Of a stretch of 64,000 bases of DNA, positions 1 through 64,000 are shown piece after piece (position 1 is the first letter of the stretch; the number at the start of each line of letters is the position of its first letter). This DNA is from Salibacteraceae bacterium (GTDB lineage Bacteria; Bacteroidota; Bacteroidia; Flavobacteriales_G; Salibacteraceae): positions 26,148 to 90,147 of the forward strand of contig CBFIEM010000011.1 of NCBI GenBank assembly GCA_965661625.1, in the 5' to 3' direction. The translations under genes were made by a program, and so were the position numbers. The notes under the pieces were generated by a model that saw nothing but the letters and a program-made list of their open reading frames with translations, did no database searches and was not told the DNA's origin.

Positions 1-2
1 AT

Positions 3-248
3 TTGGTAGCTGGATTGCCCGTAATTGTATCACCAGTGATTGCGGACTTTGCAAAATTTGTTCAAAAACATGCAGTTGGACAAGTAAGTTCCTTAGAGGT
101 AAATTTTGATCAAACTTCAGCAGCTACTAAAATCCATTGTAGACAAGCAGGTATTGCGTACTTCACAAAGAAATCAGATTCCATACGTGCTAGTTTTAAC
201 ACCCTAATAAATTACCTTTCAGGCGAACACGATGCAGGTTACAACTAA
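3..248 (+). CDS. glycosyltransferase, C-terminal fragment (5' end outside window)
   Basis: Frame open from the window edge to TAA 246-248. '...VAGLPVIVSPVIADF...' resembles the C-terminal lobe of GT-B glycosyltransferases. Short fragment, weak call. Confidence 0.35.
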   Translation: MVAGLPVIVSPVIADFAKFVQKHAVGQVSSLEVNFDQTSAATKIHCRQAGIAYFTKKSDSIRASFNTLINYLSGEHDAGYN

Positions 249-768
249 TCGCTTAATTATCAGACCACTTCGCACAGATGATGCGGTGTTCTTTATAGAA
301 ACACGCAATCACCCAGAAGTAAAACCTTGGATAGGGTTTGTGCCCACTACAACAAAAGAAGTTCACGCCTTTCAAGCAGGAAATGAGCAACGGTTAAAAC
401 AATTGGATGCATGGTATCAATGCATCATTGAGCTAAAGCCTGCACGAGGTTTAATAGGTGATATTGCCCTTCACTTCCTTCCGAATAATGAGGTAGAAAT
501 TGGGTATGTAATGCATCCCCAATTTACTGGCAAGGGATATATGAAAGAGGCATTACATGCCATAACCAAGTATGCTTTTGAGCACCTCGGTATTGCCCGT
601 AGTTTGTGCAATGTAGATCCTATAAACAAGGCCAGTATTGGAGTTTTAAAAGGCGTTGGATACAAGCATGTTGAAACTGTGCGAGGAGCATTCTTGTTTC
701 GGGAAAAATATGTTGACAACAGCACCTATTCAATTCGACCAGAAGAGATTACTCCTTACCGCGGTTAA
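232..768 (+). CDS. GNAT family N-acetyltransferase (RimJ/RimL-like)
   Basis: 178-aa ORF. 'NRLIIRPLRTDD', 'IGYVMHPQFTGKGYMKEAL' and 'DPINKASIGVLKGVGY' fit the GNAT acetyl-CoA binding fold. Confidence 0.8.
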   Translation: MQVTTNRLIIRPLRTDDAVFFIETRNHPEVKPWIGFVPTTTKEVHAFQAGNEQRLKQLDAWYQCIIELKPARGLIGDIALHFLPNNEVEIGYVMHPQFTGKGYMKEALHAITKYAFEHLGIARSLCNVDPINKASIGVLKGVGYKHVETVRGAFLFREKYVDNSTYSIRPEEITPYRG

Positions 769-1834
769 TCCAATTGTAAATGGTTTTGATCAATTGCTCA
801 GGTTCAAATGGCTTGAGAATGAATCCATTCATTCCGCAAGCTTGAATATCGTCTTTCACTTCCATAAATACAGAAGCTGACAGCGCTAATATCGGAGTTT
901 CCGTATTGAATTTACGTATTTCCCTACTCGCTTCATACCCATCTACAACTGGCATCTGAATATCCATCAAAATGAGATCGTAGGTATGCTTTTTAACCAG
1001 GTCTATGGCCTCCTGTCCATCAACCGCGACTGAAACGTTGAGGCTCGCATCTTCCAAAATCTGTTTTCCAACCATTACATTAATGGCATTATCCTCCACA
1101 AGAAGCACGTGTTCGTGGTTGAAATCGAAGCGTTCTCCAATGTCTTCAAACTTTTTATCCTCGTCCTGAACAACAGGAAACTCAGCCTCAAAAGAAAAAG
1201 TACTCCCTTTTCCTGCCTCACTTTCTACACGAATAGTACTCCCCATAGATTCAACAATTTTCTTAACAATAGGCAAGCCCAAACCAGTACCTCCATATAA
1301 CCTCGTAGTTGAGACCTCCGCCTGTGTAAAGGCCTGAAAAATGCGCTCTTGTTGTTCTTTTGAAATTCCTATACCCGAATCCTTAACCTTAGTTAAAAGC
1401 TTGACATACTTATCATTAGAGCTAACCACCTCAATTGTTAGCTTAACCTGTCCGTTATCTGTAAATTTAATGGCATTAGAAATTAAATTATTGATCACTT
1501 GATTAAACCTTACGATATCCACCCATAAATCAGGTAGATCTGCTGAAATATCAATATCAAATGAAACACCCTTTTTGATGCACGAGGGCTCATGAACTTT
1601 TCGAATTTGGCTAATTGCATATTTCAGATCAGCAGGAATTGGATCGAGGTCCACTTCTTCATGCTCCATTTTACTATAATCCAAGACTTGATTCAGTAAA
1701 TTCAGCAACAACTTTCCCGAATAATTTAACGCTTCGATATTTTCCACTTGATCTTCTCGCGGTTCTTTTTCACGCAGGATATGGGATAATCCAATCACCG
1801 CATTTAGCGGGGTTCTAATTTCATGGCTCATCAT
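749..1834 (-). CDS. hybrid sensor histidine kinase/response regulator: kinase core plus receiver (downstream part of a gene interrupted by in-frame TAA 1868-1870)
   Basis: H-box 'MSHEIRTPLNAVIG', ATPase boxes 'NLISNAIKFT', 'DSGIGI', 'GGTGLGL', then receiver 'VLLVEDNAINV...ILMDIQMPVVDG...LKPF'. The frame continues upstream through 11 sense codons (GLSNAKSKFLS) to the TAA. Confidence 0.85.
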   Translation of the reverse strand: MMSHEIRTPLNAVIGLSHILREKEPREDQVENIEALNYSGKLLLNLLNQVLDYSKMEHEEVDLDPIPADLKYAISQIRKVHEPSCIKKGVSFDIDISADLPDLWVDIVRFNQVINNLISNAIKFTDNGQVKLTIEVVSSNDKYVKLLTKVKDSGIGISKEQQERIFQAFTQAEVSTTRLYGGTGLGLPIVKKIVESMGSTIRVESEAGKGSTFSFEAEFPVVQDEDKKFEDIGERFDFNHEHVLLVEDNAINVMVGKQILEDASLNVSVAVDGQEAIDLVKKHTYDLILMDIQMPVVDGYEASREIRKFNTETPILALSASVFMEVKDDIQACGMNGFILKPFEPEQLIKTIYNWINRGKE

Positions 1835-1867
1835 AGATAAGAACTTAGATTTCGCATTGGATAAACC

Positions 1868-2440
1868 TTATGCTTCCTCCCGCTTATTGTGCAAGTTCGT
1901 ATAGTAACGCATATTCAGAAAAGAGAAATAGGTGATTTGAAACGTGACCAATATGAACGTACTAACTACCGAAAATGGGTAAATGACAGATGCTGCCAAT
2001 TGCTGATCCATAGGTGATTGCCGGAATAAGGTAAAATCTGTAAAAAACAATCCAATCCACATAAAAATGGACAACAATGAAAACATGATAATAAATACCT
2101 TTTCCCGTCTAAATGAAAATAGTAAAAACGGAAGGCCAAGCGCAAACATGAGCACATATTCAACACTACCTGCTTTGCCCAAATAAGACGCAGTTATCCC
2201 TACACTAAAAATTAAGGTTAGCATATACGTGATGCGCGAAAAGAGCAAGATTCTTTTAACTGTAAGAAAAAGGCAAAAAAGAAAAATCAGTGTAGTTCCA
2301 CCGATAAAATAAGACAACGTATAAAGTTCTAGACTGCGCGATAGAAAAAACCAAACAGCAGATAAGATACCGGTAAATGCTGCAACCGCTATGGAAAGTT
2401 GGTACCTCCGCTCACTGTGCAACTTCTCTTCATTCTCCAT
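1868..2440 (-). CDS. polytopic membrane sensor module, upstream part of the interrupted hybrid kinase
   Basis: 190-aa very hydrophobic ORF with about six predicted TM segments. It ends REEA-TAA in the same frame as the kinase core. The intact paralog at 40520-43096 has the same layout. Confidence 0.6.
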   Translation of the reverse strand: MENEEKLHSERRYQLSIAVAAFTGILSAVWFFLSRSLELYTLSYFIGGTTLIFLFCLFLTVKRILLFSRITYMLTLIFSVGITASYLGKAGSVEYVLMFALGLPFLLFSFRREKVFIIMFSLLSIFMWIGLFFTDFTLFRQSPMDQQLAASVIYPFSVVSTFILVTFQITYFSFLNMRYYTNLHNKREEA

Positions 2441-2494
2441 TTAAATACAAGCTATAAAATTACTACCTACGTTAAATATGCTGTGGTTGATAAA

Positions 2495-3022
2495 CTAATT
2501 CAGCAAGCCAATATGCTCATCATAAACCATTTTTCGTTCTTCAAATGAAGAAGAATCAAAATCAAATACTTCACACTGATTGATTGGTTTTACATACAAA
2601 TGAAGAGTCATTGCGCGGTCTCCACATTTATTACGCAACATATGATACCCACTCTCTTTGCTCATGAAGGTTAAATCGCCTGGTTTTAAAACAGCTCTAG
2701 ATTCGGGACAAGGAGCTGATTCAGAGCATGAATAAAGCACCTCTTCAACATCGCCAAGCACCTGTTTTACCCAACACTGTTGACCATCGTGACCATGTAT
2801 TGGTGTTTCAGAATTAGGCTCCCAACAAAGCAAAAGCAATTCAAATTTGCTTGTGCGTTCCAAGCATATCCTCGTATAACTTTCTTCCTCCCACTGACCG
2901 TATTTCATTAACCAATCAGGATTAATATCAGTTGATTTTAATATTTGGTTGTAAACGGACGGTGCTGCATTGTTAAGCTGTTTAATCAGCTTTAAAACAG
3001 GGTCTTCATCTTTTGGAAGCAT
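2495..3022 (-). CDS. cdo: cysteine dioxygenase type I (cupin)
   Basis: 175 aa, aligned by eye with mammalian CDO1. Shared elements: 'YTR' (Tyr58/Arg60), 'LLCW', 'IHGH' (His86/His88), Cys seven residues after the first His (Cys93 position), 'YHMLRN' (His140), 'LHLY' (Tyr157). Confidence 0.8.
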   Translation of the reverse strand: MLPKDEDPVLKLIKQLNNAAPSVYNQILKSTDINPDWLMKYGQWEEESYTRICLERTSKFELLLLCWEPNSETPIHGHDGQQCWVKQVLGDVEEVLYSCSESAPCPESRAVLKPGDLTFMSKESGYHMLRNKCGDRAMTLHLYVKPINQCEVFDFDSSSFEERKMVYDEHIGLLN

Positions 3023-3137
3023 ATTCTGTTAACTTTGTTTCTGATTGGTTTTTGTTTAAAATTGATTCAATTTTGAACGTTTTCATCACAATATTTCCAA
3101 AATTTACTCTTTTTAATCGATTTCAATAAAAAATAGC

Positions 3138-4523
3138 ATGGCTGAATTTCTTTCTCAATTTGAAAAAATAGCAAGCGCATTATTAGAAGCAGAGCAAAAA
3201 ACTCCCACAGCCACGCAAATTCCTTCAACGAAACTTTTTGATAAGCTCGATTTATCCTTAACTGAGCAAGGCGTTGACCGTAAAGACATGTACAAAAGTT
3301 TGGAAGAACTAGCGCTTCAGACCCCACGCACAGCATCCCGTACATTTTTTAATCAACTTTTTGGTGGGCGAAATACCGATGCAGTTCTCGGAGAACTTTT
3401 AGCCGTGTTGCTAAATACCAGTATGTATACCTACAAAGCAGCCGGAGCAATGATTGGTGTCGAAAAAGAAATTTTAAATCAAGTGTGTAACTTGGTTGGT
3501 TGGGGGCCAAAATCAGGAGGAACAATGCCACCTGGAGGATCCATGGCCAATTTCATGGCTCTTTTAATGGCAAGAGATGCATATGACCCTACCACTCCTG
3601 ATCAAGGAGTAAGCAAATCATTTACAGTGTATACTTCTGATGAATCCCATTATTCAACGGTTAAGAATGCCGCTTTTGCAGGGATTGGAAAAGAGCAAGT
3701 TCGAAAAATCCGCACTCAACATACGGGTCAAATGGATATGGAGGAACTCGCCGAAGTAATGACTCAAGATATAAATGATGGCTTTACTCCAATGCTCATT
3801 AACTTAACTGCGGGAACAACTGTTCTTGGAGCGTTTGACCCGATAAGACCAGCTGTGGAAATCGCTAAACAGTTTAATTGTTGGGTACATGTTGATGGAG
3901 CATATTGTGGGGCTGTGTTATTGAGTGATAAATACCAGCACTTGATTGATGGAATTGAACTTGTTGATTCGTTCAGTTTTAATGCTCATAAAATGCTGAG
4001 TACACCACTCTCCTGCTCTATCCTGGTTGCTAAGGATGAAGAGTACCTGAATAAATCGTTCTCAAAAGAAGCTGCATACCTTTACCAAACTGATGACGAT
4101 GGGTTTAATCCTGGGAAAACTTCATTGCAATGCGGTAGAAGAAACGACGCACTCAAATTGTGGGCACTTTGGAAGCATGTTGGTACGCGTGGACTAGCGA
4201 AGATTGTAAATCATCAGTTTGACCTTGCAGAATACGCTAGAACGTACATCCGGGGAAATGCTGATTACACCCTTTACAGTTTTGATGAATCCGTTTCAAT
4301 ATGCTTCAACTATAAAAATATTGACCCAGTAGCGTTGTGCACCCGTCTTTACGAAAAGAATGAATTAATGGTGGGTTACGGTTCGTCTCATGGAAAAACA
4401 TTCATTCGACTAATTACAGTCAATGCTCAAAACTCAACCCAAGAGATTGATTGGTTTTTTCAACGCTTAGAACGCTTTGTTGAGCAGCATGAGGCTGATT
4501 TAGTTTCATTTGTAAACGACTAA
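3138..4523 (+). CDS. PLP-dependent group II decarboxylase, cysteine sulfinate decarboxylase-like
   Basis: 461 aa. 'FFNQLFGG', 'LNTSMYTYK' and the PLP-lysine motif 'SFNAHKML' are typical of the GAD/CSAD family. Confidence 0.8.
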   Translation: MAEFLSQFEKIASALLEAEQKTPTATQIPSTKLFDKLDLSLTEQGVDRKDMYKSLEELALQTPRTASRTFFNQLFGGRNTDAVLGELLAVLLNTSMYTYKAAGAMIGVEKEILNQVCNLVGWGPKSGGTMPPGGSMANFMALLMARDAYDPTTPDQGVSKSFTVYTSDESHYSTVKNAAFAGIGKEQVRKIRTQHTGQMDMEELAEVMTQDINDGFTPMLINLTAGTTVLGAFDPIRPAVEIAKQFNCWVHVDGAYCGAVLLSDKYQHLIDGIELVDSFSFNAHKMLSTPLSCSILVAKDEEYLNKSFSKEAAYLYQTDDDGFNPGKTSLQCGRRNDALKLWALWKHVGTRGLAKIVNHQFDLAEYARTYIRGNADYTLYSFDESVSICFNYKNIDPVALCTRLYEKNELMVGYGSSHGKTFIRLITVNAQNSTQEIDWFFQRLERFVEQHEADLVSFVND

Positions 4524-4528
4524 TTTTT

Positions 4529-6025
4529 ATGGTTGCCAAGGTTATTGCTTTAGCTTTATACGTCTTAATTCTTCTATTGATAGGGGTTGTTGCGAGCAGG
4601 CGTGTTAAAAACATCAGTGACTTTTACGTTGGTGGAAAAAAAATAGGCTATTGGGCCGTTGCCTTCTCTGCCAGAGCTACAGGTGAATCTGGATGGATAT
4701 TGATTGGCCTTACAGGTATGGGAGCCTTGGCTGGTTATTCTGCTTATTGGGTAGTTGTTGGTGAAGTTGTAGGTGTTGCCATATCTTGGATGTTCATGGC
4801 CAAGCGCTTTAAACGGTTATCAGACAGTTACCAATCATTGACAATCCCCGACTTTTTGGAGTCTCACTTTAAAACTACAACACATAGACTGCGCGCTGTA
4901 TCAGCAGCAATATTGAGTGTCTTTGTGGTAATCTACGTAAGTACACAAATCGATGCCACTGGAATTGCTTTTGAGTCTATGCTCGGCATGAACTACTACA
5001 CAGGAGCATTAGTGGGATTCCTAATTGTTCTTACATACATTTTCATTGGAGGGTTTTTAGCGGTTGTGTGGTCAGACTTGTTTCAAGGTTTTTTAATGTT
5101 CTTAGGCCTGGTTGTTCTTCCTGTTTGGGCATACATTCAAATGGATGTAGATTCCATTTCTGCGAGCTTGTCTGCCATTGACCCGCAGTTAACTTCCATT
5201 TGGGGAATTCATGATGACCCTTGGTTAAACGTAGCATCGCTATTGGGATTTTCTATGATCGGACTTGGGTTTCTTGGCTCTCCTCAAGTATATGTGCGGT
5301 TTATGTCGATTAAAAATGAGGCCGAAATTGTAAAGGGAAAATGGGTTGCTATTTTTTTCACTGCAATTACTGATACTGCAGCTGTAAGTATTGGCGTGCT
5401 AGCCCGGGTTTTCTTCACCGATATCGGCGCTGATCCAGAGACTACTTTGGGAGTTGGGGGAGCTGATGTTTTAAACTTAATGGTGGAAGAGTTTCTACCC
5501 CTAGGAATAGCTGCAATTTACATTGCAATTGTTTTGTCAGCTATTATGTCCACCATTGACTCCTTGCTAGTTGTTGCATCTAGTGCAGTAACAAGAGACT
5601 TTTACCAAAAGATTTTTCATCCGGAAATTCCAGATGATAAGCTCACGCGTATATCGAGGTTTACAACCTTAACTATGGCCATTTTAGCTCTTATAATTGC
5701 TCTGATCATGGCTTGGGTCTCCCCAGATAGACAGGTTTTTTGGGTTATTATTTTTGGTTGGTCAGGTATAGCAGCTAGTTTCTGTCCGGTAATAATCCTC
5801 TCTTTATTTTGGAAGAATTATACGGCGAATGGTGCCTTGGCATCAATGATTACGGGATTTTTATGCGTTCCTTTTTTCAAATTTGTAATCGAACCACTTC
5901 CAACCATTGGGTTATATTTCCAGCAGCTTGATGTCCTAGCACCTTCTTTCGTCATTTCTATCGTTTCAGGAATACTCGTTTCTAAATATGCAAAAGCGAC
6001 TCAAAAGCCTGTTGATGTAACATAA
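4529..6025 (+). CDS. sodium:solute symporter (SSS family, PutP/PanF-like)
   Basis: 498 aa with many hydrophobic segments. N-terminal 'GGKKIGYWAVAFSARATGESGW' is SSS-like. Starts 5 nt after the decarboxylase stop. Confidence 0.8.
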   Translation: MVAKVIALALYVLILLLIGVVASRRVKNISDFYVGGKKIGYWAVAFSARATGESGWILIGLTGMGALAGYSAYWVVVGEVVGVAISWMFMAKRFKRLSDSYQSLTIPDFLESHFKTTTHRLRAVSAAILSVFVVIYVSTQIDATGIAFESMLGMNYYTGALVGFLIVLTYIFIGGFLAVVWSDLFQGFLMFLGLVVLPVWAYIQMDVDSISASLSAIDPQLTSIWGIHDDPWLNVASLLGFSMIGLGFLGSPQVYVRFMSIKNEAEIVKGKWVAIFFTAITDTAAVSIGVLARVFFTDIGADPETTLGVGGADVLNLMVEEFLPLGIAAIYIAIVLSAIMSTIDSLLVVASSAVTRDFYQKIFHPEIPDDKLTRISRFTTLTMAILALIIALIMAWVSPDRQVFWVIIFGWSGIAASFCPVIILSLFWKNYTANGALASMITGFLCVPFFKFVIEPLPTIGLYFQQLDVLAPSFVISIVSGILVSKYAKATQKPVDVT

Positions 6026-6253
6026 ATAACTATTTATTAAAAGGGTTGCAACGACTGAAAAGCTACGTGGCCACACCATTTATGTTGAAGACAAATTTTC
6101 CATAATTACCGATAAATACCATTAAAAGAATCAAACCAACCGGAGCTTTAACCATTGTCGTATTGAGCTATAGACACTTCGGAGAAATTATAGAACTGAA
6201 TCCGAATGAGGCAATTTTGGCCGAATCGTATTCGATAAAAACTAAATGGAAAT

Positions 6254-6285
6254 AAAAAAGGCACTCATTTGAGTGCCTTTTTTTA
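6254..6285. terminator. bidirectional rho-independent terminator
   Basis: A-run, stem GGCACTC / GAGTGCC (loop ATTT), then T-run. Lies just downstream of the minus-strand DUF2911 gene stop. Confidence 0.7.
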
Positions 6286-7029
6286 TTCACGAATAAGTTT
6301 CAAGTATTTCTCAGAATTCTCTTTTACATTCGGTTGAGGACTTAAGCTCAGCGCCATCTTAAACGCCTCCTCAGCTTCATCAAACTGTTTTAACTTGAAA
6401 AGTGCTTCTCCGAGTGAGTCAAAAGCATTAGCACTTTTGGGATACTTCGCAACGTTCGCTTCGAATACATCCAGAGCCCCTTTCACGTACCCTTCATTCA
6501 TCAATTGATAACCATATTGATTCATTTGTACTTCAGAGGCCTCTTTTAATGCGTCTTCCATTACAGCCTTAGCCTCTTCCAATTTTCCAACCTTTCTTAA
6601 AATTGCTGCATTCACATTCCTTGTGATGAAATTCGGATTAATCTTCAAAGCCTGTTTACTCCATGCTAAAGCCGTTTCCATGTGAATATTATGTTGGCTT
6701 AAATAAACAGCTCCACTATTATAACCTTGCCATGAAAAACCTGTAGGACCCGTTAGTTCAACGCGTGCATTTTCAAAAACCAATTCAGGAACATCAAAAG
6801 CGACGGGCACTATAAACCGTTTGAGCTCCCAGTCTAAAACTAAATTGACTGAAGTAGGTTTAACATCTACAAACTGATAAGTTAACCGTTCTGTGTGTTC
6901 ATGGTTAATCACTTCCACTTGTGCTCGAAGGATATCATTTTCTGGGTTATAAAAATAAGAGCCCCATGCTTCATTGTCAGCTGATAAAATCACTTCACCT
7001 GAACCGTCTTTGTTTATGGTAAAGAACAA
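6283..7029 (-). CDS. DUF2911-family protein, C-terminal part with TPR repeats (downstream of in-frame TAA 7099-7101)
   Basis: Frame is continuous upstream (NTTLSITHKAKIAGKEVAAGKYG) to the TAA. The C-terminal half has TPR-like repeats ('ALKINPNF', 'AKYPKSANAFDSLGEALFKL'). Confidence 0.7.
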   Translation of the reverse strand: MFFTINKDGSGEVILSADNEAWGSYFYNPENDILRAQVEVINHEHTERLTYQFVDVKPTSVNLVLDWELKRFIVPVAFDVPELVFENARVELTGPTGFSWQGYNSGAVYLSQHNIHMETALAWSKQALKINPNFITRNVNAAILRKVGKLEEAKAVMEDALKEASEVQMNQYGYQLMNEGYVKGALDVFEANVAKYPKSANAFDSLGEALFKLKQFDEAEEAFKMALSLSPQPNVKENSEKYLKLIRE

Positions 7030-7098
7030 ACCGTACTTACCTGCAGCAACCTCCTTACCAGCAATTTTGGCTTTATGAGTTATTGAGAGTGTCGTATT

Positions 7099-7359
7099 TT
7101 AATTTGCTCCCGCTCGCCATGGTGCTTCGTTTCCACTCCCAAAATTAAAGGTGTTCCATCCAAAGGGTACAAGTTCACCCCAAATATTTCGTCCCCTTAC
7201 TGCTGGTCGCGAATAATTCACCTCTATATCAGAAATTCCTATGATTTGGGAGACAGAAGCCGCTGGACTTGCAGTTCTTGGTGTAGTAATAGCCTGCCCA
7301 TAAAGTAAAGTTGTCAATGCAACTAAACTAGCCGTTGTCATTAAGCCTATTTGATTCAT
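7099..7359 (-). CDS. DUF2911-family protein, N-terminal part with signal peptide
   Basis: Signal peptide 'MNQIGLMTTASLVALTTLLYGQA', then 'EVNYSRPAVRGRNIWGELVPFG...APWRAGAN', which matches the conserved DUF2911 N-terminal block as I remember it. Confidence 0.7.
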   Translation of the reverse strand: MNQIGLMTTASLVALTTLLYGQAITTPRTASPAASVSQIIGISDIEVNYSRPAVRGRNIWGELVPFGWNTFNFGSGNEAPWRAGAN

Positions 7360-7550
7360 ACTGTTGAGTTTAAGTTAATATCTCGACTAATTTAGCGCTT
7401 CAATGGTTTTTCACACTAGGAGTGCACGGTTTCGAACAATTATTATCCCGGACTCGCAATTATTTCAATAAATTAAATTTAATTCTACATCAACTGATGG
7501 TGTTGTAATTAATAAACGTACCTTGCGAGCCAATTAATTAGATTATTATT

Positions 7551-7742
7551 ATGAATAAAGGAACAGTTAAATTCTTTAATGATTCAAAAGGTTATGGATT
7601 CATTACAGAAGAAGGTAGTGGCAAAGATTACTTTGTACACATTTCAGGTACTATCGATGAAATTCGTGAAGGCGATGCGGTAGAGTATGACCTGCAAGAA
7701 GGAAGAAAAGGAATGAACGCCGTGAATGTCAAGGTGCTTTAG
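7551..7742 (+). CDS. cold-shock domain protein (CspA family)
   Basis: 63 aa. RNP-1-like 'KGYGFI' and RNP-2-like 'FVHIS' motifs. About 190 nt of upstream non-coding sequence. Confidence 0.95.
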   Translation: MNKGTVKFFNDSKGYGFITEEGSGKDYFVHISGTIDEIREGDAVEYDLQEGRKGMNAVNVKVL

Positions 7743-7765
7743 AATTTATACTTTTTTTTTGAAGA

Positions 7766-7796
7766 CCGCATCTGTTGACAGATGCGGTTTTTTTTT
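7766..7796 (+). terminator. rho-independent terminator of the csp gene
   Basis: Stem CCGCATCTG / CAGATGCGG with loop TTGA, followed by a run of 9 T. Confidence 0.85.
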
Positions 7797-7856
7797 GCCC
7801 TAAAACGAACCTATTCTTCAATTGAACGCTATAACGCATTACTTTCGTTTGTACAG

Positions 7857-8843
7857 ATGTCAGCATTTATTCGCATATATATTCTTACCACTTCCTTCAG
7901 CATGCTGTTTATTACAAGCTTTACTCAAGCGAAAACCATAGCCACGGGAAATGAAGCACCAGGTGATTCTGTCTTGCTCAAAGCAGACTCATTGTTTTTA
8001 CATGAAGAGTTCTCTAAAGCCCTTGAATTATACCATCTTTTTATTACGAACTCGCCTGATTCTGCACAAGGGTACCTCGGTGCATGTATGGTCTATGAAG
8101 AACTAAATGAAACCAATGAAGCCTATTACATTTGTTCAAAGGGGCTGGGAAGAGCAAAAAAACCCTTTAAACTTTACTCTTGGCGTGGTAAATTCTCACT
8201 GAAATATGGCGAAACAGACCGGGCATATGACGATTTAAAGATAGCATTTGATTTAGCCAGAAATGAAGGTGAACGGATTGAAGCCCTAATTGGACTAAGC
8301 AGTGTAACCATCTACACACAGCAATATAGTGAAGCTGAATCCATTTTAAATGAAGCGCTCATCCTACGACCGGAAGAACTGAGTATTTTAATCAACTTAG
8401 CTCATGTAGAAGAAAAGTTGATGCAACCAGAGAAGGCAATATTTCACTTACAACAAGCTGTTGAGTTGTACCCCACCAGTGAAGTAGCCATTGGAAATTT
8501 AGCTTACTTCTATTTGACTCATGAACGCATAGATACAGCCATTTACATCTATACCGGACTTTTAGAAGATCATCCAGAAGACCCTCTCATACTTAATAAT
8601 CTTGGCTATGCTATGTACTTGACAGGGGCACATGAAAACGCGTTGGAGTATATCAACAAATCCATAGCCCTCTACCCTGCAAATTCTTACGCCTGGAAGA
8701 ATAAGGCACTTGTATTAATCCAGCAAGATCGATTGAGTGAGGCCTGTACAGCACTTAAGGAAGCAAAACGACTTGGCTTTGCCAGCTATTATGGTAAAGA
8801 TGTTGACGAACTGCTACAAAATCATTGTAAATCAATTGATTAA
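7857..8843 (+). CDS. TPR repeat protein with signal peptide
   Basis: Start moved to ATG 7857 because the track start at 7782 lies inside the csp terminator. 'MSAFIRIYILTTSFSMLFITSFTQA' is signal-like, followed by multiple TPR-like repeats. Confidence 0.7.
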   Translation: MSAFIRIYILTTSFSMLFITSFTQAKTIATGNEAPGDSVLLKADSLFLHEEFSKALELYHLFITNSPDSAQGYLGACMVYEELNETNEAYYICSKGLGRAKKPFKLYSWRGKFSLKYGETDRAYDDLKIAFDLARNEGERIEALIGLSSVTIYTQQYSEAESILNEALILRPEELSILINLAHVEEKLMQPEKAIFHLQQAVELYPTSEVAIGNLAYFYLTHERIDTAIYIYTGLLEDHPEDPLILNNLGYAMYLTGAHENALEYINKSIALYPANSYAWKNKALVLIQQDRLSEACTALKEAKRLGFASYYGKDVDELLQNHCKSID

Positions 8844-8872
8844 TATCAATTGATTAATATCAATTGACAAGC
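8831..8872. repeat. 14-bp tandem repeat (2 perfect copies plus 1 partial), each containing the palindrome ATCAATTGA
   Basis: ATCAATTGATTAAT / ATCAATTGATTAAT / ATCAATTGACAAGC. The first copy includes the TAA stop (8841-8843) of the TPR gene. Confidence 0.9.
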
Positions 8873-8957
8873 AAAATGCTCCTTAATTTTATACATACAA
8901 ACCCGTTTCTTCATATTCCTTTAAGTACATTTGCCGCCCATTTTGGTATACATTTTT

Positions 8958-10571
8958 ATGAAAAGAATATTCAACAATTTCATTGGTGACCCTAAAAGCG
9001 ACATTTTCTCAGGCTTAACAGTGGCACTTGCCCTGGTGCCTGAGGCCGTTGCTTTCGCATTTGTAGCCGGTATTGACCCACTTGTTGGGCTTTATGGAGC
9101 ATTTATGATGGGATTAATCACATCTCTTTTTGGTGGCCGACCAGGAATGATTTCTGGTGCTACCGGAGCAATGGCTGTAGTAATGGTACATCTCATACAG
9201 AAAGGCAATGAAGTGGGATTAGAGCTCACTCAACCCATAGATCAACTGGGGTTAAAGTGGCTATTCATCACCTTGTTGATTGTAGGTGCCATTCAAATAA
9301 GCGCAGGCATACTAAAGCTCGGTAAATTTGTTCGCCTTATTCCACACCCCGTTATGCTCGGGTTTGTAAATGGGCTAGCCATTGTTATTTTCATGTCACA
9401 GCTAGGCATGTTCAAAACGTTACAAGATGGCCAAATGGCCTGGATGACAGGTTCTGATTTAGTAATGATGTTGGGATTGGTTGGCCTAACCATGGGGATC
9501 ATGTTTGGTCTTCCAAAGCTCAATAAGAAACTTCCTGCTGCATTGATTGCAATTGTTGTTGTTGCAGTAATAAAGATTGGAGCCGGGCTTGAAGTTAGTA
9601 CTGTAGGATCCTTTATTCAAGATGGCGGTGGATCTGGTTTAAAAGGATCCCTTCCAACCTTTCAAACGGATTTGTTTGCAGTATTTGGAACCCTTGTCGG
9701 TCATTGGAGCCTCATTATTTCTACAGCATTTATACTCGCTGCAGTTGGTTTAATTGAATCGTTAATGACCTTGAACCTGATTGATGAATTAACAGAAAGT
9801 CGTGGAAGTGGAAATCGCGAATGTATAGCACAAGGTGCTGCAAATACAGTGAATGGACTTTTTGGAGGAATGGGTGGTTGCGCTATGATCGGGCAATCGA
9901 TAATTAATGTAAACTCCGGTGGTAGAGGAAGACTTTCTGGTTTAGTTGCTGCTCTTGCCCTACTCTCTTTTATCCTTTTCGGAGCCCCATTAATTGAACA
10001 AATTCCAATTGGAGCATTGGTTGGTGTGATGTTTATGGTTGTTATTGGAACATTCGCTTGGAGTAGTTTTAGAATTATTCGGAAGATTCCAGTCGCAGAT
10101 GCAATTGTTTTAGTAGCTGTATCGGCTATTACCGTGTGGCAGGATCTTGCTATCGCCGTGGTATCTGGCGTTATCATTTCAGCGCTTGTTTTTGCTTGGA
10201 AAAACGCTACGATGATCCGAGCTCGTAAGCGACTGAAAGAAGATGGAACACGGGTTTATGAGATTTGGGGGCCACTATTTTTTGGTTCCGTACAATCATT
10301 CAACAGTAAGTTTGACATTAAAAATGACCCAAAACATATTGAAATTGATTTTATTGAATCACGTGTAAGCGATCATTCAGGGATAGAAGCCTTGACAAAC
10401 GTTATGGACAAATATTTAGATCAGGGAAAGTCTGTTACATTGACTCACCTCAGTCCGGAATGCCAGTCGTTACTTGTAAAGTCGAATGAAAATTTTAGGA
10501 AATACATCCAAGCAAGCATTGATGACCCTCGCTATTATGTAGTGACTGACTTAATGGATGCAGAGGTTTAA
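8958..10571 (+). CDS. SulP family inorganic anion transporter with C-terminal STAS domain
   Basis: 'DIFSGLTVALALVPEAVAFAFVAG' and 'NRECIAQGAANTVNGLFGGMGG' are SulP signatures. The C-terminal 'VYEIWGPLFFGS' block is STAS-like. Start set at ATG 8958. Confidence 0.85.
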   Translation: MKRIFNNFIGDPKSDIFSGLTVALALVPEAVAFAFVAGIDPLVGLYGAFMMGLITSLFGGRPGMISGATGAMAVVMVHLIQKGNEVGLELTQPIDQLGLKWLFITLLIVGAIQISAGILKLGKFVRLIPHPVMLGFVNGLAIVIFMSQLGMFKTLQDGQMAWMTGSDLVMMLGLVGLTMGIMFGLPKLNKKLPAALIAIVVVAVIKIGAGLEVSTVGSFIQDGGGSGLKGSLPTFQTDLFAVFGTLVGHWSLIISTAFILAAVGLIESLMTLNLIDELTESRGSGNRECIAQGAANTVNGLFGGMGGCAMIGQSIINVNSGGRGRLSGLVAALALLSFILFGAPLIEQIPIGALVGVMFMVVIGTFAWSSFRIIRKIPVADAIVLVAVSAITVWQDLAIAVVSGVIISALVFAWKNATMIRARKRLKEDGTRVYEIWGPLFFGSVQSFNSKFDIKNDPKHIEIDFIESRVSDHSGIEALTNVMDKYLDQGKSVTLTHLSPECQSLLVKSNENFRKYIQASIDDPRYYVVTDLMDAEV

Positions 10572-10687
10572 TAAAAACATTGAATATCAAACAATTAGTA
10601 GTTTTGTTTGTCGTTTCTTTACAGCCTGACGTTAACAACTTTATGAAAATAGTTAAGCTCACTTTTTAGTTTCTAACTGATCCCAAT

Positions 10688-10695
10688 TATATTTG
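10688..10695 (+). promoter_or_regulatory. candidate Bacteroidota -7 promoter box (TAnnTTTG)
   Basis: TATATTTG lies 21 nt upstream of ATG 10717. It matches the published Bacteroidetes sigma-A -7 consensus. No -33 element was assessed. Confidence 0.4.
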
Positions 10696-10716
10696 GGGAA
10701 ATCAAGAATAACATAC

Positions 10717-11823
10717 ATGGATCAACCAGTAGTAAAATTTAACACTCAAGACCAACCTGAATTTTTTAAGGCACTTCGGAAGAATGTCAACAATTACTTC
10801 AAAGAGAATAACATATCGAAGTATGCTAACATGAGTATGGTTTTGAAAACCGTATTTATGTTATCCCTCTACTTTGGACCAATGATTCTTCTTTTGACCG
10901 GAATTGTCAACACCTTTTGGATATCAATGTTAATGTGGACATTAATGGGTCTAGGCATGTCGGGTATAGGGCTTTCAGTGATGCATGATGCCAATCACGG
11001 TGCTTATTCAAAAAATGCAGTTGTAAATAATGTACTTGGATTTTTATCTAATTTCTTAGGTGCTTATCACATTAATTGGAAAATTCAGCACAATGTATTG
11101 CACCATAGCTTTACGAATGTAGAAGGAATGGATGAGGATATCCAAAATCCAGTAATGCGATTTTCCCCAGGACAGGAGCGCAAGCCAATCTTTAAATATC
11201 AGGCGTTTTATGCTCCTTTCCTCTATGGATTAATGACAATCAATTGGTTTTTGGTTAAAGATATTCAGCAGCTCATTCGTTACAAAAAGAAAAACTTAAT
11301 TTCGACTCAGGGTCTAAGCTTTAAAACCGCAATGCGGAAAATGCTATTCAACAAATTATGGTATATCACCCTAACTTTAATTATTCCCATGATTGTTATG
11401 GAATTACCCTGGTATCAGGTTGTACTTGGATTTCTCTTGATGCAATTTATATGTGGGTTAATGCTGGCACTCATCTTTCAACCGGCACACGTAATTGAGA
11501 ATACGATGTATGCAACTCCAAGTCCTACGGGAACTGTTGAAAACAGTTGGGCAATCCACCAAATGCTTACAACCACCAATTTTGCGAACAAAAGCAGGTT
11601 GTTTTCATGGTTTATAGGTGGGCTCAACTTTCAAATTGAACACCACCTATTCCCAAATATCTGCCACATTCACTACAAGAGAATTTCTAAAATAGTACAG
11701 GAAACAGCCAAAGAATATGGCGTTCCTTATTATCAGCATAAAACGTTCGCAAGCGCAGTGAAAAGTCACTTCGCTATTTTGAACAAGCTAGGCACTGGTG
11801 CCTACGATAAAAGCATGGCTTAA
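10717..11823 (+). CDS. membrane fatty acid desaturase
   Basis: Three histidine boxes: 'HDANHG', 'HNVLHH', 'QIEHHLFP'. Hydrophobic segments lie between them. Confidence 0.85.
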   Translation: MDQPVVKFNTQDQPEFFKALRKNVNNYFKENNISKYANMSMVLKTVFMLSLYFGPMILLLTGIVNTFWISMLMWTLMGLGMSGIGLSVMHDANHGAYSKNAVVNNVLGFLSNFLGAYHINWKIQHNVLHHSFTNVEGMDEDIQNPVMRFSPGQERKPIFKYQAFYAPFLYGLMTINWFLVKDIQQLIRYKKKNLISTQGLSFKTAMRKMLFNKLWYITLTLIIPMIVMELPWYQVVLGFLLMQFICGLMLALIFQPAHVIENTMYATPSPTGTVENSWAIHQMLTTTNFANKSRLFSWFIGGLNFQIEHHLFPNICHIHYKRISKIVQETAKEYGVPYYQHKTFASAVKSHFAILNKLGTGAYDKSMA

Positions 11824-11829
11824 ACCGAA

Positions 11830-13494
11830 TTAATCGGAAGCCACTTCTACAAGTGGTCTTCCTTTAGAACCATTTTGTTTGAAGGCGCTAAGAATTTTCT
11901 TAGCGTCTTTTTCTTTTACAGTAACGAACGAGAAGCTTTTAAGAACTTTCACTCCGTTAATGTCTCTTCCAAATACGCCTGTTTTACGCTCGAGAAAACG
12001 AATTAAATCAACAGTTCCCATGCCGTCCATCTTACCTTTTTTGATAAAAAGACGAACCTGATCACCGCTTTGGACAGGTCGTTTTCCGCCACGGTCATTG
12101 CCTCCTTTACTTCCACGACGTTCATTTCTATTGCGATCTCTTGGTCCAGAATCATTGCCATCCCTGCGCTTTATAGGGGCATTAATGTCTAAGTATTTAG
12201 AAGCATCTAAATCCCTACCATAATGTAACTGCAATAATGCGCTCATTGCCTTTTCAATTGGCAATTGGTCAGCAATAAGAGCAACCATAGGATCTATCTT
12301 ATCTCCTGCATTTTCAGCACGATCTACGAGTTGATGGATGATTGATTGACGCTTTATTTCAACCATATCCTTACCTGTAGGTAAAGTTTCTTGCTTGATA
12401 ACCTGATCAACAGCACGATTGATCCGATTAAATAACTGGCGATCTCCTGGATTAACCAATGTTATGGCCAACCCTTCTTTTCCTGCCCTACCCGTTCTAC
12501 CTATTCTGTGCGTATACGTTTCTGAATCTTGAGGTACAGAAACATTTACAACATGAGTTAGGTCATTCACATCAATACCCCTGGCGGCAACATCAGTTGC
12601 AACAAGTATAGAAAGTGAACGGTTTCGAAAACGGCCAAGAATTTGCTCTCGAGCATGCTGATTAATTTCTCCGTGCAATCCATCTGCACGGTAGCCACGC
12701 TCAACGAGTTCATTACTTATTTGATCAACATCTCTTCTGGTACGGCAAAAAACAATACCATAGAAAGATGGCGCCATATCAATGATGCGCTCTAATGCAG
12801 GCAATTTATCCTGTACGCGAACTTCAAAATAAATTTGACGTGTAAGGCTGGTTGTTTTAGTGCGATTTACTTTGACTAGTTCATAGTCTGTCATAAATTC
12901 TTCTGCAAGCTTTTGTATTGCCTTTGGCATTGTTGCAGAAAATAAGACCACACGCTTATGAGATGGCGTTGCTGACAAGATATTACGCACATCATCAATA
13001 AAGCCCATGTTAAGCATCTCATCAGCTTCATCTAATACTACGTGAGTTATTTCGTGTAGCTTCAATTCTTTGCGCTTCATAAGATCTTGAACACGACCAG
13101 GGGTACCAACAACGATATCAACTCCTTTTCGAAGGGCCTTAATTTGGCGAGATATATCAGAACCACCGTATACACATGTTATGCGATGCTTGCGATTTCC
13201 GACGAAGCTTTCAATCTCCTGAGCAACTTGAATCGCCAGCTCTCTTGTTGGCGCCAATACAATTGCTTGAGGATGAGACATCCCAGGCTCTAATTGCTCG
13301 ATTAAAGGAATACCAAATGCAGCGGTTTTACCTGTTCCTGTTTGAGCCTGACCTATGATGTCTTGCTCTTGATTCAGTAAAATTGGAATAGTTGCTGCTT
13401 GAATGGGGCTTGGTTCAGAGAACCCTTTAGAAGCTATCGCCTCTAGAGTTGTTGCAGATAGCCCCATATCTGCAAACGAAATTGTTTGTGACAT
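11830..13494 (-). CDS. deaD: DEAD-box ATP-dependent RNA helicase with DbpA-type C-terminal RNA-binding domain
   Basis: Q motif 'GFSEPSPIQ', 'AQTGTGKT', 'PTRELA', 'DEAD', 'SAT', 'HRIGRTGRAG'. Gly/Arg-rich linker and a DbpA-like tail. Start set at ATG 13494 (MSQTISFADMGL). Confidence 0.9.
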   Translation of the reverse strand: MSQTISFADMGLSATTLEAIASKGFSEPSPIQAATIPILLNQEQDIIGQAQTGTGKTAAFGIPLIEQLEPGMSHPQAIVLAPTRELAIQVAQEIESFVGNRKHRITCVYGGSDISRQIKALRKGVDIVVGTPGRVQDLMKRKELKLHEITHVVLDEADEMLNMGFIDDVRNILSATPSHKRVVLFSATMPKAIQKLAEEFMTDYELVKVNRTKTTSLTRQIYFEVRVQDKLPALERIIDMAPSFYGIVFCRTRRDVDQISNELVERGYRADGLHGEINQHAREQILGRFRNRSLSILVATDVAARGIDVNDLTHVVNVSVPQDSETYTHRIGRTGRAGKEGLAITLVNPGDRQLFNRINRAVDQVIKQETLPTGKDMVEIKRQSIIHQLVDRAENAGDKIDPMVALIADQLPIEKAMSALLQLHYGRDLDASKYLDINAPIKRRDGNDSGPRDRNRNERRGSKGGNDRGGKRPVQSGDQVRLFIKKGKMDGMGTVDLIRFLERKTGVFGRDINGVKVLKSFSFVTVKEKDAKKILSAFKQNGSKGRPLVEVASD

Positions 13495-13854
13495 GAAATT
13501 GACTGTAAATGAGCTGCAAAGGTAATTAATAAAGCTTACCGAATACAGGCCATGCTTTACAACCCCAATAATGAATGGTAGCGGCACTTACAATTCAAAA
13601 CGATGATTCTTGTGAATGGAATATCGCGAGGGAATAATCGGATAAAAGCAATAATTAAACGTTCAATACCATCATGCAGCTTAGAAGAAGTATCCCCAGA
13701 TAAAGTTAAATTGGAAAATCCAGCGGGGCATGCAGTTATTATCCTGTATGAATTAAACTGCGTTAAACATTAAATTTCTACCACGTTTAAATCAATTCAT
13801 TCCTTTCCTGCAAATGCTATCAATACTATGAAAGGACAATTGTAATTTTCACAT

Positions 13855-15591
13855 ATGATACGATTTCGGTTCTTACTACCAGTAACACTCTGTTTAATTG
13901 CATTTGCGGCTAATGCACAAAAGCAACAATTCAGTCTTTCTGGATACATTAAAGATGCAAAGACAGGTAATCCCCTTCCCTACGTTCACGTTGTAAACGA
14001 ATCTAACAATAAGGGAGTCATATCTGATACAGCCGGTTTCTTTAAGTTATCCTATGCCACTGGAACAGACGTTATTTTATTTTCTTTTATTGGGTTTCAG
14101 CGTCTTGAATTACAAGCTCAGGAATTACAAGGAAACAAAACGATCTTGCTTGAACCTGCAATTACAACCCTTAATGAATATCGGGTTTTTGCAGAAAAGG
14201 ACTTTATGTATGATATGGTTGCAAATTTATCGGCACTGACCCCTGCAAATCCTGATGTAGGCAGAACGTATTATACTTTGCAATCGCAAGTAGATGATTT
14301 TCAAGTAGAGCTTGTGGAAGGCTATTACAACGGATACTATAAGGGGTACGATGTCGAAGAATTTCAACTTAAAAACGGCAGAATTGCTTTAAGGCCATAT
14401 AAAGCAAGGTATTTCACATCCCTTTCTACCTCAAAAGCCATTTACTTGCATAAACTATTTGATCATAACCTTTACTTTCCATCTAGTCCGCTGGAGTACA
14501 GTAAGCGCAGGCTCCAAAAGAAGTTTGAACTGTCCCTTATAAAACGTTACGTTGAAAATGGTGCTGTTTTATATCAATTAGAATTCAAACCCATACAGGA
14601 TGAAGACTATGCTTTTCACGGCACAATGTGGATTGACTCCACTCATAACACGTTAGCCATGATTAAATTGATTGATTCAGATTCAAAACGCCACCCCTTT
14701 CTCCCAATGTTCCCAGATGACACACTTAATCGTATTGACCTAGAACTCACTAAACGCTATAAAACTAATGGAAAGCAAACACAGGTACAGTCCATTGATT
14801 TCAATTATAACATTGGTTATACAGCTCGCGGCGGACTGAAATATCTAGTCAATACTTCAGCCATTATGTATGCTTACAATTTCGAAGAACCATTTGTTGC
14901 TCCATTTTTCAATTATGCTGAATCCTGTGAAAGGGACTATGCGAAAATTAACAGCACTCCTTACAATGAGTATTTCTGGGAATCAATTGATGAATTTACC
15001 CTGAGTGAAGCTACCGATGCCAATGAAAACTATTTCTCGAAGTATGCTTCAGTAACCAACCGTACTTTATTTACGCAATACATTCACAAAACTGCTCATT
15101 TTCTGGAAAACCCTTTTGTTACGTGGTCCGATAAGCGCATTACCTTCCGATATGCAGAGCAAGCTAACGATTACAATGATGTCCATTCACAAGTATTGCC
15201 ATCCTCGCGGTATAACCTAGACGTAGAGATCTACATGGATGTCAATCAATTTGACGACAGTGTGCATGTTATCAGTCAAACCGTATTCGATCCATATGAA
15301 TCTTTTTACCATTTTAAACTGGATTCGGCCGGTAGAGCCTTTATTAATATTTATTTTGACTTGGTTGAGATTGAAAGGCGAGCATTTGAATCGAATATTC
15401 AGCATGAGGATAGAACTGTTCAAGATGTGATCGAAGCGTATCGTGCAACGCAAAACAGGTTAGAAACTTTAACTACCACCTACCTCTCCGATACCGAAAG
15501 GGGAAGAAACATTACGGGTCTAAAAAAGTGGAATCAGCATGTTAATGACCACTTAGGCATTGATAACATGCAATACTTCATGAGTGACTGA
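13855..15591 (+). CDS. secreted protein with N-terminal carboxypeptidase-regulatory-like domain
   Basis: Signal peptide, then 'LSGYIKDAKTGNPLPYVHVVNESNNKGVISDTAGFFKL', which is typical of CarboxypepD_reg-like domains. I did not recognise the remainder. Confidence 0.5.
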   Translation: MIRFRFLLPVTLCLIAFAANAQKQQFSLSGYIKDAKTGNPLPYVHVVNESNNKGVISDTAGFFKLSYATGTDVILFSFIGFQRLELQAQELQGNKTILLEPAITTLNEYRVFAEKDFMYDMVANLSALTPANPDVGRTYYTLQSQVDDFQVELVEGYYNGYYKGYDVEEFQLKNGRIALRPYKARYFTSLSTSKAIYLHKLFDHNLYFPSSPLEYSKRRLQKKFELSLIKRYVENGAVLYQLEFKPIQDEDYAFHGTMWIDSTHNTLAMIKLIDSDSKRHPFLPMFPDDTLNRIDLELTKRYKTNGKQTQVQSIDFNYNIGYTARGGLKYLVNTSAIMYAYNFEEPFVAPFFNYAESCERDYAKINSTPYNEYFWESIDEFTLSEATDANENYFSKYASVTNRTLFTQYIHKTAHFLENPFVTWSDKRITFRYAEQANDYNDVHSQVLPSSRYNLDVEIYMDVNQFDDSVHVISQTVFDPYESFYHFKLDSAGRAFINIYFDLVEIERRAFESNIQHEDRTVQDVIEAYRATQNRLETLTTTYLSDTERGRNITGLKKWNQHVNDHLGIDNMQYFMSD

Positions 15592-15641
15592 CATTTCATA
15601 AAAATAAAACATATTTGTACCTACATGCATTAAGGTAAGCC

Positions 15642-16763
15642 ATGGCAAACAATTCACGAAGGTCATTTATTGAACAACTTACGGTTTTATCCACACTATT
15701 TGTAACACCTACGCTTTGGTCGTGGAAATCAAAAAAGTCAAAGCAACAACGTATGAAAGATGCCATATTAAATGTAAAGCCCTTGGGATTTGTTTGGGAA
15801 ACTCAAGACCCTTTTTTATTCTGTGTTCATCACGAGGACTTTTTTCCAAAAGGCAATTCACAAATGGGACCAGATGAATCACTATCTGGCAGACATTTAG
15901 GGCAAGATTTTGTAATTAAAGACGGCTATCGCATGTATCACGGGGATGTTGTTCCCGGTTTTCCCGCCCATCCACATAAAGGCTTTGAAACAATCACAGC
16001 AGTGCGAGATGGATATGTTGACCATGCTGACTCTTTAGGTGCTGCTGGAAGGTATGGAAATGGAGATGTACAATGGATGACGGCAGGAAAGGGAGTTCAA
16101 CATTCAGAAATGTTTCCACTTCTTCATGAAGATAAAACCAACCGCATGGAGCTTTTTCAAATTTGGCTAAATCTCCCCTCAAGTAGTAAACATGTAGAGC
16201 CTTATTTCGGAATGCTCTGGAACGATACAATTCCCAAATTCACAGATAATACAGCAGGATCTACATATGTTGAAGTCATTGCCGGAAGCCTGAGAAATTA
16301 TTCAGCCCCTACCCCCCCTCCTGATTCTTGGGCAACCAACAAATCAAACCACGTTGGTGTTTTCAATATTAAAATGGAGCCAAATTCAACCTTTAGACTT
16401 GAGCCTGTAGGAAAAGAGGTAAACAGAACAATTTACTTTTATGAGGGCAATGAGTTAACTATAAATGGTCTAAACCTTAAACACTATCATTCCGCAGAAG
16501 TTGATGCAAGCATAGAACTTGAGTTAAAAACTGGAAATGAACAGGCAAGTATTCTTGTTTTACAAGGCAAGCCAATCAATGAACCAGTTGTCCAATACGG
16601 TCCATTCGTTATGAATACCCGTCAAGAAATCCAACAAGCTTTTGCAGATTTTCAGCAAACTCAATTTGGGGGATGGCCTTGGCCTAAGCGCGATCAAGTT
16701 CATGACCGTGAAAAAGGCAGGTTTGCCAAGCATGCTGATGGAAAAGTAGAGCACAAGGACTAA
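15642..16763 (+). CDS. pirin family protein with Tat-type signal peptide
   Basis: 'SRRSFIEQLTVLSTLFV' is a twin-arginine leader. Cupin motifs 'HPHKGFETIT' and 'GDVQWMTAGKGVQHSE' are pirin-like. Confidence 0.8.
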   Translation: MANNSRRSFIEQLTVLSTLFVTPTLWSWKSKKSKQQRMKDAILNVKPLGFVWETQDPFLFCVHHEDFFPKGNSQMGPDESLSGRHLGQDFVIKDGYRMYHGDVVPGFPAHPHKGFETITAVRDGYVDHADSLGAAGRYGNGDVQWMTAGKGVQHSEMFPLLHEDKTNRMELFQIWLNLPSSSKHVEPYFGMLWNDTIPKFTDNTAGSTYVEVIAGSLRNYSAPTPPPDSWATNKSNHVGVFNIKMEPNSTFRLEPVGKEVNRTIYFYEGNELTINGLNLKHYHSAEVDASIELELKTGNEQASILVLQGKPINEPVVQYGPFVMNTRQEIQQAFADFQQTQFGGWPWPKRDQVHDREKGRFAKHADGKVEHKD

Positions 16764-16819
16764 TAGCATTTACATAGTTGGCATGATTTGATCACGAGTT
16801 TCATGCACTAGTGCTATAT

Positions 16820-17827
16820 CTACCACCTTATCAAAGCACTTCCCCATGTAAATCCGCTGCCAAATGCCGCAAGACATAGCAAATCACCACTTTTTAACTT
16901 TCCTTCTTTAACACATTCGCTCAATGCTAATGGAATTGATGCTGCCGTAGTATTGCCGTAACGCATGATGTTGTTATACACCTGATCATCACCTAATCCC
17001 ATTCTTTTCTGCACGAATTGGGCAATACGCAGGTTCGCTTGATGGGGGATAAACATGTCAATTTCTTCCTTATTCAGATTAACGGCATGAAGCGCTTCAT
17101 GAATAACCTCTTGAAAACGAGTTACAGCATGTTTAAAGACAAAATTTCCATTCATATAAGGATAATATGAAGTGTCTTCAACGTCGTTTTCAGCCATCAG
17201 CTTATTCACCCAGTCTGTGGTATTTGGCTTAATCAACGCCAGTTGTTCTGCGTGTGCTCCTTCAGAATGAATGTGCGTAGTTAAAATCCCTTTTCCTTGT
17301 TCTTTAGTGGGTTGTAACACTACTGCTGCAGCCCCATCACCAAATATTACAGAGACTCCTCTTCCACGAGTAGTCTTATCTAACCCTTGGCTATGCAATT
17401 CACTTCCGATCAATAAAATATTCTTATACGTTCTGTTTTTGATATATTGATCAGCTACAGACAATCCATAAATGAATCCTGAACACTGATTCCGAATATC
17501 AAGTGCTCCAACTTCGGAAATTCCCAAATCCCTTTGAACAAGGACACCTGGCCCTGGAAAATAATAATCTGGGGAGAGTGTAGCAAAAATGATAAAATCA
17601 ACTTCAGACTTGTCTATCCCTGCTGATTCCATTGCACGTTTGGCTGCTTTTAACCCCATTACTGAAGTTGTATCATCACTTCCTTCTGGAACCCACCTGC
17701 GCTCCTCAATTCCCGTACGTTCTCTAATCCACTCATCTGAAGTATCCATTAACTTCGACAAGTCATTATTTGTGACTACATTATCTGGGACATAGTGTCC
17801 TACTCCAGCTATCTTCGTAAACAACAT
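16820..17827 (-). CDS. fabH: 3-oxoacyl-ACP synthase III
   Basis: Active-site 'NQCSGFIYGL', 'IPHQANLRI' and 'GNTTAASIPLAL' (Cys-His-Asn triad). Start set at ATG 17827, giving 335 aa. Confidence 0.9.
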   Translation of the reverse strand: MLFTKIAGVGHYVPDNVVTNNDLSKLMDTSDEWIRERTGIEERRWVPEGSDDTTSVMGLKAAKRAMESAGIDKSEVDFIIFATLSPDYYFPGPGVLVQRDLGISEVGALDIRNQCSGFIYGLSVADQYIKNRTYKNILLIGSELHSQGLDKTTRGRGVSVIFGDGAAAVVLQPTKEQGKGILTTHIHSEGAHAEQLALIKPNTTDWVNKLMAENDVEDTSYYPYMNGNFVFKHAVTRFQEVIHEALHAVNLNKEEIDMFIPHQANLRIAQFVQKRMGLGDDQVYNNIMRYGNTTAASIPLALSECVKEGKLKSGDLLCLAAFGSGFTWGSALIRW

Positions 17828-17941
17828 ATTTGTTTTGTTTTCCAGTGATTCAAGCACAATTTAAAAAAGTTGTTTTGATAATACCATTAAATTAAAGCAA
17901 CGCATTAGCTTTATTCGACGTATTAATTAAAACCCCTTGTC

Positions 17942-19897
17942 ATGCGATTACTTTCACCCCTGATTCTACTGGCCATTTACCTATTGCCCTCCTTCTCAAT
18001 TAGTCAAACTTCTTTATCAGGAATAATTAATCACTACAGCTCCGTAACCTCCATTCAAACTGGATCAAATCAATTGACCCTCACTAATGCAACTGACTTT
18101 TTAGCAGGTGAACGCATACTTATTATTCAAATGCAAGGAGCGCAGATAGATGACAGCCAAACTGCTTCGTTTGGTAATATTCAAAACATAAATACTGCAG
18201 GAGCTTTTGAAATTCATAAAATTTGTTCCAAAGCTGGAAACATGCTTACACTAGCCAATGAGGTAAACTCACCGTTTAATTCAAACCAGGTAGTACAAGT
18301 TGTTTCTTTCCCTACGTTCAATAATGTGTCACTTAACGGAGATATTTTAGCAGCTCCCTTTGATGGGTTTAAGGGAGGAATTGTTGCACTTGAAGTATTA
18401 GATACCCTCTCCCTCAATGGGTTTAACGTGGACGTTTCAAGCACTGGATTTATGGGTGGACAAGCACTAACAAGCGGCAATAACTGTGTATTTGTTCTCG
18501 ATAACTCTTATTACACTTCTCAAACGAGTACGGATGAGCTTGCTCTGAAAGGTGCAGGAATTTCAGCAACAATAGTAGGCAAAGAATGTGGACGAGGACC
18601 ACAAGCCAATGGTGGCGGCGGTGGGAATAATCATAACGGTGGTGGTTCTGGCGGTGCCAATTTTGGTTTTGGTGGTAAAGGAGGACAACGTATTAAATCT
18701 GGACCATTTAATTGCGGTTCTGTGGAGGGCTTAGACAGCTATGGTATCGCTAGTTTCATTCAAGGTAAACGTCTCTTTTTAGGTGGTGGCGGCGGTGCAG
18801 GACATGGAAATAATGCTGGGAATACCGGCGAAAGCGGAGGTAATGGTGGCGGAATCGTGTTTCTCCATGCTAAAACTATAGTTGCTTCTGGTGGCGAGCT
18901 AAATGCAACTGGGCAAAGTCTTTCTGCTAATTCATTCAATGAAGGAGGCGGAGGTGGTGGTGCCGGAGGTAGCATTTACCTTCAGGCTAATCAACTTCTT
19001 GATGCTTTTAATGTAAACGTTTCTGGAGGTAATGGTGCCTCAACTGACAACGGAGGAAATACAAACTGCAATGGCCCAGGAGGCGGCGGCGGCGGTGGTT
19101 ACGTAATTACAGATTCCTCCTTTGGAGGTTTACTTAACGTCACTTTTCAAGGCGGAATGCCAGGAGTAATTGCTACTACGGGCCAAGCTAACTGCCCACT
19201 CAATGGAACAAATGGAGCTGTTTCAGGAGCACCGGGCTCTATACTCTCTACATTCTCCCCCATTGACTTAACATTTCCCTCAGCTGTAGAGCTTGCAGAC
19301 AGTTTTTGCGCTACCTACCGATTACCCTCAGGAACTGAAGTTAACTCTTCTGGAGTTTATAGGGATACCATATTTTCGAATCTGAGTTGTGACACTATAT
19401 TTCAATACACACTCACGAAAATCGCTTTCAATACCCAAGTCATAACGGGAATAGACAGCCTAGCTGTAGTTCATGAACCAAATACAGTTTACTCTTGGAT
19501 TGACTGTTCAACCTTAAGTCCAGTTGGACTTGATTCCAATGTATATTTCCCATCCTACAGTGGAACATTTGCAGTTATAGCAAATAGAGCTGGATGTACT
19601 GATACAAGTGCGTGCGTGGATTTTGAAATGCCTAATTCTTTCAAGCCAACCAGACCTTCTGTATTTAAAATATGGCCTAATCCTACAACAGGTCTATTAA
19701 CACTTGAATGTGAAGGTAGCTTGCAAAATTCGAATGCCTCCATTTACTCTATGCAAGGAGTGTTATTGGTTACGCTCAATAATTTAGCGCAACGCAAAGT
19801 TTTTGACATTTCTAGGTTTAAACCTGGTACGTATTTAATTAGGATAAAAACAGCGGAAGCTACATATACAGAACGTGTAATTATAGCTTCAAAATAG
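17942..19897 (+). CDS. secreted glycine-rich repeat protein with T9SS C-terminal sorting domain
   Basis: Signal peptide. Central poly-Gly blocks alternate with short hydrophobic strands. C-terminal 'KIWPNPTTGLLTLE...GTYLIRIKT' is T9SS type A CTD-like. Confidence 0.7.
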   Translation: MRLLSPLILLAIYLLPSFSISQTSLSGIINHYSSVTSIQTGSNQLTLTNATDFLAGERILIIQMQGAQIDDSQTASFGNIQNINTAGAFEIHKICSKAGNMLTLANEVNSPFNSNQVVQVVSFPTFNNVSLNGDILAAPFDGFKGGIVALEVLDTLSLNGFNVDVSSTGFMGGQALTSGNNCVFVLDNSYYTSQTSTDELALKGAGISATIVGKECGRGPQANGGGGGNNHNGGGSGGANFGFGGKGGQRIKSGPFNCGSVEGLDSYGIASFIQGKRLFLGGGGGAGHGNNAGNTGESGGNGGGIVFLHAKTIVASGGELNATGQSLSANSFNEGGGGGGAGGSIYLQANQLLDAFNVNVSGGNGASTDNGGNTNCNGPGGGGGGGYVITDSSFGGLLNVTFQGGMPGVIATTGQANCPLNGTNGAVSGAPGSILSTFSPIDLTFPSAVELADSFCATYRLPSGTEVNSSGVYRDTIFSNLSCDTIFQYTLTKIAFNTQVITGIDSLAVVHEPNTVYSWIDCSTLSPVGLDSNVYFPSYSGTFAVIANRAGCTDTSACVDFEMPNSFKPTRPSVFKIWPNPTTGLLTLECEGSLQNSNASIYSMQGVLLVTLNNLAQRKVFDISRFKPGTYLIRIKTAEATYTERVIIASK

Positions 19898-19922
19898 CAT
19901 TCTACTCAAACTCAGGGTCATT

Positions 19923-20327
19923 TCAACCGTATATTGCATATAGCAAGTCGTTCAAACTATCTTGAGAAAATGGTTTGGTAACATAGCCTTTCACTATGCT
20001 GTAGTCTTTTGACTTCTCCTTATCATCAAAGTCATCTGAACTTGAAACCATGGTGATTTTCAACTGATTGTGACCCTCAGTTTTTATTATTTCATCAAGA
20101 AACTCCCACCCGGACCAAATTGGCATGTTAATGTCCAATAGGATAAGTTGTGGAAGCTGACTTCCTCCATTTATCAGCACGTCATTAATTGCTTCATAAG
20201 CTTCTTTGCCATCTTTATATACAACCAATTCAATTGGTGTTTCAGAGTCTCGATTTGCCAACAACCGCTTGACCAAAAAAATGTGAATCGGATCATCATC
20301 TACAACACACAGTTTTTTACTTTCCAT
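19923..20327 (-). CDS. single-domain response regulator (CheY-like receiver)
   Basis: 'CVVDDDPIH', 'ILLDINMP' and 'KP' receiver motifs. Its start overlaps the upstream kinase stop by 11 nt. Confidence 0.85.
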   Translation of the reverse strand: MESKKLCVVDDDPIHIFLVKRLLANRDSETPIELVVYKDGKEAYEAINDVLINGGSQLPQLILLDINMPIWSGWEFLDEIIKTEGHNQLKITMVSSSDDFDDKEKSKDYSIVKGYVTKPFSQDSLNDLLYAIYG

Positions 20328-21930
20328 TTTTCAGCTTAATCTTAAAGGTTGTACCCACGTCAATAGCACTTGATACATCTATAGATCCTCCTATGGCCTC
20401 GATGTGATTATGGGTCAAAAATAGGCCTAAGCCTCGAGAGTCTGGATGATTATGGAATGTTTTAAACATTTTAAATAATTCACTCCTGTGTTTATCTAAA
20501 TTCATCCCTAGTCCATTATCCTCTATTTCGAGAATTACAAAGTCACCTTCTACCTTTGAAGAAAGCTTCACAAAACTCATTCGATCAGGGCTGCTATATT
20601 TTATTGCATTGGTAAGCATATTTAAAACAATACTATCTAAGTAAGCGGGAACTCCAAGCACGCAATGCTGAGGGTTTACTTCATTAATCACCTCTACTCC
20701 ACTATTTTTAATCGTTTGACTCACCGAATCAACCGCATGAACCACTGTTTCATCTAAGGATAGCGGAACAAGCTCTAAGTCTCCATTTACGTGTAAATTT
20801 GAAACCTCTCCAAGGTGTCCAACTGTATCCATTAACCGATCAGAAGCCTTAACTAAATGGTCAAATACATCCGATTCAATTAAGCTTGGATAATCATCTT
20901 TTAGAAAATTAACTAAAGAATGAATATTTCCACTATGCGACCTTAAATTGTGAGAAACGATGTATGCGAAATTCTTGAGGCGATTATTTTGTTGCGAGCT
21001 CATCACCAGTAAATCAGATAACTGTTCTTCCGCCAACTTTAACGCTTCAACATGGGTAATTACTAAAAGGAGGCCCTCAAAGTTATCATCAACTAATATA
21101 GGTGAGATATTTATTAGAACGCGTGTAATCGTTTTATCACTGCAGTTCAGCTGCCACTCTGTTCCTTCAAATCGATCTGAATAAGATAAGTGTCGCAATA
21201 TTGCAAATGCATCAACAACCCCATTTAAGTCGGGTGACGATGCTCGCTCAAGAAGCTCATCAGCCTTGAACAAAAAGTTGGGGGTTTGTTTTCCGATTAT
21301 ATCTTTTGAATTAAAGCCGGTTATATTTTCAACTCCTTGATTAAAGGTTGTTATAACCCCCTGAGGGTCTGTTTTTACAAACCCGATTCCTTTGCTTGCA
21401 TTTAAAAGTGCATTGATTGAAGAGTCTGCCTGACTCAAGCTTTTCTCTGCTTTACGAACACGGGAAATGTCGATAATTTGGCAGATATAATAACTCACAT
21501 TACCATCGTCCTTATAAATTGCCGAAACTGCAACAAGAGCAAATTTTACATCACCGCTCTTATGGAAAAATCGTTTTTCCATTTGGTATTGTTCTACTCT
21601 CCCAGCCCGAAGCTCACTTAAGTGCTCCATATACTGCTTGTAATCATCTGGGTGACTTAACTCCTTGAAGGTTTTATTGAAAAGCTCTTCTTGAGTATAC
21701 CCAAAAAAATCCAAAAGACGATTGTTAGCGGAAAGGAAAACTCCATCCGGATCAATGGTTGCCATTCCAGCTCCTGCATTCTCAAAAATACTTCTAAATG
21801 CAGACTCAGAATGTTGCAAAGCACGCTGATTTTCAACCACATCTGTAATATCATGCATTCCTAAAACAACTCCAGAAAACTTTCCATTACGGCTTATAAT
21901 AGGGCGGCCATTTACTGAGATATGAACCAC
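20317..21930 (-). CDS. PAS-domain sensor histidine kinase, C-terminal part (downstream of in-frame TAA 21964-21966)
   Basis: PAS repeats, H-box-like 'FAYIVSHNLRSHSGNI' and ATPase boxes 'NMLTNAIKYS', 'DNGLGM', 'GLGLFL'. The track start is a GTG inside a PAS domain. Confidence 0.8.
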   Translation of the reverse strand: MVHISVNGRPIISRNGKFSGVVLGMHDITDVVENQRALQHSESAFRSIFENAGAGMATIDPDGVFLSANNRLLDFFGYTQEELFNKTFKELSHPDDYKQYMEHLSELRAGRVEQYQMEKRFFHKSGDVKFALVAVSAIYKDDGNVSYYICQIIDISRVRKAEKSLSQADSSINALLNASKGIGFVKTDPQGVITTFNQGVENITGFNSKDIIGKQTPNFLFKADELLERASSPDLNGVVDAFAILRHLSYSDRFEGTEWQLNCSDKTITRVLINISPILVDDNFEGLLLVITHVEALKLAEEQLSDLLVMSSQQNNRLKNFAYIVSHNLRSHSGNIHSLVNFLKDDYPSLIESDVFDHLVKASDRLMDTVGHLGEVSNLHVNGDLELVPLSLDETVVHAVDSVSQTIKNSGVEVINEVNPQHCVLGVPAYLDSIVLNMLTNAIKYSSPDRMSFVKLSSKVEGDFVILEIEDNGLGMNLDKHRSELFKMFKTFHNHPDSRGLGLFLTHNHIEAIGGSIDVSSAIDVGTTFKIKLKNGK

Positions 21931-21963
21931 TCCTTTTGTGGAATGGTTGACGTAAAATTGACG

Positions 21964-23763
21964 TTAACTCACCTGTTTTTGTTGGTATACTTGGTCTACC
22001 AGTTCATTAATATCGCTAAGTTCGTTATCCTCACGCTTAATAAACTCGAACATCGAATCCCACTTCTTGTCCAAAAGAATTTTGGAACTCACATTAAGCC
22101 AATCTTTAGCTTTACTGTTAAGTACAGTTACTGATTTGTTTTGATCGAAAGCAACGATACCTGCATCTATTGTATCAATTGTAGATTCTAGAATACCGCG
22201 ATTACGACTTGCTAACTTTTCAGCTAATTTTTGGGCCGTTATATCTTGAGCATAAATTAACACCCCTCCAATTTCGAGGTTCTGATTATACCATGGTTTT
22301 AAGCGCCAACTTGACCAACGATCTCTTCCTTCCTCGTCGACATAATGATCTTCCTCCTTGGTAATGTGCTCACCACACAGCCCTCGTTTATGGTACTCTT
22401 TCCACCCTTCAGGTAAATATTCGTTAAGATCGTAAAGGTTTCTACCGACAACCTCATCTGGCGGAAGGTTTTCATGTTCCTCGCACCACTTATCACTTAC
22501 CGCTATGAAATTCATGTTCACGTCAAACATCGCAATTGAAGAAGGCGCTTGCTCAATAAACCGTTTTTGTAATTCGTAAACCTCCCGTTCACTTGTTATA
22601 TCCTGAAACGTTCCAAATAGGTTTAAACATTTACCATTTTGAAACCTTGGTATTCCCCTGGCCCTAACCCAACGTTCATTTCCTTTCGCAGTTACAATAA
22701 TCAATTCTAAACTATACTCTTCGCCTTCGCTTATCGCCTTTTCTACAGCATCCGTAATTTTATCACGAGACTCACCTTCTTTATAAAACTCAATAGCTCC
22801 TTCTAGCTCCGGGACGTAATCATCCCCCACTTCATGAATAGCCTTCGTGACATCAGACCAATAGATTTTATCTTCAATAAAATCAACTTCATAAATTCCT
22901 AGATGAGCTACCTCTTCTGCTTGTGACAATAACGTTCTCGCTCGCTGATACTCTTTTTTCAACGCATACTCATTCGAAATGTCTTTACCTGTCAATATTG
23001 TTAAATCACTATCCTGACTTATTTTCCATTCAACAGGAATAAAAGCGCCACTAGTTGCATTCATAAGGGTCTCAAAAGGTTCTGAATCGCCTTCATCTAA
23101 TATCCTTTGAATAAACTTTCTTGCATTCTGTTGGTAATCCGCATGACTCAGTTCTACAAAAGCCTCAAGTGTTAATTCGCTTTCCGATTCTCTGGAGCAT
23201 AAAACTCTTTTCCAAGATTTGTTAATCCTAATTGTAGCTTGCCCGATATCCATCAACCCGACAAAGTCATCACTACAATTCAGCACCTTTAGTACCTGAT
23301 CAACCTCTACTAGATTTTCAATATCATTAAGGCTGCCTTTTGCGTCACCTAGCTGTGAAGCAATTTCCTTACAAATCAGTTTTAAGTGTTTTTCGACGAC
23401 ATCAGAAAAAACAATTGTCGAATCACTAAAGATGCAGAGGGAAAATTTTGATGAGATTTGAATTACTGTGCACCAAGCAAAGTCTTTTGAATACATACCT
23501 GCACGTTCACTCAGCTTAAATTGAATGCGTGACTCGCTTTTTTTCAAAACCTTGTCCTTTATTACATCTGCTTGGTCAAGAAAGCGTTGCTTTACGCTGG
23601 AGTGAGGTTGATTTGCACTGCAATATTCCAGAATTCCGTCTTCATTGCTAAAAAGGACACCTGCTTCTGCATTTAAAACGGTTACGATTAAATTAATAAA
23701 AGCAGCCAAATCACCTTGAGCGTTTTCTGATAAAACAAATTTATTCAACCGTGATTTTTTCAA
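21964..23763 (-). CDS. PAS/GAF-like multi-sensor protein, N-terminal part of the interrupted kinase
   Basis: 599 aa with several PAS-like blocks ('IYWSDVTKAIHEV', 'NERWVRARGIP', 'TFQDITSERE', 'AQDITAQK'). Ends in the middle of a PAS domain at the TAA. Confidence 0.75.
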   Translation of the reverse strand: MKKSRLNKFVLSENAQGDLAAFINLIVTVLNAEAGVLFSNEDGILEYCSANQPHSSVKQRFLDQADVIKDKVLKKSESRIQFKLSERAGMYSKDFAWCTVIQISSKFSLCIFSDSTIVFSDVVEKHLKLICKEIASQLGDAKGSLNDIENLVEVDQVLKVLNCSDDFVGLMDIGQATIRINKSWKRVLCSRESESELTLEAFVELSHADYQQNARKFIQRILDEGDSEPFETLMNATSGAFIPVEWKISQDSDLTILTGKDISNEYALKKEYQRARTLLSQAEEVAHLGIYEVDFIEDKIYWSDVTKAIHEVGDDYVPELEGAIEFYKEGESRDKITDAVEKAISEGEEYSLELIIVTAKGNERWVRARGIPRFQNGKCLNLFGTFQDITSEREVYELQKRFIEQAPSSIAMFDVNMNFIAVSDKWCEEHENLPPDEVVGRNLYDLNEYLPEGWKEYHKRGLCGEHITKEEDHYVDEEGRDRWSSWRLKPWYNQNLEIGGVLIYAQDITAQKLAEKLASRNRGILESTIDTIDAGIVAFDQNKSVTVLNSKAKDWLNVSSKILLDKKWDSMFEFIKREDNELSDINELVDQVYQQKQVS

Positions 23764-23980
23764 GGGGAAGAGGTTTCTATTAAAACAATACAGAGCTAAG
23801 TTAAACCATATTGACTAATAAAAGGAACAACTAAAAACATGGAAGTGCGTGGATTCAAGCTCCATTATCTAATAACCGACCTCGGTCACCAATTGAATGA
23901 ACAATTTTGTCAAGTTTTCAACAGACTTAGAGCGGGCGTTAAGCAAAAAATTATTTTCGTCTCATAAAATATTCCTTTCC

Positions 23981-24826
23981 ATGGCTGACATTTCAAAATT
24001 AGAATCTATCGCATCTCAAGTAAGAAGAGATATTGTAAAAATGGTACACGCAGTAAATAGCGGGCACCCTGGTGGGTCGCTTGGATGCGCGGATTTTTTA
24101 GTTGCACTTTTCTTTGATCAAATGAAGCACAATCCTAGCTTATTCTCTATGGATGGTGAGGGAGAAGATTTATTCTTTTTATCCAATGGTCACATATCTC
24201 CTGTTTATTATAGTGTTCTAGCCCGATCTGGATATTTTGATACTGCGGAGTTAGCAACATTTAGAAAAATCAATTCCCGTCTTCAAGGTCATCCAACTAC
24301 TCATGAGTCTCTTCCAGGAGTTAGAATTGCTAGCGGCTCATTAGGACAGGGAATGTCTGTTGCTATAGGTGCCGCACTTTCGAAAAAGTTGAATAATGAC
24401 GATTCGCTCGTATTTACCCTTCATGGTGATGGTGAAATGCAAGAGGGTCAAATTTGGGAATCAGCCATGTTTGCGCCACATAATGCTGTCGATAATTTAA
24501 TCTGTACCATCGACTGCAATAACCGCCAAATAGATGGGGATGTGTCTGATGTGTTGAACATTGACAGTTTAGAAAATAAGTTTAAATCCTTTGGTTGGAT
24601 TACACTTACGATGTTCGGAAATACTATGGAAGACGTAATTGCCGTTCTGAAAGAAGCTAAGTCGTTAACTGGTAATGGAAAACCAATAGTTATCTTAATG
24701 AAAACAGAAATGGGCCAAGGAGTAGACTTCATGATGGGAACCCACGCATGGCATGGTGTAGCTCCAAACGATGATCAACTAGATATGGCCTTATCTCAAC
24801 TTGAGGAAACGCTCGGAGACTATTAG
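23981..24826 (+). CDS. transketolase, N-terminal (TPP-binding) subunit
   Basis: 'SGHPGGSLGCADFLVALFF' and 'GDGEMQEGQIWES'. Start set at ATG 23981 (MADISKLE), giving about 281 aa as usual for the split form. Confidence 0.9.
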   Translation: MADISKLESIASQVRRDIVKMVHAVNSGHPGGSLGCADFLVALFFDQMKHNPSLFSMDGEGEDLFFLSNGHISPVYYSVLARSGYFDTAELATFRKINSRLQGHPTTHESLPGVRIASGSLGQGMSVAIGAALSKKLNNDDSLVFTLHGDGEMQEGQIWESAMFAPHNAVDNLICTIDCNNRQIDGDVSDVLNIDSLENKFKSFGWITLTMFGNTMEDVIAVLKEAKSLTGNGKPIVILMKTEMGQGVDFMMGTHAWHGVAPNDDQLDMALSQLEETLGDY

Positions 24827-26187
24827 TGAAAAAGCTTTTTGCCATATTAATTCTACTCTGTTCACTTAACCTAATAGGTTTTAGTCAGGCTTCCCTTGAG
24901 GGAAAGACACGTATTTTGTTCATTTACGATGCATCAAATAGCATGAATGGTAAATGGGAGTCTGGTTACAAGCACCAGGTTGCAAAAAAACTGCTTTCTC
25001 AAGCTTTAGATAGCCTGAGTACAACTGATGTAGAACTTGCACTTAGGGTTTATGGTCATCAGTCTTCCCTTCGAAATGGACAAGATTGCAATGACACCAA
25101 GCTCGAAGTTCCATTCGCCCGCGGTAATGCGTTAAAAATCAAATCTAGACTTCAGGATGTAAGGCCAAAAGGCACCACTCCCATCGCGCTGACACTGGAG
25201 AAGTCTGCTAATGACTTTAGAGGGTGTCGCAATTGTAAAAACATCATTGTTCTCATTACTGATGGAATTGAAGAGTGTGACGGAGACCCTTGCGCTGTGA
25301 GCAGAGCTCTTCAAGCAAAAGGAATTGTACTTAAGCCATTCGTGATTGGAATTGGACTGGACGATCAGTTTAAAAGCACCTTTAAGTGTATTGGTAATTA
25401 TTTTGACGCGACAGACGAACTGGTTTTTAAAAATGTATTGAACATCGTTATCTCTCAGGCACTGAATAATACTTCCGTGCAAGTAAACCTATTGGACAAC
25501 TCCAATAAACCTACAGAGACCAATGTAAACATGTCTTTCATCAATACCGTAAGCAAAAAATCAGACTACAATTACATTCACACCTTGGATGGTAGAGGTC
25601 TGCCTGATACGCTTTTTATTGACCCTTCAAGCTCCTACGACCTGCATGTATCAACTATTCCTTCGCTAATAAAGCGAAACGTTAAGTTAACTCCAGGTCA
25701 GCATAACATTATCGCTCTTGATGCTGCCCAAGGAAAACTTATCGTGAGGCAAGGAGGCAAAAAATTTGACTTACCTGATGTAATCATTCGCAAACAAGAC
25801 AGTATTCGGACTCTACATGTTATGGATGTCAATGAGCACGAAAAATTGTTAATTGGAAAATATGATTTGGAAGTGTTAACCCTTCCTCGCACATACATTA
25901 ACGATGTAGAAGTCGCTCAAAGTCATACAACTGAAGTGCAAATACCCCCTTCTGGAATGTTGAACATAAACACCTCTGCTCCAGGATACGGAAGTATATT
26001 TCTAATGGAGGGGAATCAAATGGTTTGGGTCACCAATTTGAATGAAAAATTGAGAACTCAAAGTATTGAGTTGCAACCCGGCAGATACAAAGCTGTATTT
26101 AGGCCCGCCGTTTCGTTAGACACAAAATTTACACGAGAAAAGGAATTCACAATTAAATCTGGTGGATCAACACAAGTAAAGTTATAA
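24826..26187 (+). CDS. secreted von Willebrand factor A domain protein
   Basis: Signal peptide. MIDAS motif 'DASNSM' (DxSxS), 'GTTPIA' and 'LITDGIEE'. GTG start overlaps the upstream TAG by 1 nt. Confidence 0.75.
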   Translation: MKKLFAILILLCSLNLIGFSQASLEGKTRILFIYDASNSMNGKWESGYKHQVAKKLLSQALDSLSTTDVELALRVYGHQSSLRNGQDCNDTKLEVPFARGNALKIKSRLQDVRPKGTTPIALTLEKSANDFRGCRNCKNIIVLITDGIEECDGDPCAVSRALQAKGIVLKPFVIGIGLDDQFKSTFKCIGNYFDATDELVFKNVLNIVISQALNNTSVQVNLLDNSNKPTETNVNMSFINTVSKKSDYNYIHTLDGRGLPDTLFIDPSSSYDLHVSTIPSLIKRNVKLTPGQHNIIALDAAQGKLIVRQGGKKFDLPDVIIRKQDSIRTLHVMDVNEHEKLLIGKYDLEVLTLPRTYINDVEVAQSHTTEVQIPPSGMLNINTSAPGYGSIFLMEGNQMVWVTNLNEKLRTQSIELQPGRYKAVFRPAVSLDTKFTREKEFTIKSGGSTQVKL

Positions 26188-26191
26188 CAAC

Positions 26192-27151
26192 ATGAAATAT
26201 TCATTTACGGAAAAAAAGGACACGCGATCGGGTTTTGGAGCCGGGTTATTGGAGTTGGGCAATGAAAACCAAAATGTGGTTGCGCTTTGCGCCGACTTAA
26301 CTGGTTCGTTGAAAATGAATGCTTTTGCTGACACATACCCAGATCGGTTTATTCAAGTAGGGATTGCTGAGGCTAACATGATGGGAATAGCTGCAGGGCT
26401 TACAATAGGTGGGAAAATTCCTTTTACCGGAACATTTGCAAACTTCTCTACGGGCCGTGTTTACGATCAAATCCGACAGTCAATTGCATATTCAGGGAAA
26501 AATGTTAAAATATGTGCATCTCACGCTGGATTAACTTTAGGAGAAGATGGCGCGACTCATCAAATTTTAGAAGACATTGGGTTAATGAAGATGCTTCCTG
26601 GAATGACCGTTATAAATCCATGCGACTTTAATCAAACTAAAGCCGCTACAAAGGCCATAGCTAATCATAACGGGCCAGTTTACTTGCGATTCGGAAGGCC
26701 AAAAGTACCCGTGTTTATGCCAGAAAGCATGCCTTTTGAAATTGGAAAAGGAATCGTTTTAAAAGAGGGTTCCGATGTTACAATTGTTGCTACTGGACAC
26801 CTTGTATGGAAGTCAATTGAAGCTGCCGAAGAGCTTGGAAAGCAAGGAATTGATGCAGAGGTAATAAACATCCACACAATTAAGCCCTTGGACGATGCCT
26901 GCATTTTAAAGTCTGTTGAAAAAACCGGTTGTATCGTAACAGCAGAAGAACACCAACGAAATGGTGGTTTGGGAGATAGTATTGCACAACTTCTTGCTCA
27001 GCACAAACCAACTCCTCAATCGTATGTAGCGGTTAATGATAGCTTTGGTGAATCTGGGACACCAGATGAACTTATGACAAAATATGGATTAGACACCATT
27101 GACATTGAACATGCAGCGGTAAACATCATGAAACGGAAAAAAGGAAATTAA
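26192..27151 (+). CDS. transketolase, C-terminal (pyrimidine-binding) subunit
   Basis: 'GIAEANMMGIAAGL', 'THAGLTLGEDGATHQ' and a C-terminal domain. 319 aa. Confidence 0.9.
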   Translation: MKYSFTEKKDTRSGFGAGLLELGNENQNVVALCADLTGSLKMNAFADTYPDRFIQVGIAEANMMGIAAGLTIGGKIPFTGTFANFSTGRVYDQIRQSIAYSGKNVKICASHAGLTLGEDGATHQILEDIGLMKMLPGMTVINPCDFNQTKAATKAIANHNGPVYLRFGRPKVPVFMPESMPFEIGKGIVLKEGSDVTIVATGHLVWKSIEAAEELGKQGIDAEVINIHTIKPLDDACILKSVEKTGCIVTAEEHQRNGGLGDSIAQLLAQHKPTPQSYVAVNDSFGESGTPDELMTKYGLDTIDIEHAAVNIMKRKKGN

Positions 27152-27278
27152 TCACACGTCTGCATTGAACCTCAGAACAATAAGGTAAGAATCTAATTCA
27201 TGGAATAACAACTTCGTTAGGAGAAATATAATACCGAACTTTTTTCATTGAGTACTAGATTTTCGTTTACCACAAACT

Positions 27279-27815
27279 ATGAAATTGAATCTGCAAGAGC
27301 GCCTGATAGCAAACGGAAGGTCTCCTGAGTTATTCAACGAGGTAGTTAAAGCGTATCATGAACGTGTTTATTGGGTAATTCGAAAAATTGTACTGAACCA
27401 TGAGGAGACTAATGATTTAACCCAAGAATCCTTTATCAAAATCTGGAATAACTTAGATCAATTTAATGGAGATTCTAAGCTTTATACCTGGGTTTATAGA
27501 ATTGCTACAAATACTGCGTTGGAGCACCTTCGAAAAGCTAAAAGGAGACATCGAACAGGTTCAATAAATGATCCCAATTACGTTGCTCACACCCTCATTG
27601 CCGATGAATACTTTGATGGTGATAAGTTACTAGAAGACCTACATAATGCAGTTACACAACTACCTGAGAAACAACAACTAGTCTTTCAACTAAAGTATTT
27701 TGAAGGCCTCAAGTACGATGCTATATCCGAAATCACAGGTACAAGTGTGGGGAGTTTAAAAGCTAACTACCACCATGCCAAGGAAAAAATAAAAAAAATG
27801 TTAGCTCGTAATTAA
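27279..27815 (+). CDS. ECF-type RNA polymerase sigma-70 factor
   Basis: Region 2 'DLTQESFIKIWNNLDQF...LYTWVYRIATNTALEHLR' and region 4 'LPEKQQLVFQLKYFEGLKYDAISEITGTSVGSLKANYHHA'. Confidence 0.85.
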   Translation: MKLNLQERLIANGRSPELFNEVVKAYHERVYWVIRKIVLNHEETNDLTQESFIKIWNNLDQFNGDSKLYTWVYRIATNTALEHLRKAKRRHRTGSINDPNYVAHTLIADEYFDGDKLLEDLHNAVTQLPEKQQLVFQLKYFEGLKYDAISEITGTSVGSLKANYHHAKEKIKKMLARN

Positions 27816-27848
27816 ACCATTTTACTTGGTAATCATCCAAACTGCAGC

Positions 27849-28238
27849 ATGCAAGAAAAGAGAACACGACATAAGGCTTACAAGGTTCCAGACGGATACT
27901 TTAATCAGCTCGAACAGCAACTCAATACAATTCCCTGCATTCACACTTCCCATCAGCCTAAATATGTTACAAAGAATAGCGGATTGTTGGTATTTGCGAT
28001 TGCAGCATCTGTTTTAACATTGTTTGTTCTTTCTTATCAATTCGCAAGTAATAATCCTGAACAGGATGCAAAAGATTTGTTTGCATTAGAGTTTATCGAG
28101 ACTGAAGATTTAATTGAATACGCAATAATGCATTCGGAAGAACTTAATGAAGCACCTCAATCGGACGAGCTGATCATTTCTTATTTGTTGGATGAAAATG
28201 TTGAAGTTGTCACAATCTCAGATGAATTTCTAAAATGA
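27849..28238 (+). CDS. single-pass membrane protein, candidate anti-sigma factor
   Basis: 129 aa with one TM segment ('LLVFAIAASVLTLFVL'), directly downstream of the ECF sigma gene. The call rests on position only. Confidence 0.35.
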   Translation: MQEKRTRHKAYKVPDGYFNQLEQQLNTIPCIHTSHQPKYVTKNSGLLVFAIAASVLTLFVLSYQFASNNPEQDAKDLFALEFIETEDLIEYAIMHSEELNEAPQSDELIISYLLDENVEVVTISDEFLK

Positions 28239-28675
28239 AGACCATGAGAACACTCTTATTTGCAACATTTTTAGTGCTGAGTATTACAAGCTTCAGTCAA
28301 GATCATAGGTATGATCAAATTCAGGCTTTAAAAGTAAGCTTCATAACTCAAAAAGTTGACTTATCGCCTCAGCAAGCTCAAGAATTCTGGCCAATATATA
28401 ATCAAATGAGTGCTGAAATTGAAGCTTTACGAGCCAAGCGAAAATCTGCATTTAAGGCTGGGCAGCAGCAACTTAAAAGCCAATCTGATGAACAGATTGA
28501 AGCCTTGATCCAGTTAAAATTTCAGACCGAAGAAAAAGAACTAATTATTCGGAAGGCGTACCACAATAAATTCAAGGCAGTATTAGAAATGCATCAAATT
28601 GCTGAACTTTACATCGCGGAAAAAGAATTTAAACGACATCTAATTGAACGACTTAAGCGAAGTGGGAAAAGCTGA
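28235..28675 (+). CDS. secreted helical protein (Spy/CpxP/LTXXQ-like)
   Basis: Signal peptide. 'DLSPQQAQEFWPIYNQ' is an LTXXQ-like motif. Lys/Glu-rich helical composition. 4-nt overlap with the upstream ORF. Confidence 0.4.
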   Translation: MKTMRTLLFATFLVLSITSFSQDHRYDQIQALKVSFITQKVDLSPQQAQEFWPIYNQMSAEIEALRAKRKSAFKAGQQQLKSQSDEQIEALIQLKFQTEEKELIIRKAYHNKFKAVLEMHQIAELYIAEKEFKRHLIERLKRSGKS

Positions 28676-29894
28676 CCAACATCATTCTAATATTCTAAAT
28701 TCATCGCTTAATGATTACAGGGAAGGAATCGCGAAGACTTCTCCATTTCCTATTGATTTCGAAGCAGATTACGCACGCGGATGTTGGATTTATCATAAAT
28801 CAGGTGAAAAATACCTTGATTTAACTTCTGGTATAGGTGTTTCCAATTTTGGACACGGACATCCGGAAATAACGGCAGCCATCCACCAACAGGTCGATAG
28901 ACACCTCCATGTTATGGTGTTCGGAGAATTCATTCAAGATGCTCAGCTTAAGCTAGCCAAAAATCTTCAAAAATTATTTCCTTCCAATTTAAATCAATTA
29001 TACCCTGTTAACTCTGGAACCGAAGCAGTAGAAGCCGCATTGAAGTTGGCAAAAAGAGCAACGGGAAGAACAGAGATCATCTCACTGCATAGAGCTTACC
29101 ATGGTTCTACTCATGGCTCTCTGAGTGTGAGCGGAAATGAACAAAAAAAAAGGGCATTCAGACCACTACTCCCAAGCGTGAAGTTCATTGATCATGATGC
29201 AGTAGATCAGCTCAATCAAATCACTTCAAATACAGCTTGTGTTATCGTTGAATTAGTACAAGGAGATGCAGGTGTTAGAATTGCAAGTAAGCGATGGGCA
29301 AAAGCACTTTCGGAACGCTGTAAAGATGTTGGTGCGCTATTAATTGTTGATGAAATCCAAGCTGGAATGGGCAGAACAGGAGCCTATTTTTCATTTCAAC
29401 ATTATGATGTACACCCTTCAATTGTAGTTTTGGGAAAAGCCATGGGGGGAGGAATGCCTATTGGTGGAGTTGTTGCAAATCATGCACTTCTAGAACTCTT
29501 TACCACAAAACCCATGCTGGGACACATCACTACTTTTGGAGGCCATCCCGTAAGTTGTGCTGCAGGTGCGGAAGCATGCAATATCTTGGCTAACGAAATT
29601 GATCTAGAGCAAGTTGAGCAAAAAGGGCTTTATATGGCTGAGCGTCTTAAGCATCCGCGTATTAAGAATGTTAGGCAAATTGGCTTGATGTTGGCAATTG
29701 ATTTGGAATCAGCAGATCAAGTAGATGCACTGTTTAACTACTGCTTAAGCAAAGGAGTTTTTATTTTTTGGTTCCTTTCAACTGACTATGCTTTTCGCAT
29801 TGCTCCTCCTCTAACCATTTCGTATGATGAAATTGACTTCGGATTACAAGTAATCCTTGATGGATTAAATCACAATCAAGTTGCATCTGATTAA
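28644..29894 (+). CDS. class III PLP-dependent aminotransferase (acetylornithine/GABA aminotransferase family)
   Basis: 'NSGTEAVEAALKLA', 'DEIQAGMGRTG' and 'GKAMGGGMP'. Start uncertain: TTG 28644 or in-frame GTG 28662. Confidence 0.8.
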   Translation: MNDLSEVGKADQHHSNILNSSLNDYREGIAKTSPFPIDFEADYARGCWIYHKSGEKYLDLTSGIGVSNFGHGHPEITAAIHQQVDRHLHVMVFGEFIQDAQLKLAKNLQKLFPSNLNQLYPVNSGTEAVEAALKLAKRATGRTEIISLHRAYHGSTHGSLSVSGNEQKKRAFRPLLPSVKFIDHDAVDQLNQITSNTACVIVELVQGDAGVRIASKRWAKALSERCKDVGALLIVDEIQAGMGRTGAYFSFQHYDVHPSIVVLGKAMGGGMPIGGVVANHALLELFTTKPMLGHITTFGGHPVSCAAGAEACNILANEIDLEQVEQKGLYMAERLKHPRIKNVRQIGLMLAIDLESADQVDALFNYCLSKGVFIFWFLSTDYAFRIAPPLTISYDEIDFGLQVILDGLNHNQVASD

Positions 29895-29937
29895 TTAGCT
29901 TTTGACTAACTTGTTTCTTCACTAAGTTGAATCCCAC

Positions 29938-30360
29938 ATGAAGGTCGTTCCTAGTAAAAAAGAGTACAAAAAAGAAGAATTGGTAATCACATGGTCTGCT
30001 CATCGGTGCATCCATGCAGAAAAATGTTGGAGAGGTTTGCCAGAAGTATTTCAGTATGGCAAAAAGCCTTGGATTAATACTGATGGGGCTTCCATTGACC
30101 GCATTATGAATCAAATTGATCAATGTCCATCAGGTGCATTGGCTTACATTAATAACTCTTCCAACGAGGCAAAAACAGCCTCCAAAAATAAAATTTCGGT
30201 AGCGAAAAATGGGCCATTACTCATCAAAGGAAGTTTTGAAATCGAGCAAAATGGGAAAGTTATTCAAGAGGCTGGAAATGCTGCTTTATGCCGCTGTGGC
30301 GCTTCAAAACAAAAACCTTACTGCGATTTAAGTCACAAAGATTTAGCCTTTGACCACTAA
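29938..30360 (+). CDS. iron-sulfur protein: divergent 4Fe-4S mono-cluster domain fused to a CDGSH-type domain
   Basis: N-terminal 'CIHAEKCWRGLPEVF...CPSGAL' and C-terminal 'CRCGASKQKPYCDLSH' (CDGSH-like). Confidence 0.6.
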   Translation: MKVVPSKKEYKKEELVITWSAHRCIHAEKCWRGLPEVFQYGKKPWINTDGASIDRIMNQIDQCPSGALAYINNSSNEAKTASKNKISVAKNGPLLIKGSFEIEQNGKVIQEAGNAALCRCGASKQKPYCDLSHKDLAFDH

Positions 30361-30723
30361 TCAGAACTGATTTGAAGCCAACATTACAAGTGTACATCCC
30401 GTAACCACTTCAATACCCATTTCTTGAGCTTTTTGAATAAAGCGATCGTTCTCCGTTCCGGGGTTGAAAATGATTCGCTTGGGATTCAAGTGTAATACAT
30501 AAGGCACATACACATCCTGATTCATCGGTCCAACATAAAGGGTAACCGTGTGAACATCAGATATATCAGGAGTTCCGTGTTGAATTGGAACTCCAGCACA
30601 TGCTCCGTTTTTAATTCCAACACATACTACCTCTACCCTATTTTGTAATAGCCGCTCAGTAGCCAACCAAGCGTAACGAGATTCATTGGTTGTTGCACCA
30701 ATAACAAGCGTCTTTTTGTTCAT
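30361..30723 (-). CDS. CoA-binding domain protein (YccU/YneT-like)
   Basis: 120 aa. 'KTLVIGATTNESRYAW' and 'RIIFNPGTEN' resemble the small CoA-binding family. Confidence 0.55.
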   Translation of the reverse strand: MNKKTLVIGATTNESRYAWLATERLLQNRVEVVCVGIKNGACAGVPIQHGTPDISDVHTVTLYVGPMNQDVYVPYVLHLNPKRIIFNPGTENDRFIQKAQEMGIEVVTGCTLVMLASNQF

Positions 30724-30755
30724 GCTTTAAAACTAGCTATAATAGCTATTAGGGC

Positions 30756-30786
30756 AAAAAAAAAGCCCTACCGTTTGAGGTAGGGC
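30756..30786 (-). terminator. rho-independent terminator downstream of tRNA-Ser
   Basis: On the minus strand: GCCCTACC-TCAAAC-GGTAGGGC followed by 9 T. Confidence 0.75.
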
Positions 30787-30797
30787 TTCAATTTATG

Positions 30798-30885
30798 TGG
30801 CGGAGAGTGAGGGATTCGAACCCTCGATACCTCTCAGTATGCCGGTTTTCAAGACCGGTGCATTCGACCACTCTGCCAACTCTCC
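30798..30885 (-). tRNA. tRNA-Ser (anticodon UGA), CCA encoded
   Basis: 88 nt. Acceptor GGAGAGT/ACTCTCC, anticodon stem CCGGT/ACCGG with loop CTTGAAA, long variable arm, T-arm GAGGG-TTCGAAT-CCCTC, then G-CCA. Confidence 0.95.
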
Positions 30886-30968
30886 GCTGCAAAAGTATCT
30901 TTCCTTTTAATATTAGCAAGCAGTGAGACTGAAAATATTTATGATTTTTCTAAAGAAATTACATTCTT

Positions 30969-31676
30969 CTAAAAAGGGTTTGTGGCCCAAACACTTAGCT
31001 CAGGAATAAATCCACGCGGATCCATTCGCAATGCAGAAATAACAGCGTGGGCGATTTCAGTAGGTCGTAACTTATTGGGTTCTAGCGCTCGCTCACTCCT
31101 ATCCTCTTGATTAAAAGCGGTTGGAACCTCACTTGGGTTTACTAAGATAACCCGAACGTTATATGGACGCAATTCGGCTTGCCAACATTGGGTCATTCCT
31201 CGAAGAGCAAATTTTGAAGAAGCATAAACCGTACCCCTCGCGAATCCTTTGACTCCTGCACTCGATGCAATGTTAACAATGCTCCCACACTTTTGCTTTT
31301 TGAAAACTGAAGCAACCTTAGCAGTCAAAACTGCTACTCCAAACACATTGACCTCATATGTTTTCAGCATTGCCTCATGACTAACTTCGGTAACCTCAGG
31401 CCAATCATTACCAATCCCTGCATTGTTTATTAAAACATCAATCCGGCCATGTTTATCCATAATGGTATTAATACCGTTTTCTAAACTAGCTTCATCAGTC
31501 ATATCCGCATGCAATGGTTCAGCGCCCATTTCATTGGCTACTCGATTTAACTTCTGTTGGTCACGACCAGTTATGTAAACCACGGCCCTTTGTTCTATTG
31601 CTAATTCAGCCATTGCCTTACCTAAACCAGAGCTGCCTCCGGTAATCAATATTACTTGGTCTTTCATATGTTTCAA
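30969..31676 (-). CDS. short-chain dehydrogenase/reductase (SDR)
   Basis: 'ITGGSSGLGKA', 'NNAG' and 'YASSK' catalytic motifs. 235 aa. Confidence 0.85.
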   Translation of the reverse strand: MKHMKDQVILITGGSSGLGKAMAELAIEQRAVVYITGRDQQKLNRVANEMGAEPLHADMTDEASLENGINTIMDKHGRIDVLINNAGIGNDWPEVTEVSHEAMLKTYEVNVFGVAVLTAKVASVFKKQKCGSIVNIASSAGVKGFARGTVYASSKFALRGMTQCWQAELRPYNVRVILVNPSEVPTAFNQEDRSERALEPNKLRPTEIAHAVISALRMDPRGFIPELSVWATNPF

Positions 31677-31774
31677 TTATTTTGGTTTAAGTTCTTTACA
31701 GATATCTTGCATAATATTTTTCCGATACCTAAAAATTTCTGTTTAAGTAAACATGTTCCTGTAAATTTGTATCC

Positions 31775-33244
31775 ATGATACGATTTGTAGCAATTGGAAT
31801 AATAACACTTTTAGTGAATTTAGGTTTTACAAAACCTGTAAACGCCCAGAAGTTAGAAGCTTATATATATCAAGCATCGTTCTATAACGCTCAGGTTGGC
31901 CCCTACATGGAGGTTTACCTGCAAATAGACGGAAAAAGCTTATCCTATAAAAAGTCCGGTGAGGGGTTTCAAAGCAAACTTGAAGTAACTTATATCTTTC
32001 AACAAGACTCTCAGGTTGTACAATATGAAAAGTTCAACCTCCAAAGCCCTATCATATCCGATACATTAACATCAAACGACCTCATTGATGTAAAGCGTTT
32101 CCCACTGAAAAATGGAGACTACACACTCGATGTAGTGGTGTCTTACGAAGAAAAAGGTGTTGACCATGACCTAGAGGCATCTATCCCAATAACACAAAAC
32201 ATCAGTAATAAAGCGTTATCACTTTCAACACTTGTATTCTCAACTTCAATTGCGCCAGCTAAACAAGAAAATCCATTCAATAAAGGTGGACTTACGGTGA
32301 TTCCACGCCCTATTGATTTTTATGAAGATGAGCCTACCATACTTTTTTATGCGGAAGCATATCATTCAGACAAAATGCTAAGTGATACGGGAGCCTTCTT
32401 AGCCAAAGCCTTTCTGGAGCAAACCTCAACTGGACAAATTATCCCACAAACGGTCAGCTATAAACGACTTCAGTCTGCATCCTTGGTGCCGGTTGTTTTT
32501 GAGTTGCCTATTGAAGGAATTAAATCAAATTACTATGATTTAGTGTTAGAGTTAAGATCTAGGGACAATGTGGTTCTAATTGCATCTAAGGAGCGTATAA
32601 CGGTATCCAATACTCCAAAACAGCCTGAACCGATCAATTTTGATGAAACTCCAGTTAATCAAACATTCATAGGAAGTGTTACTTCTGTTGATTCAATGAG
32701 GTTTCTAGTGCAAACATTGAGGCCTAAGGCAAATCAAAGTGAAGTAAAGTATATTGATGGTCCTGCAAAAGGTGATGAACTCATTGGCCTCCAAAAGTTC
32801 TTCTACAGGTTCTGGCACACGCGAAATGCGACAAATCCCGAAGATGAATGGAACGCGTATTGGGAACTCGTAACCATTGTGAACAAAGAATATGGAACAC
32901 CCAGTAAGTATGGGTTCGAAACTGATCGTGGTGACCTCTACTTAAAATATGGCAAACCAAACACCATTATTAAGCGAGATAATGAAACCTCAGCTTACCC
33001 CTATCACATTTGGCATTACTACAGGCATCCTAAACAAAGCGATGCACGTTATATCTTCTATAATCCTGACTTAGTAACCAATGATTATACATTGCTTCAC
33101 TCCAATGTTATCGGAGAAATAAGCAATCATCGTTGGCAGATGGAGTTGCAGCGTAGAAATACTCCTTTCGGTACAACTGATGATGTATCTCCAGGGTCAT
33201 ATTATGGAAGCGAAGCAGAGCAGCTGTTCAATGCCCCACGCTAA
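31775..33244 (+). CDS. GWxTD domain-containing secreted protein
   Basis: Signal peptide. C-terminal 'YGFETDRGDLYLKYGKPN...YPYHIWHY' matches the GWxTD domain pattern. Confidence 0.6.
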   Translation: MIRFVAIGIITLLVNLGFTKPVNAQKLEAYIYQASFYNAQVGPYMEVYLQIDGKSLSYKKSGEGFQSKLEVTYIFQQDSQVVQYEKFNLQSPIISDTLTSNDLIDVKRFPLKNGDYTLDVVVSYEEKGVDHDLEASIPITQNISNKALSLSTLVFSTSIAPAKQENPFNKGGLTVIPRPIDFYEDEPTILFYAEAYHSDKMLSDTGAFLAKAFLEQTSTGQIIPQTVSYKRLQSASLVPVVFELPIEGIKSNYYDLVLELRSRDNVVLIASKERITVSNTPKQPEPINFDETPVNQTFIGSVTSVDSMRFLVQTLRPKANQSEVKYIDGPAKGDELIGLQKFFYRFWHTRNATNPEDEWNAYWELVTIVNKEYGTPSKYGFETDRGDLYLKYGKPNTIIKRDNETSAYPYHIWHYYRHPKQSDARYIFYNPDLVTNDYTLLHSNVIGEISNHRWQMELQRRNTPFGTTDDVSPGSYYGSEAEQLFNAPR

Positions 33245-33287
33245 TTGATTAAATCGAATAAACTAACATTGCACGAAAATCAATCTT

Positions 33288-34358
33288 TTGACCAATCCCA
33301 GTAATAATAATACGAATACAGCAATCGTATTACTTGCATATAACAGCCTCCAGTTAGTAAAGCAATTCCTCCCTAAAATAATTGATACAACTGCACACCG
33401 CAATGATGTTGACATTTGGGTGGTTGATAATGCTTCAACAGACAACACGGAGAAGTTTGTTAGGGAAAATTTTCCCGCTGTAAACTTATATGTGATTAAA
33501 GTTAACCATGGCTTCACAGGTGGTTATTCAGAGTCGCTCCCCCACATCTCTGCAGCAAATTATGTATTGATAAGCTCTGATATAGAAGTTGCTGACAACT
33601 GGTTTGACCCTGCCATTGAGCTATTAAATAGCGCTGATGACATTGCGGCAGTACAACCAAAAATTATGTCCTTTGATAATCGTAATTTATTTGAATACGC
33701 TGGTGCAGCGGGAGGCTTTATAGACGCACTTGGGTTTCCATTTTGTAGAGGTAGACTTGTCAATGCTGTGGAAGAGGACCATGGCCAATATGACAACGTA
33801 CAAGAAATATTTTGGGCCTCTGGAGCCTGTTTATTTGTTAAGGCAGACTTGTACCATAAGTCTGGTGGGTTGGACAATACCTTCTTTGCTCATATGGAAG
33901 AAATTGACCTGGCTTGGAGGTTTAAAAACATGGGCCACAGGGTGTTATTTCAGCCGGCTTCTAAAATATTTCATATGGGTGGGTATGTAATTGCCTATGG
34001 TAGCCCGGGGAAAGTTTTTAGAAACCACCGCAACAACCTCATAATGCTGTTCAAAAACAGCAGTTTAGCAAATTTTGCTTGGAAACTTCCAATTCGTTTA
34101 ATGCTTGACCATGTGGCTATTGTAAAAATGCTGTTGGATGGAAATCCAAAATCAAGCTTGGCCGTAGTTAGAGCTCATATCAGCTTTTTTGGCAATTTAG
34201 GTGTTTGGATTAAAAGTCGAAATCAAGTCAGAAAGCACTTTAAAAATCCCAATAGGTTTGGAATATACCGCGGAAGCCTCGTATGGAATTTTTACGTTAA
34301 GGGTATCCGGAAATTTTCTGACTTAAACTGGAATATATCATCCGCAACAAAGGACTAA
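33288..34358 (+). CDS. family 2 glycosyltransferase
   Basis: 'AIVLLAYNS', 'VVDNASTDNT' and 'SSDIEV' (DxD-like). TTG start taken from the track. Confidence 0.75.
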   Translation: MTNPSNNNTNTAIVLLAYNSLQLVKQFLPKIIDTTAHRNDVDIWVVDNASTDNTEKFVRENFPAVNLYVIKVNHGFTGGYSESLPHISAANYVLISSDIEVADNWFDPAIELLNSADDIAAVQPKIMSFDNRNLFEYAGAAGGFIDALGFPFCRGRLVNAVEEDHGQYDNVQEIFWASGACLFVKADLYHKSGGLDNTFFAHMEEIDLAWRFKNMGHRVLFQPASKIFHMGGYVIAYGSPGKVFRNHRNNLIMLFKNSSLANFAWKLPIRLMLDHVAIVKMLLDGNPKSSLAVVRAHISFFGNLGVWIKSRNQVRKHFKNPNRFGIYRGSLVWNFYVKGIRKFSDLNWNISSATKD

Positions 34359-34414
34359 CTTAAAGTTATGGTCAGCCCTTCTGTTTCGATATATTTGTGA
34401 GATAATACATAATC

Positions 34415-35191
34415 ATGAAAGTAGTCATTTTTGCAGGCGGTAAAGGAACTCGTATATCTGAGGAGTCTCACCTGAGACCAAAGCCAATGATAGAAGTTGG
34501 TGGTAAGCCCATTTTGTGGCATATCATGAAGATTTATGAGTCTTTTGGTCATAAAGAATTCATCATCTGTTTGGGGTATAAGGGGTACATGATCAAAGAG
34601 TATTTCTTAAATTACTACTTCCACAATGCTGATGTAACGGTAAACTTGGCTAATAATGAAGTTGAAGTTCATAAAAACAAAGCCGAATCCTTTAAGATTA
34701 CCCTCGTTGATACTGGCTTAGAAACCCTCACAGCCGGACGTTTAAAAAGGGTTCAACCGTACATTGGAAATGAAGACTTCATGCTTACTTATGGCGATGG
34801 AGTTGGAGATGTTGACATGAATGCTCAACTTAATTTTCATCAAAGCCATGGTAAACTTTGCACGATGACTATAGTTCAACCTGGAAGTAGGTTTGGAACC
34901 CTCGACTTATCGACCACGAACCAGGTGAACCAATTCATGGAAAAGCCTAAAGACGATGGAGCTTGGATAAACAGTGGCTTTTTTATTCTCAAACCTGAAG
35001 TATTTAACTATTTACATGACGATGCTGATGATGTGATGTGGGAGCGACAACCTTTGGAAGACATTACATCAGCTGGTGAACTAATGGCTTATAAGCATAA
35101 CGGGTTTTGGAAATGTATGGATACGATGCGAGACAATGTTGATTTAAACAAGATGTGGAACAATGAACCGGCTTGGAAAACGTGGGAATAG
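34415..35191 (+). CDS. rfbF: glucose-1-phosphate cytidylyltransferase
   Basis: 'MKVVIFAGGKGTRISEESHLRPKPMIEVGGKPILWHIMKIY' is a near-canonical RfbF/DdhA N-terminus. 258 aa. Confidence 0.9.
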   Translation: MKVVIFAGGKGTRISEESHLRPKPMIEVGGKPILWHIMKIYESFGHKEFIICLGYKGYMIKEYFLNYYFHNADVTVNLANNEVEVHKNKAESFKITLVDTGLETLTAGRLKRVQPYIGNEDFMLTYGDGVGDVDMNAQLNFHQSHGKLCTMTIVQPGSRFGTLDLSTTNQVNQFMEKPKDDGAWINSGFFILKPEVFNYLHDDADDVMWERQPLEDITSAGELMAYKHNGFWKCMDTMRDNVDLNKMWNNEPAWKTWE

Positions 35192-36261
35192 AAGAGCTTA
35201 AAAAACACTACCAAGGCAAACGCGTATTTATTACTGGTCATACTGGTTTTAAAGGGGCATGGCTTCTATTGGTGCTTCACCATATAGGCGCTCGTGTAAA
35301 AGGCTATTCTTTAGCACCTGAATCCAACAGTCTTTTCAATTCAATTGACGGAACTAGTTTATGCGAATCTGTAATAGGAGATATTCGGGATGAAAGGCAC
35401 TTGAGCGACGCTATTTTATCTTTCAATCCTGATTATATTTTTCACATGGCTGCTCAAGCGTTGGTATTAGATTCTTATGAGCAACCCGTAGATACATTTA
35501 GCACAAATATCATGGGAACAGTGCATGTATTGAATGTATTACGCAGTATGAAAACGCCTTGTAAAACAGTTATTATCACCACCGACAAAGTTTATGAAAA
35601 CCTAGAACGTCCAGAACCTTATCAGGAAAATGAGCGTCTGGGAGGATACGACCCCTACTCCAACTCAAAAGCTTGTGCCGAGCTCGTTACTGCGAGTTAC
35701 CGAAATTCGTTTTTCAATAAAAAAGACTTTCATTTACACTATCAGTCTATTGCTTCAGCACGCAGTGGTAATGTAATTGGCGGTGGAGACTGGAACGCGA
35801 ATAGAATCATTCCAGACTTAGCTAGGTCATTATCAAAAAACAATACGCTAATTGTGCGTAACCCTACGGCAGTTAGACCTTGGCAGCACGTGCTCGACCC
35901 CTTGCGCGGCTACCTCATGCTTGGGGCGCACATGAATGATAATCCTACCTCTTTCTCAGAGGCTTTCAATTTTGGACCAGAAGATGAAGATACCCTTACT
36001 GTCGAAGAGTTGATTCAAGTTGCTATTGATTCTTGGGGTGAAGGAACATATGAAATAGCCAAAAACATCGATCAGCCACATGAAGCCCATTTACTTCGTC
36101 TTGCTATTGGTAAGTCAAAGTCAATGCTCAATTGGCGTCCTACCTTCAAATCAAAAGAAGCTATTCGTTTTACGGTAGATTGGTACAAAAATTCACCTGG
36201 ATCAGAACGCGCATACTCTGAATTACAAATCCAACATTTTTTTCGCAATGAAACTAACTAA
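35173..36261 (+). CDS. rfbG: CDP-glucose 4,6-dehydratase
   Basis: 'VFITGHTGFKGAWL' and 'YSNSKACAE'. About 360 aa. The start overlaps the rfbF end; TTG 35173 or GTG 35182 are possible. Confidence 0.85.
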   Translation: MENVGIEELKKHYQGKRVFITGHTGFKGAWLLLVLHHIGARVKGYSLAPESNSLFNSIDGTSLCESVIGDIRDERHLSDAILSFNPDYIFHMAAQALVLDSYEQPVDTFSTNIMGTVHVLNVLRSMKTPCKTVIITTDKVYENLERPEPYQENERLGGYDPYSNSKACAELVTASYRNSFFNKKDFHLHYQSIASARSGNVIGGGDWNANRIIPDLARSLSKNNTLIVRNPTAVRPWQHVLDPLRGYLMLGAHMNDNPTSFSEAFNFGPEDEDTLTVEELIQVAIDSWGEGTYEIAKNIDQPHEAHLLRLAIGKSKSMLNWRPTFKSKEAIRFTVDWYKNSPGSERAYSELQIQHFFRNETN

Positions 36262-36784
36262 AACAAGTTTCGATGGACTCATCAAAGTCGATGGCTTTTT
36301 TGCAGCGGATAATCGCGGAAGTTTCACTAAGATGTTTCACCAAGAGGATTTTAACAAAGTAGTAGGCCCATTTGAAATTGCTGAAATTTATTATAGCACA
36401 AGCAACAAGAATGTAATTAGAGGAATGCACTTTCAACTTCCTCCGCATGAGCACAATAAATTCGTTTACTGCTCGCATGGATCAGTGTTAGATGTAGTTA
36501 TTGATTTGCGTAAAAATTCACCCACCTATCAAAACGTTTTTTCAATTCAAATTTCGTCTAAATTGAATAATGGATTGTTTATTCCTAAAGGGTTTGCTCA
36601 TGGTTTTTTAGCATTAGAACCTAACACTACCATGGTTTATCATACTTCTTCTGTATATAATCCAAGTTCTGATGCTGGAATCAGGTATGATTCAATCCCA
36701 TTTAACTGGCCTATTCAAAATCCAGTAGTGTCGGAACGAGACTTAAATTTAGACGCATTAAATTCATTTATATCCCCTTTTTAA
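36248..36784 (+). CDS. RmlC-like cupin sugar-nucleotide 3,5-epimerase
   Basis: 178 aa. 'DNRGSF', 'RGMHFQ' and 'FIPKGFAHGF' are RmlC-family motifs. Confidence 0.8.
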   Translation: MKLTKTSFDGLIKVDGFFAADNRGSFTKMFHQEDFNKVVGPFEIAEIYYSTSNKNVIRGMHFQLPPHEHNKFVYCSHGSVLDVVIDLRKNSPTYQNVFSIQISSKLNNGLFIPKGFAHGFLALEPNTTMVYHTSSVYNPSSDAGIRYDSIPFNWPIQNPVVSERDLNLDALNSFISPF

Positions 36785-36785
36785 T

Positions 36786-37670
36786 ATGCAACGAGTTCTA
36801 ATTCTAGGTGCAAGTGGTTTAGTTGGTGGTAATTGCAAACAATATTTTGAATCTACGGGCGCTTATGCCGTAAAGGGCACATTTTTTTCATATGAAGCAC
36901 CAGGCACTCATTTCTTTAATACTCTGAATTTAGAAGACCCGAAAAATTTTGATATCCAAGAGTTTAACCCGGATATCATTTTACACTGTGGAGCACTAAC
37001 GTGGGTAGATTACTGTGAAGAGCATGTGGATGAAAGTTATGAAAAGACTGTTCAGAGCACACTAAATGCGATAGAACTAGCAAAAGTTTACAATGCGAAA
37101 CTGGTCTACATTTCAACTGACTATGTTTTTGATGGAAAATCGGGACCATACAATGAGACTTTCCCCGTAAACCCACTGAGTATTTATGGAAAGCACAAAC
37201 TGGAGGCTGAACAAGAAGTTGAGCAGCTAAAGGAGCATTTAATTATCCGTATTACCAATGTATATGGTGATGAATTGCGCAACAAGAACTTTATAGCTCG
37301 CTTGCTAGAAATGCTGAAGGCCAATGAAGAAAAAACGATGACATTGCCTTTCGATCAATATGCAACGCCAGTGAATGCTGCCGACATTGCACGAGCCCTT
37401 CATTGTTTGTTACAGGATAAAAAGACCGGAACCTACAACATTGCAAGCACAGACTTTGTTAATCGGGTACAATTAGCGACTCACGTTTTGAAATATTTTC
37501 CAACGCATAAAATCACCATTGAGCCCGTTTCAACAGAACAATTGGCCCCGCCTGCAAAGCGTCCCCTTATTGGAGGTTTAATTTCAGCGAAATTTTTAAG
37601 AGAATATCCCAATTTCCACTTCACGAATGTGGATGACTATTTGAGAAAAAAAACGGGTGACCTGATTTAA
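36786..37670 (+). CDS. RmlD-like SDR sugar-nucleotide 4-ketoreductase
   Basis: 'VLILGASGLVGG', 'STDYVFDG' and 'YGKHK'. 294 aa. Starts 2 nt after the epimerase stop. Confidence 0.7.
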   Translation: MQRVLILGASGLVGGNCKQYFESTGAYAVKGTFFSYEAPGTHFFNTLNLEDPKNFDIQEFNPDIILHCGALTWVDYCEEHVDESYEKTVQSTLNAIELAKVYNAKLVYISTDYVFDGKSGPYNETFPVNPLSIYGKHKLEAEQEVEQLKEHLIIRITNVYGDELRNKNFIARLLEMLKANEEKTMTLPFDQYATPVNAADIARALHCLLQDKKTGTYNIASTDFVNRVQLATHVLKYFPTHKITIEPVSTEQLAPPAKRPLIGGLISAKFLREYPNFHFTNVDDYLRKKTGDLI

Positions 37671-37724
37671 TGATTGACAGAATTCGAATCCACCTATCTT
37701 CGCAAAACTTAGATTAAGCACTTT

Positions 37725-39029
37725 ATGATACAGAATATAGACGATGAATTGAAGGCCCTTCTTGTCCCTAGATTGCAGGATAAGACTTTTAAGTCACCTG
37801 AACCAGGAACTGATTACATACCCGTAACAGGTAAGGTAATTGATGAAGATGATTTGTTATTTGGGATAGACGCTGTAATGGATGGGTGGCTGACTACAGG
37901 AAGGTATGGTCCTAAGTTTGAGCGCGCTTTTGCCGATTACTTTGGTTCTCCTTACTCGCTGCTTGTTAACAGCGGGTCTTCAGCAAATCTTGTTGCCTTC
38001 AGTGCACTTACATCTCCAAAACTTGGAGAACGCCAAATCAAACCTGGAGATGAAGTAATTACAGTTGCTGCAGGTTTTCCCACTACCGTTAATCCAATGA
38101 TTCAATACGGTTGTGTACCCGTATTTTTAGATGTAACAATTCCAACATACAACATAGACACAACACGACTAGAGGAAGCTGTAACATCAAAAACTAAAGC
38201 CATCATGATCGCCCATACGTTGGGTAACCCCTTCAATTTAGATGTTGTTATGGATGTCGCAAAACGCTATAACCTTTGGGTTATCGAAGACGATTGTGAT
38301 TCATTGGGAGCAACATACAGGGGACAAAAAACCGGGACATTCGGCGATGCCTCAACCGTAAGCTTCTATCCTGCCCACCATATCACTATGGGTGAAGGAG
38401 GAGCTGTGATTATTAATAATCCCTTTTTAAAGAAGCCTGCAGAATCGTTTAGAGATTGGGGAAGAGATTGTTATTGCGAACCTGGCAAAGACAACACGTG
38501 TAATCGTCGCTTCAAATGGCAGCTCGGAGAGCTTCCCAAAGGTTATGACCACAAGTACACCTATTCCCATGTAGGCTACAACCTCAAGGTTACTGATATG
38601 CAGGCTGCAATTGGTTTGAGTCAATTAAAAAAAGCAGATCTCTTTGTGCAACGAAGAAGAGAAAATTTTCAACTGCTGATGGATCGAATGAAGCAATTTG
38701 AATCTCACTTCATTCTTCCTGAGGCTACTGAGCAGTCAGATCCTTCATGGTTTGGCTTCATGTTAACAATCAAAGACGACTCCCCTATTGATCGAAAATC
38801 ATTGCAACAGCATTTGGAGGAAAATAAAATTGGTACGCGGTTGCTGTTTGCTGGAAACTTACTTCGACAGCCGGCTTACACCAATATCAATAAGCGCGTT
38901 ATTGGAGACTTAGCTAATGCTGATAAGATAATGAATCAAGGCTTTTGGTTAGGTGTATGGCCTGGATTAGAGGAGAATCATTACGACTATATCGCTGATG
39001 TAATTAAAGCTTATATAGCCAAAGTTTAA
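37725..39029 (+). CDS. rfbH: CDP-4-keto-6-deoxy-D-glucose 3-dehydrase (E1 type, RfbH/DdhC/AscC-like)
   Basis: DegT-family fold with '[12 protein letters not shown]' (His where aminotransferases have Lys). Cys pattern C-X57-C-X1-C-X7-C ('DDCDS...[13 protein letters not shown]'), counted by hand. Confidence 0.85.
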
Positions 39030-39457
39030 GACTCAGTTTTTAATAAAAAGCTCACCGCACTCGTGTAGCCATCTAAGCCAAGACCGGTTATTACAGCTTT
39101 TGCTAACGGCGAAATGAATGAGTGGTGCCTGAATGCTTCACGTGAGAAAATATTGGTAATATGTACTTCTATTACAGGTATTTTCAGCAATTGCACCGCA
39201 TCGGCAATAGCAATAGATGTGTGCGTGTATGCTCCTAGGTTTAACACCACCCCATTTAATGCTTCGTCCGCTGAGAGTTCTTGGATACAATCAACCAAAG
39301 CGCCCTCGCTATTGCTTTGAAAATAAGTTAGGTTCACTTCAGGAAAAGCTGAACGCAACTCTTCAAGGTAATCTTCGAAATTCCTATCGCCGTAATGGAC
39401 CACTTCACGTTTTCCTAGCATATTCAGATTAGGTCCATTGATAATTGCTACTTTCAT
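39026..39457 (-). CDS. aroQ: type II 3-dehydroquinate dehydratase
   Basis: '[18 protein letters not shown]', 'HTSIAIADA' and 'IEVHITNI'. An alternative upstream ATG at 39481 is possible. Confidence 0.9.
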
Positions 39458-39490
39458 AAAATCAAAGTTAACTGAATCCATCGTAACTCC

Positions 39491-40384
39491 ATGCCAACAG
39501 GTGCAAAACAGCTAATTAAGTCATTTCAACACTACTTGCTTATTGAGCAATCTTTAAGCAAAAATACGGCTGTTAATTATGCGCGAGATATTGAGAAGCT
39601 AGCCCTATTCGTTATACCTAAATCATTATTAAAACTGGAAGAACACGATCTAAGACTTTTCATTCAAAGTTTGAATGAAGTTGGATTGAGCGCTACAACC
39701 CAAAATCGAATTACATCTGGCGTTCGTTCATTTTATCAGTTTTTAAAACTGGAGGAGCTCGTAGAAAAAGACCCCAGTGAATTACTTGAATCTGCTAAAA
39801 CACGTAGAAAGATACCCGAAACACTCTCAAACCAGGAAATTGAGCAATTGATTGAACAAATCGACTTAAGTACCGAACAAGGGGAACGAAATAAAGCGAT
39901 CATCGAAGTACTTTACGGCTGTGGGCTAAGGGTTAGTGAATGCACGTCCTTGAAGTTGACAGATATATTCTTTGATGACGAGTTTATCCGCGTTATTGGA
40001 AAAGGAGATAAACAGCGGCTCGTGCCAATAGGTAATCCTGCCAAACATCAAATTGCTCGGTATGTTAATGAAGTCCGTGTACACCAAGTCATCAAACCAG
40101 ATAGCAGGGATATTCTATTTTTAAACCGAAGAGGTTCAGGTCTCTCTCGGGTTATGGTATTCAACATTATTAAAGATTTGGTTATTAAAGCTGGCATAAA
40201 AAAGCAAATTAGCCCACATACCTTGCGGCACTCATTTGCTTCTGAACTCGTCAATCGAGGAGCTGACTTAAGAGCCGTTCAAGCTATGTTGGGTCATGAG
40301 TCAATTACCACTACTGAGATTTATACCCATGTAAACAATGCCGAGTTAAGGGATGCAATCATTCAATACCACCCACGCTCCTAG
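39491..40384 (+). CDS. xerD: tyrosine site-specific recombinase XerD
   Basis: 'GLRVSE', 'HTLRHSFASELVNRGADLRAVQAMLGHESITTTEIYTH' (R-H-R-Y catalytic set). 297 aa. Divergent from aroQ. Confidence 0.8.
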   Translation: MPTGAKQLIKSFQHYLLIEQSLSKNTAVNYARDIEKLALFVIPKSLLKLEEHDLRLFIQSLNEVGLSATTQNRITSGVRSFYQFLKLEELVEKDPSELLESAKTRRKIPETLSNQEIEQLIEQIDLSTEQGERNKAIIEVLYGCGLRVSECTSLKLTDIFFDDEFIRVIGKGDKQRLVPIGNPAKHQIARYVNEVRVHQVIKPDSRDILFLNRRGSGLSRVMVFNIIKDLVIKAGIKKQISPHTLRHSFASELVNRGADLRAVQAMLGHESITTTEIYTHVNNAELRDAIIQYHPRS

Positions 40385-40519
40385 ACAACCTGCTTTTGAA
40401 TGCACGTGTTGAAAACCAGCCCTGTTAAAGCACAAAGGAGGCAATTTTTATATTACTTTTGACAATCTACAACCTTTCCTGAATAGCCCCGTTATATTGA
40501 AGTTTAGTCATTTTTGGGT

Positions 40520-43096
40520 ATGACGTATAGTATATTTGATTACATCAATGGAAAGGATATTAAATCATTTCCTATTGAAGATCATCGCTTGAGAAGTCTT
40601 CTGATCCTAAACTTAGGGTCATTTTTTCTCTTGGGTATGAGTCTCTTCTTTGCGCTTGGCTTTATCTATTTCAATATTAAATCGCTAGCAGCATTTAACA
40701 TTATTCAAGCCTTCTCTGCCTTGAGTATCTTGTTCTTTGCAAGGAAATTTTATGAAGTTCTCTTCAAGATTCTGTTTGTACTTGTTTTAAATTTCCAAAT
40801 CGTTCTCTACTCAAGTATTTTAGGTCCTGAGTCGATGATTCAGACCTTTTTGATTTTATCAATCGGTTGGATTTACTTGATTTTTGAAGGAGAACACAGG
40901 CTATTTAGGATTTTCGGTTTTGCAATGAGCATTTTTAGTTTTGTTGCTCTAGAGACCTTGGACTATCGCCTCTTTAAACCCATCGACTTCTCTCCGAATT
41001 TTTATGATCTGATCAAATGGAGTATCCTGTTAAGCTCTCTCATATTCAATTGGTTAATCATTAGAGCCTTTTACCGTAACAAAGAAAGTTATGAGCACCG
41101 AACAAAAACGCTCATACAGCGCTATGAGGTTTTAAACCAAGAACTTATAGAGCGTGAAGAGCGTATCCAAAAACAAGCGAATGCATACAAGCTTTTATCT
41201 GATAATTCAGGAGATATCATTGGACTTCATGATCGCTCCTTTGTCTTTTCATTCATCTCTCCCTCAATAAAGCATCAATTGGGGATGGAAGAATCGGCAT
41301 TTCTAGAAATGGACTTCCTTGATTTGGTGCATCCGAAGTTCAGAAAGAAGCTCAATCGCGACGCTTATTTCTCGGACTTAAAGCACAATGACTCTGCCCT
41401 TGTTCAACTTCAATTGAAACATGCTGATGGAACCTTTCATTGGTTCGAGCTTTTAGCTCAACTAAGGAATGACCCCGATGAAATGGAAAAAGACACCATT
41501 CAGGTCACTTTTCGCAACATTAATGAACAAAAAAGACTTGAATCTATTCTTCAAGATGCCCAGAAGATGGCTAAACTTGGAGGCTGGGAATATGATGTAC
41601 ATAATCAAGCCTTTTACTGGACAGACCAAGTTCGAGCTATCCATGAAGTAAGTGATTCTTGGGTTCCTAATTTAGAAAATGAAATAACTTTTTTTGAAGC
41701 TGAACAGCGACCAAAAATCAGAAAGGCATTTGAAGATGCTTCAAGAGTAGGAAAGAGCTTCGATGTTGAAGTTCCGTTTATAACAGGAAATGGTAAACGA
41801 AAATTTGTTCGTTACCTCGGCAAGCCGATTAATGCTCAGGGAAAAGTAACACGTGTTTTAGGTTTAATACAAGACATTACTGATAGGAAGGAAACTGAAA
41901 TAGAAATCATTAATTCTAAAGAACGAGCAGAAGCTGCGACACGAGCAAAGTCAGACTTCCTGTCCATTATGAGTCATGAAATTCGAACGCCAATGAATGC
42001 CGTTATTGGCTTTACGCACTTACTTCTCCAAGAAAATCCTGCGCCAAGTCAAATTGAGAACTTGAAAGCTCTTCGTTTTTCAGCAAACCATTTACTCGCC
42101 TTAATTTATGATATTCTAGACTTCTCTAAGATTGAATCTGGTAAAATTGAATTTGACCAAGTGGAGTTTAACCTTAATGAAACCCTGAATGGCATCTATC
42201 ACGCTTTAAATGTGAAAGCAGAAGAGAAAGACGTGAAACTCATTCTAGAAAAAGACACGAATATCGACCACCGCATTATTGGTGATGAAGTAAGACTTAA
42301 TCAAGTGCTAATAAATATCATTGGCAACGCAATCGAATTTACCGAAAATGGTAATGTGACCATAAGCAGTTCATTGAAGCACAGTCCGAATCCAAATTCA
42401 GACCAGATTCAAATTCATTTTTCAGTAAAGGATACGGGCGTTGGAATTGATGAACGTCAAATTAGAAGTGTTTTTGATCAATTTTCACAAGAAAGTACTG
42501 CTACAACACGAAAATTTGGAGGAACAGGTCTAGGGTTAGCAATATGTAAAAACCTAGTTGAGCTTCAGGGTGGAGAGATTTGGGTTGAAAGTGAAAAAGG
42601 CATTGGATCTACTTTTCACTTTGTGCTTCCATTTCAAAAAGGAAAACTCACCAAAGCGACCCGTGATTTTGAAAAAGAGAATTCTGACGTAGAGATTGAC
42701 CTGACTGGACTCAAAGTACTTTTGGTAGAAGACAATCCAGTAAATCAACTCATCGCCAAAAAGTTCTTGAGTCAGTGGCAACTCGAAATAACCGTTGCTG
42801 AAGATGGACTTAAAGCCTTATCTGCTGTTAAAAAAGAAGCTTTTGATATTATCCTAATGGATCTTCAAATGCCCGAAATGGATGGCTATGAAGCAAGTAT
42901 CAAAATTAGAAAACTCCCTACTGAACACGCAAAAAAGGTTCCAATTATAGCTCTCTCTGCAGCAGCATTCATTGAGGTAAGAGAGGATGTGAAGTCTGCT
43001 GGTATGGACGACTACTTAAGTAAGCCTTTTAATCCAGATGAGCTATTTGCAAAAATAATGCGTTACACTAAATCAAGGGAGAATGCTTCAAAATAA
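40520..43096 (+). CDS. hybrid sensor histidine kinase/response regulator (membrane module, PAS x2, HisKA, HATPase, REC), intact
   Basis: N-terminal polytopic membrane region and PAS blocks ('FYWTDQVRAIHEV', 'IQDITDRK'). 'MSHEIRTPMNAVIG', 'GGTGLGL', receiver 'VLLVEDNPVNQ...ILMDLQMPEMDG'. Confidence 0.9.
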   Translation: MTYSIFDYINGKDIKSFPIEDHRLRSLLILNLGSFFLLGMSLFFALGFIYFNIKSLAAFNIIQAFSALSILFFARKFYEVLFKILFVLVLNFQIVLYSSILGPESMIQTFLILSIGWIYLIFEGEHRLFRIFGFAMSIFSFVALETLDYRLFKPIDFSPNFYDLIKWSILLSSLIFNWLIIRAFYRNKESYEHRTKTLIQRYEVLNQELIEREERIQKQANAYKLLSDNSGDIIGLHDRSFVFSFISPSIKHQLGMEESAFLEMDFLDLVHPKFRKKLNRDAYFSDLKHNDSALVQLQLKHADGTFHWFELLAQLRNDPDEMEKDTIQVTFRNINEQKRLESILQDAQKMAKLGGWEYDVHNQAFYWTDQVRAIHEVSDSWVPNLENEITFFEAEQRPKIRKAFEDASRVGKSFDVEVPFITGNGKRKFVRYLGKPINAQGKVTRVLGLIQDITDRKETEIEIINSKERAEAATRAKSDFLSIMSHEIRTPMNAVIGFTHLLLQENPAPSQIENLKALRFSANHLLALIYDILDFSKIESGKIEFDQVEFNLNETLNGIYHALNVKAEEKDVKLILEKDTNIDHRIIGDEVRLNQVLINIIGNAIEFTENGNVTISSSLKHSPNPNSDQIQIHFSVKDTGVGIDERQIRSVFDQFSQESTATTRKFGGTGLGLAICKNLVELQGGEIWVESEKGIGSTFHFVLPFQKGKLTKATRDFEKENSDVEIDLTGLKVLLVEDNPVNQLIAKKFLSQWQLEITVAEDGLKALSAVKKEAFDIILMDLQMPEMDGYEASIKIRKLPTEHAKKVPIIALSAAAFIEVREDVKSAGMDDYLSKPFNPDELFAKIMRYTKSRENASK

Positions 43097-44495
43097 GCTG
43101 AGCCTAATTATAACGGCACTTTTATACCTTATTATTAACTCAACTTTCGGTCAAAACCCTACGCCGTCTGACAGCGTTTTTATTCATAAGCTCTATGAAT
43201 ATGGGATGTCCAACGGAAAGGCTTATAACTACTTGGATACACTTTGTAATCAAATTGGCCCTCGCTTAAGTGGATCGACAAATGCTCAAGAAGCTGTGAG
43301 TTTTACAGCTAAAGTACTGCAAGACCTGAACCTCGACACTTCATTTCAATCGGTTATTGTACCTCATTGGGAAAGAGGCGCAACTGAAGTTGCCTTTTGG
43401 AGAAATAAGCAAGACTCGGGAGAATTGAGTATATGTGCCCTTGGTGGAAGTATATCAACTCCCATTGCAGGGATTCAAGGTAATATCATTGAAGTTCAGA
43501 ATTTCACTGACTTAAAAAAGTTAGGGCATGATCAAATAAAGGGTAAAATTGTGTTCTACAATCGCCCAATGAATCCTGCTCAGATCTATACATTTGCAGC
43601 TTATTCTGGAAGCGTAGATCAGCGTTGGGCTGGAGCCATGCGCGCCGCAGAATATGGAGCTACTGGAGTAATTGTGAGAAGTATGACCCTCGCTCTCGAT
43701 GACCATCCGCACACGGGCTCAATGGGCTATAGCGATACCATTCCTAAAATTCCAGCTGTAGCTGTTTCAACCAAGGATGCAGAGTTGTTACATCAGTTGT
43801 TAGCAGAACACCAAAATCAATTAGAAATTGGTTTTAAGCTCTACTGTGAAACACTTCCTGATACCCAATCATATAATGTTCTGGGCACATGGCAAGGAAA
43901 AGAATCTACAAAGGTTATAGCCATTGGTGGACATTTAGATTCTTGGGATACGGGCGATGGTGCCCATGACGATGGTGCCGGTTGTGTTCAGAGTATAGAG
44001 GCATTACGATTATTGAAGCAACTAAATTACATCCCCAAGCATACTTTACGAGCTGTAATGTTCATGAATGAAGAAAATGGCCTACGTGGTGGCAAGACTT
44101 ATGCCCGCATTGCCAGCGCGGCTAGAGAGGACCACGTTGCAGCCATTGAATCTGATCGCGGAGGGTTTTCACCAAGGGGCTTCCATTTTGAAGCAACAAC
44201 TGAACAGATGAAATATATTGGTAAATGGGCATCACTTTTTGATCAAGTAGGACTTCACGTATTGAAAAAAGGCGGTTCCGGTGCAGATATTGGTCCATTG
44301 AGGGAAAATGGGTATCAAAAACTAATATTAGCTGGATTAGTGCCTGATTCACAACGCTACTTTGATTTTCATCATGCTGAAACTGACGTTTTAAGTGCTG
44401 TTAACGAAAGGGAGTTGCAAAGTGGAGCCATTGCAATGGCGGTACTTATATACATGCTTGATCAGCATTTGGAGGACTTTCCAACTAATGAATAA
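43083..44495 (+). CDS. M28 family metallopeptidase with PA domain, secreted
   Basis: Signal peptide. 'GGHLDSWDTGDGAHDDGAG' and 'MFMNEENGLRG' are zinc-ligand motifs. 14-nt overlap with the kinase 3' end. Confidence 0.8.
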   Translation: MLQNKLSLIITALLYLIINSTFGQNPTPSDSVFIHKLYEYGMSNGKAYNYLDTLCNQIGPRLSGSTNAQEAVSFTAKVLQDLNLDTSFQSVIVPHWERGATEVAFWRNKQDSGELSICALGGSISTPIAGIQGNIIEVQNFTDLKKLGHDQIKGKIVFYNRPMNPAQIYTFAAYSGSVDQRWAGAMRAAEYGATGVIVRSMTLALDDHPHTGSMGYSDTIPKIPAVAVSTKDAELLHQLLAEHQNQLEIGFKLYCETLPDTQSYNVLGTWQGKESTKVIAIGGHLDSWDTGDGAHDDGAGCVQSIEALRLLKQLNYIPKHTLRAVMFMNEENGLRGGKTYARIASAAREDHVAAIESDRGGFSPRGFHFEATTEQMKYIGKWASLFDQVGLHVLKKGGSGADIGPLRENGYQKLILAGLVPDSQRYFDFHHAETDVLSAVNERELQSGAIAMAVLIYMLDQHLEDFPTNE

Positions 44496-44967
44496 ATGCC
44501 TCTACATATTACGTCACGCAAAATCGGATTGGTCCAATGACTGTTCTGATTTTAATCGTCCTATTAACAAGCGAGGTCATGATGCCGCTGATCGTATGTC
44601 CAAGTTTATGGTGGAAAAATTCATTACTCCAGAGGTTATATATGCCAGTAGCAGTGTTCGTACTTCTGAAACAGCAGCTTATTTTCAGAATCAATTCAAT
44701 GTAGCAGTCACATCAGATCAAGGACTTTATTTGGCGAGTGCGAATCGAATAGATACCCTTGTGAAATCTTTCTCCGATCGTTTAAACTATGCAATGATTA
44801 TTGCACACAATCCTGGTATTCATGATTTTGTAGAGCAATTGGGCAATACGAATTTAGAAAAATACCCTACCTGCACCCTCTCTGTATTAGAAACTGATTC
44901 AGACTCATGGAGTCAAGCAAGTCATTTTACTCTAAAGGAATTCATATCTCCAAAAGTTATCCCCTAA
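44488..44967 (+). CDS. sixA: SixA-like phosphohistidine phosphatase (histidine phosphatase superfamily)
   Basis: 'LYILRHAKSDW' (RHA catalytic motif) and 'IIAHNPG'. About 159 aa from ATG 44488. 8-nt overlap with the M28 gene end. Confidence 0.7.
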   Translation: MNKCLYILRHAKSDWSNDCSDFNRPINKRGHDAADRMSKFMVEKFITPEVIYASSSVRTSETAAYFQNQFNVAVTSDQGLYLASANRIDTLVKSFSDRLNYAMIIAHNPGIHDFVEQLGNTNLEKYPTCTLSVLETDSDSWSQASHFTLKEFISPKVIP

Positions 44968-46471
44968 GTGGGACGTAATGCTTTGCCAACTCTTCTTGAA
45001 ATTTTTCCGGATCTATTGGTTTTGTAAGGTACCCATTCATCCCAAATTCAAATACTTTATCCCTAGTTTCTTTAAATGCGTCAGCGGTTAAAGCAATTAT
45101 AGGCACCTGCATAATATGCTCAACATCATGACTCCGTATGGCTTTTGTCGCCTCGAACCCATCCATTACAGGCATGTTTAAATCCATCAACACCAAGTCA
45201 ATGGCATCGTCTGATTCCAATACATCAAGCCCTAGTTTCCCATTGAGAGCCATAACAACTTGAATTTCCTCTCGCTCAAGAAACATAATAGCAATTTTCT
45301 GGTTTACAAGATTATCCTCAACCAGCAATTCCCGCATTCCTTTCAAGCTATCTGCTTGTAATTGGGCTTCTTCAAAGTCTTCAACAGGTTCAAATGGAAT
45401 TTCAATAGAAAAAGTGCTCCCCTCTCCTATTTTGCTTTCAATACTTATAGACCCACCGTGCAATTCAACAAGTGATTTTGTAATTGCTAAACCTAACCCT
45501 GTACCTCCAAATTCATTTAGAATTGATTTTTCGGCTTGAGAAAAGCTTTGGAAAATCATTGCTTGTCGATCTTTCGAAATTCCTATTCCTGTATCGGAAA
45601 TTTCAAATTTCAAGACTGCTGCACGCTTTAGCATTCCATCCAGTTTTACAGCAAGTGAAACTGATCCCTTTTCTGTGAATTTGATGGCATTTCCAACAAC
45701 ATTCGTTAAAATTTGGTTCAATATAACTTGATCACCTTTAAGGAATTGAGGAACATTTTCATCTATGTTAAAGCTGAAATCTAAATTCTTTTCGCTAGCC
45801 TTAATCTTGAAAATGCGGATGACATTGTCTACAATTTTATTCAATTCAAACTTACCCTCATCAAGTTCAATTGTCCCTGATTCAATCTTAGATAAATCTA
45901 GGATATCATTCACTAAATTCAACAAGTTGTTAGCAGACATTTTGAGCGTATTCAAATCTTCTAGTTGATCACTCCTTGGATCGCGATCAATCAAAAGGTG
46001 CGCATATCCAATAACTGCATTTAGCGGGGTTCTAATTTCGTGACTCATCGATGATAGGAACTGTTGTTTGGATTCCGCAAGTTCCTCTGCTCTGCGCTTA
46101 GCCTCTATCAACGTTTTTTCTACCTGTTTTCTTTCCGTCAAATCATGCCACACAGCAAGAAGGTAAGGCTCACCGTTTAATGTTATAGGCTTCAAGGCAA
46201 CATCCATAGGAATAATTTTACCCGAAGTTGATTGATGGCTCCATTCAAACCGATGCCCTCCCTCCTCTTCAGCAATTTTCTTCATTGCTTGTGACTTATC
46301 CAATGAAAGCCAATTATCACCCTGGTATTCAGGCGAAAATTCAGATGGTACTTTTCCCAACAAATCATCCTTAGAATTCACCTCCAATACTTCCAGGGTA
46401 GCTGAGTTACAATCTACAATACCATCGTCATTAAAAATTATATGCGGATCAGATGCAAATTCGAACAGCAT
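44957..46471 (-). CDS. hybrid sensor histidine kinase/response regulator, C-terminal part (downstream of in-frame TGA 46568-46570)
   Basis: PAS, 'MSHEIRTPLNAVIG', 'GGTGLGL' and receiver 'LLVEDNLVNQ...VLMDLNMPVMDG'. The frame is continuous for 32 sense codons upstream to the TGA. Confidence 0.85.
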   Translation of the reverse strand: MLFEFASDPHIIFNDDGIVDCNSATLEVLEVNSKDDLLGKVPSEFSPEYQGDNWLSLDKSQAMKKIAEEEGGHRFEWSHQSTSGKIIPMDVALKPITLNGEPYLLAVWHDLTERKQVEKTLIEAKRRAEELAESKQQFLSSMSHEIRTPLNAVIGYAHLLIDRDPRSDQLEDLNTLKMSANNLLNLVNDILDLSKIESGTIELDEGKFELNKIVDNVIRIFKIKASEKNLDFSFNIDENVPQFLKGDQVILNQILTNVVGNAIKFTEKGSVSLAVKLDGMLKRAAVLKFEISDTGIGISKDRQAMIFQSFSQAEKSILNEFGGTGLGLAITKSLVELHGGSISIESKIGEGSTFSIEIPFEPVEDFEEAQLQADSLKGMRELLVEDNLVNQKIAIMFLEREEIQVVMALNGKLGLDVLESDDAIDLVLMDLNMPVMDGFEATKAIRSHDVEHIMQVPIIALTADAFKETRDKVFEFGMNGYLTKPIDPEKFQEELAKHYVPLRG

Positions 46472-46567
46472 CCGGAATTTCTCCTCAGATCTAAAGCGTT
46501 CTGTAACATCTTTTGCGATACCAATAATACTGTTTACCCCATTTTCGTGATAAACCGCTTTCTCCTT

Positions 46568-47809
46568 TCACTCTAAAATAATAGCCTCACCATTCCTACG
46601 AATAACTTCAGTGTAGAAGGTTTCTGTTTTGCTTGTTCCTTGAAGAATCTTCTTGGTTGCTTCTCGAGCGAGGTCGTTTAATGGGTTTTCAGTTAATACT
46701 TTAAGTCTTCCGCCGAGCAATTCATCTGGTGCATATCCCAGCACCCTTGATACGTTTTCCGAAATGTAATCATAGGTAAAATCAACTCCATGACGGTAAG
46801 TAAAATCATCTGAATTTTCCAACAATAGCTGCTGTTGCCTTACTAATTCAGCAAGTTCCATTTTACTTTTGCTTAGCGCTCGTTCGCTTCTATTTGTTCT
46901 CCTAAAGCTATAAGCAAAAAGTACGGTCAAAATTGCCACGGATATCGCTGTAAATAGGAAAATCATTACGCCATTTGAAACTGCTCGATTTAAAATTGGA
47001 GCTGTGTCTTGAATTAATACTATACCGTAGTTAGCATCAAATAGGTTGATGGGGGTGTATGCAATAATAGCCTCTTTACTTCCGGTTGATTGCATAACCT
47101 CAGCCGTTAAGCTACCTCCCAAGTTCGCGGTCAATGCTTCACTTATTGCTAATGAGTCTTTCTGCTTAAAGTGTACATAATTTCCTATGACATGCTCATT
47201 TGTGCCACCCTTTAAGAGTGGTACTAATCCATACCCCTCTCGGTAGAGCAATGGAAACGACCCTTTCTGATCCAGGTATAAGTCCGCCATTTCTCTGAAA
47301 TATGCCGATACCTCAATAAACCCTACAAGTTCTATGTTATGATTTTCATAATTCCGCGACAATTCAACAATACTGTGAAATGGCGATTCAATTAATTTCG
47401 TGGACCTGTTTAGCTTTTGCTCAAAGTTAAAGTGGTAATAGTTATTATGGTCACGAGAGGCGGTTAACTGACTTCGGTTAAAACTAATGGAAACAGAATC
47501 CAACAATTCCAAATTGCTTCTCAGTACATGGCCAATTAAATTGCGATCTGCTGGGGTTACTTCATTCCGACTAAAAATACTATCAATTCCAATTATTTTC
47601 GGAAGAAGTGCCAAATCAGATAAAAGTTCAAATTGTTTCTGACTGACTTCAGCTTCAAATGATGAAACTCTAGCCTCTAAACTGAACTTCCCATCATCCA
47701 CTTCTCCATTAATCCAAACGTTAAAAAAGTAAACATTGAAAACCAAAATGAACAAAATGGCCGCTCCGCCTAAAAAATATATGGGATATAAACCTTTTAA
47801 ACGCATCAA
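46568..47809 (-). CDS. membrane sensor module (TM, about 250-aa extracytoplasmic domain, TM, PAS start), N-terminal part of the interrupted kinase
   Basis: TM segments 'LYPIYFLGGAAILFILVFNVYFF' and 'GVMIFLFTAISVAILTVLFAYSF', then a PAS domain truncated at 'GEAIILE'-TGA. Confidence 0.7.
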   Translation of the reverse strand: MMRLKGLYPIYFLGGAAILFILVFNVYFFNVWINGEVDDGKFSLEARVSSFEAEVSQKQFELLSDLALLPKIIGIDSIFSRNEVTPADRNLIGHVLRSNLELLDSVSISFNRSQLTASRDHNNYYHFNFEQKLNRSTKLIESPFHSIVELSRNYENHNIELVGFIEVSAYFREMADLYLDQKGSFPLLYREGYGLVPLLKGGTNEHVIGNYVHFKQKDSLAISEALTANLGGSLTAEVMQSTGSKEAIIAYTPINLFDANYGIVLIQDTAPILNRAVSNGVMIFLFTAISVAILTVLFAYSFRRTNRSERALSKSKMELAELVRQQQLLLENSDDFTYRHGVDFTYDYISENVSRVLGYAPDELLGGRLKVLTENPLNDLAREATKKILQGTSKTETFYTEVIRRNGEAIILE

Positions 47810-47985
47810 TCCAATTCCTTAAGTAACATTAAGTGCCACGTTGTATTCCTTATAGGTACATGAATAACTGCTACTTCCTTTTTACCAGTAGAATAAAAAG
47901 CCGTCTCATGTTTACCTTCAAGCATTTTAGCTGCCATCTGTCGAATACCTTTATTTTTAGAACGATAGAGATTGAAATCATCCAT
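47806..47985 (-). CDS. 59-codon ORF, probably the C-terminal end of the upstream Cache-like protein (below the track length cut-off)
   Basis: 'MDDFNLYRSKNKG...VAVIHVPIRNTTWHLMLLKELD'. In frame with ORF 47998-48825 across one TAA. Its TGA overlaps the next gene's ATG (TGATG). Confidence 0.5.
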   Translation of the reverse strand: MDDFNLYRSKNKGIRQMAAKMLEGKHETAFYSTGKKEVAVIHVPIRNTTWHLMLLKELD

Positions 47986-47997
47986 GAGTAAGCTATT

Positions 47998-48825
47998 TTA
48001 ATTTATCAAATCCGTATAATAATTATTATCGAATGACGGTAGCCCAACTTGCTGCAGTGCAATATCTGAACCTGCTATATAAGCTCCCGAGTCATCTACA
48101 AGCAATAGTGATTCGTTTTCCTCTAAATAGCTTTTTAAAATGCCATCTAACGTAATATCTACACCTACAACCCCCTTTAGATCATCACCTTTATACACCG
48201 GAGCAACAATACTTATCATCCAGCCTCTTCCCGCAGGATCTAAATAAGGTCTATCAATAACTACCACTGACCTTTCAGCATTATGTTTGGCGTTTGCCTC
48301 ATAATAAAAATTGAAGGTTGTAATATCTAATCCCGGCGGGTACTGGGTTTCAACGTCAATTTTTGGGTAAATTAAATTCATACAAAATTCAGAATTGAAA
48401 TAGGCTTGAGAGATACTCGATTTATGCTTTACACTTTCAATCAGAGCAAGTCCAGTACTTTGAGCTAATATCGCTTCACGTATAACTCCTGTATCAATTG
48501 GAGCATACCCACTGATATAAAGAGACCAGGGGTAGTTAGCTGAATTTTCGTAAAGCATGACACCGTCTTTATTAGTGCGGAAATCGCTCGAGTCCAAAAC
48601 CACAGATTTTGAACTTTCGTAAGCTTTTGAAAAAACGCTCCTAAGCTTTTCCACCTGAGTAGATATTTCACTAAACTCCGATTCAATATTAACTGCAATT
48701 GATTCTAGATAATTCACTTCATCATCATAACTTTCTCCTTGATTTTTACAACTCAAACAAAGTGAAACAACTAGGGTAAGCAAAATGATTAATGCGCTTT
48801 TACTTATTTGTAAGCAACTTTTCAT
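47998..48825 (-). CDS. lipoprotein with double-Cache-like extracytoplasmic sensing domain (ends at in-frame TAA)
   Basis: Lipobox-like 'LVVSLCLSCK'. 'YPPGLDITTFNFYYEA', 'RPYLDPAGRGWMISIVAPVY' and 'GVVGVDITLDGI' are typical Cache-domain strings. Confidence 0.6.
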   Translation of the reverse strand: MKSCLQISKSALIILLTLVVSLCLSCKNQGESYDDEVNYLESIAVNIESEFSEISTQVEKLRSVFSKAYESSKSVVLDSSDFRTNKDGVMLYENSANYPWSLYISGYAPIDTGVIREAILAQSTGLALIESVKHKSSISQAYFNSEFCMNLIYPKIDVETQYPPGLDITTFNFYYEANAKHNAERSVVVIDRPYLDPAGRGWMISIVAPVYKGDDLKGVVGVDITLDGILKSYLEENESLLLVDDSGAYIAGSDIALQQVGLPSFDNNYYTDLIN

Positions 48826-48843
48826 TTGTTAAATGTATTGTTC

Positions 48844-49969
48844 ATGAAAAAGATAGGATTTACAGTTTTTTTTAGGCGTTTGTTTTTTTAACATTTCTAT
48901 TGGCCAAGTCAAAGATTCAGCCAAGATTAGAGCCTACGCTCCAATCATTACGCTCCCGCACACTGCGATAAAGAATCAAGCTAAAACTGGCACTTGTTGG
49001 TCATTTTCATCAATCTCATTTTTGGAATCTGAAATTATCAGAATGGGACATTCTCCTGTAAACTTGAGTGAGATGTTCTTTGTCCATCACAATTACCTGA
49101 ATAAAGCAACCAACTTTATTCATATGCATGGAAAAGCAAACTTCGGTCAAGGAAGCCTAAATCACGATGTCTTGAACATCTGGAAAGCGCATGGCGTTGT
49201 TCCTGAAGAAATTTACAGCGGAAATGCCTCAGATGGGAACTATGATCACAGTGCTCTTTATAAAACGTTGAGGTCTAATTTGGAGTTATCCTTAAAGCTT
49301 AAAAATGATGGCGGAATAACATACTGGCGCGGCATACAGCAAGGAATTCTGAATCTTTTTATGGGAGAGTTGCCTAAATCTTTTGAATTTGAAGGAGCCT
49401 CCTTTACACCACAATCCTATGCAAAAGACCTTCCTATTTCACCTAGAGATTATGTTGAATTAACATCATTTACCCACTTACCAATGCAAGAATGGGTAAC
49501 ATTGGATATTCCTGACAATTGGTCAAATGCTAAGTATTTAAACTTACCTATTGCTGAACTTTATCAGACGGTTGTTAAAGCACTGGAAAAAGGGTATTCG
49601 GTAGCGTGGGATGCCGACGTAAGTGAATTGTATTGGTCGCGAGAGTTAAATATAGCTTTTGTACCAATCTCCAAAGACCTTGAAGCTGTTAAACATCCCG
49701 ACTCGCTCCTGATTAACGGTAAATTCAATGAGGCCAAGATCTCTCAACAAATAAGACAGGAGCAATTTGAGGAACTGAACACCACTGACGACCACCTTAT
49801 GCATATCATAGGAATGAGTAAAGATCAATATGGTCAAACCTACTTTAAAGTGAAGAATTCTTGGGGGAAAAATCATACAGGTGCTGGTTACTATTATGTA
49901 ACACCGGCATACTTCAAACTAAAAACAGTATCAGTTATGCTTCACCGCGACGTCAGCCCAACATATTAG
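48844..49969 (+). pseudogene. C1 (papain/aminopeptidase C-like) cysteine peptidase, frameshifted in a T8 run
   Basis: ATG 48844 gives MKKIGFTVFF, then a stop after the T8 run at 48866-48873. The next frame reads '...LGVCFFNISIGQVKD...NQAKTGTCWSFSS' (active-site Cys) and continues into track ORF 49022-49969. Confidence 0.75.
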
Positions 49970-49973
49970 GCAT

Positions 49974-50010
49974 AAAAAAAGGGGGCTATTCCGCCCCCTT
50001 CAGATTTTTA
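49974..50010. terminator. bidirectional rho-independent terminator between the peptidase gene and dnaK
   Basis: A-run, stem AAGGGGGC / GCCCCCTT with a 6-nt loop, then a T-rich tail. Confidence 0.75.
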
Positions 50011-50022
50011 AGCAATCAAAAC

Positions 50023-51936
50023 CTACTTTTTATCGTCTTCAACTTCTTCAAAGTCGACATCAGTAACTTCATCTTCACCCTCAGCAGAAGCTTCTGGATT
50101 ACCTTCAGGTGAAGGACCTCCTGCAGCCTGCTCTGCGTTATACATTTCCTGTGAAGCTGCTTGGAAAACCTCATTCAATTTTTCCATTGCTGGCTCTATT
50201 TGAGCAAGGTCTTTTGTTTCGTAAGCCTTTTTCAATTCTGCTAATGCATCTTCAATAGGTTGCTTTTTGTCAGCAGGTAGTTTATCTCCATGCTCCTTAA
50301 GCTGTTTTTCAGTTTGGAAAATTAACGTATCAGCCTGGTTCATTTTATCAGCTTCTTCCTTAACTTTCTGGTCAGCATCAGCATTTGCTTCAGCTTCTTT
50401 CTTCATCTTATCAATTTCTTCTTCACTCAGTCCCGAAGAAGCTTCAATACGGATAGATTGTTCTTTACCAGTAGCTTTATCTTTTGCCGATACGTTCAAT
50501 ATTCCATTTGCATCAATATCAAAGGTCACTTCTACTTGAGGAACCCCTCGAGGCGCTGGTGGAATACCGTCGAGGTGGAATCTTCCAATTGAACGGTTAT
50601 CCTTAGCCATTGAACGCTCACCTTGTAATACGTGAATCTCAACAGAAGGCTGATTATCTGATGCCGTAGAAAAGGTTTCTGACTTTTTAACAGGAATTGT
50701 CGTGTTTGATTCTATAAGCTTCGTCAAAACACCACCCATTGTTTCAATTCCAAGGGATAATGGCGTAACATCCAACAGAAGTACATCTTTCACTTCACCA
50801 GTTAGCACTCCACCTTGAATAGCTGCACCAATGGCAACAACTTCATCTGGATTGACACCTTTAGAAGGTTCTTTGCTAAAGAAAGAAGTTACGGCCTCTT
50901 GTACTGCAGGAATACGAGTCGAACCACCTACAAGAATTACTTGATCTATATCAGAAGAAGAAAGTCCTGCATTCTTCAAAGCTGATTTACATGGATCAAT
51001 TGTACGCTTTATTAAGTCATCAGCAAGTTGTTCGAATTTTGCTTTACTCAACGTTTTCACCAGGTGCTTTGGCACGCCGTCAACAGGCATAATATAAGGC
51101 AAGTTGATCTCTGTACTGCTTGAAGACGATAATTCGATTTTAGCTTTTTCTGCACCTTCTTTTAAGCGTTGAAGTGCCATTGGATCCTTGCTAAGGTCAA
51201 TGCTACCGCCATTATCATTCTTAAATTCTTCAATTAACCAATCAATAATCACTTGATCAAAATCGTCTCCTCCTAAGTGTGTATCTCCGTCTGTTGAAAG
51301 AACTTCGAAAACACCATCTCCTAGCTCTAGGATAGAAACATCATGTGTTCCTCCACCACAATCAAAAACAACTATTTTTTGATCAGAGTCCTTTTTGTCT
51401 AACCCATAAGCTAACGAGGCAGCTGTTGGTTCATTGATGATTCGTTTCACATCAAGACCAGCAATTTCACCTGCTTCTTTTGTTGCTTGACGTTGTGAAT
51501 CATTGAAATATGCTGGAACTGTTATTACCGCTGCAGTAACATCCGTTCCCAAGTAATCCTCTGCTGTTTTCTTCATTTTCTGAAGAATCATTGCAGAGAT
51601 TTCTTGAGGCGTGTAATTTTTGCCATTAATCTCTACGCGTGGAGTATTATTGTCTCCCTTGATAACCTTGTAAGGGACCCGACTCACTTCTTTGCTAACC
51701 TCATCGAAAGAATTTCCCATGAAGCGTTTGATCGAAAATATAGTGTTCTCTGGATTGGTAATCGCCTGACGTTTTGCTGGGTCTCCAACCTTGCGCTCTC
51801 CTCCATCAACGAATCCTACAATAGATGGAGTTGTTCTTTTACCTTCACTGTTTGGAATAACTACCGGTTCATTTCCCTCCATAACTGCCACACAGCTATT
51901 TGTTGTTCCGAGGTCTATACCTATAATTTTACTCAT
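50023..51936 (-). CDS. dnaK: molecular chaperone DnaK (Hsp70)
   Basis: '[15 protein letters not shown]', 'DLGGGTFD'-type '[10 protein letters not shown]' and '[14 protein letters not shown]'. 637 aa. Confidence 0.98.
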
Positions 51937-52024
51937 GACGATGCTTTGTTAAATTTCTAGTTAATTCAACCCAACGTTGTCAATGACTATGCCATTGAGG
52001 ATTTTCCTGAATAGTCTGCAAAAG

Positions 52025-52063
52025 TGTCAGAAATTGTCATAATTCTGACATTCAAAACTGACA
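52025..52063 (-). promoter_or_regulatory. candidate operator upstream of dnaK: inverted repeat TGTCAGAA-N10-TTCTGACA plus a third CTGACA half-site
   Basis: Arms at 52025-52032 and 52043-52050 are perfect reverse complements. An extra CTGACA lies at 52058-52063. The element sits about 90-125 nt upstream of the dnaK ATG. Confidence 0.3.
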
Positions 52064-52084
52064 AAGCGATAAAAAGCTGATGGT

Positions 52085-53224
52085 TTACTGGACTTTAGGA
52101 CAGTATTTTGGATGAAGCGGATCATTCGTATGGCAGAATCCAAGTCCACCTGTTAATTGAACTTCTAACCCTTCAACTAATTCATCCATAGTCTCATCAG
52201 TAATTTTTGCGCGTGTTTGAAATCGCATACGCGTCGACCATAAACCTATTCCATTGGTGATGTTAGAATACGTGGGCTTTTCTTCGAGTAATGTTTGACT
52301 AGGTGAATTTAATCGAATGTAGGTTTGTAATTCCTCTCCAGCAACATACAAATCAACTAACAGACTGAGGGTGTCAGGAACACGTTTTAGAATTGAAGGC
52401 TCATTTACAATTTGAACTTCATTATTAGCTACAGACTCAAAAAACTGGAAACCCGTAGTCACAAATTTAACTTCTTCACGGTCTTCCTCACGCTGAGGAG
52501 ATTGAGCTAATGTTTTTGTGCCTAAAGGGATACGAATCTTTTTATCATTAATGTAATCTCCATTTTGATCAACATCCCTGTATTCAAACTCCAAATTCAT
52601 TTCTAAACCCAAGGCATTAACGGGAGGAATAACGGATAAGGATACGTTTTCATTCACCAGAGACTGATTCATAAAGGCAATTCCTCTTCTCTCCCAGAAA
52701 GGAGCTCTTGGCATAACATCATCTACCCCAAAATTATTTTCTATAACCAACAATGTTGTTCCAGAAGAAGAAACTGAACCATCCGGCTTAGTAACTTTTA
52801 TTACAGCGTAAGGAACTTTAGCGTTTGTTAAGTCGCCATTATTAAAATCCCTATTGAATGCGTAAACAGTTTGTTCGGGATAATAAAAAGTCCCTGGTTC
52901 TTTATCTGTTATTGTTTGCGGCATAGCCTCAACTGAGCCAATGAAGGTGGTATCATTTGCATTTCGATCAATGATGTACTCTTCAATAAGCACTTCAATG
53001 TTTTCATATTCCGCCAATGAGCGGTCTTGAGCTAAAAGTAATGCGTTATTCTCTCCGACAAACAGTCGGTTTACTTTTACGTAATGGGTTGTGTCGTTGG
53101 GGTTAATAAGTCCAAAAATCACAGTTACGTCTTTCTCCGGAGCAATAATATCAATCTCATCTTCACAAGACTGTGCTAAAAAAGCAATTATTAGAACTGC
53201 AATTGTGTGTGTTAAATGCTTCAT
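52085..53224 (-). CDS. lipoprotein of unknown function (DUF4249-like)
   Basis: Lipobox 'AFLAQSC'. 'VTVIFGLINPNDTTHYVKVNRLF' is vaguely DUF4249-like. Low-confidence family call. Confidence 0.35.
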   Translation of the reverse strand: MKHLTHTIAVLIIAFLAQSCEDEIDIIAPEKDVTVIFGLINPNDTTHYVKVNRLFVGENNALLLAQDRSLAEYENIEVLIEEYIIDRNANDTTFIGSVEAMPQTITDKEPGTFYYPEQTVYAFNRDFNNGDLTNAKVPYAVIKVTKPDGSVSSSGTTLLVIENNFGVDDVMPRAPFWERRGIAFMNQSLVNENVSLSVIPPVNALGLEMNLEFEYRDVDQNGDYINDKKIRIPLGTKTLAQSPQREEDREEVKFVTTGFQFFESVANNEVQIVNEPSILKRVPDTLSLLVDLYVAGEELQTYIRLNSPSQTLLEEKPTYSNITNGIGLWSTRMRFQTRAKITDETMDELVEGLEVQLTGGLGFCHTNDPLHPKYCPKVQ

Positions 53225-53381
53225 GCTGTATTTTAATTGGAGCCAAATTTAATCAAACTCTAGCTTATCTCTTAGGCGCTGTTAAAATTGTAATTTCGCA
53301 TGATACAAAAACTAGTGCAGCATTTCCATTTTAACTTCATAAGTGGCATGCGCACTGTACGAACTGAAAACTTGAAATTAC

Positions 53382-54212
53382 ATGGATAAGTCATTCGCAC
53401 CTGTTTCGAGCAAAGTGAAAAAAATCACAACGCACGTGCTTCAAGAAATGAAAATAAAAAAAGAACCAATAGCTATGCTTACAGCATATGATTATTCTAT
53501 GGCTCAGATCCTAGATGATGCAGCAATCGATATTATTCTTGTTGGCGATAGTGCATCAAATGTAATGGCAGGACATGAAACAACGCTACCAATTACGTTA
53601 GATCAAATGATCTACCACGCAGCATCTGTAATTCGAGGAATTCAAAACTGCTTGGTGGTTGTTGATTTACCGTTCGGTGCCTATCAAGGTAATTCAAAAA
53701 CGGCATTGGATTCTTCAATACGCATTATGAAGGAAACCGGTGGACATGCAATTAAGATGGAAGGTGGTCGTGAAATACTAGAAAGTGTCAATCGAATCCT
53801 TTCTGCTGGAATCCCGGTTATGGGACACCTAGGCTTAACACCCCAATCGATTTATAAATTCGGTACTTATACGGTAAGGGCCAAAGAAGAAGAGGAGGCG
53901 AAAAGGTTGAAAGAGGATGCGAAGCTGCTAGAGGATGCTGGATGTTTTGCGATAGTTCTTGAAAAAATACCAGCAGAATTAGCACGTGAAGTTGCTGAAC
54001 ATGTTTCCATCCCAGTAATAGGCATTGGAGCTGGATCTGGTGTTGATGGACAAGTGTTGGTGCTCCATGACATGTTAGGTATTACAAAAGAATTTTCACC
54101 GCGATTCTTAAGGAGGTATGCTTCTCTACACGATACCATATTAAATGCTGTAGCACACTACATCAAGGATGTAAAAGAACGTGACTTCCCAAATTCACAA
54201 GAGCAATATTAA
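53382..54212 (+). CDS. panB: 3-methyl-2-oxobutanoate hydroxymethyltransferase
   Basis: '[11 protein letters not shown]', '[17 protein letters not shown]' and 'IKMEGG'. 276 aa. Confidence 0.95.
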
Positions 54213-54227
54213 TTACGACTAAAAGCT

Positions 54228-54911
54228 ATGCTGGACCCATCACAAATCCTTTTTGAGGATAATCACATTTTAGCTGTCAACAAGCTTCCAGGTCAAATTG
54301 TTCAAGGAGATAAAACCGGTGACAAACCACTTAGCGAGTTAGTTAAAACTTACATTAAGGACAAGTATAACAAACCCGGTGAGGTTTACCTCGGGGTGGT
54401 TCATCGCATTGATCGTCCAACATCTGGCGTAGTGCTGTTTGCCAGAACAAGTAAAGCTGCGGCTCGGTTAAGTGAACAATTTCAACAAAAAGAAATTGAT
54501 AAATCCTATTGGACCATTATTCAAGGCCATTGCGAAAAAGAAGCACAACAACTTATCAATCATTTATTTAAAATTGAAAAGAAAAATAAATCCATTGTAG
54601 TTCAACCTGATAAAGCCGGTGCAAAACAAGCATCTTTAACCTACTCCACCATCGAAAAAGGAGATCGGTATACCTTACTCAGCGTAAATATAGAGACAGG
54701 AAGACATCACCAAATACGTTGTCAGTTGGCTAAAATGGGAAATCCTGTACAAGGAGATGTAAAGTATGGAGCTAAACGCGCAAACAAGGATCGAAGCATA
54801 AGTCTTCATGCCCGGAGTATTGAATTCACGCATCCAACTACTAAAGAACGAATTAAACTAACCGCCCCAAAACCAGATTCAGTTTGGTGGAATGTATTTA
54901 AGTCGGATTGA
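54228..54911 (+). CDS. RluA family pseudouridine synthase
   Basis: Catalytic motif 'HRIDRPTSGVVLFA' and 'GRHHQIR'. 227 aa. Confidence 0.9.
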   Translation: MLDPSQILFEDNHILAVNKLPGQIVQGDKTGDKPLSELVKTYIKDKYNKPGEVYLGVVHRIDRPTSGVVLFARTSKAAARLSEQFQQKEIDKSYWTIIQGHCEKEAQQLINHLFKIEKKNKSIVVQPDKAGAKQASLTYSTIEKGDRYTLLSVNIETGRHHQIRCQLAKMGNPVQGDVKYGAKRANKDRSISLHARSIEFTHPTTKERIKLTAPKPDSVWWNVFKSD

Positions 54912-54951
54912 AGACAAAATTATCCTACGAGTTCCTTAAATTGCATGTGTG

Positions 54952-55539
54952 ATGCGTATTTTAATTTTGATTTTACTGCTCCCGCAATTGGCACTTTGTC
55001 AACTCAATGTTTTAAACGTTGTCAGTCAAGTAAATGAATCTCAGGTTGCAATAACGTTCACCTTAGCACCTGGCAACTTCTGTCAAGGCGCTATCCTGAA
55101 ACGTGGTTTTGATCCAAGTAGACCTGATCTATTTGAGCAAGTAGGTGAAATCACTGGAGTATGCGGCGATCAAGATTTTGCTGCAACATATACCTTACAT
55201 GACTTTAGACCATTCGAGAATCAGCTTACTTATTACCAGCTATTTCTGGGAAGTGAACCCATGGAGTTACTTCCTGTTTTGGTAGAAAATTTCGGAGCGA
55301 AAGGATTCCGCATATATCCTAATCCTGCTTCAACGGAAACCAAAATCTATTTTGAAGAGACCCTTGTTGATCCTGTTACAATCCATGTATACAACATGCG
55401 TGGCACACTCGTTTTTGAACAAGTTCAAATCAGGTCACAGACTTTCGAACTGCCAAGGAATAACCTAGAGCCAGGCGTATACTCCCTTCACATTTTGCAT
55501 AATGGGAGCTATTATGAGGAGCGTTTGGTATTTAATTAG
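54952..55539 (+). CDS. small secreted protein with T9SS C-terminal sorting domain
   Basis: Signal peptide 'MRILILILLLPQLALCQ'. C-terminal 'RIYPNPASTETKIYF...GVYSLHILHNG' is CTD-like. Confidence 0.6.
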   Translation: MRILILILLLPQLALCQLNVLNVVSQVNESQVAITFTLAPGNFCQGAILKRGFDPSRPDLFEQVGEITGVCGDQDFAATYTLHDFRPFENQLTYYQLFLGSEPMELLPVLVENFGAKGFRIYPNPASTETKIYFEETLVDPVTIHVYNMRGTLVFEQVQIRSQTFELPRNNLEPGVYSLHILHNGSYYEERLVFN

Positions 55540-55931
55540 AGTTTGTCATCCCTCCTACGTTTCTTTTTCTCTCCATGCTCCTTTTTAGATTTAATTCGCT
55601 TTATTCGCGAAGAGCGGGTTGGCACAGATTTCTTACGAGTTTTTGGCTTTTCTATTCCAGTAATGATGAGTTTTTCTAATGCTGAAGCCGCTTTAGCCTT
55701 ATTTTGAAATTGAGATCGCTCGTTGTCAATTGAAACTTGTAATACCCCATCAGAAGATATGCGAGACTTAAAAACTTTACATAGTCGATTCTTTTCTTCC
55801 GAGGTTAAAAAATTACTATTTACAACATCAAAAAAAGCTGTTACACGAGATTCTGTTTTATTAGCGTGCTGACCTCCCGGCCCTTGGCTTCTGCTCGTTT
55901 TATACCAAAACTCAGTTCTTATAGCATGCAT
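55536..55931 (-). CDS. arfB: alternative ribosome-rescue factor ArfB (peptidyl-tRNA hydrolase, YaeJ-like)
   Basis: 'GPGGQHANKTESRV' (GGQ motif) and a Lys/Arg-rich C-terminal tail. 131 aa. Confidence 0.9.
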   Translation of the reverse strand: MHAIRTEFWYKTSRSQGPGGQHANKTESRVTAFFDVVNSNFLTSEEKNRLCKVFKSRISSDGVLQVSIDNERSQFQNKAKAASALEKLIITGIEKPKTRKKSVPTRSSRIKRIKSKKEHGEKKKRRRDDKL

Positions 55932-55933
55932 GT

Positions 55934-58390
55934 TTACTGAGGATCAACATCAACAACGACCCTAACCTTTTTATGCAATTCGTGAATGGCCAATTCATCG
56001 ATATAATCTTGCAGGCGTTGCTTTGCTTGTGTAAGGGAGGCTTCGCGTTCTATTTTAATAAGCAGATCCTTATGATACCTGTTCCTTATTCTTGCCACTG
56101 CAGGATATTCAGGTCCTAATACACGATCGCCGAACCCTTTCCGCAACAACCCTCCTAAAAAGGCTGCGGCATTATCAACAACATGCCTATCCCGATGCCG
56201 AATCGAAACATGAATAAGCTTATAAAAAGGAGGATACTTGAAGTTTCTTCTTTCCAAAAGCTGTTCCCGATACATCTCTTTGAAACCGCCATCCATTACT
56301 TGTCGAATGATGGTATGATAAGGTTGGAATGACTGGATAATCACCTTACCTCTCTTCTGCTTTCTACCAGCCCTACCTGCCACTTGTGTCATGAGCTGAT
56401 AACTGCGTTCAAACGCTCTGAAATGTTGAAAGTTGAGTAACTGATCTGCACTTAGCACTCCAACTAAACTCACGTGATCAAAATCCAATCCTTTTGATAC
56501 CATTTGGGTCCCAACCAGTATATCAATTTGTCTTTCCTCAAACGCTTCAATTAGTCGTTCATATGCATGCTTCCCTCTCGTAGTATCAAAATCCATCCTC
56601 GCCACTTTGGCTTTAGGGAATAGCAATTCTAAGTCCTCTTCTATTTTTTCCGTTCCAAATCCTGTTAGTGTCAGTTTTTTTGATCCACAAGCGTCGCACA
56701 TCACAGGCATATTCAATTGATAACCACAATAATGACACTTGAGTTTATTCGTATACTTATGGTAGTTTAGCCCAACATCACAGCGTTTACAATAAGGTGT
56801 CCATCCACATGTTTCACATTGGATATATGGAGAAAATCCCCTTCGATTTTGAAATAAAATCACCTGTTCTTTCGCCTCTAGGGCTGCTTCAATTTCCAGA
56901 AAAAGAAGCTCAGTAAAGTGATTATGCATTTTCTTCTTTTTCAAGTCATCCTTGACATCTGCAACTTGAACTTCAGGCATTTGCACACCTGAAAAACGTT
57001 TATTCAATTCTACGAGACCATATTTCCCACGTTGAGCGTTCCAGTAACTCTCAACACTTGGAGTTGCTGAGCCTAGTAGTGTTTTCGCTTTGGTCCGTGA
57101 AGCCAAGAGAATAGCTGTATCTCGAGCATGGTAGCGTGGAGAGGGATCATATTGCTTGAAAGAAGGCTCATGCTCCTCATCTATAATTACCAACGATAAA
57201 TTTGTGAAGGGTAAAAACACTGAGGAACGTGCACCAATTATTATTTTAAAGTCCCCATTAAGGCACCGGTTCCATACCTCTACCCGTTCATGTTCATTCA
57301 TCCGCGAATGAAAAACACCGACGGTTTTTCCAAAAACGGCCTTCAATCGAGTAATTATCTGTGTTGTTAAAGCAATTTCAGGTAATAAGTACAATATACT
57401 CCCTCCTCTTTCCAACTCCTCATCAATCATCTTCATATATACTTCAGTCTTTCCAGACCCAGTAACTCCATGAAGCAACACTACTGAATGGCGTGTGAAC
57501 TCCTCCTTGATGCTCTTATATGCTTTTCCCTGCTCTGTACTGAGTTCAGCAATTGATTTGAGCGCATCTGTGCCTTGAATGCGATTGACTGTTTGATGCT
57601 CTATTAGGAATATTTCTTTTTTTACAAGTGCCTGTAACGCTCCGGGCGAAGCGTTAACAGCTTGAATCAAGTTCTTTTTTAAAACAGGCTTGGGAACAGC
57701 TGAAAAGAAATGATTCAACTCTACAAACTTCATTACATAAGCCTGTTGCGCTGGAGCATTTGTTAAAGAATCAAATAATCCTTGAAGTCCTTTTTCACTT
57801 TGATAAGGAGCAGCTAAACCGATGTAATCAACCTTTTTAGGCTTATATCGCTGTTTAGCTTCTTCATAAAGTTGAACCACTCCTTTCTCGATAAGCTTTT
57901 TGACAATTGGATGAATTGTTTTTAAGCTAAGTATCTCAGAAACCTCTTTCATACTTAGCACTTCATTCAATTCAAGCGCTTCAACTACTAAATACTCCCG
58001 ATCAGTTAAAGCCTCTGAGGATATGTGCGCTCCTCCTGCAAGCATTAACTTGGTTTCTGAATCGAGTCTGAAACCGCCCGGCAATGCACAGCTCATAATT
58101 TCACCTAAAGTGCACATATAGTAGCTTGCCATCCACCTCCAAAGCGCCACTTGTTCGGCAGAAACTATGGCTTCTTCATCTAAAACATGTTCTAAATACT
58201 TCGCTTCATAAAGCTTCGGTGGTGTTGTTTTGATTTCAATAACTAAAGCCGAATACCTTTTTGACTTTCCAAAAGGAACCACTACCCGCTTTCCAAAGCC
58301 AATTTCTTCATTTAGTTCACGTGGAACGCGATAGGTGTAAAGCCCAGGAAGTGGCAACGGTAAAAGCACATGTGCAAAAAGAGTATCCAT
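55934..58390 (-). CDS. priA: primosomal protein N' (replication restart helicase PriA)
   Basis: 'LLHGVTGSGKTEVY', 'DEEHE', Cys-rich zinc insert 'CETCGW...CKRCD...CHYCG...CDACG' and 'QVAGRAGR'. 818 aa. Confidence 0.95.
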   Translation of the reverse strand: MDTLFAHVLLPLPLPGLYTYRVPRELNEEIGFGKRVVVPFGKSKRYSALVIEIKTTPPKLYEAKYLEHVLDEEAIVSAEQVALWRWMASYYMCTLGEIMSCALPGGFRLDSETKLMLAGGAHISSEALTDREYLVVEALELNEVLSMKEVSEILSLKTIHPIVKKLIEKGVVQLYEEAKQRYKPKKVDYIGLAAPYQSEKGLQGLFDSLTNAPAQQAYVMKFVELNHFFSAVPKPVLKKNLIQAVNASPGALQALVKKEIFLIEHQTVNRIQGTDALKSIAELSTEQGKAYKSIKEEFTRHSVVLLHGVTGSGKTEVYMKMIDEELERGGSILYLLPEIALTTQIITRLKAVFGKTVGVFHSRMNEHERVEVWNRCLNGDFKIIIGARSSVFLPFTNLSLVIIDEEHEPSFKQYDPSPRYHARDTAILLASRTKAKTLLGSATPSVESYWNAQRGKYGLVELNKRFSGVQMPEVQVADVKDDLKKKKMHNHFTELLFLEIEAALEAKEQVILFQNRRGFSPYIQCETCGWTPYCKRCDVGLNYHKYTNKLKCHYCGYQLNMPVMCDACGSKKLTLTGFGTEKIEEDLELLFPKAKVARMDFDTTRGKHAYERLIEAFEERQIDILVGTQMVSKGLDFDHVSLVGVLSADQLLNFQHFRAFERSYQLMTQVAGRAGRKQKRGKVIIQSFQPYHTIIRQVMDGGFKEMYREQLLERRNFKYPPFYKLIHVSIRHRDRHVVDNAAAFLGGLLRKGFGDRVLGPEYPAVARIRNRYHKDLLIKIEREASLTQAKQRLQDYIDELAIHELHKKVRVVVDVDPQ

Positions 58391-58505
58391 TTCACCAAAA
58401 CTACATCAAGCTGCAGGATTGCGCGTACGTGAATTAAGATTTCAATGTTCATATTCTTCGGTTTTAGGTTGTTGAAGCTGGGTAAAACGAGTATACATTA
58501 GCATT

Positions 58506-60386
58506 ATGGAGTTATCTGTTCTCGACATAGGCATCATTATCAGTTTTTTACTACTCTCTTTAGGAATCGGAATTTATTTCAAGAATAAAGCAAGTAATTC
58601 GCTCAGCGACTTCTTTCTTGGAGGGAGAAATCTACCCTGGTTTATTGCGGGCATAAGCATGGTCGCAACAACTTTTGCAGCAGATACGCCATTGGCAGTT
58701 TCAGAAATGGTTGGTGAGCAGGGAATTGCAAAGAACTGGCTTTGGTGGAGCTTTTTGACTGGAGGAATGTTAACCACATTTTTCTTCGCTAAATTATGGC
58801 GTAGAGCAGGTGTTCTGACTGAGTTAGAAATTATCGAGCTGCGTTACAGTGGCAAAGCGGGTAAATACTTGCGCATGTTTAAATCAGTATACCTTGGTGT
58901 TGTTATGAATGCAATGATTATTGCCTGGGTTAACCTCGCATTTAACACGTTACTGATTCAGTTTTTTAATATTGATCCTAATTGGGTATATGCTTTTACA
59001 GGCGCTACCATGTTGATTGCAGTTTCCTACACTTCACTATCTGGCCTTTTAGGAGTTGCAATAACGGATACAGTTCAGTTCATAATTGCTATGACAGGTA
59101 CTATTGTGCTCGCCATACTGGTATTAAATGCTCCCGAAATCGGCGGGATTTCAGGTATTAAGCGGGAACTTCCGGCAAGTACGCTCTCCTTCTTTCCGGC
59201 CTTAAATATGACTTCGTCGGGGACTGATATCGCCCAATTATTCTCGCTGAGCATTGGTGCCTTTCTAAGTTTTGTAGCTATCCAATGGTGGGCTAGCTGG
59301 TATCCTGGAGCAGAACCTGGAGGTGGGGGGTACATTGCTCAGCGTATGATGAGTTGTAAAACGGAACGAGGAGCGCTATCTGCTTCCCTATTTTTCCAAA
59401 TTGCGCATTATTGTATTCGACCATGGCCGTGGATCATAGTAGGACTTGCTGCAATCGTTCTTTATCACCCAGATCACGCACAACTTCCTGAAGCTGTAAA
59501 GCAAAGCATGGAACTCGTAACAGATGGCACTTATTCTTACGAAGAGGCTAAAGAATTTATTGTTGGTTATGGTTCCGACGAATCAATTACGAGATCTGTA
59601 GATTATTTCTATAATAAAAGGCTAGGTTATGTCTATGCTATGATGGACTATTTACCAAGTGGTTTGAGAGGACTTCTTCTTGTTGCATTTCTTGCAGCTT
59701 ATTTGAGTACCATTTCTACACAATTAAATTGGGGAGCATCATACATTGTAAATGACTTACTTCTCCCATTAAAAGCGATCAACGCTAATAACAATAAACA
59801 GCTAGTTAGTGCCAGCAGGTGGAGTACAATAGCACTTATGCTTATTGGACTTGCTGCCACAACACAAGTAACGAGCATATCCGGAGTTTGGGAGTTTGTT
59901 ATGCAATGTGGCGCTGGATTAGGTCTAGTGTTAATTTTGAGGTGGTACTGGTGGAGAATCAATGCATGGAGCGAGATTGCCGCTACTGTGGCCCCTTTTA
60001 TAGGTGTGGCCATCAATTATTACCTACTCATTCCCTACTTTGATTCTTGGTACGAAACTCAGCGCCTTGACTACATGTTTGTGGTTGCTTTTACAACTTT
60101 GGTTTGGGTTGCAGTAACCTTCCTTACCCCTCAAACCAAGAACGAAATACTTAATAAATTCTGCCAACGTATAAAACCTCGAGGTTTTTGGGGAAAGTAT
60201 GCCACACAACCAAAAGGTTCCATGAGGACTTCAATCATTGGATTTGTTTCCGCAGTAGCCTTTGCGCATAGTATATTATTTGCAATGGGATACCTTATTT
60301 TCGACGATAAAGTGGGACTGGCGACAACCAGTGCAGTAGCCCTAATCAGTGCACCTTTTCTATTTTATGCACTAAAAAGGGAATAA
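58506..60386 (+). CDS. sodium:solute symporter family transporter
   Basis: 626 aa and polytopic. 'FFLGGRNLPWFIAGISMVATTFAADTPL' is the SSS N-terminal signature region. Confidence 0.8.
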   Translation: MELSVLDIGIIISFLLLSLGIGIYFKNKASNSLSDFFLGGRNLPWFIAGISMVATTFAADTPLAVSEMVGEQGIAKNWLWWSFLTGGMLTTFFFAKLWRRAGVLTELEIIELRYSGKAGKYLRMFKSVYLGVVMNAMIIAWVNLAFNTLLIQFFNIDPNWVYAFTGATMLIAVSYTSLSGLLGVAITDTVQFIIAMTGTIVLAILVLNAPEIGGISGIKRELPASTLSFFPALNMTSSGTDIAQLFSLSIGAFLSFVAIQWWASWYPGAEPGGGGYIAQRMMSCKTERGALSASLFFQIAHYCIRPWPWIIVGLAAIVLYHPDHAQLPEAVKQSMELVTDGTYSYEEAKEFIVGYGSDESITRSVDYFYNKRLGYVYAMMDYLPSGLRGLLLVAFLAAYLSTISTQLNWGASYIVNDLLLPLKAINANNNKQLVSASRWSTIALMLIGLAATTQVTSISGVWEFVMQCGAGLGLVLILRWYWWRINAWSEIAATVAPFIGVAINYYLLIPYFDSWYETQRLDYMFVVAFTTLVWVAVTFLTPQTKNEILNKFCQRIKPRGFWGKYATQPKGSMRTSIIGFVSAVAFAHSILFAMGYLIFDDKVGLATTSAVALISAPFLFYALKRE

Positions 60387-60415
60387 AAAAAGCACGCTTG
60401 AATCAAGCGTGCTTT
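60385..60415. terminator. bidirectional rho-independent terminator
   Basis: A-run, stem AGCACGCTTG / CAAGCGTGCT with loop AAT, then TT. Confidence 0.75.
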
Positions 60416-60435
60416 ACAGTCTCACCAATTTAACC

Positions 60436-61029
60436 CTAATAAATCGCAGAGCTATTTCTGTAGCCACTATTGTTTTGAAACCAATCGGGAAAGCTTATTC
60501 CGTTGCTTGTCGCCCAATCATCAAAAAAGTTATACGCCGATGTGATTTCGATTTTTTCTTTCGGATAATCAAAACTTTCGGAAATATGTATGCCCCATGG
60601 CAAGTTTGAAGCTGTTTTGTAATATTTACCTGTACTTGGATTCGAATCATCAGCCTCAGTTCCAAATACCGTTAAATCTGCCAAATCAGTGGGTGAATAA
60701 TCAGGTAAATGAATTTCATTTCCCCGTATTCCATTTTTAACTAGAAACGGATTGAAATCATCAATGTTCAACTGCGTACTTGTTACTGAAGAAGGGTCAA
60801 ATGACAAGGTTACGGTCACGGTTACCGGAGATACATTTGCTCCTGCTGGGTCAGTGTTCACACCTATTCCAGATCCTGGATAGGGTAGAATATTATACGC
60901 ATCATCAAAAACGAAAAATACTGCATTTGTTTGTCCCTGCTCAAGTCCATTAGCGGCAATCGAAATATAAGCTTCTTGCAAATCAGAGCCTGAAACACCA
61001 CTTATGTTAGAAGGTGATACAGAAGGCAA
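60436..61029 (-). CDS. LruC domain protein, C-terminal part (downstream of in-frame TGA 61060-61062)
   Basis: The frame continues upstream (AGFHNGFGVE) to the TGA. 'FNPFLV', 'NEIHLPDY' and 'LPWGIHISESFDYPKEK' are LruC-domain strings as I remember them. Confidence 0.7.
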   Translation of the reverse strand: MPSVSPSNISGVSGSDLQEAYISIAANGLEQGQTNAVFFVFDDAYNILPYPGSGIGVNTDPAGANVSPVTVTVTLSFDPSSVTSTQLNIDDFNPFLVKNGIRGNEIHLPDYSPTDLADLTVFGTEADDSNPSTGKYYKTASNLPWGIHISESFDYPKEKIEITSAYNFFDDWATSNGISFPDWFQNNSGYRNSSAIY

Positions 61030-61059
61030 CTCTACTCCAAACCCGTTATGAAAACCAGC

Positions 61060-61791
61060 TCAAAAAGCACGCACAGTGAAAGAAGCAAACAATTCAACAA
61101 CATAATCACTTGCGTCAGTAACTGTTTGAAATGAATAATCCACTACTAAATCATTAAAATCATAGTCTCCTTGAGAAGGCCACAAATCTTCAAAAGCGAG
61201 CGTTGCCGTTCCAGATGCCGGAAAATAACTGTCAAATGCTCGTGTACCATCATTCGGATAATCATCATTTGCATCTGAAATCCCATCGCCATCTGTATCT
61301 GGAGCACAATTAAGAACAGCATTAAAATCTGCTACAGAAAATGTTACGATCAACTGAGAGTTACCTGCTTTTATCAAAAACTGTTGACTTTGAAGCGCTG
61401 ATATGGTGTAGTTAAGTTCGAATGAACCAGCCAACCCTGCACCCATTCCTGAGGTGCTAGATAGCCTGAATCCATTAAAAGGATCTCCACCTAAATTCCA
61501 CCCCATATCAACTCCGCCGTAATTAAACGACCCTACAATATTACTAACTGATATGTTACTATATGAAGATTGTGCGGCTTCGACAGAATAATGAGAAACA
61601 GACTTACATCCTGGTCCAGGACATCCATCGTGTTCCACCAGAACCTGTATTTCATAATTGTTATTTACGAGGGTAACATTGGTAAGGGTAGTTGTATAAC
61701 CTTGGCCATGGTTTTTAGTTATATCACATTGACTAAAAACAGTTCCTCCAAGAATAATTGACATTAAAATTGTCGTAATTAGATGTCTCAT
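61060..61791 (-). CDS. LruC domain protein, N-terminal part with signal peptide
   Basis: Signal peptide. 'DTDGDGISDANDDYPND' is calcium-binding-like. 'LAFEDLWPSQGDYDFNDLVVDY' marks the start of the LruC domain. Confidence 0.7.
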   Translation of the reverse strand: MRHLITTILMSIILGGTVFSQCDITKNHGQGYTTTLTNVTLVNNNYEIQVLVEHDGCPGPGCKSVSHYSVEAAQSSYSNISVSNIVGSFNYGGVDMGWNLGGDPFNGFRLSSTSGMGAGLAGSFELNYTISALQSQQFLIKAGNSQLIVTFSVADFNAVLNCAPDTDGDGISDANDDYPNDGTRAFDSYFPASGTATLAFEDLWPSQGDYDFNDLVVDYSFQTVTDASDYVVELFASFTVRAF

Positions 61792-61814
61792 CTGATTAAG
61801 TTTAGTGGTGTTAG

Positions 61815-62177
61815 TTATTGTTGGTCATGATGCGTAAAAACTCCTTGATCAGCTTGAATCGACATCCGTTGATTTCCCATTTCAAGAAATAGTGGACTTG
61901 ATGTTCCATCAACTTTCAATTTGCGTTGCTTTTCTTCTCCCCTTCTCAAGAAGAATTTTTCACGAACGCCACCATTCTGATCTAAAAGTTTAACTATTAC
62001 ATCGGTGTCTGAGGAGAGGTTCAGCTCTACCTCTTGGTAAGTACTCCAGTTGAATTCATCTGAAGGACTGATTTCTTCCATACTTAAATTGACTGGACCC
62101 GTGTTCTTGGGTTCTTCAGACTCTTTTGCGCAAGACAATAGGGATGCCGCTACGCACAATAGCATTAGGTTTTTCAT
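61815..62177 (-). CDS. small lipoprotein of unknown function
   Basis: Lipobox 'ASLLSCAK'. 120 aa. Lies directly upstream of the LruC gene on the same strand. Confidence 0.5.
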   Translation of the reverse strand: MKNLMLLCVAASLLSCAKESEEPKNTGPVNLSMEEISPSDEFNWSTYQEVELNLSSDTDVIVKLLDQNGGVREKFFLRRGEEKQRKLKVDGTSSPLFLEMGNQRMSIQADQGVFTHHDQQ

Positions 62178-62404
62178 GGGTTTGTTTTGGTAATTATAGA
62201 ATAAGCAAAAGTCAATCCCCGATTATTAAGCACTGACTGTCAATTGTTTAACGTTTAAATGGCAGTTGAATTATTCCCATTTTGAGACATTCTAGCTTCA
62301 AGGTGAAGCTTTGTTGGCAATGATAAACTAACCGTTCATACCAAATACGAACAATTCTTCGCTATTTTTCTTACTCTTGCAGAATAAATATCCAAAAAAG
62401 AATT

Positions 62405-64000
62405 ATGAAAAAAATCGTTTTGAGTGTTATTGCTTTTGCCTTTGCAATTACTCCTATCGTAAAAGCTAACGAAGGAATGTGGTTACCCATGTTTATCGAG
62501 CGTTTGAATTATGCGGATATGCAAAAGGAAGGCCTCCAGCTAACTCCTGAAGAAATTTACAGTGTAAATAATTCTTCACTAAAAGATGCCATCATCATGC
62601 TTAGCGGAGGTAGTTGTACAGCTGAAGTGATTAGTCGCGAAGGGCTAGCACTTACAAATCATCATTGTGCGTTTGGAGCTATACAACAAAACTCTTCTGT
62701 TGAGCATGACTACCTCTCAGATGGATTTTGGGCTAAAAAGAAGTCTGATGAATTACAGGCTGAAAACATGACAGCCAGCTTTTTGGTTCGCATGGAAGAT
62801 GTTACTGAGATCGTATTGGCGAAACTTTCTCCTGAAATGGATGAAATGACTCGTTACCAAGTAATTGCTCAAGTTTCAGATAGCCTTCAAAAAGCAGCTG
62901 TAGGTGAGTCACATTATAATGCTTCAGTAAAATCCTTTTTTGAAGGAAATGAATACTACCTATTCGTTTACGAAACGTTTAGAGATGTTCGCCTTGTTGG
63001 CGCCCCTCCTTCTTCTATTGGTAAATATGGTGGAGATACTGACAACTGGATGTGGCCGCGACATACTGGTGACTTTTCATTGTTACGTGTATATGCCGGG
63101 GCTGATGGAAAGCCTGCTGACTACAGCACAGAAAATGTTCCTTACAAGCCAAAACACCACCTCCCTGTTTCCATGAAAGGCGTGACAAAAGGAGATTATG
63201 CCATGATTATGGGCTACCCAGGTTCAACTGACCGTTATTTAACTTCATTTGGTGTTGACCAGGAACTTCAAATTCATCAACCTTCAGTTGTTCAAATCAG
63301 GACTGAACGCCTCGAGCTAATGAAAGAGGACATGGATTCGGATCCTGAAATACGAATAAAATACGCTTCGAAATATGCAGGAGTTTCCAATTACTGGAAG
63401 TATTTCATAGGACAGCAAGAGCAACTCAAGAACAATAAAGTTCTTGAACGAAAGCTAAAAGAGGAAGCTGCTTTCAAACAATGGATTGCCGGAAATAAAG
63501 AGGCAAAGGAGAAATATGGTGAGGCCCTCACTTTAATTGAAGAAGCATACGAGGAGCTCAATAAATATAATAAAGCTGAGACCTTCCTTATTGAGGCTGC
63601 ACTCACAGGTTCAGAAATCAGTTTGTTTGCCTTCAGGTTTGGCTCGTTAGAACAAACGCTAGCCAAAGAGGATGTGACGGATGAGGAGATAATGAAACTA
63701 GCAACAGGGTTTAAAGGACGTGTGGAAAGTCATTTTAAAGACTACAACATGGCTACTGACAAAAAAGTTACCACTGCTATGTTTCGTCAGTTTTCTGAAA
63801 ATGTAAAGCCTGAATTTCAACCAGAAGCATTCCGCAAAATGGTTGATAAAAATAAAGGTGATTTTAATAAAATGGTTGATCGGGTTTTCGATAAAACAAT
63901 TTTTGCTTCCGAAGCAACTTTAATGGAATTCTTGGAAGACCCTAAGTTAAAGACCTTAGAAAAAGACCCTGCATACCAGCTGGCGAAGTCTTTTATTACA
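62405..64000 (+). CDS. S46 family dipeptidyl-peptidase (DPP7/DPP11-like), 3' end outside window; not in the supplied ORF track
   Basis: Translated by hand from ATG 62405: 532 sense codons to the window edge. Signal peptide 'MKKIVLSVIAFAFAITPIVKANEGMWLP', catalytic His region 'LTNHHCAF', and 'VGAPPSSIGKYGGDTDNWMWPRHTGDFSLLRVYA'. Confidence 0.85.
   Translation, partial: MKKIVLSVIAFAFAITPIVKANEGMWLPMFIERLNYADMQKEGLQLTPEEIYSVNNSSLKDAIIMLSGGSCTAEVISREGLALTNHHCAFGAIQQNSSVEHDYLSDGFWAKKKSDELQAENMTASFLVRMEDVTEIVLAKLSPEMDEMTRYQVIAQVSDSLQKAAVGESHYNASVKSFFEGNEYYLFVYETFRDVRLVGAPPSSIGKYGGDTDNWMWPRHTGDFSLLRVYAGADGKPADYSTENVPYKPKHHLPVSMKGVTKGDYAMIMGYPGSTDRYLTSFGVDQELQIHQPSVVQIRTERLELMKEDMDSDPEIRIKYASKYAGVSNYWKYFIGQQEQLKNNKVLERKLKEEAAFKQWIAGNKEAKEKYGEALTLIEEAYEELNKYNKAETFLIEAALTGSEISLFAFRFGSLEQTLAKEDVTDEEIMKLATGFKGRVESHFKDYNMATDKKVTTAMFRQFSENVKPEFQPEAFRKMVDKNKGDFNKMVDRVFDKTIFASEATLMEFLEDPKLKTLEKDPAYQLAKSFIT

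Follow-up and report, generated by a model that had tools for sequence, protein, structure and literature searches.

Six genes on the minus strand of the window, i.e. the whole stretch of 64,000 nucleotides analysed here, each carry one in-frame stop codon, with the reading frame continuing unchanged beyond every stop. We consider it reasonably probable that these stops are genuine, having arisen very recently by nonsense mutation of dispensable genes in an uncultivated, Crocinitomicaceae-like Flavobacteriales bacterium, whose sequence was probably obtained by metagenome assembly.

Six minus-strand genes are interrupted by single stop codons

A first-pass annotation of the window had reported six in-frame stops, and re-reading the DNA returned the same coordinates, strand and unbroken downstream frame in all six cases. 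The affected genes, in which the stop is shown by an asterisk between its flanking residues, are as follows:

s1, 749-2440, minus strand: hybrid histidine kinase (563 codons) with a multi-pass membrane N-terminus and HisKA, HATPase_c and receiver domains (Pfam); TAA at 1868-1870, context A*G
s2, 6283-7359, minus strand: DUF2911-TPR protein (358 codons); TAA at 7099-7101, inside DUF2911, in the motif WRAGAN*NTT
s3, 20317-23763, minus strand: multi-PAS histidine kinase (1148 codons); TAA at 21964-21966, inside a PAS domain, context S*R
s4, 44957-47809, minus strand: hybrid histidine kinase with PAS domains (950 codons); TGA at 46568-46570, inside a PAS domain, context E*K
s5, 47806-48825, minus strand: Cache-domain lipoprotein (339 codons); TAA at 47998-48000, inside dCache_1, context N*N
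s6, 60436-61791, minus strand: LruC/DUF4842 surface protein (451 codons); TGA at 61060-61062, in RAF*AGFHNGFG

The conserved domain had been described as running across the stop in every gene. This is the case for five of them, in which Pfam places DUF2911, PAS_7, PAS_4, dCache_1 and DUF4842 across the interruption, whereas the stop in s1 lies five residues before HisKA. A mechanical six-frame scan of the window for single stops with at least 60 open codons on each flank recovered exactly these six interruptions. The remaining cases were normal gene ends after which the frame happened to stay open for some distance, and no plus-strand gene interrupted by a single stop was detected anywhere in the window. 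The ORF-free stretch at 62.2-64 kb proved to be an S46 peptidase gene that continues past the end of the window.

The stop-broken set thus comprises three sensor kinases, a Cache lipoprotein, a DUF2911-TPR protein and a LruC surface protein; together with one frameshifted gene, it brings the number of broken genes in the window to seven out of 52. As previously proposed, the housekeeping genes are untouched, with DnaK, PriA, a DEAD helicase, FabH, AroQ, PanB, RluA and both transketolase halves intact. The types of stop codon observed (four TAA, two TGA and no TAG) fit random mutation, for which single-base changes in these genes would be predicted to yield 45% TAA, 25% TGA and 30% TAG.

Relatives carry sense codons at the interrupted sites

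Comparison of the joined genes with their homologs identified single, intact proteins for s1, s2, s4, s5 and s6, and the in-frame stops were absent from every relative examined, with a sense codon found at each of these five sites. A conserved two-gene architecture, the possibility that had been raised against the notion of interrupted genes, is therefore rejected, because the homologs of all five are unsplit.

All 83 full-length homologs of s6, which are single proteins of 440-500 aa, have Gly in the stop column, so the change was GGA to TGA, a G>T substitution on the coding strand. For s2, 30 full-length homologs, all intact and about 350-370 aa in length, have Glu (24), Gln (2), Asp (2), Leu (1) or Ala (1) in this column, and the predominance of Glu makes GAA to TAA the most likely change. 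Searches of the PDB with DUF2911 and LruC returned no alignment covering the stop sites. Among the matches listed in the protein search, s1 has two uninterrupted orthologs, P0133 (554 aa) and P0134 (556 aa). Opposite its stop, the closest ortholog (55% identity) has Glu (GAA), and two others have Leu (CTA or CTT). For s3, no ortholog was found among the matches listed, the two entries retrieved (P0131 and P0135) being fragments from this window itself; orthologs of s4 and s5 were likewise absent from that listing.

For s4 and s5, the reference was L001, the closest genome among the matches listed in a scan with PanB, which is 84% identical in PanB and contains many N, and which resolves these two sites weakly. 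Both orthologs in L001 are uninterrupted. At the stop position, the one of s4 (49% identity) carries Val (GTG) and the one of s5 (32% identity) Gln (CAA); the latter is also found in the same gene order. When the s4 region was aligned locally with distant PAS domains (24 alignments), most residues in the stop column were V, I, L or T and none was Gly, and six tblastn alignments at the site agree with this pattern. The ancestral codon of s4 was therefore most likely TTA (Leu), converted to TGA by a T>G change. A metagenome scan with the PAS region of s4 yielded distant relatives only, and the contigs of closer relatives (L088-L091, 83-88% DNA identity) cover no lesion site.

A homopolymer frameshift in a peptidase gene

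The seventh lesion, whose previous description was confirmed, lies on the opposite strand:

48844-49969, plus strand: C1-family cysteine peptidase; start codon ATG at 48844, reading frame shifted by +1 at a T8 run (48866-48873) in the signal-peptide region

With one T removed, the gene encodes 375 aa, and the product can be aligned with its L001 ortholog from Met1 onwards at 44% identity. The gene resembles known phase-variable homopolymer tracts of surface and secreted proteins in that the T8 run is located in the 5' coding region, within the signal peptide of a secreted protease, and at its present length places the gene out of frame. It differs from them in that the L001 ortholog has another N-terminal peptide sequence at the position of the tract, as seen in a comparison at the protein level.

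Genuine mutation or consensus error

According to the reading we favour, six independent single-base substitutions would each have converted a sense codon of a dispensable gene into TAA or TGA, and a one-base slip in the T8 run would have broken the peptidase gene. Translation would terminate at each stop, so that each protein would break off within an essential domain or shortly ahead of it. Since these genes show no other decay, the events would be very recent, and the housekeeping genes may have been spared because selection removes such mutations there. Plausible ancestors lie one base away from the stop in s6 and s2, as well as in s1, given the GAA codon of its closest ortholog, and probably in s4.

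The main alternative is that the lesions are errors introduced into a metagenome-assembled genome during sequencing, consensus calling or polishing. In that case, the bacterium itself would have sense codons at all or part of the six sites, and its peptidase gene would contain a T7 run. Although a real possibility, we regard this scenario as unlikely. The stops occur in the deposited NCBI assembly, in which the gene fragments appear as separate proteins on a 119,696-bp contig. Consistent with an artefact, the placement of the proteins on one NCBI contig is typical of an unannotated MAG, the density of lesions is high (seven of 52 genes), every broken gene is otherwise perfect and the seventh lesion belongs to a classic category of sequencing error, a change in homopolymer length. 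The 11-mer common to two of the stops is also what a miscall dependent on context would leave behind. On the other hand, positions 1459-2685 of the window, including the TAA of s1, are 100% identical over 1,227 bases to contig ERR15116650_140988 of a separate Logan assembly (run ERR15116650), whereas the other five stops are seen in the NCBI contig alone. This run was probably not the source of the assembly, because, of the 26 window proteins present in the protein collection, only one has a Logan copy.

Random errors would also be expected to strike housekeeping genes and to leave traces outside the stops. We counted private deviations at conserved alignment columns, leaving out each sequence in turn. 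The window sequences deviated at 4 of 319 columns in DnaK (the median for the other sequences being 3), 0 of 138 in PanB, 1 of 30 in RluA, 0 of 41 in DUF2911 and 1 of 70 in LruC, the last being typical of the family. Thus, there was no excess of odd substitutions at the conserved columns of these five proteins, whereas an error rate yielding six stops would add about five deviations across the DnaK, PanB, DUF2911 and LruC columns. The types of lesion also argue against errors, as six substitutions to one indel is atypical of long-read or 454 error profiles. All six stops lie outside homopolymers, two of them in one A/T-rich 11-mer, with the frameshift located in the T8 homopolymer. A deterministic k-mer miscall, finally, can be dismissed, because the precursor of the shared 11-mer, AAATGAAAATA, is kept intact twice on the plus strand. 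The window thus shares with MAG assembly and consensus errors its unannotated NCBI contig, the single homopolymer length change and the otherwise perfect genes, but it differs in the 6:1 ratio of substitutions to indels, the reproduction of one stop in a separate assembly and the lack of excess odd residues. Of the three options left open by the first-pass annotation (error, pseudogenisation and readthrough), readthrough can be set aside (see below), and real mutation, while not proven, is favoured over error because of the recurrence of the s1 stop, the lack of excess private substitutions and the predominance of substitutions over indels.

By extension, we infer that the other five stops are as real as the one in s1, that the encoded proteins are non-functional and that the clustering on the minus strand reflects chance together with the location of long accessory genes. 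Several points count against the interpretation as genuine mutations. A proportion of seven broken genes in 52 is high for a free-living bacterium, and six clean lesions in genes with no other damage would presuppose a recent mutational burst. In addition, the source is probably a metagenome assembly, support from a second dataset extends to only one of the six stops, and run ERR15116650 could share its platform and systematic errors with the assembly. Last, both the common 11-mer (P = 2.4e-4) and the restriction of the stops to one strand (P = 0.003 to 0.03) are left to chance.

Strand bias and a shared sequence context

The minus strand holds a share of 0.38-0.39 of the coding bases. The previously proposed probability of finding six of six stops on this strand by chance (0.38^6 = 0.003) is arithmetically correct but rises to 0.014-0.03 when the frameshift and the class of the genes are taken into account. 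The identical 11-nt context of the stops at 7099 and 47998, AAATTAAAATA, was also verified, and the P value given above for two stops sharing such a context was obtained by simulation. Together, the common 11-mer and the single strand hint at a non-random process.

One such process would be strand-asymmetric mutation, caused, for example, by damage to single-stranded DNA or by a replication-strand bias in a mutator lineage, that favours lesions in minus-strand genes. We consider it improbable. Apart from the six-of-six bias (P = 0.003), it could draw on the coding-strand G>T change in s6 and the probably identical one in s2, on the finding that 60% of the nonsense targets would fall into minus-strand genes under plus-strand C>A changes alone, and on the GC skew at 4-fold sites, which shows a real regional asymmetry. 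However, even complete asymmetry gives P = 0.046 for six of six. Furthermore, the lesions do not appear to be of one type, because the change in s4 was most likely T>G, and the mutational spectrum of the window lineage in the PanB-RluA region shows no excess of C>A (3 of 93) or G>T (2 of 93). A uniform origin by plus-strand C>A (coding-strand G>T) changes is therefore rejected, given the lack of Gly in the s4 column and this lineage spectrum. Mutagenesis by head-on replication-transcription conflicts does not fit either, because the 4-fold GC skew points to the minus strand as the probable leading strand. No mechanism for the strand bias was found, and one strand-specific type of mutation accounts neither for the bias nor for the 11-mer.

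Even more doubtful is a non-random process as yet undescribed in free-living Flavobacteriales, be it strand- and context-specific nonsense mutagenesis or a tolerance of stops based on a suppressor tRNA encoded elsewhere or on hopping at AAT-TAA-AAT. Its mutagenesis version would explain both the six stops on the G-rich, presumably leading strand and the common 11-mer A-AAT-TAA-AAT-A; in its tolerance version, the otherwise pristine genes would stay in use.

Stop-codon recoding as an improbable alternative

The least probable scenario, to which we attach very little weight, is that the stops are decoded or bypassed to make full-length proteins, be it through leaky termination, through +6 peptidyl-tRNA hopping at AAT-TAA-AAT or with the help of a suppressor tRNA whose gene lies in another part of the genome. 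It would agree with the perfectly kept frames beyond the stops and with the presence of the same Asn codon on either side of TAA in s2 and s5, as needed for stop-hopping between identical codons, which was reportedly observed in E. coli by Weiss and colleagues in 1987. However, TAA is the main terminator in the window, ending 33 of 51 genes (with TAG ending 11 and TGA 7), and four of the six in-frame stops are TAA, the least leaky stop codon. The window contains no suppressor tRNA, its sole tRNA being Ser-TGA, and the regions downstream of the six stops have no shared RNA structure, with a notable hairpin at s3 only. No SECIS-like structure was detected at any of the six sites, and selenocysteine is excluded by the Gly and Glu residues in the corresponding columns. 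Hopping is further disfavoured because the matching flanking codons (AAT TAA AAT) are limited to s2 and s5, the other four sites being unlike, and because the flanking Asn residues in DUF2911 are ancestral.

In-frame stops within otherwise intact frames are also a feature of known recoding systems, including selenocysteine insertion, suppressor tRNAs and the reassignment of TAG or TGA in some phages and bacteria. Here, by contrast, two different stop codons are involved, both of which also serve as normal terminators, no relative examined shares the stops, and neither a SECIS-like or shared structure nor a suppressor tRNA is present in the window. Stop-codon reassignment and programmed readthrough are thus rejected, since TAA, TAG and TGA all terminate normal genes and the residues lost to the stops are of ordinary kinds (Gly, Glu or hydrophobic). 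More generally, intact relatives, the normal use of terminators, the lack of a suppressor tRNA in the window and the lack of a shared structure speak against recoding and split genes alike.

Relation to known pseudogenes and significance

The genuine-mutation reading would place the interrupted genes close to the unitary pseudogenes of recently niche-restricted or bottlenecked bacterial lineages, with which they share single premature stops in conserved domains, intact orthologs, a preponderance of sensory and surface functions with housekeeping genes spared, and AT-rich stops, as expected at 39% GC. They differ in that the density of lesions is high (seven of 52) with no other genome decay in the window, that the window contains no IS elements or multiply hit genes, that all nonsense lesions lie on one strand and that a second assembly supports the reality at the DNA level of only one of the six stops. 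Literature searches on Crocinitomicaceae pseudogenes and on run ERR15116650 returned nothing useful.

As they stand, our results are mainly a matter of quality and annotation, with six gene pairs representing single disrupted genes. If the stops are real, they would signify the very recent loss of several sensor kinases and surface proteins in this lineage and would hint, in a small way, that selection has relaxed or shifted, for instance through a bottleneck or a narrower niche. The pattern would be of wider interest only if in-frame stops were confined to one strand or one sequence context throughout the genome.

The s5 gene is located directly upstream of s4 and apparently forms one operon with it. 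In favour of genuine mutation, both of these adjoining partners are broken, as expected after the loss of a pathway.

Single stop codons interrupt six minus-strand genes

Translation of the minus strand revealed one in-frame stop codon in each of six genes (s1-s6), with the same frame continuing onward at every site, just as the first-pass annotation had described.

Stop codons interrupting minus-strand genes (asterisk, stop within its flanking residues)
s1: 1868-1870, minus strand, TAA, A*G, hybrid kinase
s2: 7099-7101, minus strand, TAA, N*N, DUF2911-TPR protein
s3: 21964-21966, minus strand, TAA, S*R, multi-PAS kinase
s4: 46568-46570, minus strand, TGA, E*K, PAS hybrid kinase
s5: 47998-48000, minus strand, TAA, N*N, Cache lipoprotein
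s6: 61060-61062, minus strand, TGA, F*A, LruC/DUF4842 protein

The further claim that a conserved domain carries on across every stop held for five of the six genes (Pfam, stop masked) and failed for s1, whose stop lies 5 residues before HisKA. A scan of all six frames for single stops with at least 60 open codons on either side recovered s1-s6; the remaining cases were normal gene ends with a same-frame open stretch (e.g. PanB/RluA and sigma/anti-sigma), and no comparable interruption was found on the plus strand of the window at this threshold. The anticipated frameshift in a plus-strand C1 peptidase gene proved correct: downstream of its ATG at 48844, a T8 run (48866-48873) shifts the frame, and deletion of one T restores a 375-aa protein that is alignable from Met1 to its ortholog in L001, a locus of the Crocinitomicaceae MAG SAT99. 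The end of the window without apparent ORFs is taken up by an S46 peptidase gene extending past the edge.

Housekeeping genes, previously reported to be untouched, are indeed intact on both the minus strand (DnaK, PriA, a DEAD helicase, FabH and AroQ) and the plus strand (PanB, RluA and the transketolase halves). The transketolase (23897-27151, plus strand) is encoded as separate N- and C-terminal genes on either side of a 453-aa VWA-domain gene.

Taken together, the six stops are probably real nonsense mutations of very recent date in sensory and surface genes that the organism can dispense with, and the seventh lesion a frameshift in a homopolymer. The phenomenon belongs to a known kind, and its unusual features are limited to the density of the lesions, their strand clustering and a shared 11-mer.

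Relatives of five genes are intact and suggest the replaced codons

The alternative of conserved two-gene architectures did not hold, since the relatives of s1, s2, s4, s5 and s6 are intact and these homologs are thus not split at the sites in question; s3 had no ortholog among the matches listed. At the s6 site, Gly is present in 83 of 83 full-length LruC homologs (KAFGAxxxNGFG), so that the change was GGA>TGA. All 30 DUF2911-TPR homologs of s2 are intact, and the predominance of Glu in the respective column (Glu 24, Gln 2, Asp 2, Leu 1, Ala 1) makes GAA>TAA most likely. The s1 orthologs (554 and 556 aa) and one paralog are likewise intact, with Glu (GAA) in the closest intact sequence and Leu in the others. 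A JGI metagenome contig (L086, 21-4393) carries tandem paralogs of this kinase type, 556 aa and 563 aa long, which follow a third, incomplete copy, and the family has evidently undergone local duplication.

The uninterrupted L001 ortholog of s4 has Val at the site, and distant PAS domains (24 local alignments, with six further ones in agreement) mostly show V, I, L or T and never Gly, which points to TTA>TGA as the likeliest origin. For s5, the uninterrupted L001 ortholog has Gln (CAA) at the site, which at 32% identity is weak evidence. s5 ends at 47806-47808 and s4 starts at 47809 (47806-48825 and 44957-47809, respectively), and the same pair occurs in the same order in L001 (1403-5236); the pair resembles a conserved sensor operon, both members of which are broken in the window. 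By these comparisons, more than one type of substitution underlies the stops.

Among the matches listed, L001 is the closest genome (PanB 84%, DnaK 87% identity), but its 20,819 bases include 277 scattered N, so that its translated genes are full of X and have lower reference value. A congeneric population (83-88% DNA identity) is found in other metagenomes (SAMN07652563/SRR6043426, JGI 3300010389), and none of its contigs spans a lesion.

Consensus error is the less probable origin

Separate protein records from one NCBI contig (119,696 bp) correspond to the pieces of the broken genes, and the stops therefore belong to the deposited assembly, which is probably an unannotated metagenome-assembled genome. 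That consensus error made them is possible, if clearly less probable than mutation: lesion density is high, the broken genes are perfect apart from the lesion, and the frameshift lies in a homopolymer. However, positions 1459-2685, including the s1 TAA, match a 1,227-bp contig of run ERR15116650 from the separate Logan assembly at 100% identity, although a second run could carry the same systematic error if it came from the same platform. Of the 26 window proteins found in the collection, 1 has a Logan copy, indicating that this run contains the organism at low coverage; it probably did not supply the data for the NCBI assembly.

Six stops generated by random substitution in 7,633 minus-strand codons, with ~4.8% of random changes being nonsense, would imply ~126 substitutions, ~90 of them missense, and thus ~5 extra aberrant residues over 430 conserved columns. 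No aberrant residues above background were detected in the 430 columns tested, with private deviations at 4 of 319 in DnaK (median of 3 in the other 21 sequences), 0 of 41 in DUF2911 and 1 of 70 in LruC; plus-strand PanB had 0 of 138. Six substitutions to one indel is also not the proportion that long-read or pyrosequencing errors usually show. The s1 match in Logan, the lack of a private-residue excess and this ratio favour real mutations.

Strand bias and the shared 11-mer

The window contains 52 annotated genes (34 plus, 18 minus), and the minus-strand share of coding bases, previously put at about 38 percent, was recomputed as 0.38. On all coding bases, the earlier chance estimate of ~0.003 for six of six stood, whereas it rose to 0.0075-0.033 when gene class and/or the frameshift were considered.

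Probability of the strand bias (lesions; genes considered; minus-strand share; P)
Six of six nonsense; all coding; 0.38; 0.003
Six of seven, with frameshift; all coding; 0.38; 0.014
Six of six nonsense; sensor, surface, secreted or unknown; 0.44; 0.0075
Six of seven, with frameshift; sensor, surface, secreted or unknown; 0.44; 0.033

In our view the bias was noticed post hoc in a small sample, and a strand-asymmetric mutational process is unlikely. Even an exclusive plus-strand C>A process would have 60% of its nonsense targets in minus-strand genes (six of six, P = 0.046), the s4 mutation type does not match it, and neither C>A nor G>T is in excess among the PanB-RluA substitutions polarised to the window lineage (3 and 2 of 93). 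Measured on the coding strand at 4-fold sites (1-64000), GC skew is -0.18 for plus-strand genes and +0.13 for minus-strand ones, which makes the minus strand G-rich and presumably leading, yet 62% of coding bases lie on the plus strand. With this orientation, the pattern is not accounted for by head-on conflict between replication and transcription.

As first noted, an identical 11-mer, A-AAT-TAA-AAT-A (AAATTAAAATA; Asn-stop-Asn), surrounds the stops at 7099 and 47998. When six random nonsense-target sites were drawn from the genes of the window, two shared ±4 nt in 2.4e-4 of trials. A deterministic miscall is ruled out because the precursor, AAATGAAAATA, is retained at two plus-strand positions. 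In s2, the Asn residues flanking the stop are ancestral. A third copy of the 11-mer (54957-54967, minus-strand orientation) falls within the part of a plus-strand Por-secretion-tail gene that encodes the signal-peptide region and reads Ile-Leu-Ile; the related contig L090 is too divergent there to show its origin.

Decoding or bypass of the stops is improbable

That the stops are decoded or bypassed is highly improbable, and recoding is rejected: TAA and TGA also end normal genes (TAA 33, TAG 11, TGA 7), so that the standard code applies, the replaced residues are ordinary (Gly, Glu or hydrophobic), and the in-frame stops are conserved in none of the relatives. The arrangement at the two AAT-TAA-AAT sites is the one needed for +6 stop-hopping, but it is absent from the other four. 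The window encodes a single tRNA, Ser-TGA. The regions downstream of the six stops have no RNA structure in common; s3 alone (21894-21966, minus strand) shows a notable 9-bp hairpin, ~18 nt past the TAA (-15.6 kcal/mol, z = -3.1).

An intact 131-aa RF-1-domain protein adjoining priA (55536-55931, minus strand) resembles ribosome-rescue peptidyl-tRNA hydrolases of the ArfB/YaeJ type, and nothing connects it with the stops. Beside s1, genes for a cysteine dioxygenase, a PLP-dependent decarboxylase and a sodium:solute symporter are grouped at 2495-6025 and may form a hypotaurine/taurine-type cluster.

Follow-up and report, generated by a model that had tools for sequence, protein, structure and literature searches.

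Operons that join cysteine dioxygenase (CDO) to cysteine sulfinate decarboxylase (CSAD) have been described for Synechococcus sp. PCC 7335 and for a small number of marine bacteria, flavobacteria among them; as cited in later papers, that work is also the biochemical precedent for the CDO-CSAD pathway (Agnello et al. 2013, ACS Chem Biol 8:2264). For the animal enzymes, the key residues of CSAD have been listed, Phe94 has been found experimentally to be important for the binding of cysteine sulfinate, and CSAD and GADL1 are both known to accept aspartate and cysteate as well (bioRxiv 10.1101/2020.09.25.308866). In CDO, Arg60 binds the carboxylate of cysteine (PMC10966181), while the Cys93/Tyr157 pair is described in the literature as a feature of the mammalian enzyme. 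The locus examined here lies in a 64,000-nucleotide stretch of a Salibacteraceae genome (the window) whose habitat is marine plankton. It probably specifies a two-step route from L-cysteine to hypotaurine in which the product is accumulated and a symporter forms part of the module.

Three genes from the ORF list make up the locus, namely an Arg-type CDO (2495..3022, minus strand, 175 aa; PF05995, CDO_I), a CSAD-type group II PLP decarboxylase (3138..4523, plus strand, 461 aa; PF00282) and a PutP-like Na+/solute symporter of the SSS family (4529..6025, plus strand, 498 aa; PF00474). The ORF coordinates, the 115-bp spacer and the 5-nt gap given in an earlier note on this DNA were all exact, and its three family assignments were confirmed by Pfam. 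CDO and the decarboxylase diverge from a spacer of 115 nt (3023..3137, 22.6% GC, from reading of the sequence) in which the Rfam scan identified no leader, riboswitch or other Rfam element. A candidate Bacteroidota-type -7 box (TAACTTTG, 3030-3037, plus strand) was located in the spacer by consensus match alone; the consensus of the sigma-70 promoter scan is inapplicable to Bacteroidota promoters. The decarboxylase stop codon (TAA, 4521-4523) and the symporter start codon (ATG, 4529) are separated by only 5 nt, so these two genes are probably co-transcribed. A terminator scan also revealed a palindromic hairpin (6254..6283) with a 13-bp stem and an A-run and a T-run at its sides, likely a bidirectional terminator shared by the decarboxylase-symporter operon and a convergent DUF2911 gene; its plus-strand match to Rfam STnc40 is below threshold (37.7 bits versus 45). 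The GC content at the locus shows no sign of a genomic island. Same-frame ORF pairs with a single stop between them, counted genome-wide, are mostly tight gene junctions, and the count did not discriminate. Metagenome contigs matching the region covered it too thinly for an independent judgement of its in-frame stops, and a search for RNA-seq runs containing the locus found none.

The product of 2495-3022 is predicted from its sequence to oxidise cysteine to cysteine sulfinate. It matches CDO_I at 58.8 bits (cut-off 23; E 6e-16), and among solved structures mammalian CDO1 ranks first (9e-16), followed by the CDO of B. subtilis (7e-7) and 3-mercaptopropionate dioxygenase (3e-4). Alignment to mammalian CDO places the iron site (His86/88/140) at H76/H78/H127 and the carboxylate-binding Tyr58/Arg60 at Y49/R51 in a YTR motif that is kept in 50/50 cluster-linked CDOs; it is Arg60/Tyr58 that separates CDO from the Gln-type 3-mercaptopropionate dioxygenase. 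The cross-link partners Cys93/Tyr157 are present as C83/Y143 and are likewise unchanged in the 50 cluster-linked CDOs, as is the complete set of three His, Tyr, Cys and Arg60. The triad Ser153-His155-Tyr157 corresponds to T139/H141/Y143, in which H141 is invariant as well and Ser153 is replaced by Thr, a position at which 28 of these 50 proteins have T and 21 have S.

The decarboxylase matches Pyridoxal_deC (PF00282) at 234 bits (E 3e-69). Its closest solved structures are human CSAD (2.4e-76) and mouse CSAD (2.7e-75), then GADL1 (1e-72), GAD67 (1e-65) and a DABA-type enzyme (1e-51), an order in line with scores that set it far from DABA, siderophore and PanP types. Conservation was computed over 81 decarboxylase sequences, in all of which the PLP-binding K285 (human Lys305), H171 (His191), Y314 (Tyr335) and R424 (Arg466) are invariant. 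Aligned to human and mouse CSAD, the selectivity triplet is F75/S95/Y97 (human Phe94/Ser114/Tyr116), contained in FFNQLFGG (residues 70-77) and LNTSMYTYK (92-100), where human CSAD has FFNQLFSG and LNTSQYTYE. The CSAD and GAD motif strings given in the earlier note were accurate when checked against human CSAD and GAD65/67, the latter two having NQLS...NTNMFTYE and hence an S/N/F triplet that is absent here. F/S/Y is found in all 50 CDO-adjacent homologues, and three decarboxylases lacking a neighbouring CDO carry the GADL1-like Y/S/Y. In the tree, the bacterial family forms its own clade (SH-aLRT 100), and the animal CSAD, GADL1 and GAD references fall in another (support 95), which places the bacterial enzyme outside the animal CSAD clade. 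Judged by its sequence, the decarboxylase is thus CSAD-like in its working yet no ortholog of animal CSAD. Since F/S/Y is also widespread across the superfamily in the tree set, the motif is suggestive of specificity but is no proof of it. The earlier description of the route as eukaryote-style therefore denotes a residue signature rather than a recent gene transfer from eukaryotes.

Such pairs had been thought rare, a view contradicted by at least 516 matching stretches for the decarboxylase family in species-representative genomes and by its occurrence in roughly 1% of the genomes sampled across the phylum and in 9/60 close relatives. Carriers of the pair include the cultured Psychroflexus planctonicus CGMCC 1.12931 and P. 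salis CGMCC 1.12925, and copies of the decarboxylase family also occur in Hyphomonadaceae and Litorimonas. CDO adjoins the decarboxylase in 50/80 loci, in both divergent and co-directional arrangements, and is missing as a neighbour in the other 30/80; genes beside the CDO-less copies (NqrA, T9SS plug, ApaG, glycosyltransferase) offered no substrate hint. All nine decarboxylase-positive relatives possess a close CDO, as against 1/51 of the negative ones (p = 7e-10), and in the phylum sample CDO occurs in 4/5 positive and 0/395 negative genomes. A natural CDO-decarboxylase fusion protein was also identified in another lineage, on independent contigs. The near-perfect co-occurrence, the linkage and the fusion together make the conversion of cysteine via cysteine sulfinate to hypotaurine well supported; the Arg-type CDO with its Cys-Tyr pair and the conserved F/S/Y and catalytic residues of the decarboxylase, as sequence features, agree with the two reactions proposed earlier. 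The gene triplet, for which a search had been suggested, was found again in other Bacteroidota, and each of the earlier note's checks that could be run computationally favoured its interpretation. The expectation that these decarboxylases are usually annotated only as glutamate decarboxylase was not upheld, as several members carry the JGI label 'sulfinoalanine decarboxylase/aspartate 1-decarboxylase' and NCBI uses generic PLP-enzyme names.

These annotations bear on two other identities for the decarboxylase. The generic NCBI names leave room for a glutamate or 2,4-diaminobutyrate decarboxylase serving GABA, siderophore or polyamine synthesis, with no sulfur pathway, and the top NCBIfam match by name is indeed the RhbB-type DABA decarboxylase (NF052646), albeit at 161 bits versus a cut-off of 900. 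Structures of the DABA type come after those of CSAD, GADL1 and GAD and after all 150 nearest representatives, the S/N/F triplet of GAD is lacking, and siderophore or aminotransferase genes are absent nearby. The DABA/siderophore and GAD identities were rejected on scores, structure ranking and motif, and this is the least probable of the explanations weighed. Hardly more credible is an aspartate 1-decarboxylase of the GADL1/insect ADC type producing beta-alanine for pantothenate, with CDO adjacent incidentally and the symporter carrying a vitamin or proline in the manner of PanF or PutP. The second half of the JGI label, the acceptance of aspartate by animal CSAD and GADL1 (bioRxiv 10.1101/2020.09.25.308866) and the Y/S/Y of the three CDO-less decarboxylases are in keeping with it, as is a symporter match to PanF, although at 173.6 bits against 328 this match is far under its cut-off, like that of the decarboxylase to the PanP aspartate decarboxylase (TIGR03799; 131 versus 606). 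The source genome already contains a canonical pyruvoyl PanD (164.8 bits), so the decarboxylase is not needed for beta-alanine and such a role was rejected. The co-occurrence with CDO (p < 1e-8), the known fusion and the Phe, not Tyr, at position 94 also argue against an aspartate decarboxylase.

The symporter matches SSF (PF00474) at 244 bits (E 3e-72) and exceeds the cut-off of TIGR00813 (222.5 versus 184), while its score for the PutP equivalog (TIGR02121) is 333.8 against 515.5, outside that family. None of the solved structures is close, the best being vSGLT (97 bits). Orthologs with 64-72% identity adjoin the decarboxylase in 38/80 loci, at gaps of 5-77 nt, and are more conserved than either enzyme; one is present in 8/9 decarboxylase-positive relatives versus 2/51 others (p = 1.5e-7). 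With these co-occurrence statistics behind the link, the symporter can be said to belong functionally to the CDO/decarboxylase module. The pathway is not its only setting, since an ortholog was found in 11 genomes that lack both enzymes, including stand-alone occurrence in another class, and its neighbours there (MFS/ATG22, bPH, GNAT, ZIP, Sua5, DEAD helicase) gave no substrate hint. Uptake or recycling of an osmolyte or amino acid, as suggested earlier, is still a guess. Recapture or uptake of hypotaurine or taurine leads the candidate functions, although at less than even chances; cysteine supply is a weaker candidate, and proline or another osmolyte a somewhat doubtful one. Taurine catabolism was rejected as the symporter's purpose, as none of 32 genomes contained a taurine-degrading Xsc that exceeded its cut-off.

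The analysis establishes which genes these are, what catalytic residues they encode, how they are linked and where they co-occur; the substrates, the fate of the product, and the substrate and direction of transport are inferred. The Fe(II) cysteine dioxygenase would convert L-cysteine to cysteine sulfinate, from which the CSAD-type PLP decarboxylase would remove the alpha-carboxyl to give hypotaurine. Given that Xsc is below cut-off and that the genome has no real FMO recognisable as a hypotaurine oxidase, accumulation is the most likely fate of the product, either as hypotaurine or, after slow or unknown oxidation, as taurine. In this marine planktonic member of the Bacteroidota it may act as a compatible solute and/or antioxidant. 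The PutP-like carrier, as a putative Na+-coupled importer probably co-transcribed with the decarboxylase, would be part of the module; more tentatively, it may import hypotaurine (or taurine) with Na+, so that the three proteins together would both make these solutes and recapture them. To our knowledge no other transporter of the SSS family is known for these compounds, and it would then be the first.

The same enzymology would also fit cysteine import coupled to disposal, in which cysteine, or an amino acid of similar reduced-sulfur type, enters through the symporter and any toxic surplus is cleared by CDO and the decarboxylase, much as CDO clears it in the liver of mammals; hypotaurine would then be only a by-product. 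In the symporter, the PutP ligand residues of amino-acid type (S57, G58 and Y140) are retained, and the NIR_SIR sulfite reductase domain is absent from 24/24 family genomes, including the 99.6%-complete source genome, so reduced sulfur must come from outside. Without assimilatory sulfite reductase, the use of cysteine on the scale of an osmolyte would be costly, which lends this explanation some weight. However, sulfite reductase is missing family-wide whereas the symporter tracks the decarboxylase-positive members (8/9 versus 2/51), so it is not a general sulfur-source importer. Free cysteine is, moreover, scarce in oxic seawater, and the mere disposal of cysteine sulfinate requires no decarboxylase. 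Import for detoxification is consequently regarded as unlikely, and hypotaurine synthesis with accumulation remains the preferred explanation. If the prediction holds, cells that apparently lack sulfate reduction would be spending scarce reduced sulfur on this product, which suggests that they benefit from it.

In the ocean, much labile sulfur and carbon is exchanged in the form of taurine and hypotaurine, major currencies whose production is as a rule credited to eukaryotes such as animals and algae. Should the predicted pathway operate, heterotrophic bacteria, among them hundreds of marine Bacteroidota species, are producers too. Should the symporter import hypotaurine or taurine, the same species would be both producers and scavengers, and organisms of the other class, where it stands alone, would be scavengers only. 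The protein is a candidate for a new substrate specificity within the SSS family.

With the Na+/proline symporters PutP and OpuE it shares the fold family, the Na+-site residues A337/S340/T341 and S57/G58/Y140 (comparison with EcPutP). It differs from EcPutP in its identity of 30%, its score under the PutP equivalog cut-off and the invariant changes D55G, W244I and Y248F at positions that, like the retained Y140, are functional in PutP. OpuE of B. subtilis recaptures self-made proline, and by analogy a similar logic of synthesis plus recapture is conceivable here. Mammalian CDO1 and CSAD (PDB 2IC1/6BGF and 2JIS/6ZEK) agree with the two enzymes here in every residue for catalysis and substrate binding, including Cys93/Tyr157. 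Identity, however, is only about 30-40%, the decarboxylases of bacteria fall in a clade of their own, and an FMO1-type hypotaurine oxidase was not found in the genome. The transporter also differs, as the animal taurine transporter is of the SLC6/NSS family and that of the present locus is SSS. GADL1 and the insect aspartate/CSA decarboxylases, with GADL1 as the third-best structural match, have the superfamily and the decarboxylation of acidic amino acids in common with the enzyme in the window, which has Phe where GADL1 has Tyr at position 94 and whose genome covers beta-alanine by PanD. The nearest system is the operon of Agnello et al. (2013), with which, going by the papers that cite it, the locus shares the gene pair, the F/S/Y triplet, the marine habitat and the clustering of CDO and CSAD. 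The present copy differs from that operon in being divergently transcribed and in having a probably co-transcribed PutP-like symporter, and the family (at least 516 matching stretches) is far wider than the 'few marine microbes' credited with it. Marine bacteria have thus been known to possess the enzyme pair since 2013, the pair is common among them, and the locus is a further example of a known pathway, to which the conserved linkage of a PutP-like symporter is a modest addition.

Three genes make up the cluster: a cysteine dioxygenase (CDO; 2495-3022, minus strand, 175 aa, Pfam CDO_I 58.8 bits), diverging across a 115 nt spacer of 22.6% GC from a group II PLP decarboxylase (3138-4523, plus strand, 461 aa, Pyridoxal_deC 234 bits), and an SSS-type symporter (4529-6025, plus strand, 498 aa, SSF 244 bits) starting 5 nt downstream of the decarboxylase stop (TAA, 4521-4523). 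The GC content of the cluster equals the window average. The ORF listing agreed exactly with the coordinates and strands in the earlier note, and the peptides it quoted were found in the decarboxylase. Its observation was confirmed as a whole and its interpretation is supported: the genes very probably encode a route from cysteine through cysteine sulfinate to hypotaurine.

Among solved structures, those closest to the decarboxylase are, in order, human cysteine sulfinate decarboxylase (CSAD; 2.4e-76), mouse CSAD, GADL1, GAD67 and GAD65, with DABA-type decarboxylases trailing (1e-51). Against the NCBIfam equivalogs for PanP and for the decarboxylases of DABA, histidine and tyrosine, the window enzyme scored far under every cut-off, and a role in beta-alanine synthesis was removed because the host genome (2.74 Mb, 99.6% complete) already encodes a canonical PanD. 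On alignment, F75/S95/Y97 pair with the selectivity residues F94/S114/Y116 of human CSAD, where GAD65 and GAD67 carry S/N/F. Phe94, His191, Lys305, Tyr335 and Arg466 have been described as key residues of mouse CSAD, with Phe94 specifically affecting cysteine sulfinate binding (bioRxiv 10.1101/2020.09.25.308866). All five are kept in the window enzyme and across 81 family members, position 94 being Phe in 78 and Tyr in three. The F/S/Y triplet is widespread throughout the decarboxylase superfamily, and the S/N/F triplet of GAD looks derived.

The earlier note had proposed a phylogeny against CSAD, GADL1 and GAD. In a maximum-likelihood tree built from 155 sequences (five PDB references, the window enzyme, 16 other members of its family and 133 representatives at 50% identity), the enzyme falls in its own bacterial clade of 19 members (SH-aLRT 100), nested in one of 42 (100), whereas the animal CSAD, GADL1 and GAD references form a separate 44-member clade (support 95). 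The enzyme thus combines a CSAD-like active site with membership of a distinct bacterial lineage. The term 'eukaryote-style', which the earlier note used for the route, holds in the case of the decarboxylase for its active-site signature but not for its ancestry, which the tree places outside the animal CSAD clade.

For the CDO, the same description is borne out. Its top match among solved structures is mammalian CDO1 (9e-16), compared with 7e-7 for Bacillus subtilis CDO and 3e-4 or weaker for 3-mercaptopropionate dioxygenases. Tyr58, Arg60, His86, His88, Cys93, His140, His155 and Tyr157 of the mammalian enzyme are all retained, with Ser153 replaced by Thr. When the window CDO was aligned with 49 CDOs adjoining decarboxylase homologues in other genomes, these residues were invariant save position 153 (Thr in 28, Ser in 21). 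Cysteine specificity is conferred by Arg60 and Tyr157, and the Cys93-Tyr157 cross-link has been described as a mammalian CDO feature (PMC10966181). With these residues kept, the window CDO is Arg-type and cross-link-capable, a eukaryote-like signature.

The decarboxylase family has at least 516 matching stretches in species-representative genomes, mostly in marine Flavobacteriales, Saprospiraceae, Crocinitomicaceae, Vicingaceae and Roseivirga, with a few in Hyphomonadaceae/Caulobacterales. The pair recurs in other Bacteroidota, where the earlier note had suggested searching: CDO adjoins the decarboxylase in 50 of the 80 best loci, divergently as in the window or co-directionally upstream, and all 50 linked decarboxylases carry F/S/Y. 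Among 60 close relatives, a close CDO is present in 9/9 decarboxylase-positive genomes and 1/51 negative ones (the exception being 83% complete); in a 400-genome phylum sample the figures are 4/5 and 0/395 (Fisher p < 1e-8 in both samples). The pairing gains Rosetta-stone support from P0121 (L094 5001-6905, 634 aa, 54% identical), a single polypeptide with CDO_I at 14-162 and decarboxylase at 217-578, present on independent contigs from several samples. Decarboxylase identity is only 52-54% within the genus and up to 62% in other orders, which, with the patchy distribution, indicates older horizontal exchange among marine Bacteroidota.

Four loci from Caulobacterales, Hyphomonadaceae and Litorimonas MAGs (L020, L024, L028, L077) encode decarboxylases 56-60% identical to those of Bacteroidota, with no adjoining CDO. 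Hyphomonadaceae are known for taurine-amide glycolipids, so the products of these copies may go into lipid head groups, or the copies may stem from MAG binning error. In P0225 (715 aa), a decarboxylase carrying the triplet Y/N/H is fused to the C-terminal portion of a PALP domain of the cysteine/cysteate-synthase type; this protein may represent a different, possibly serine/sulfate-type route in another lineage.

The symporter is most like PutP within the SSS superfamily (equivalog score 333.8, cut-off 515.5), and is the best conserved of the three proteins among orthologues (64-72% identity, against 52-62% for the decarboxylase and 34-46% for CDO). Its link to the cysteine pathway is real. 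An orthologue adjoins the decarboxylase in 38 of the 80 best loci, in at least three arrangements, and occurs in 8/9 decarboxylase-positive and 2/51 negative close relatives (Fisher p 1.5e-7); both negatives are incomplete genomes, and the other close relatives gave no match at E < 1e-40. In the phylum sample it occurs in 3/5 positive and 11/395 negative genomes (p 3e-4), the 11, which lack both enzymes, belonging mostly to one family of another class. Stand-alone orthologues (L082-L088; genomes G302, G167, G298, G206, G286, G218 and others) are 65-68% identical and always additional to a 36%-identical, more typical PutP-like paralogue. Symporter neighbours in genomes without both enzymes were uninformative on function; in four genomes the gene diverges from a conserved operon that encodes an ATG22-like MFS transporter, a GNAT and two bPH-domain proteins. 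In an alignment with Escherichia coli PutP (30% identity), S57, G58 and Y140 are retained across the family, as are A337/S340/T341 at the Na+ site, whereas D55, W244 and Y248 are invariably replaced by Gly, Ile and Phe, respectively. Y140 has been reported as a marker of proline-specific members (PMC3866251). Any single substrate is at best a tentative proposal.

The pathway product is probably kept rather than degraded, since no Xsc scored above cut-off in 32 genomes carrying the enzymes or symporter (host genome 27.5 bits, cut-off 676) and no credible FMO is encoded by the host; the end product may be hypotaurine itself. An antioxidant role is hinted at by the oxidative-stress context of the P0121 fusion, whose start overlaps the end of the OsmC gene directly ahead of it, with MsrA (PMSR) and SelO upstream and the symporter absent. 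A live alternative is that the module serves cysteine import or detoxification. The NIR_SIR domain of assimilatory sulfite/nitrite reductase was found in 0/24 genomes (the host and 23 same-family relatives) and in 11/14 controls, so this family seems to lack the capacity for sulfate assimilation and the sulfur of cysteine must come from reduced external sources, which makes a hypotaurine route costly and lends that alternative some weight. Despite the missing domain, a SulP/STAS permease lies at 8931-10571. The locus sequence was also found in marine plankton metagenomes.

Two TAA-interrupted genes flank the cluster within 6 kb. Upstream of CDO, an apparent pair of ORFs (749-2440, minus strand) is a single hybrid sensor kinase, with membrane sensor, HisKA, HATPase and receiver domains, split by one in-frame TAA (1868-1870) through which the HisKA helix ('AKSKFLSMMSHEIRTP') reads on without a frame change; metagenome run X1, possibly itself the source sample, yielded a contig identical here. 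Downstream of the symporter, a DUF2911/TPR gene (6283-7359, minus strand) is split by one in-frame TAA ('...WRAGAN*NTTLSI...'), with Pfam DUF2911 positions 1-45 ahead of the stop and 70-144 beyond it in the same frame. Global TAA recoding is excluded because TAA is the genuine decarboxylase stop; these genes may be pseudogenes or assembly errors.

As represented in the papers citing it, the work of Agnello et al. (2013) described the cysteine-hypotaurine pathway in marine cyanobacteria and flavobacteria, with CSAD in an operon with CDO in marine microbes, and expressed the CSAD of Synechococcus PCC 7335. Some decarboxylase family members are also annotated by JGI as sulfinoalanine decarboxylase. 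The window locus therefore adds another example to a known pairing rather than a new kind; what extends beyond the accessible literature is the breadth of the decarboxylase family, the statistics that tie it to one specific PutP-like symporter, the invariance of a CDO capable of the Cys-Tyr link, and a host family that apparently does not assimilate sulfate.
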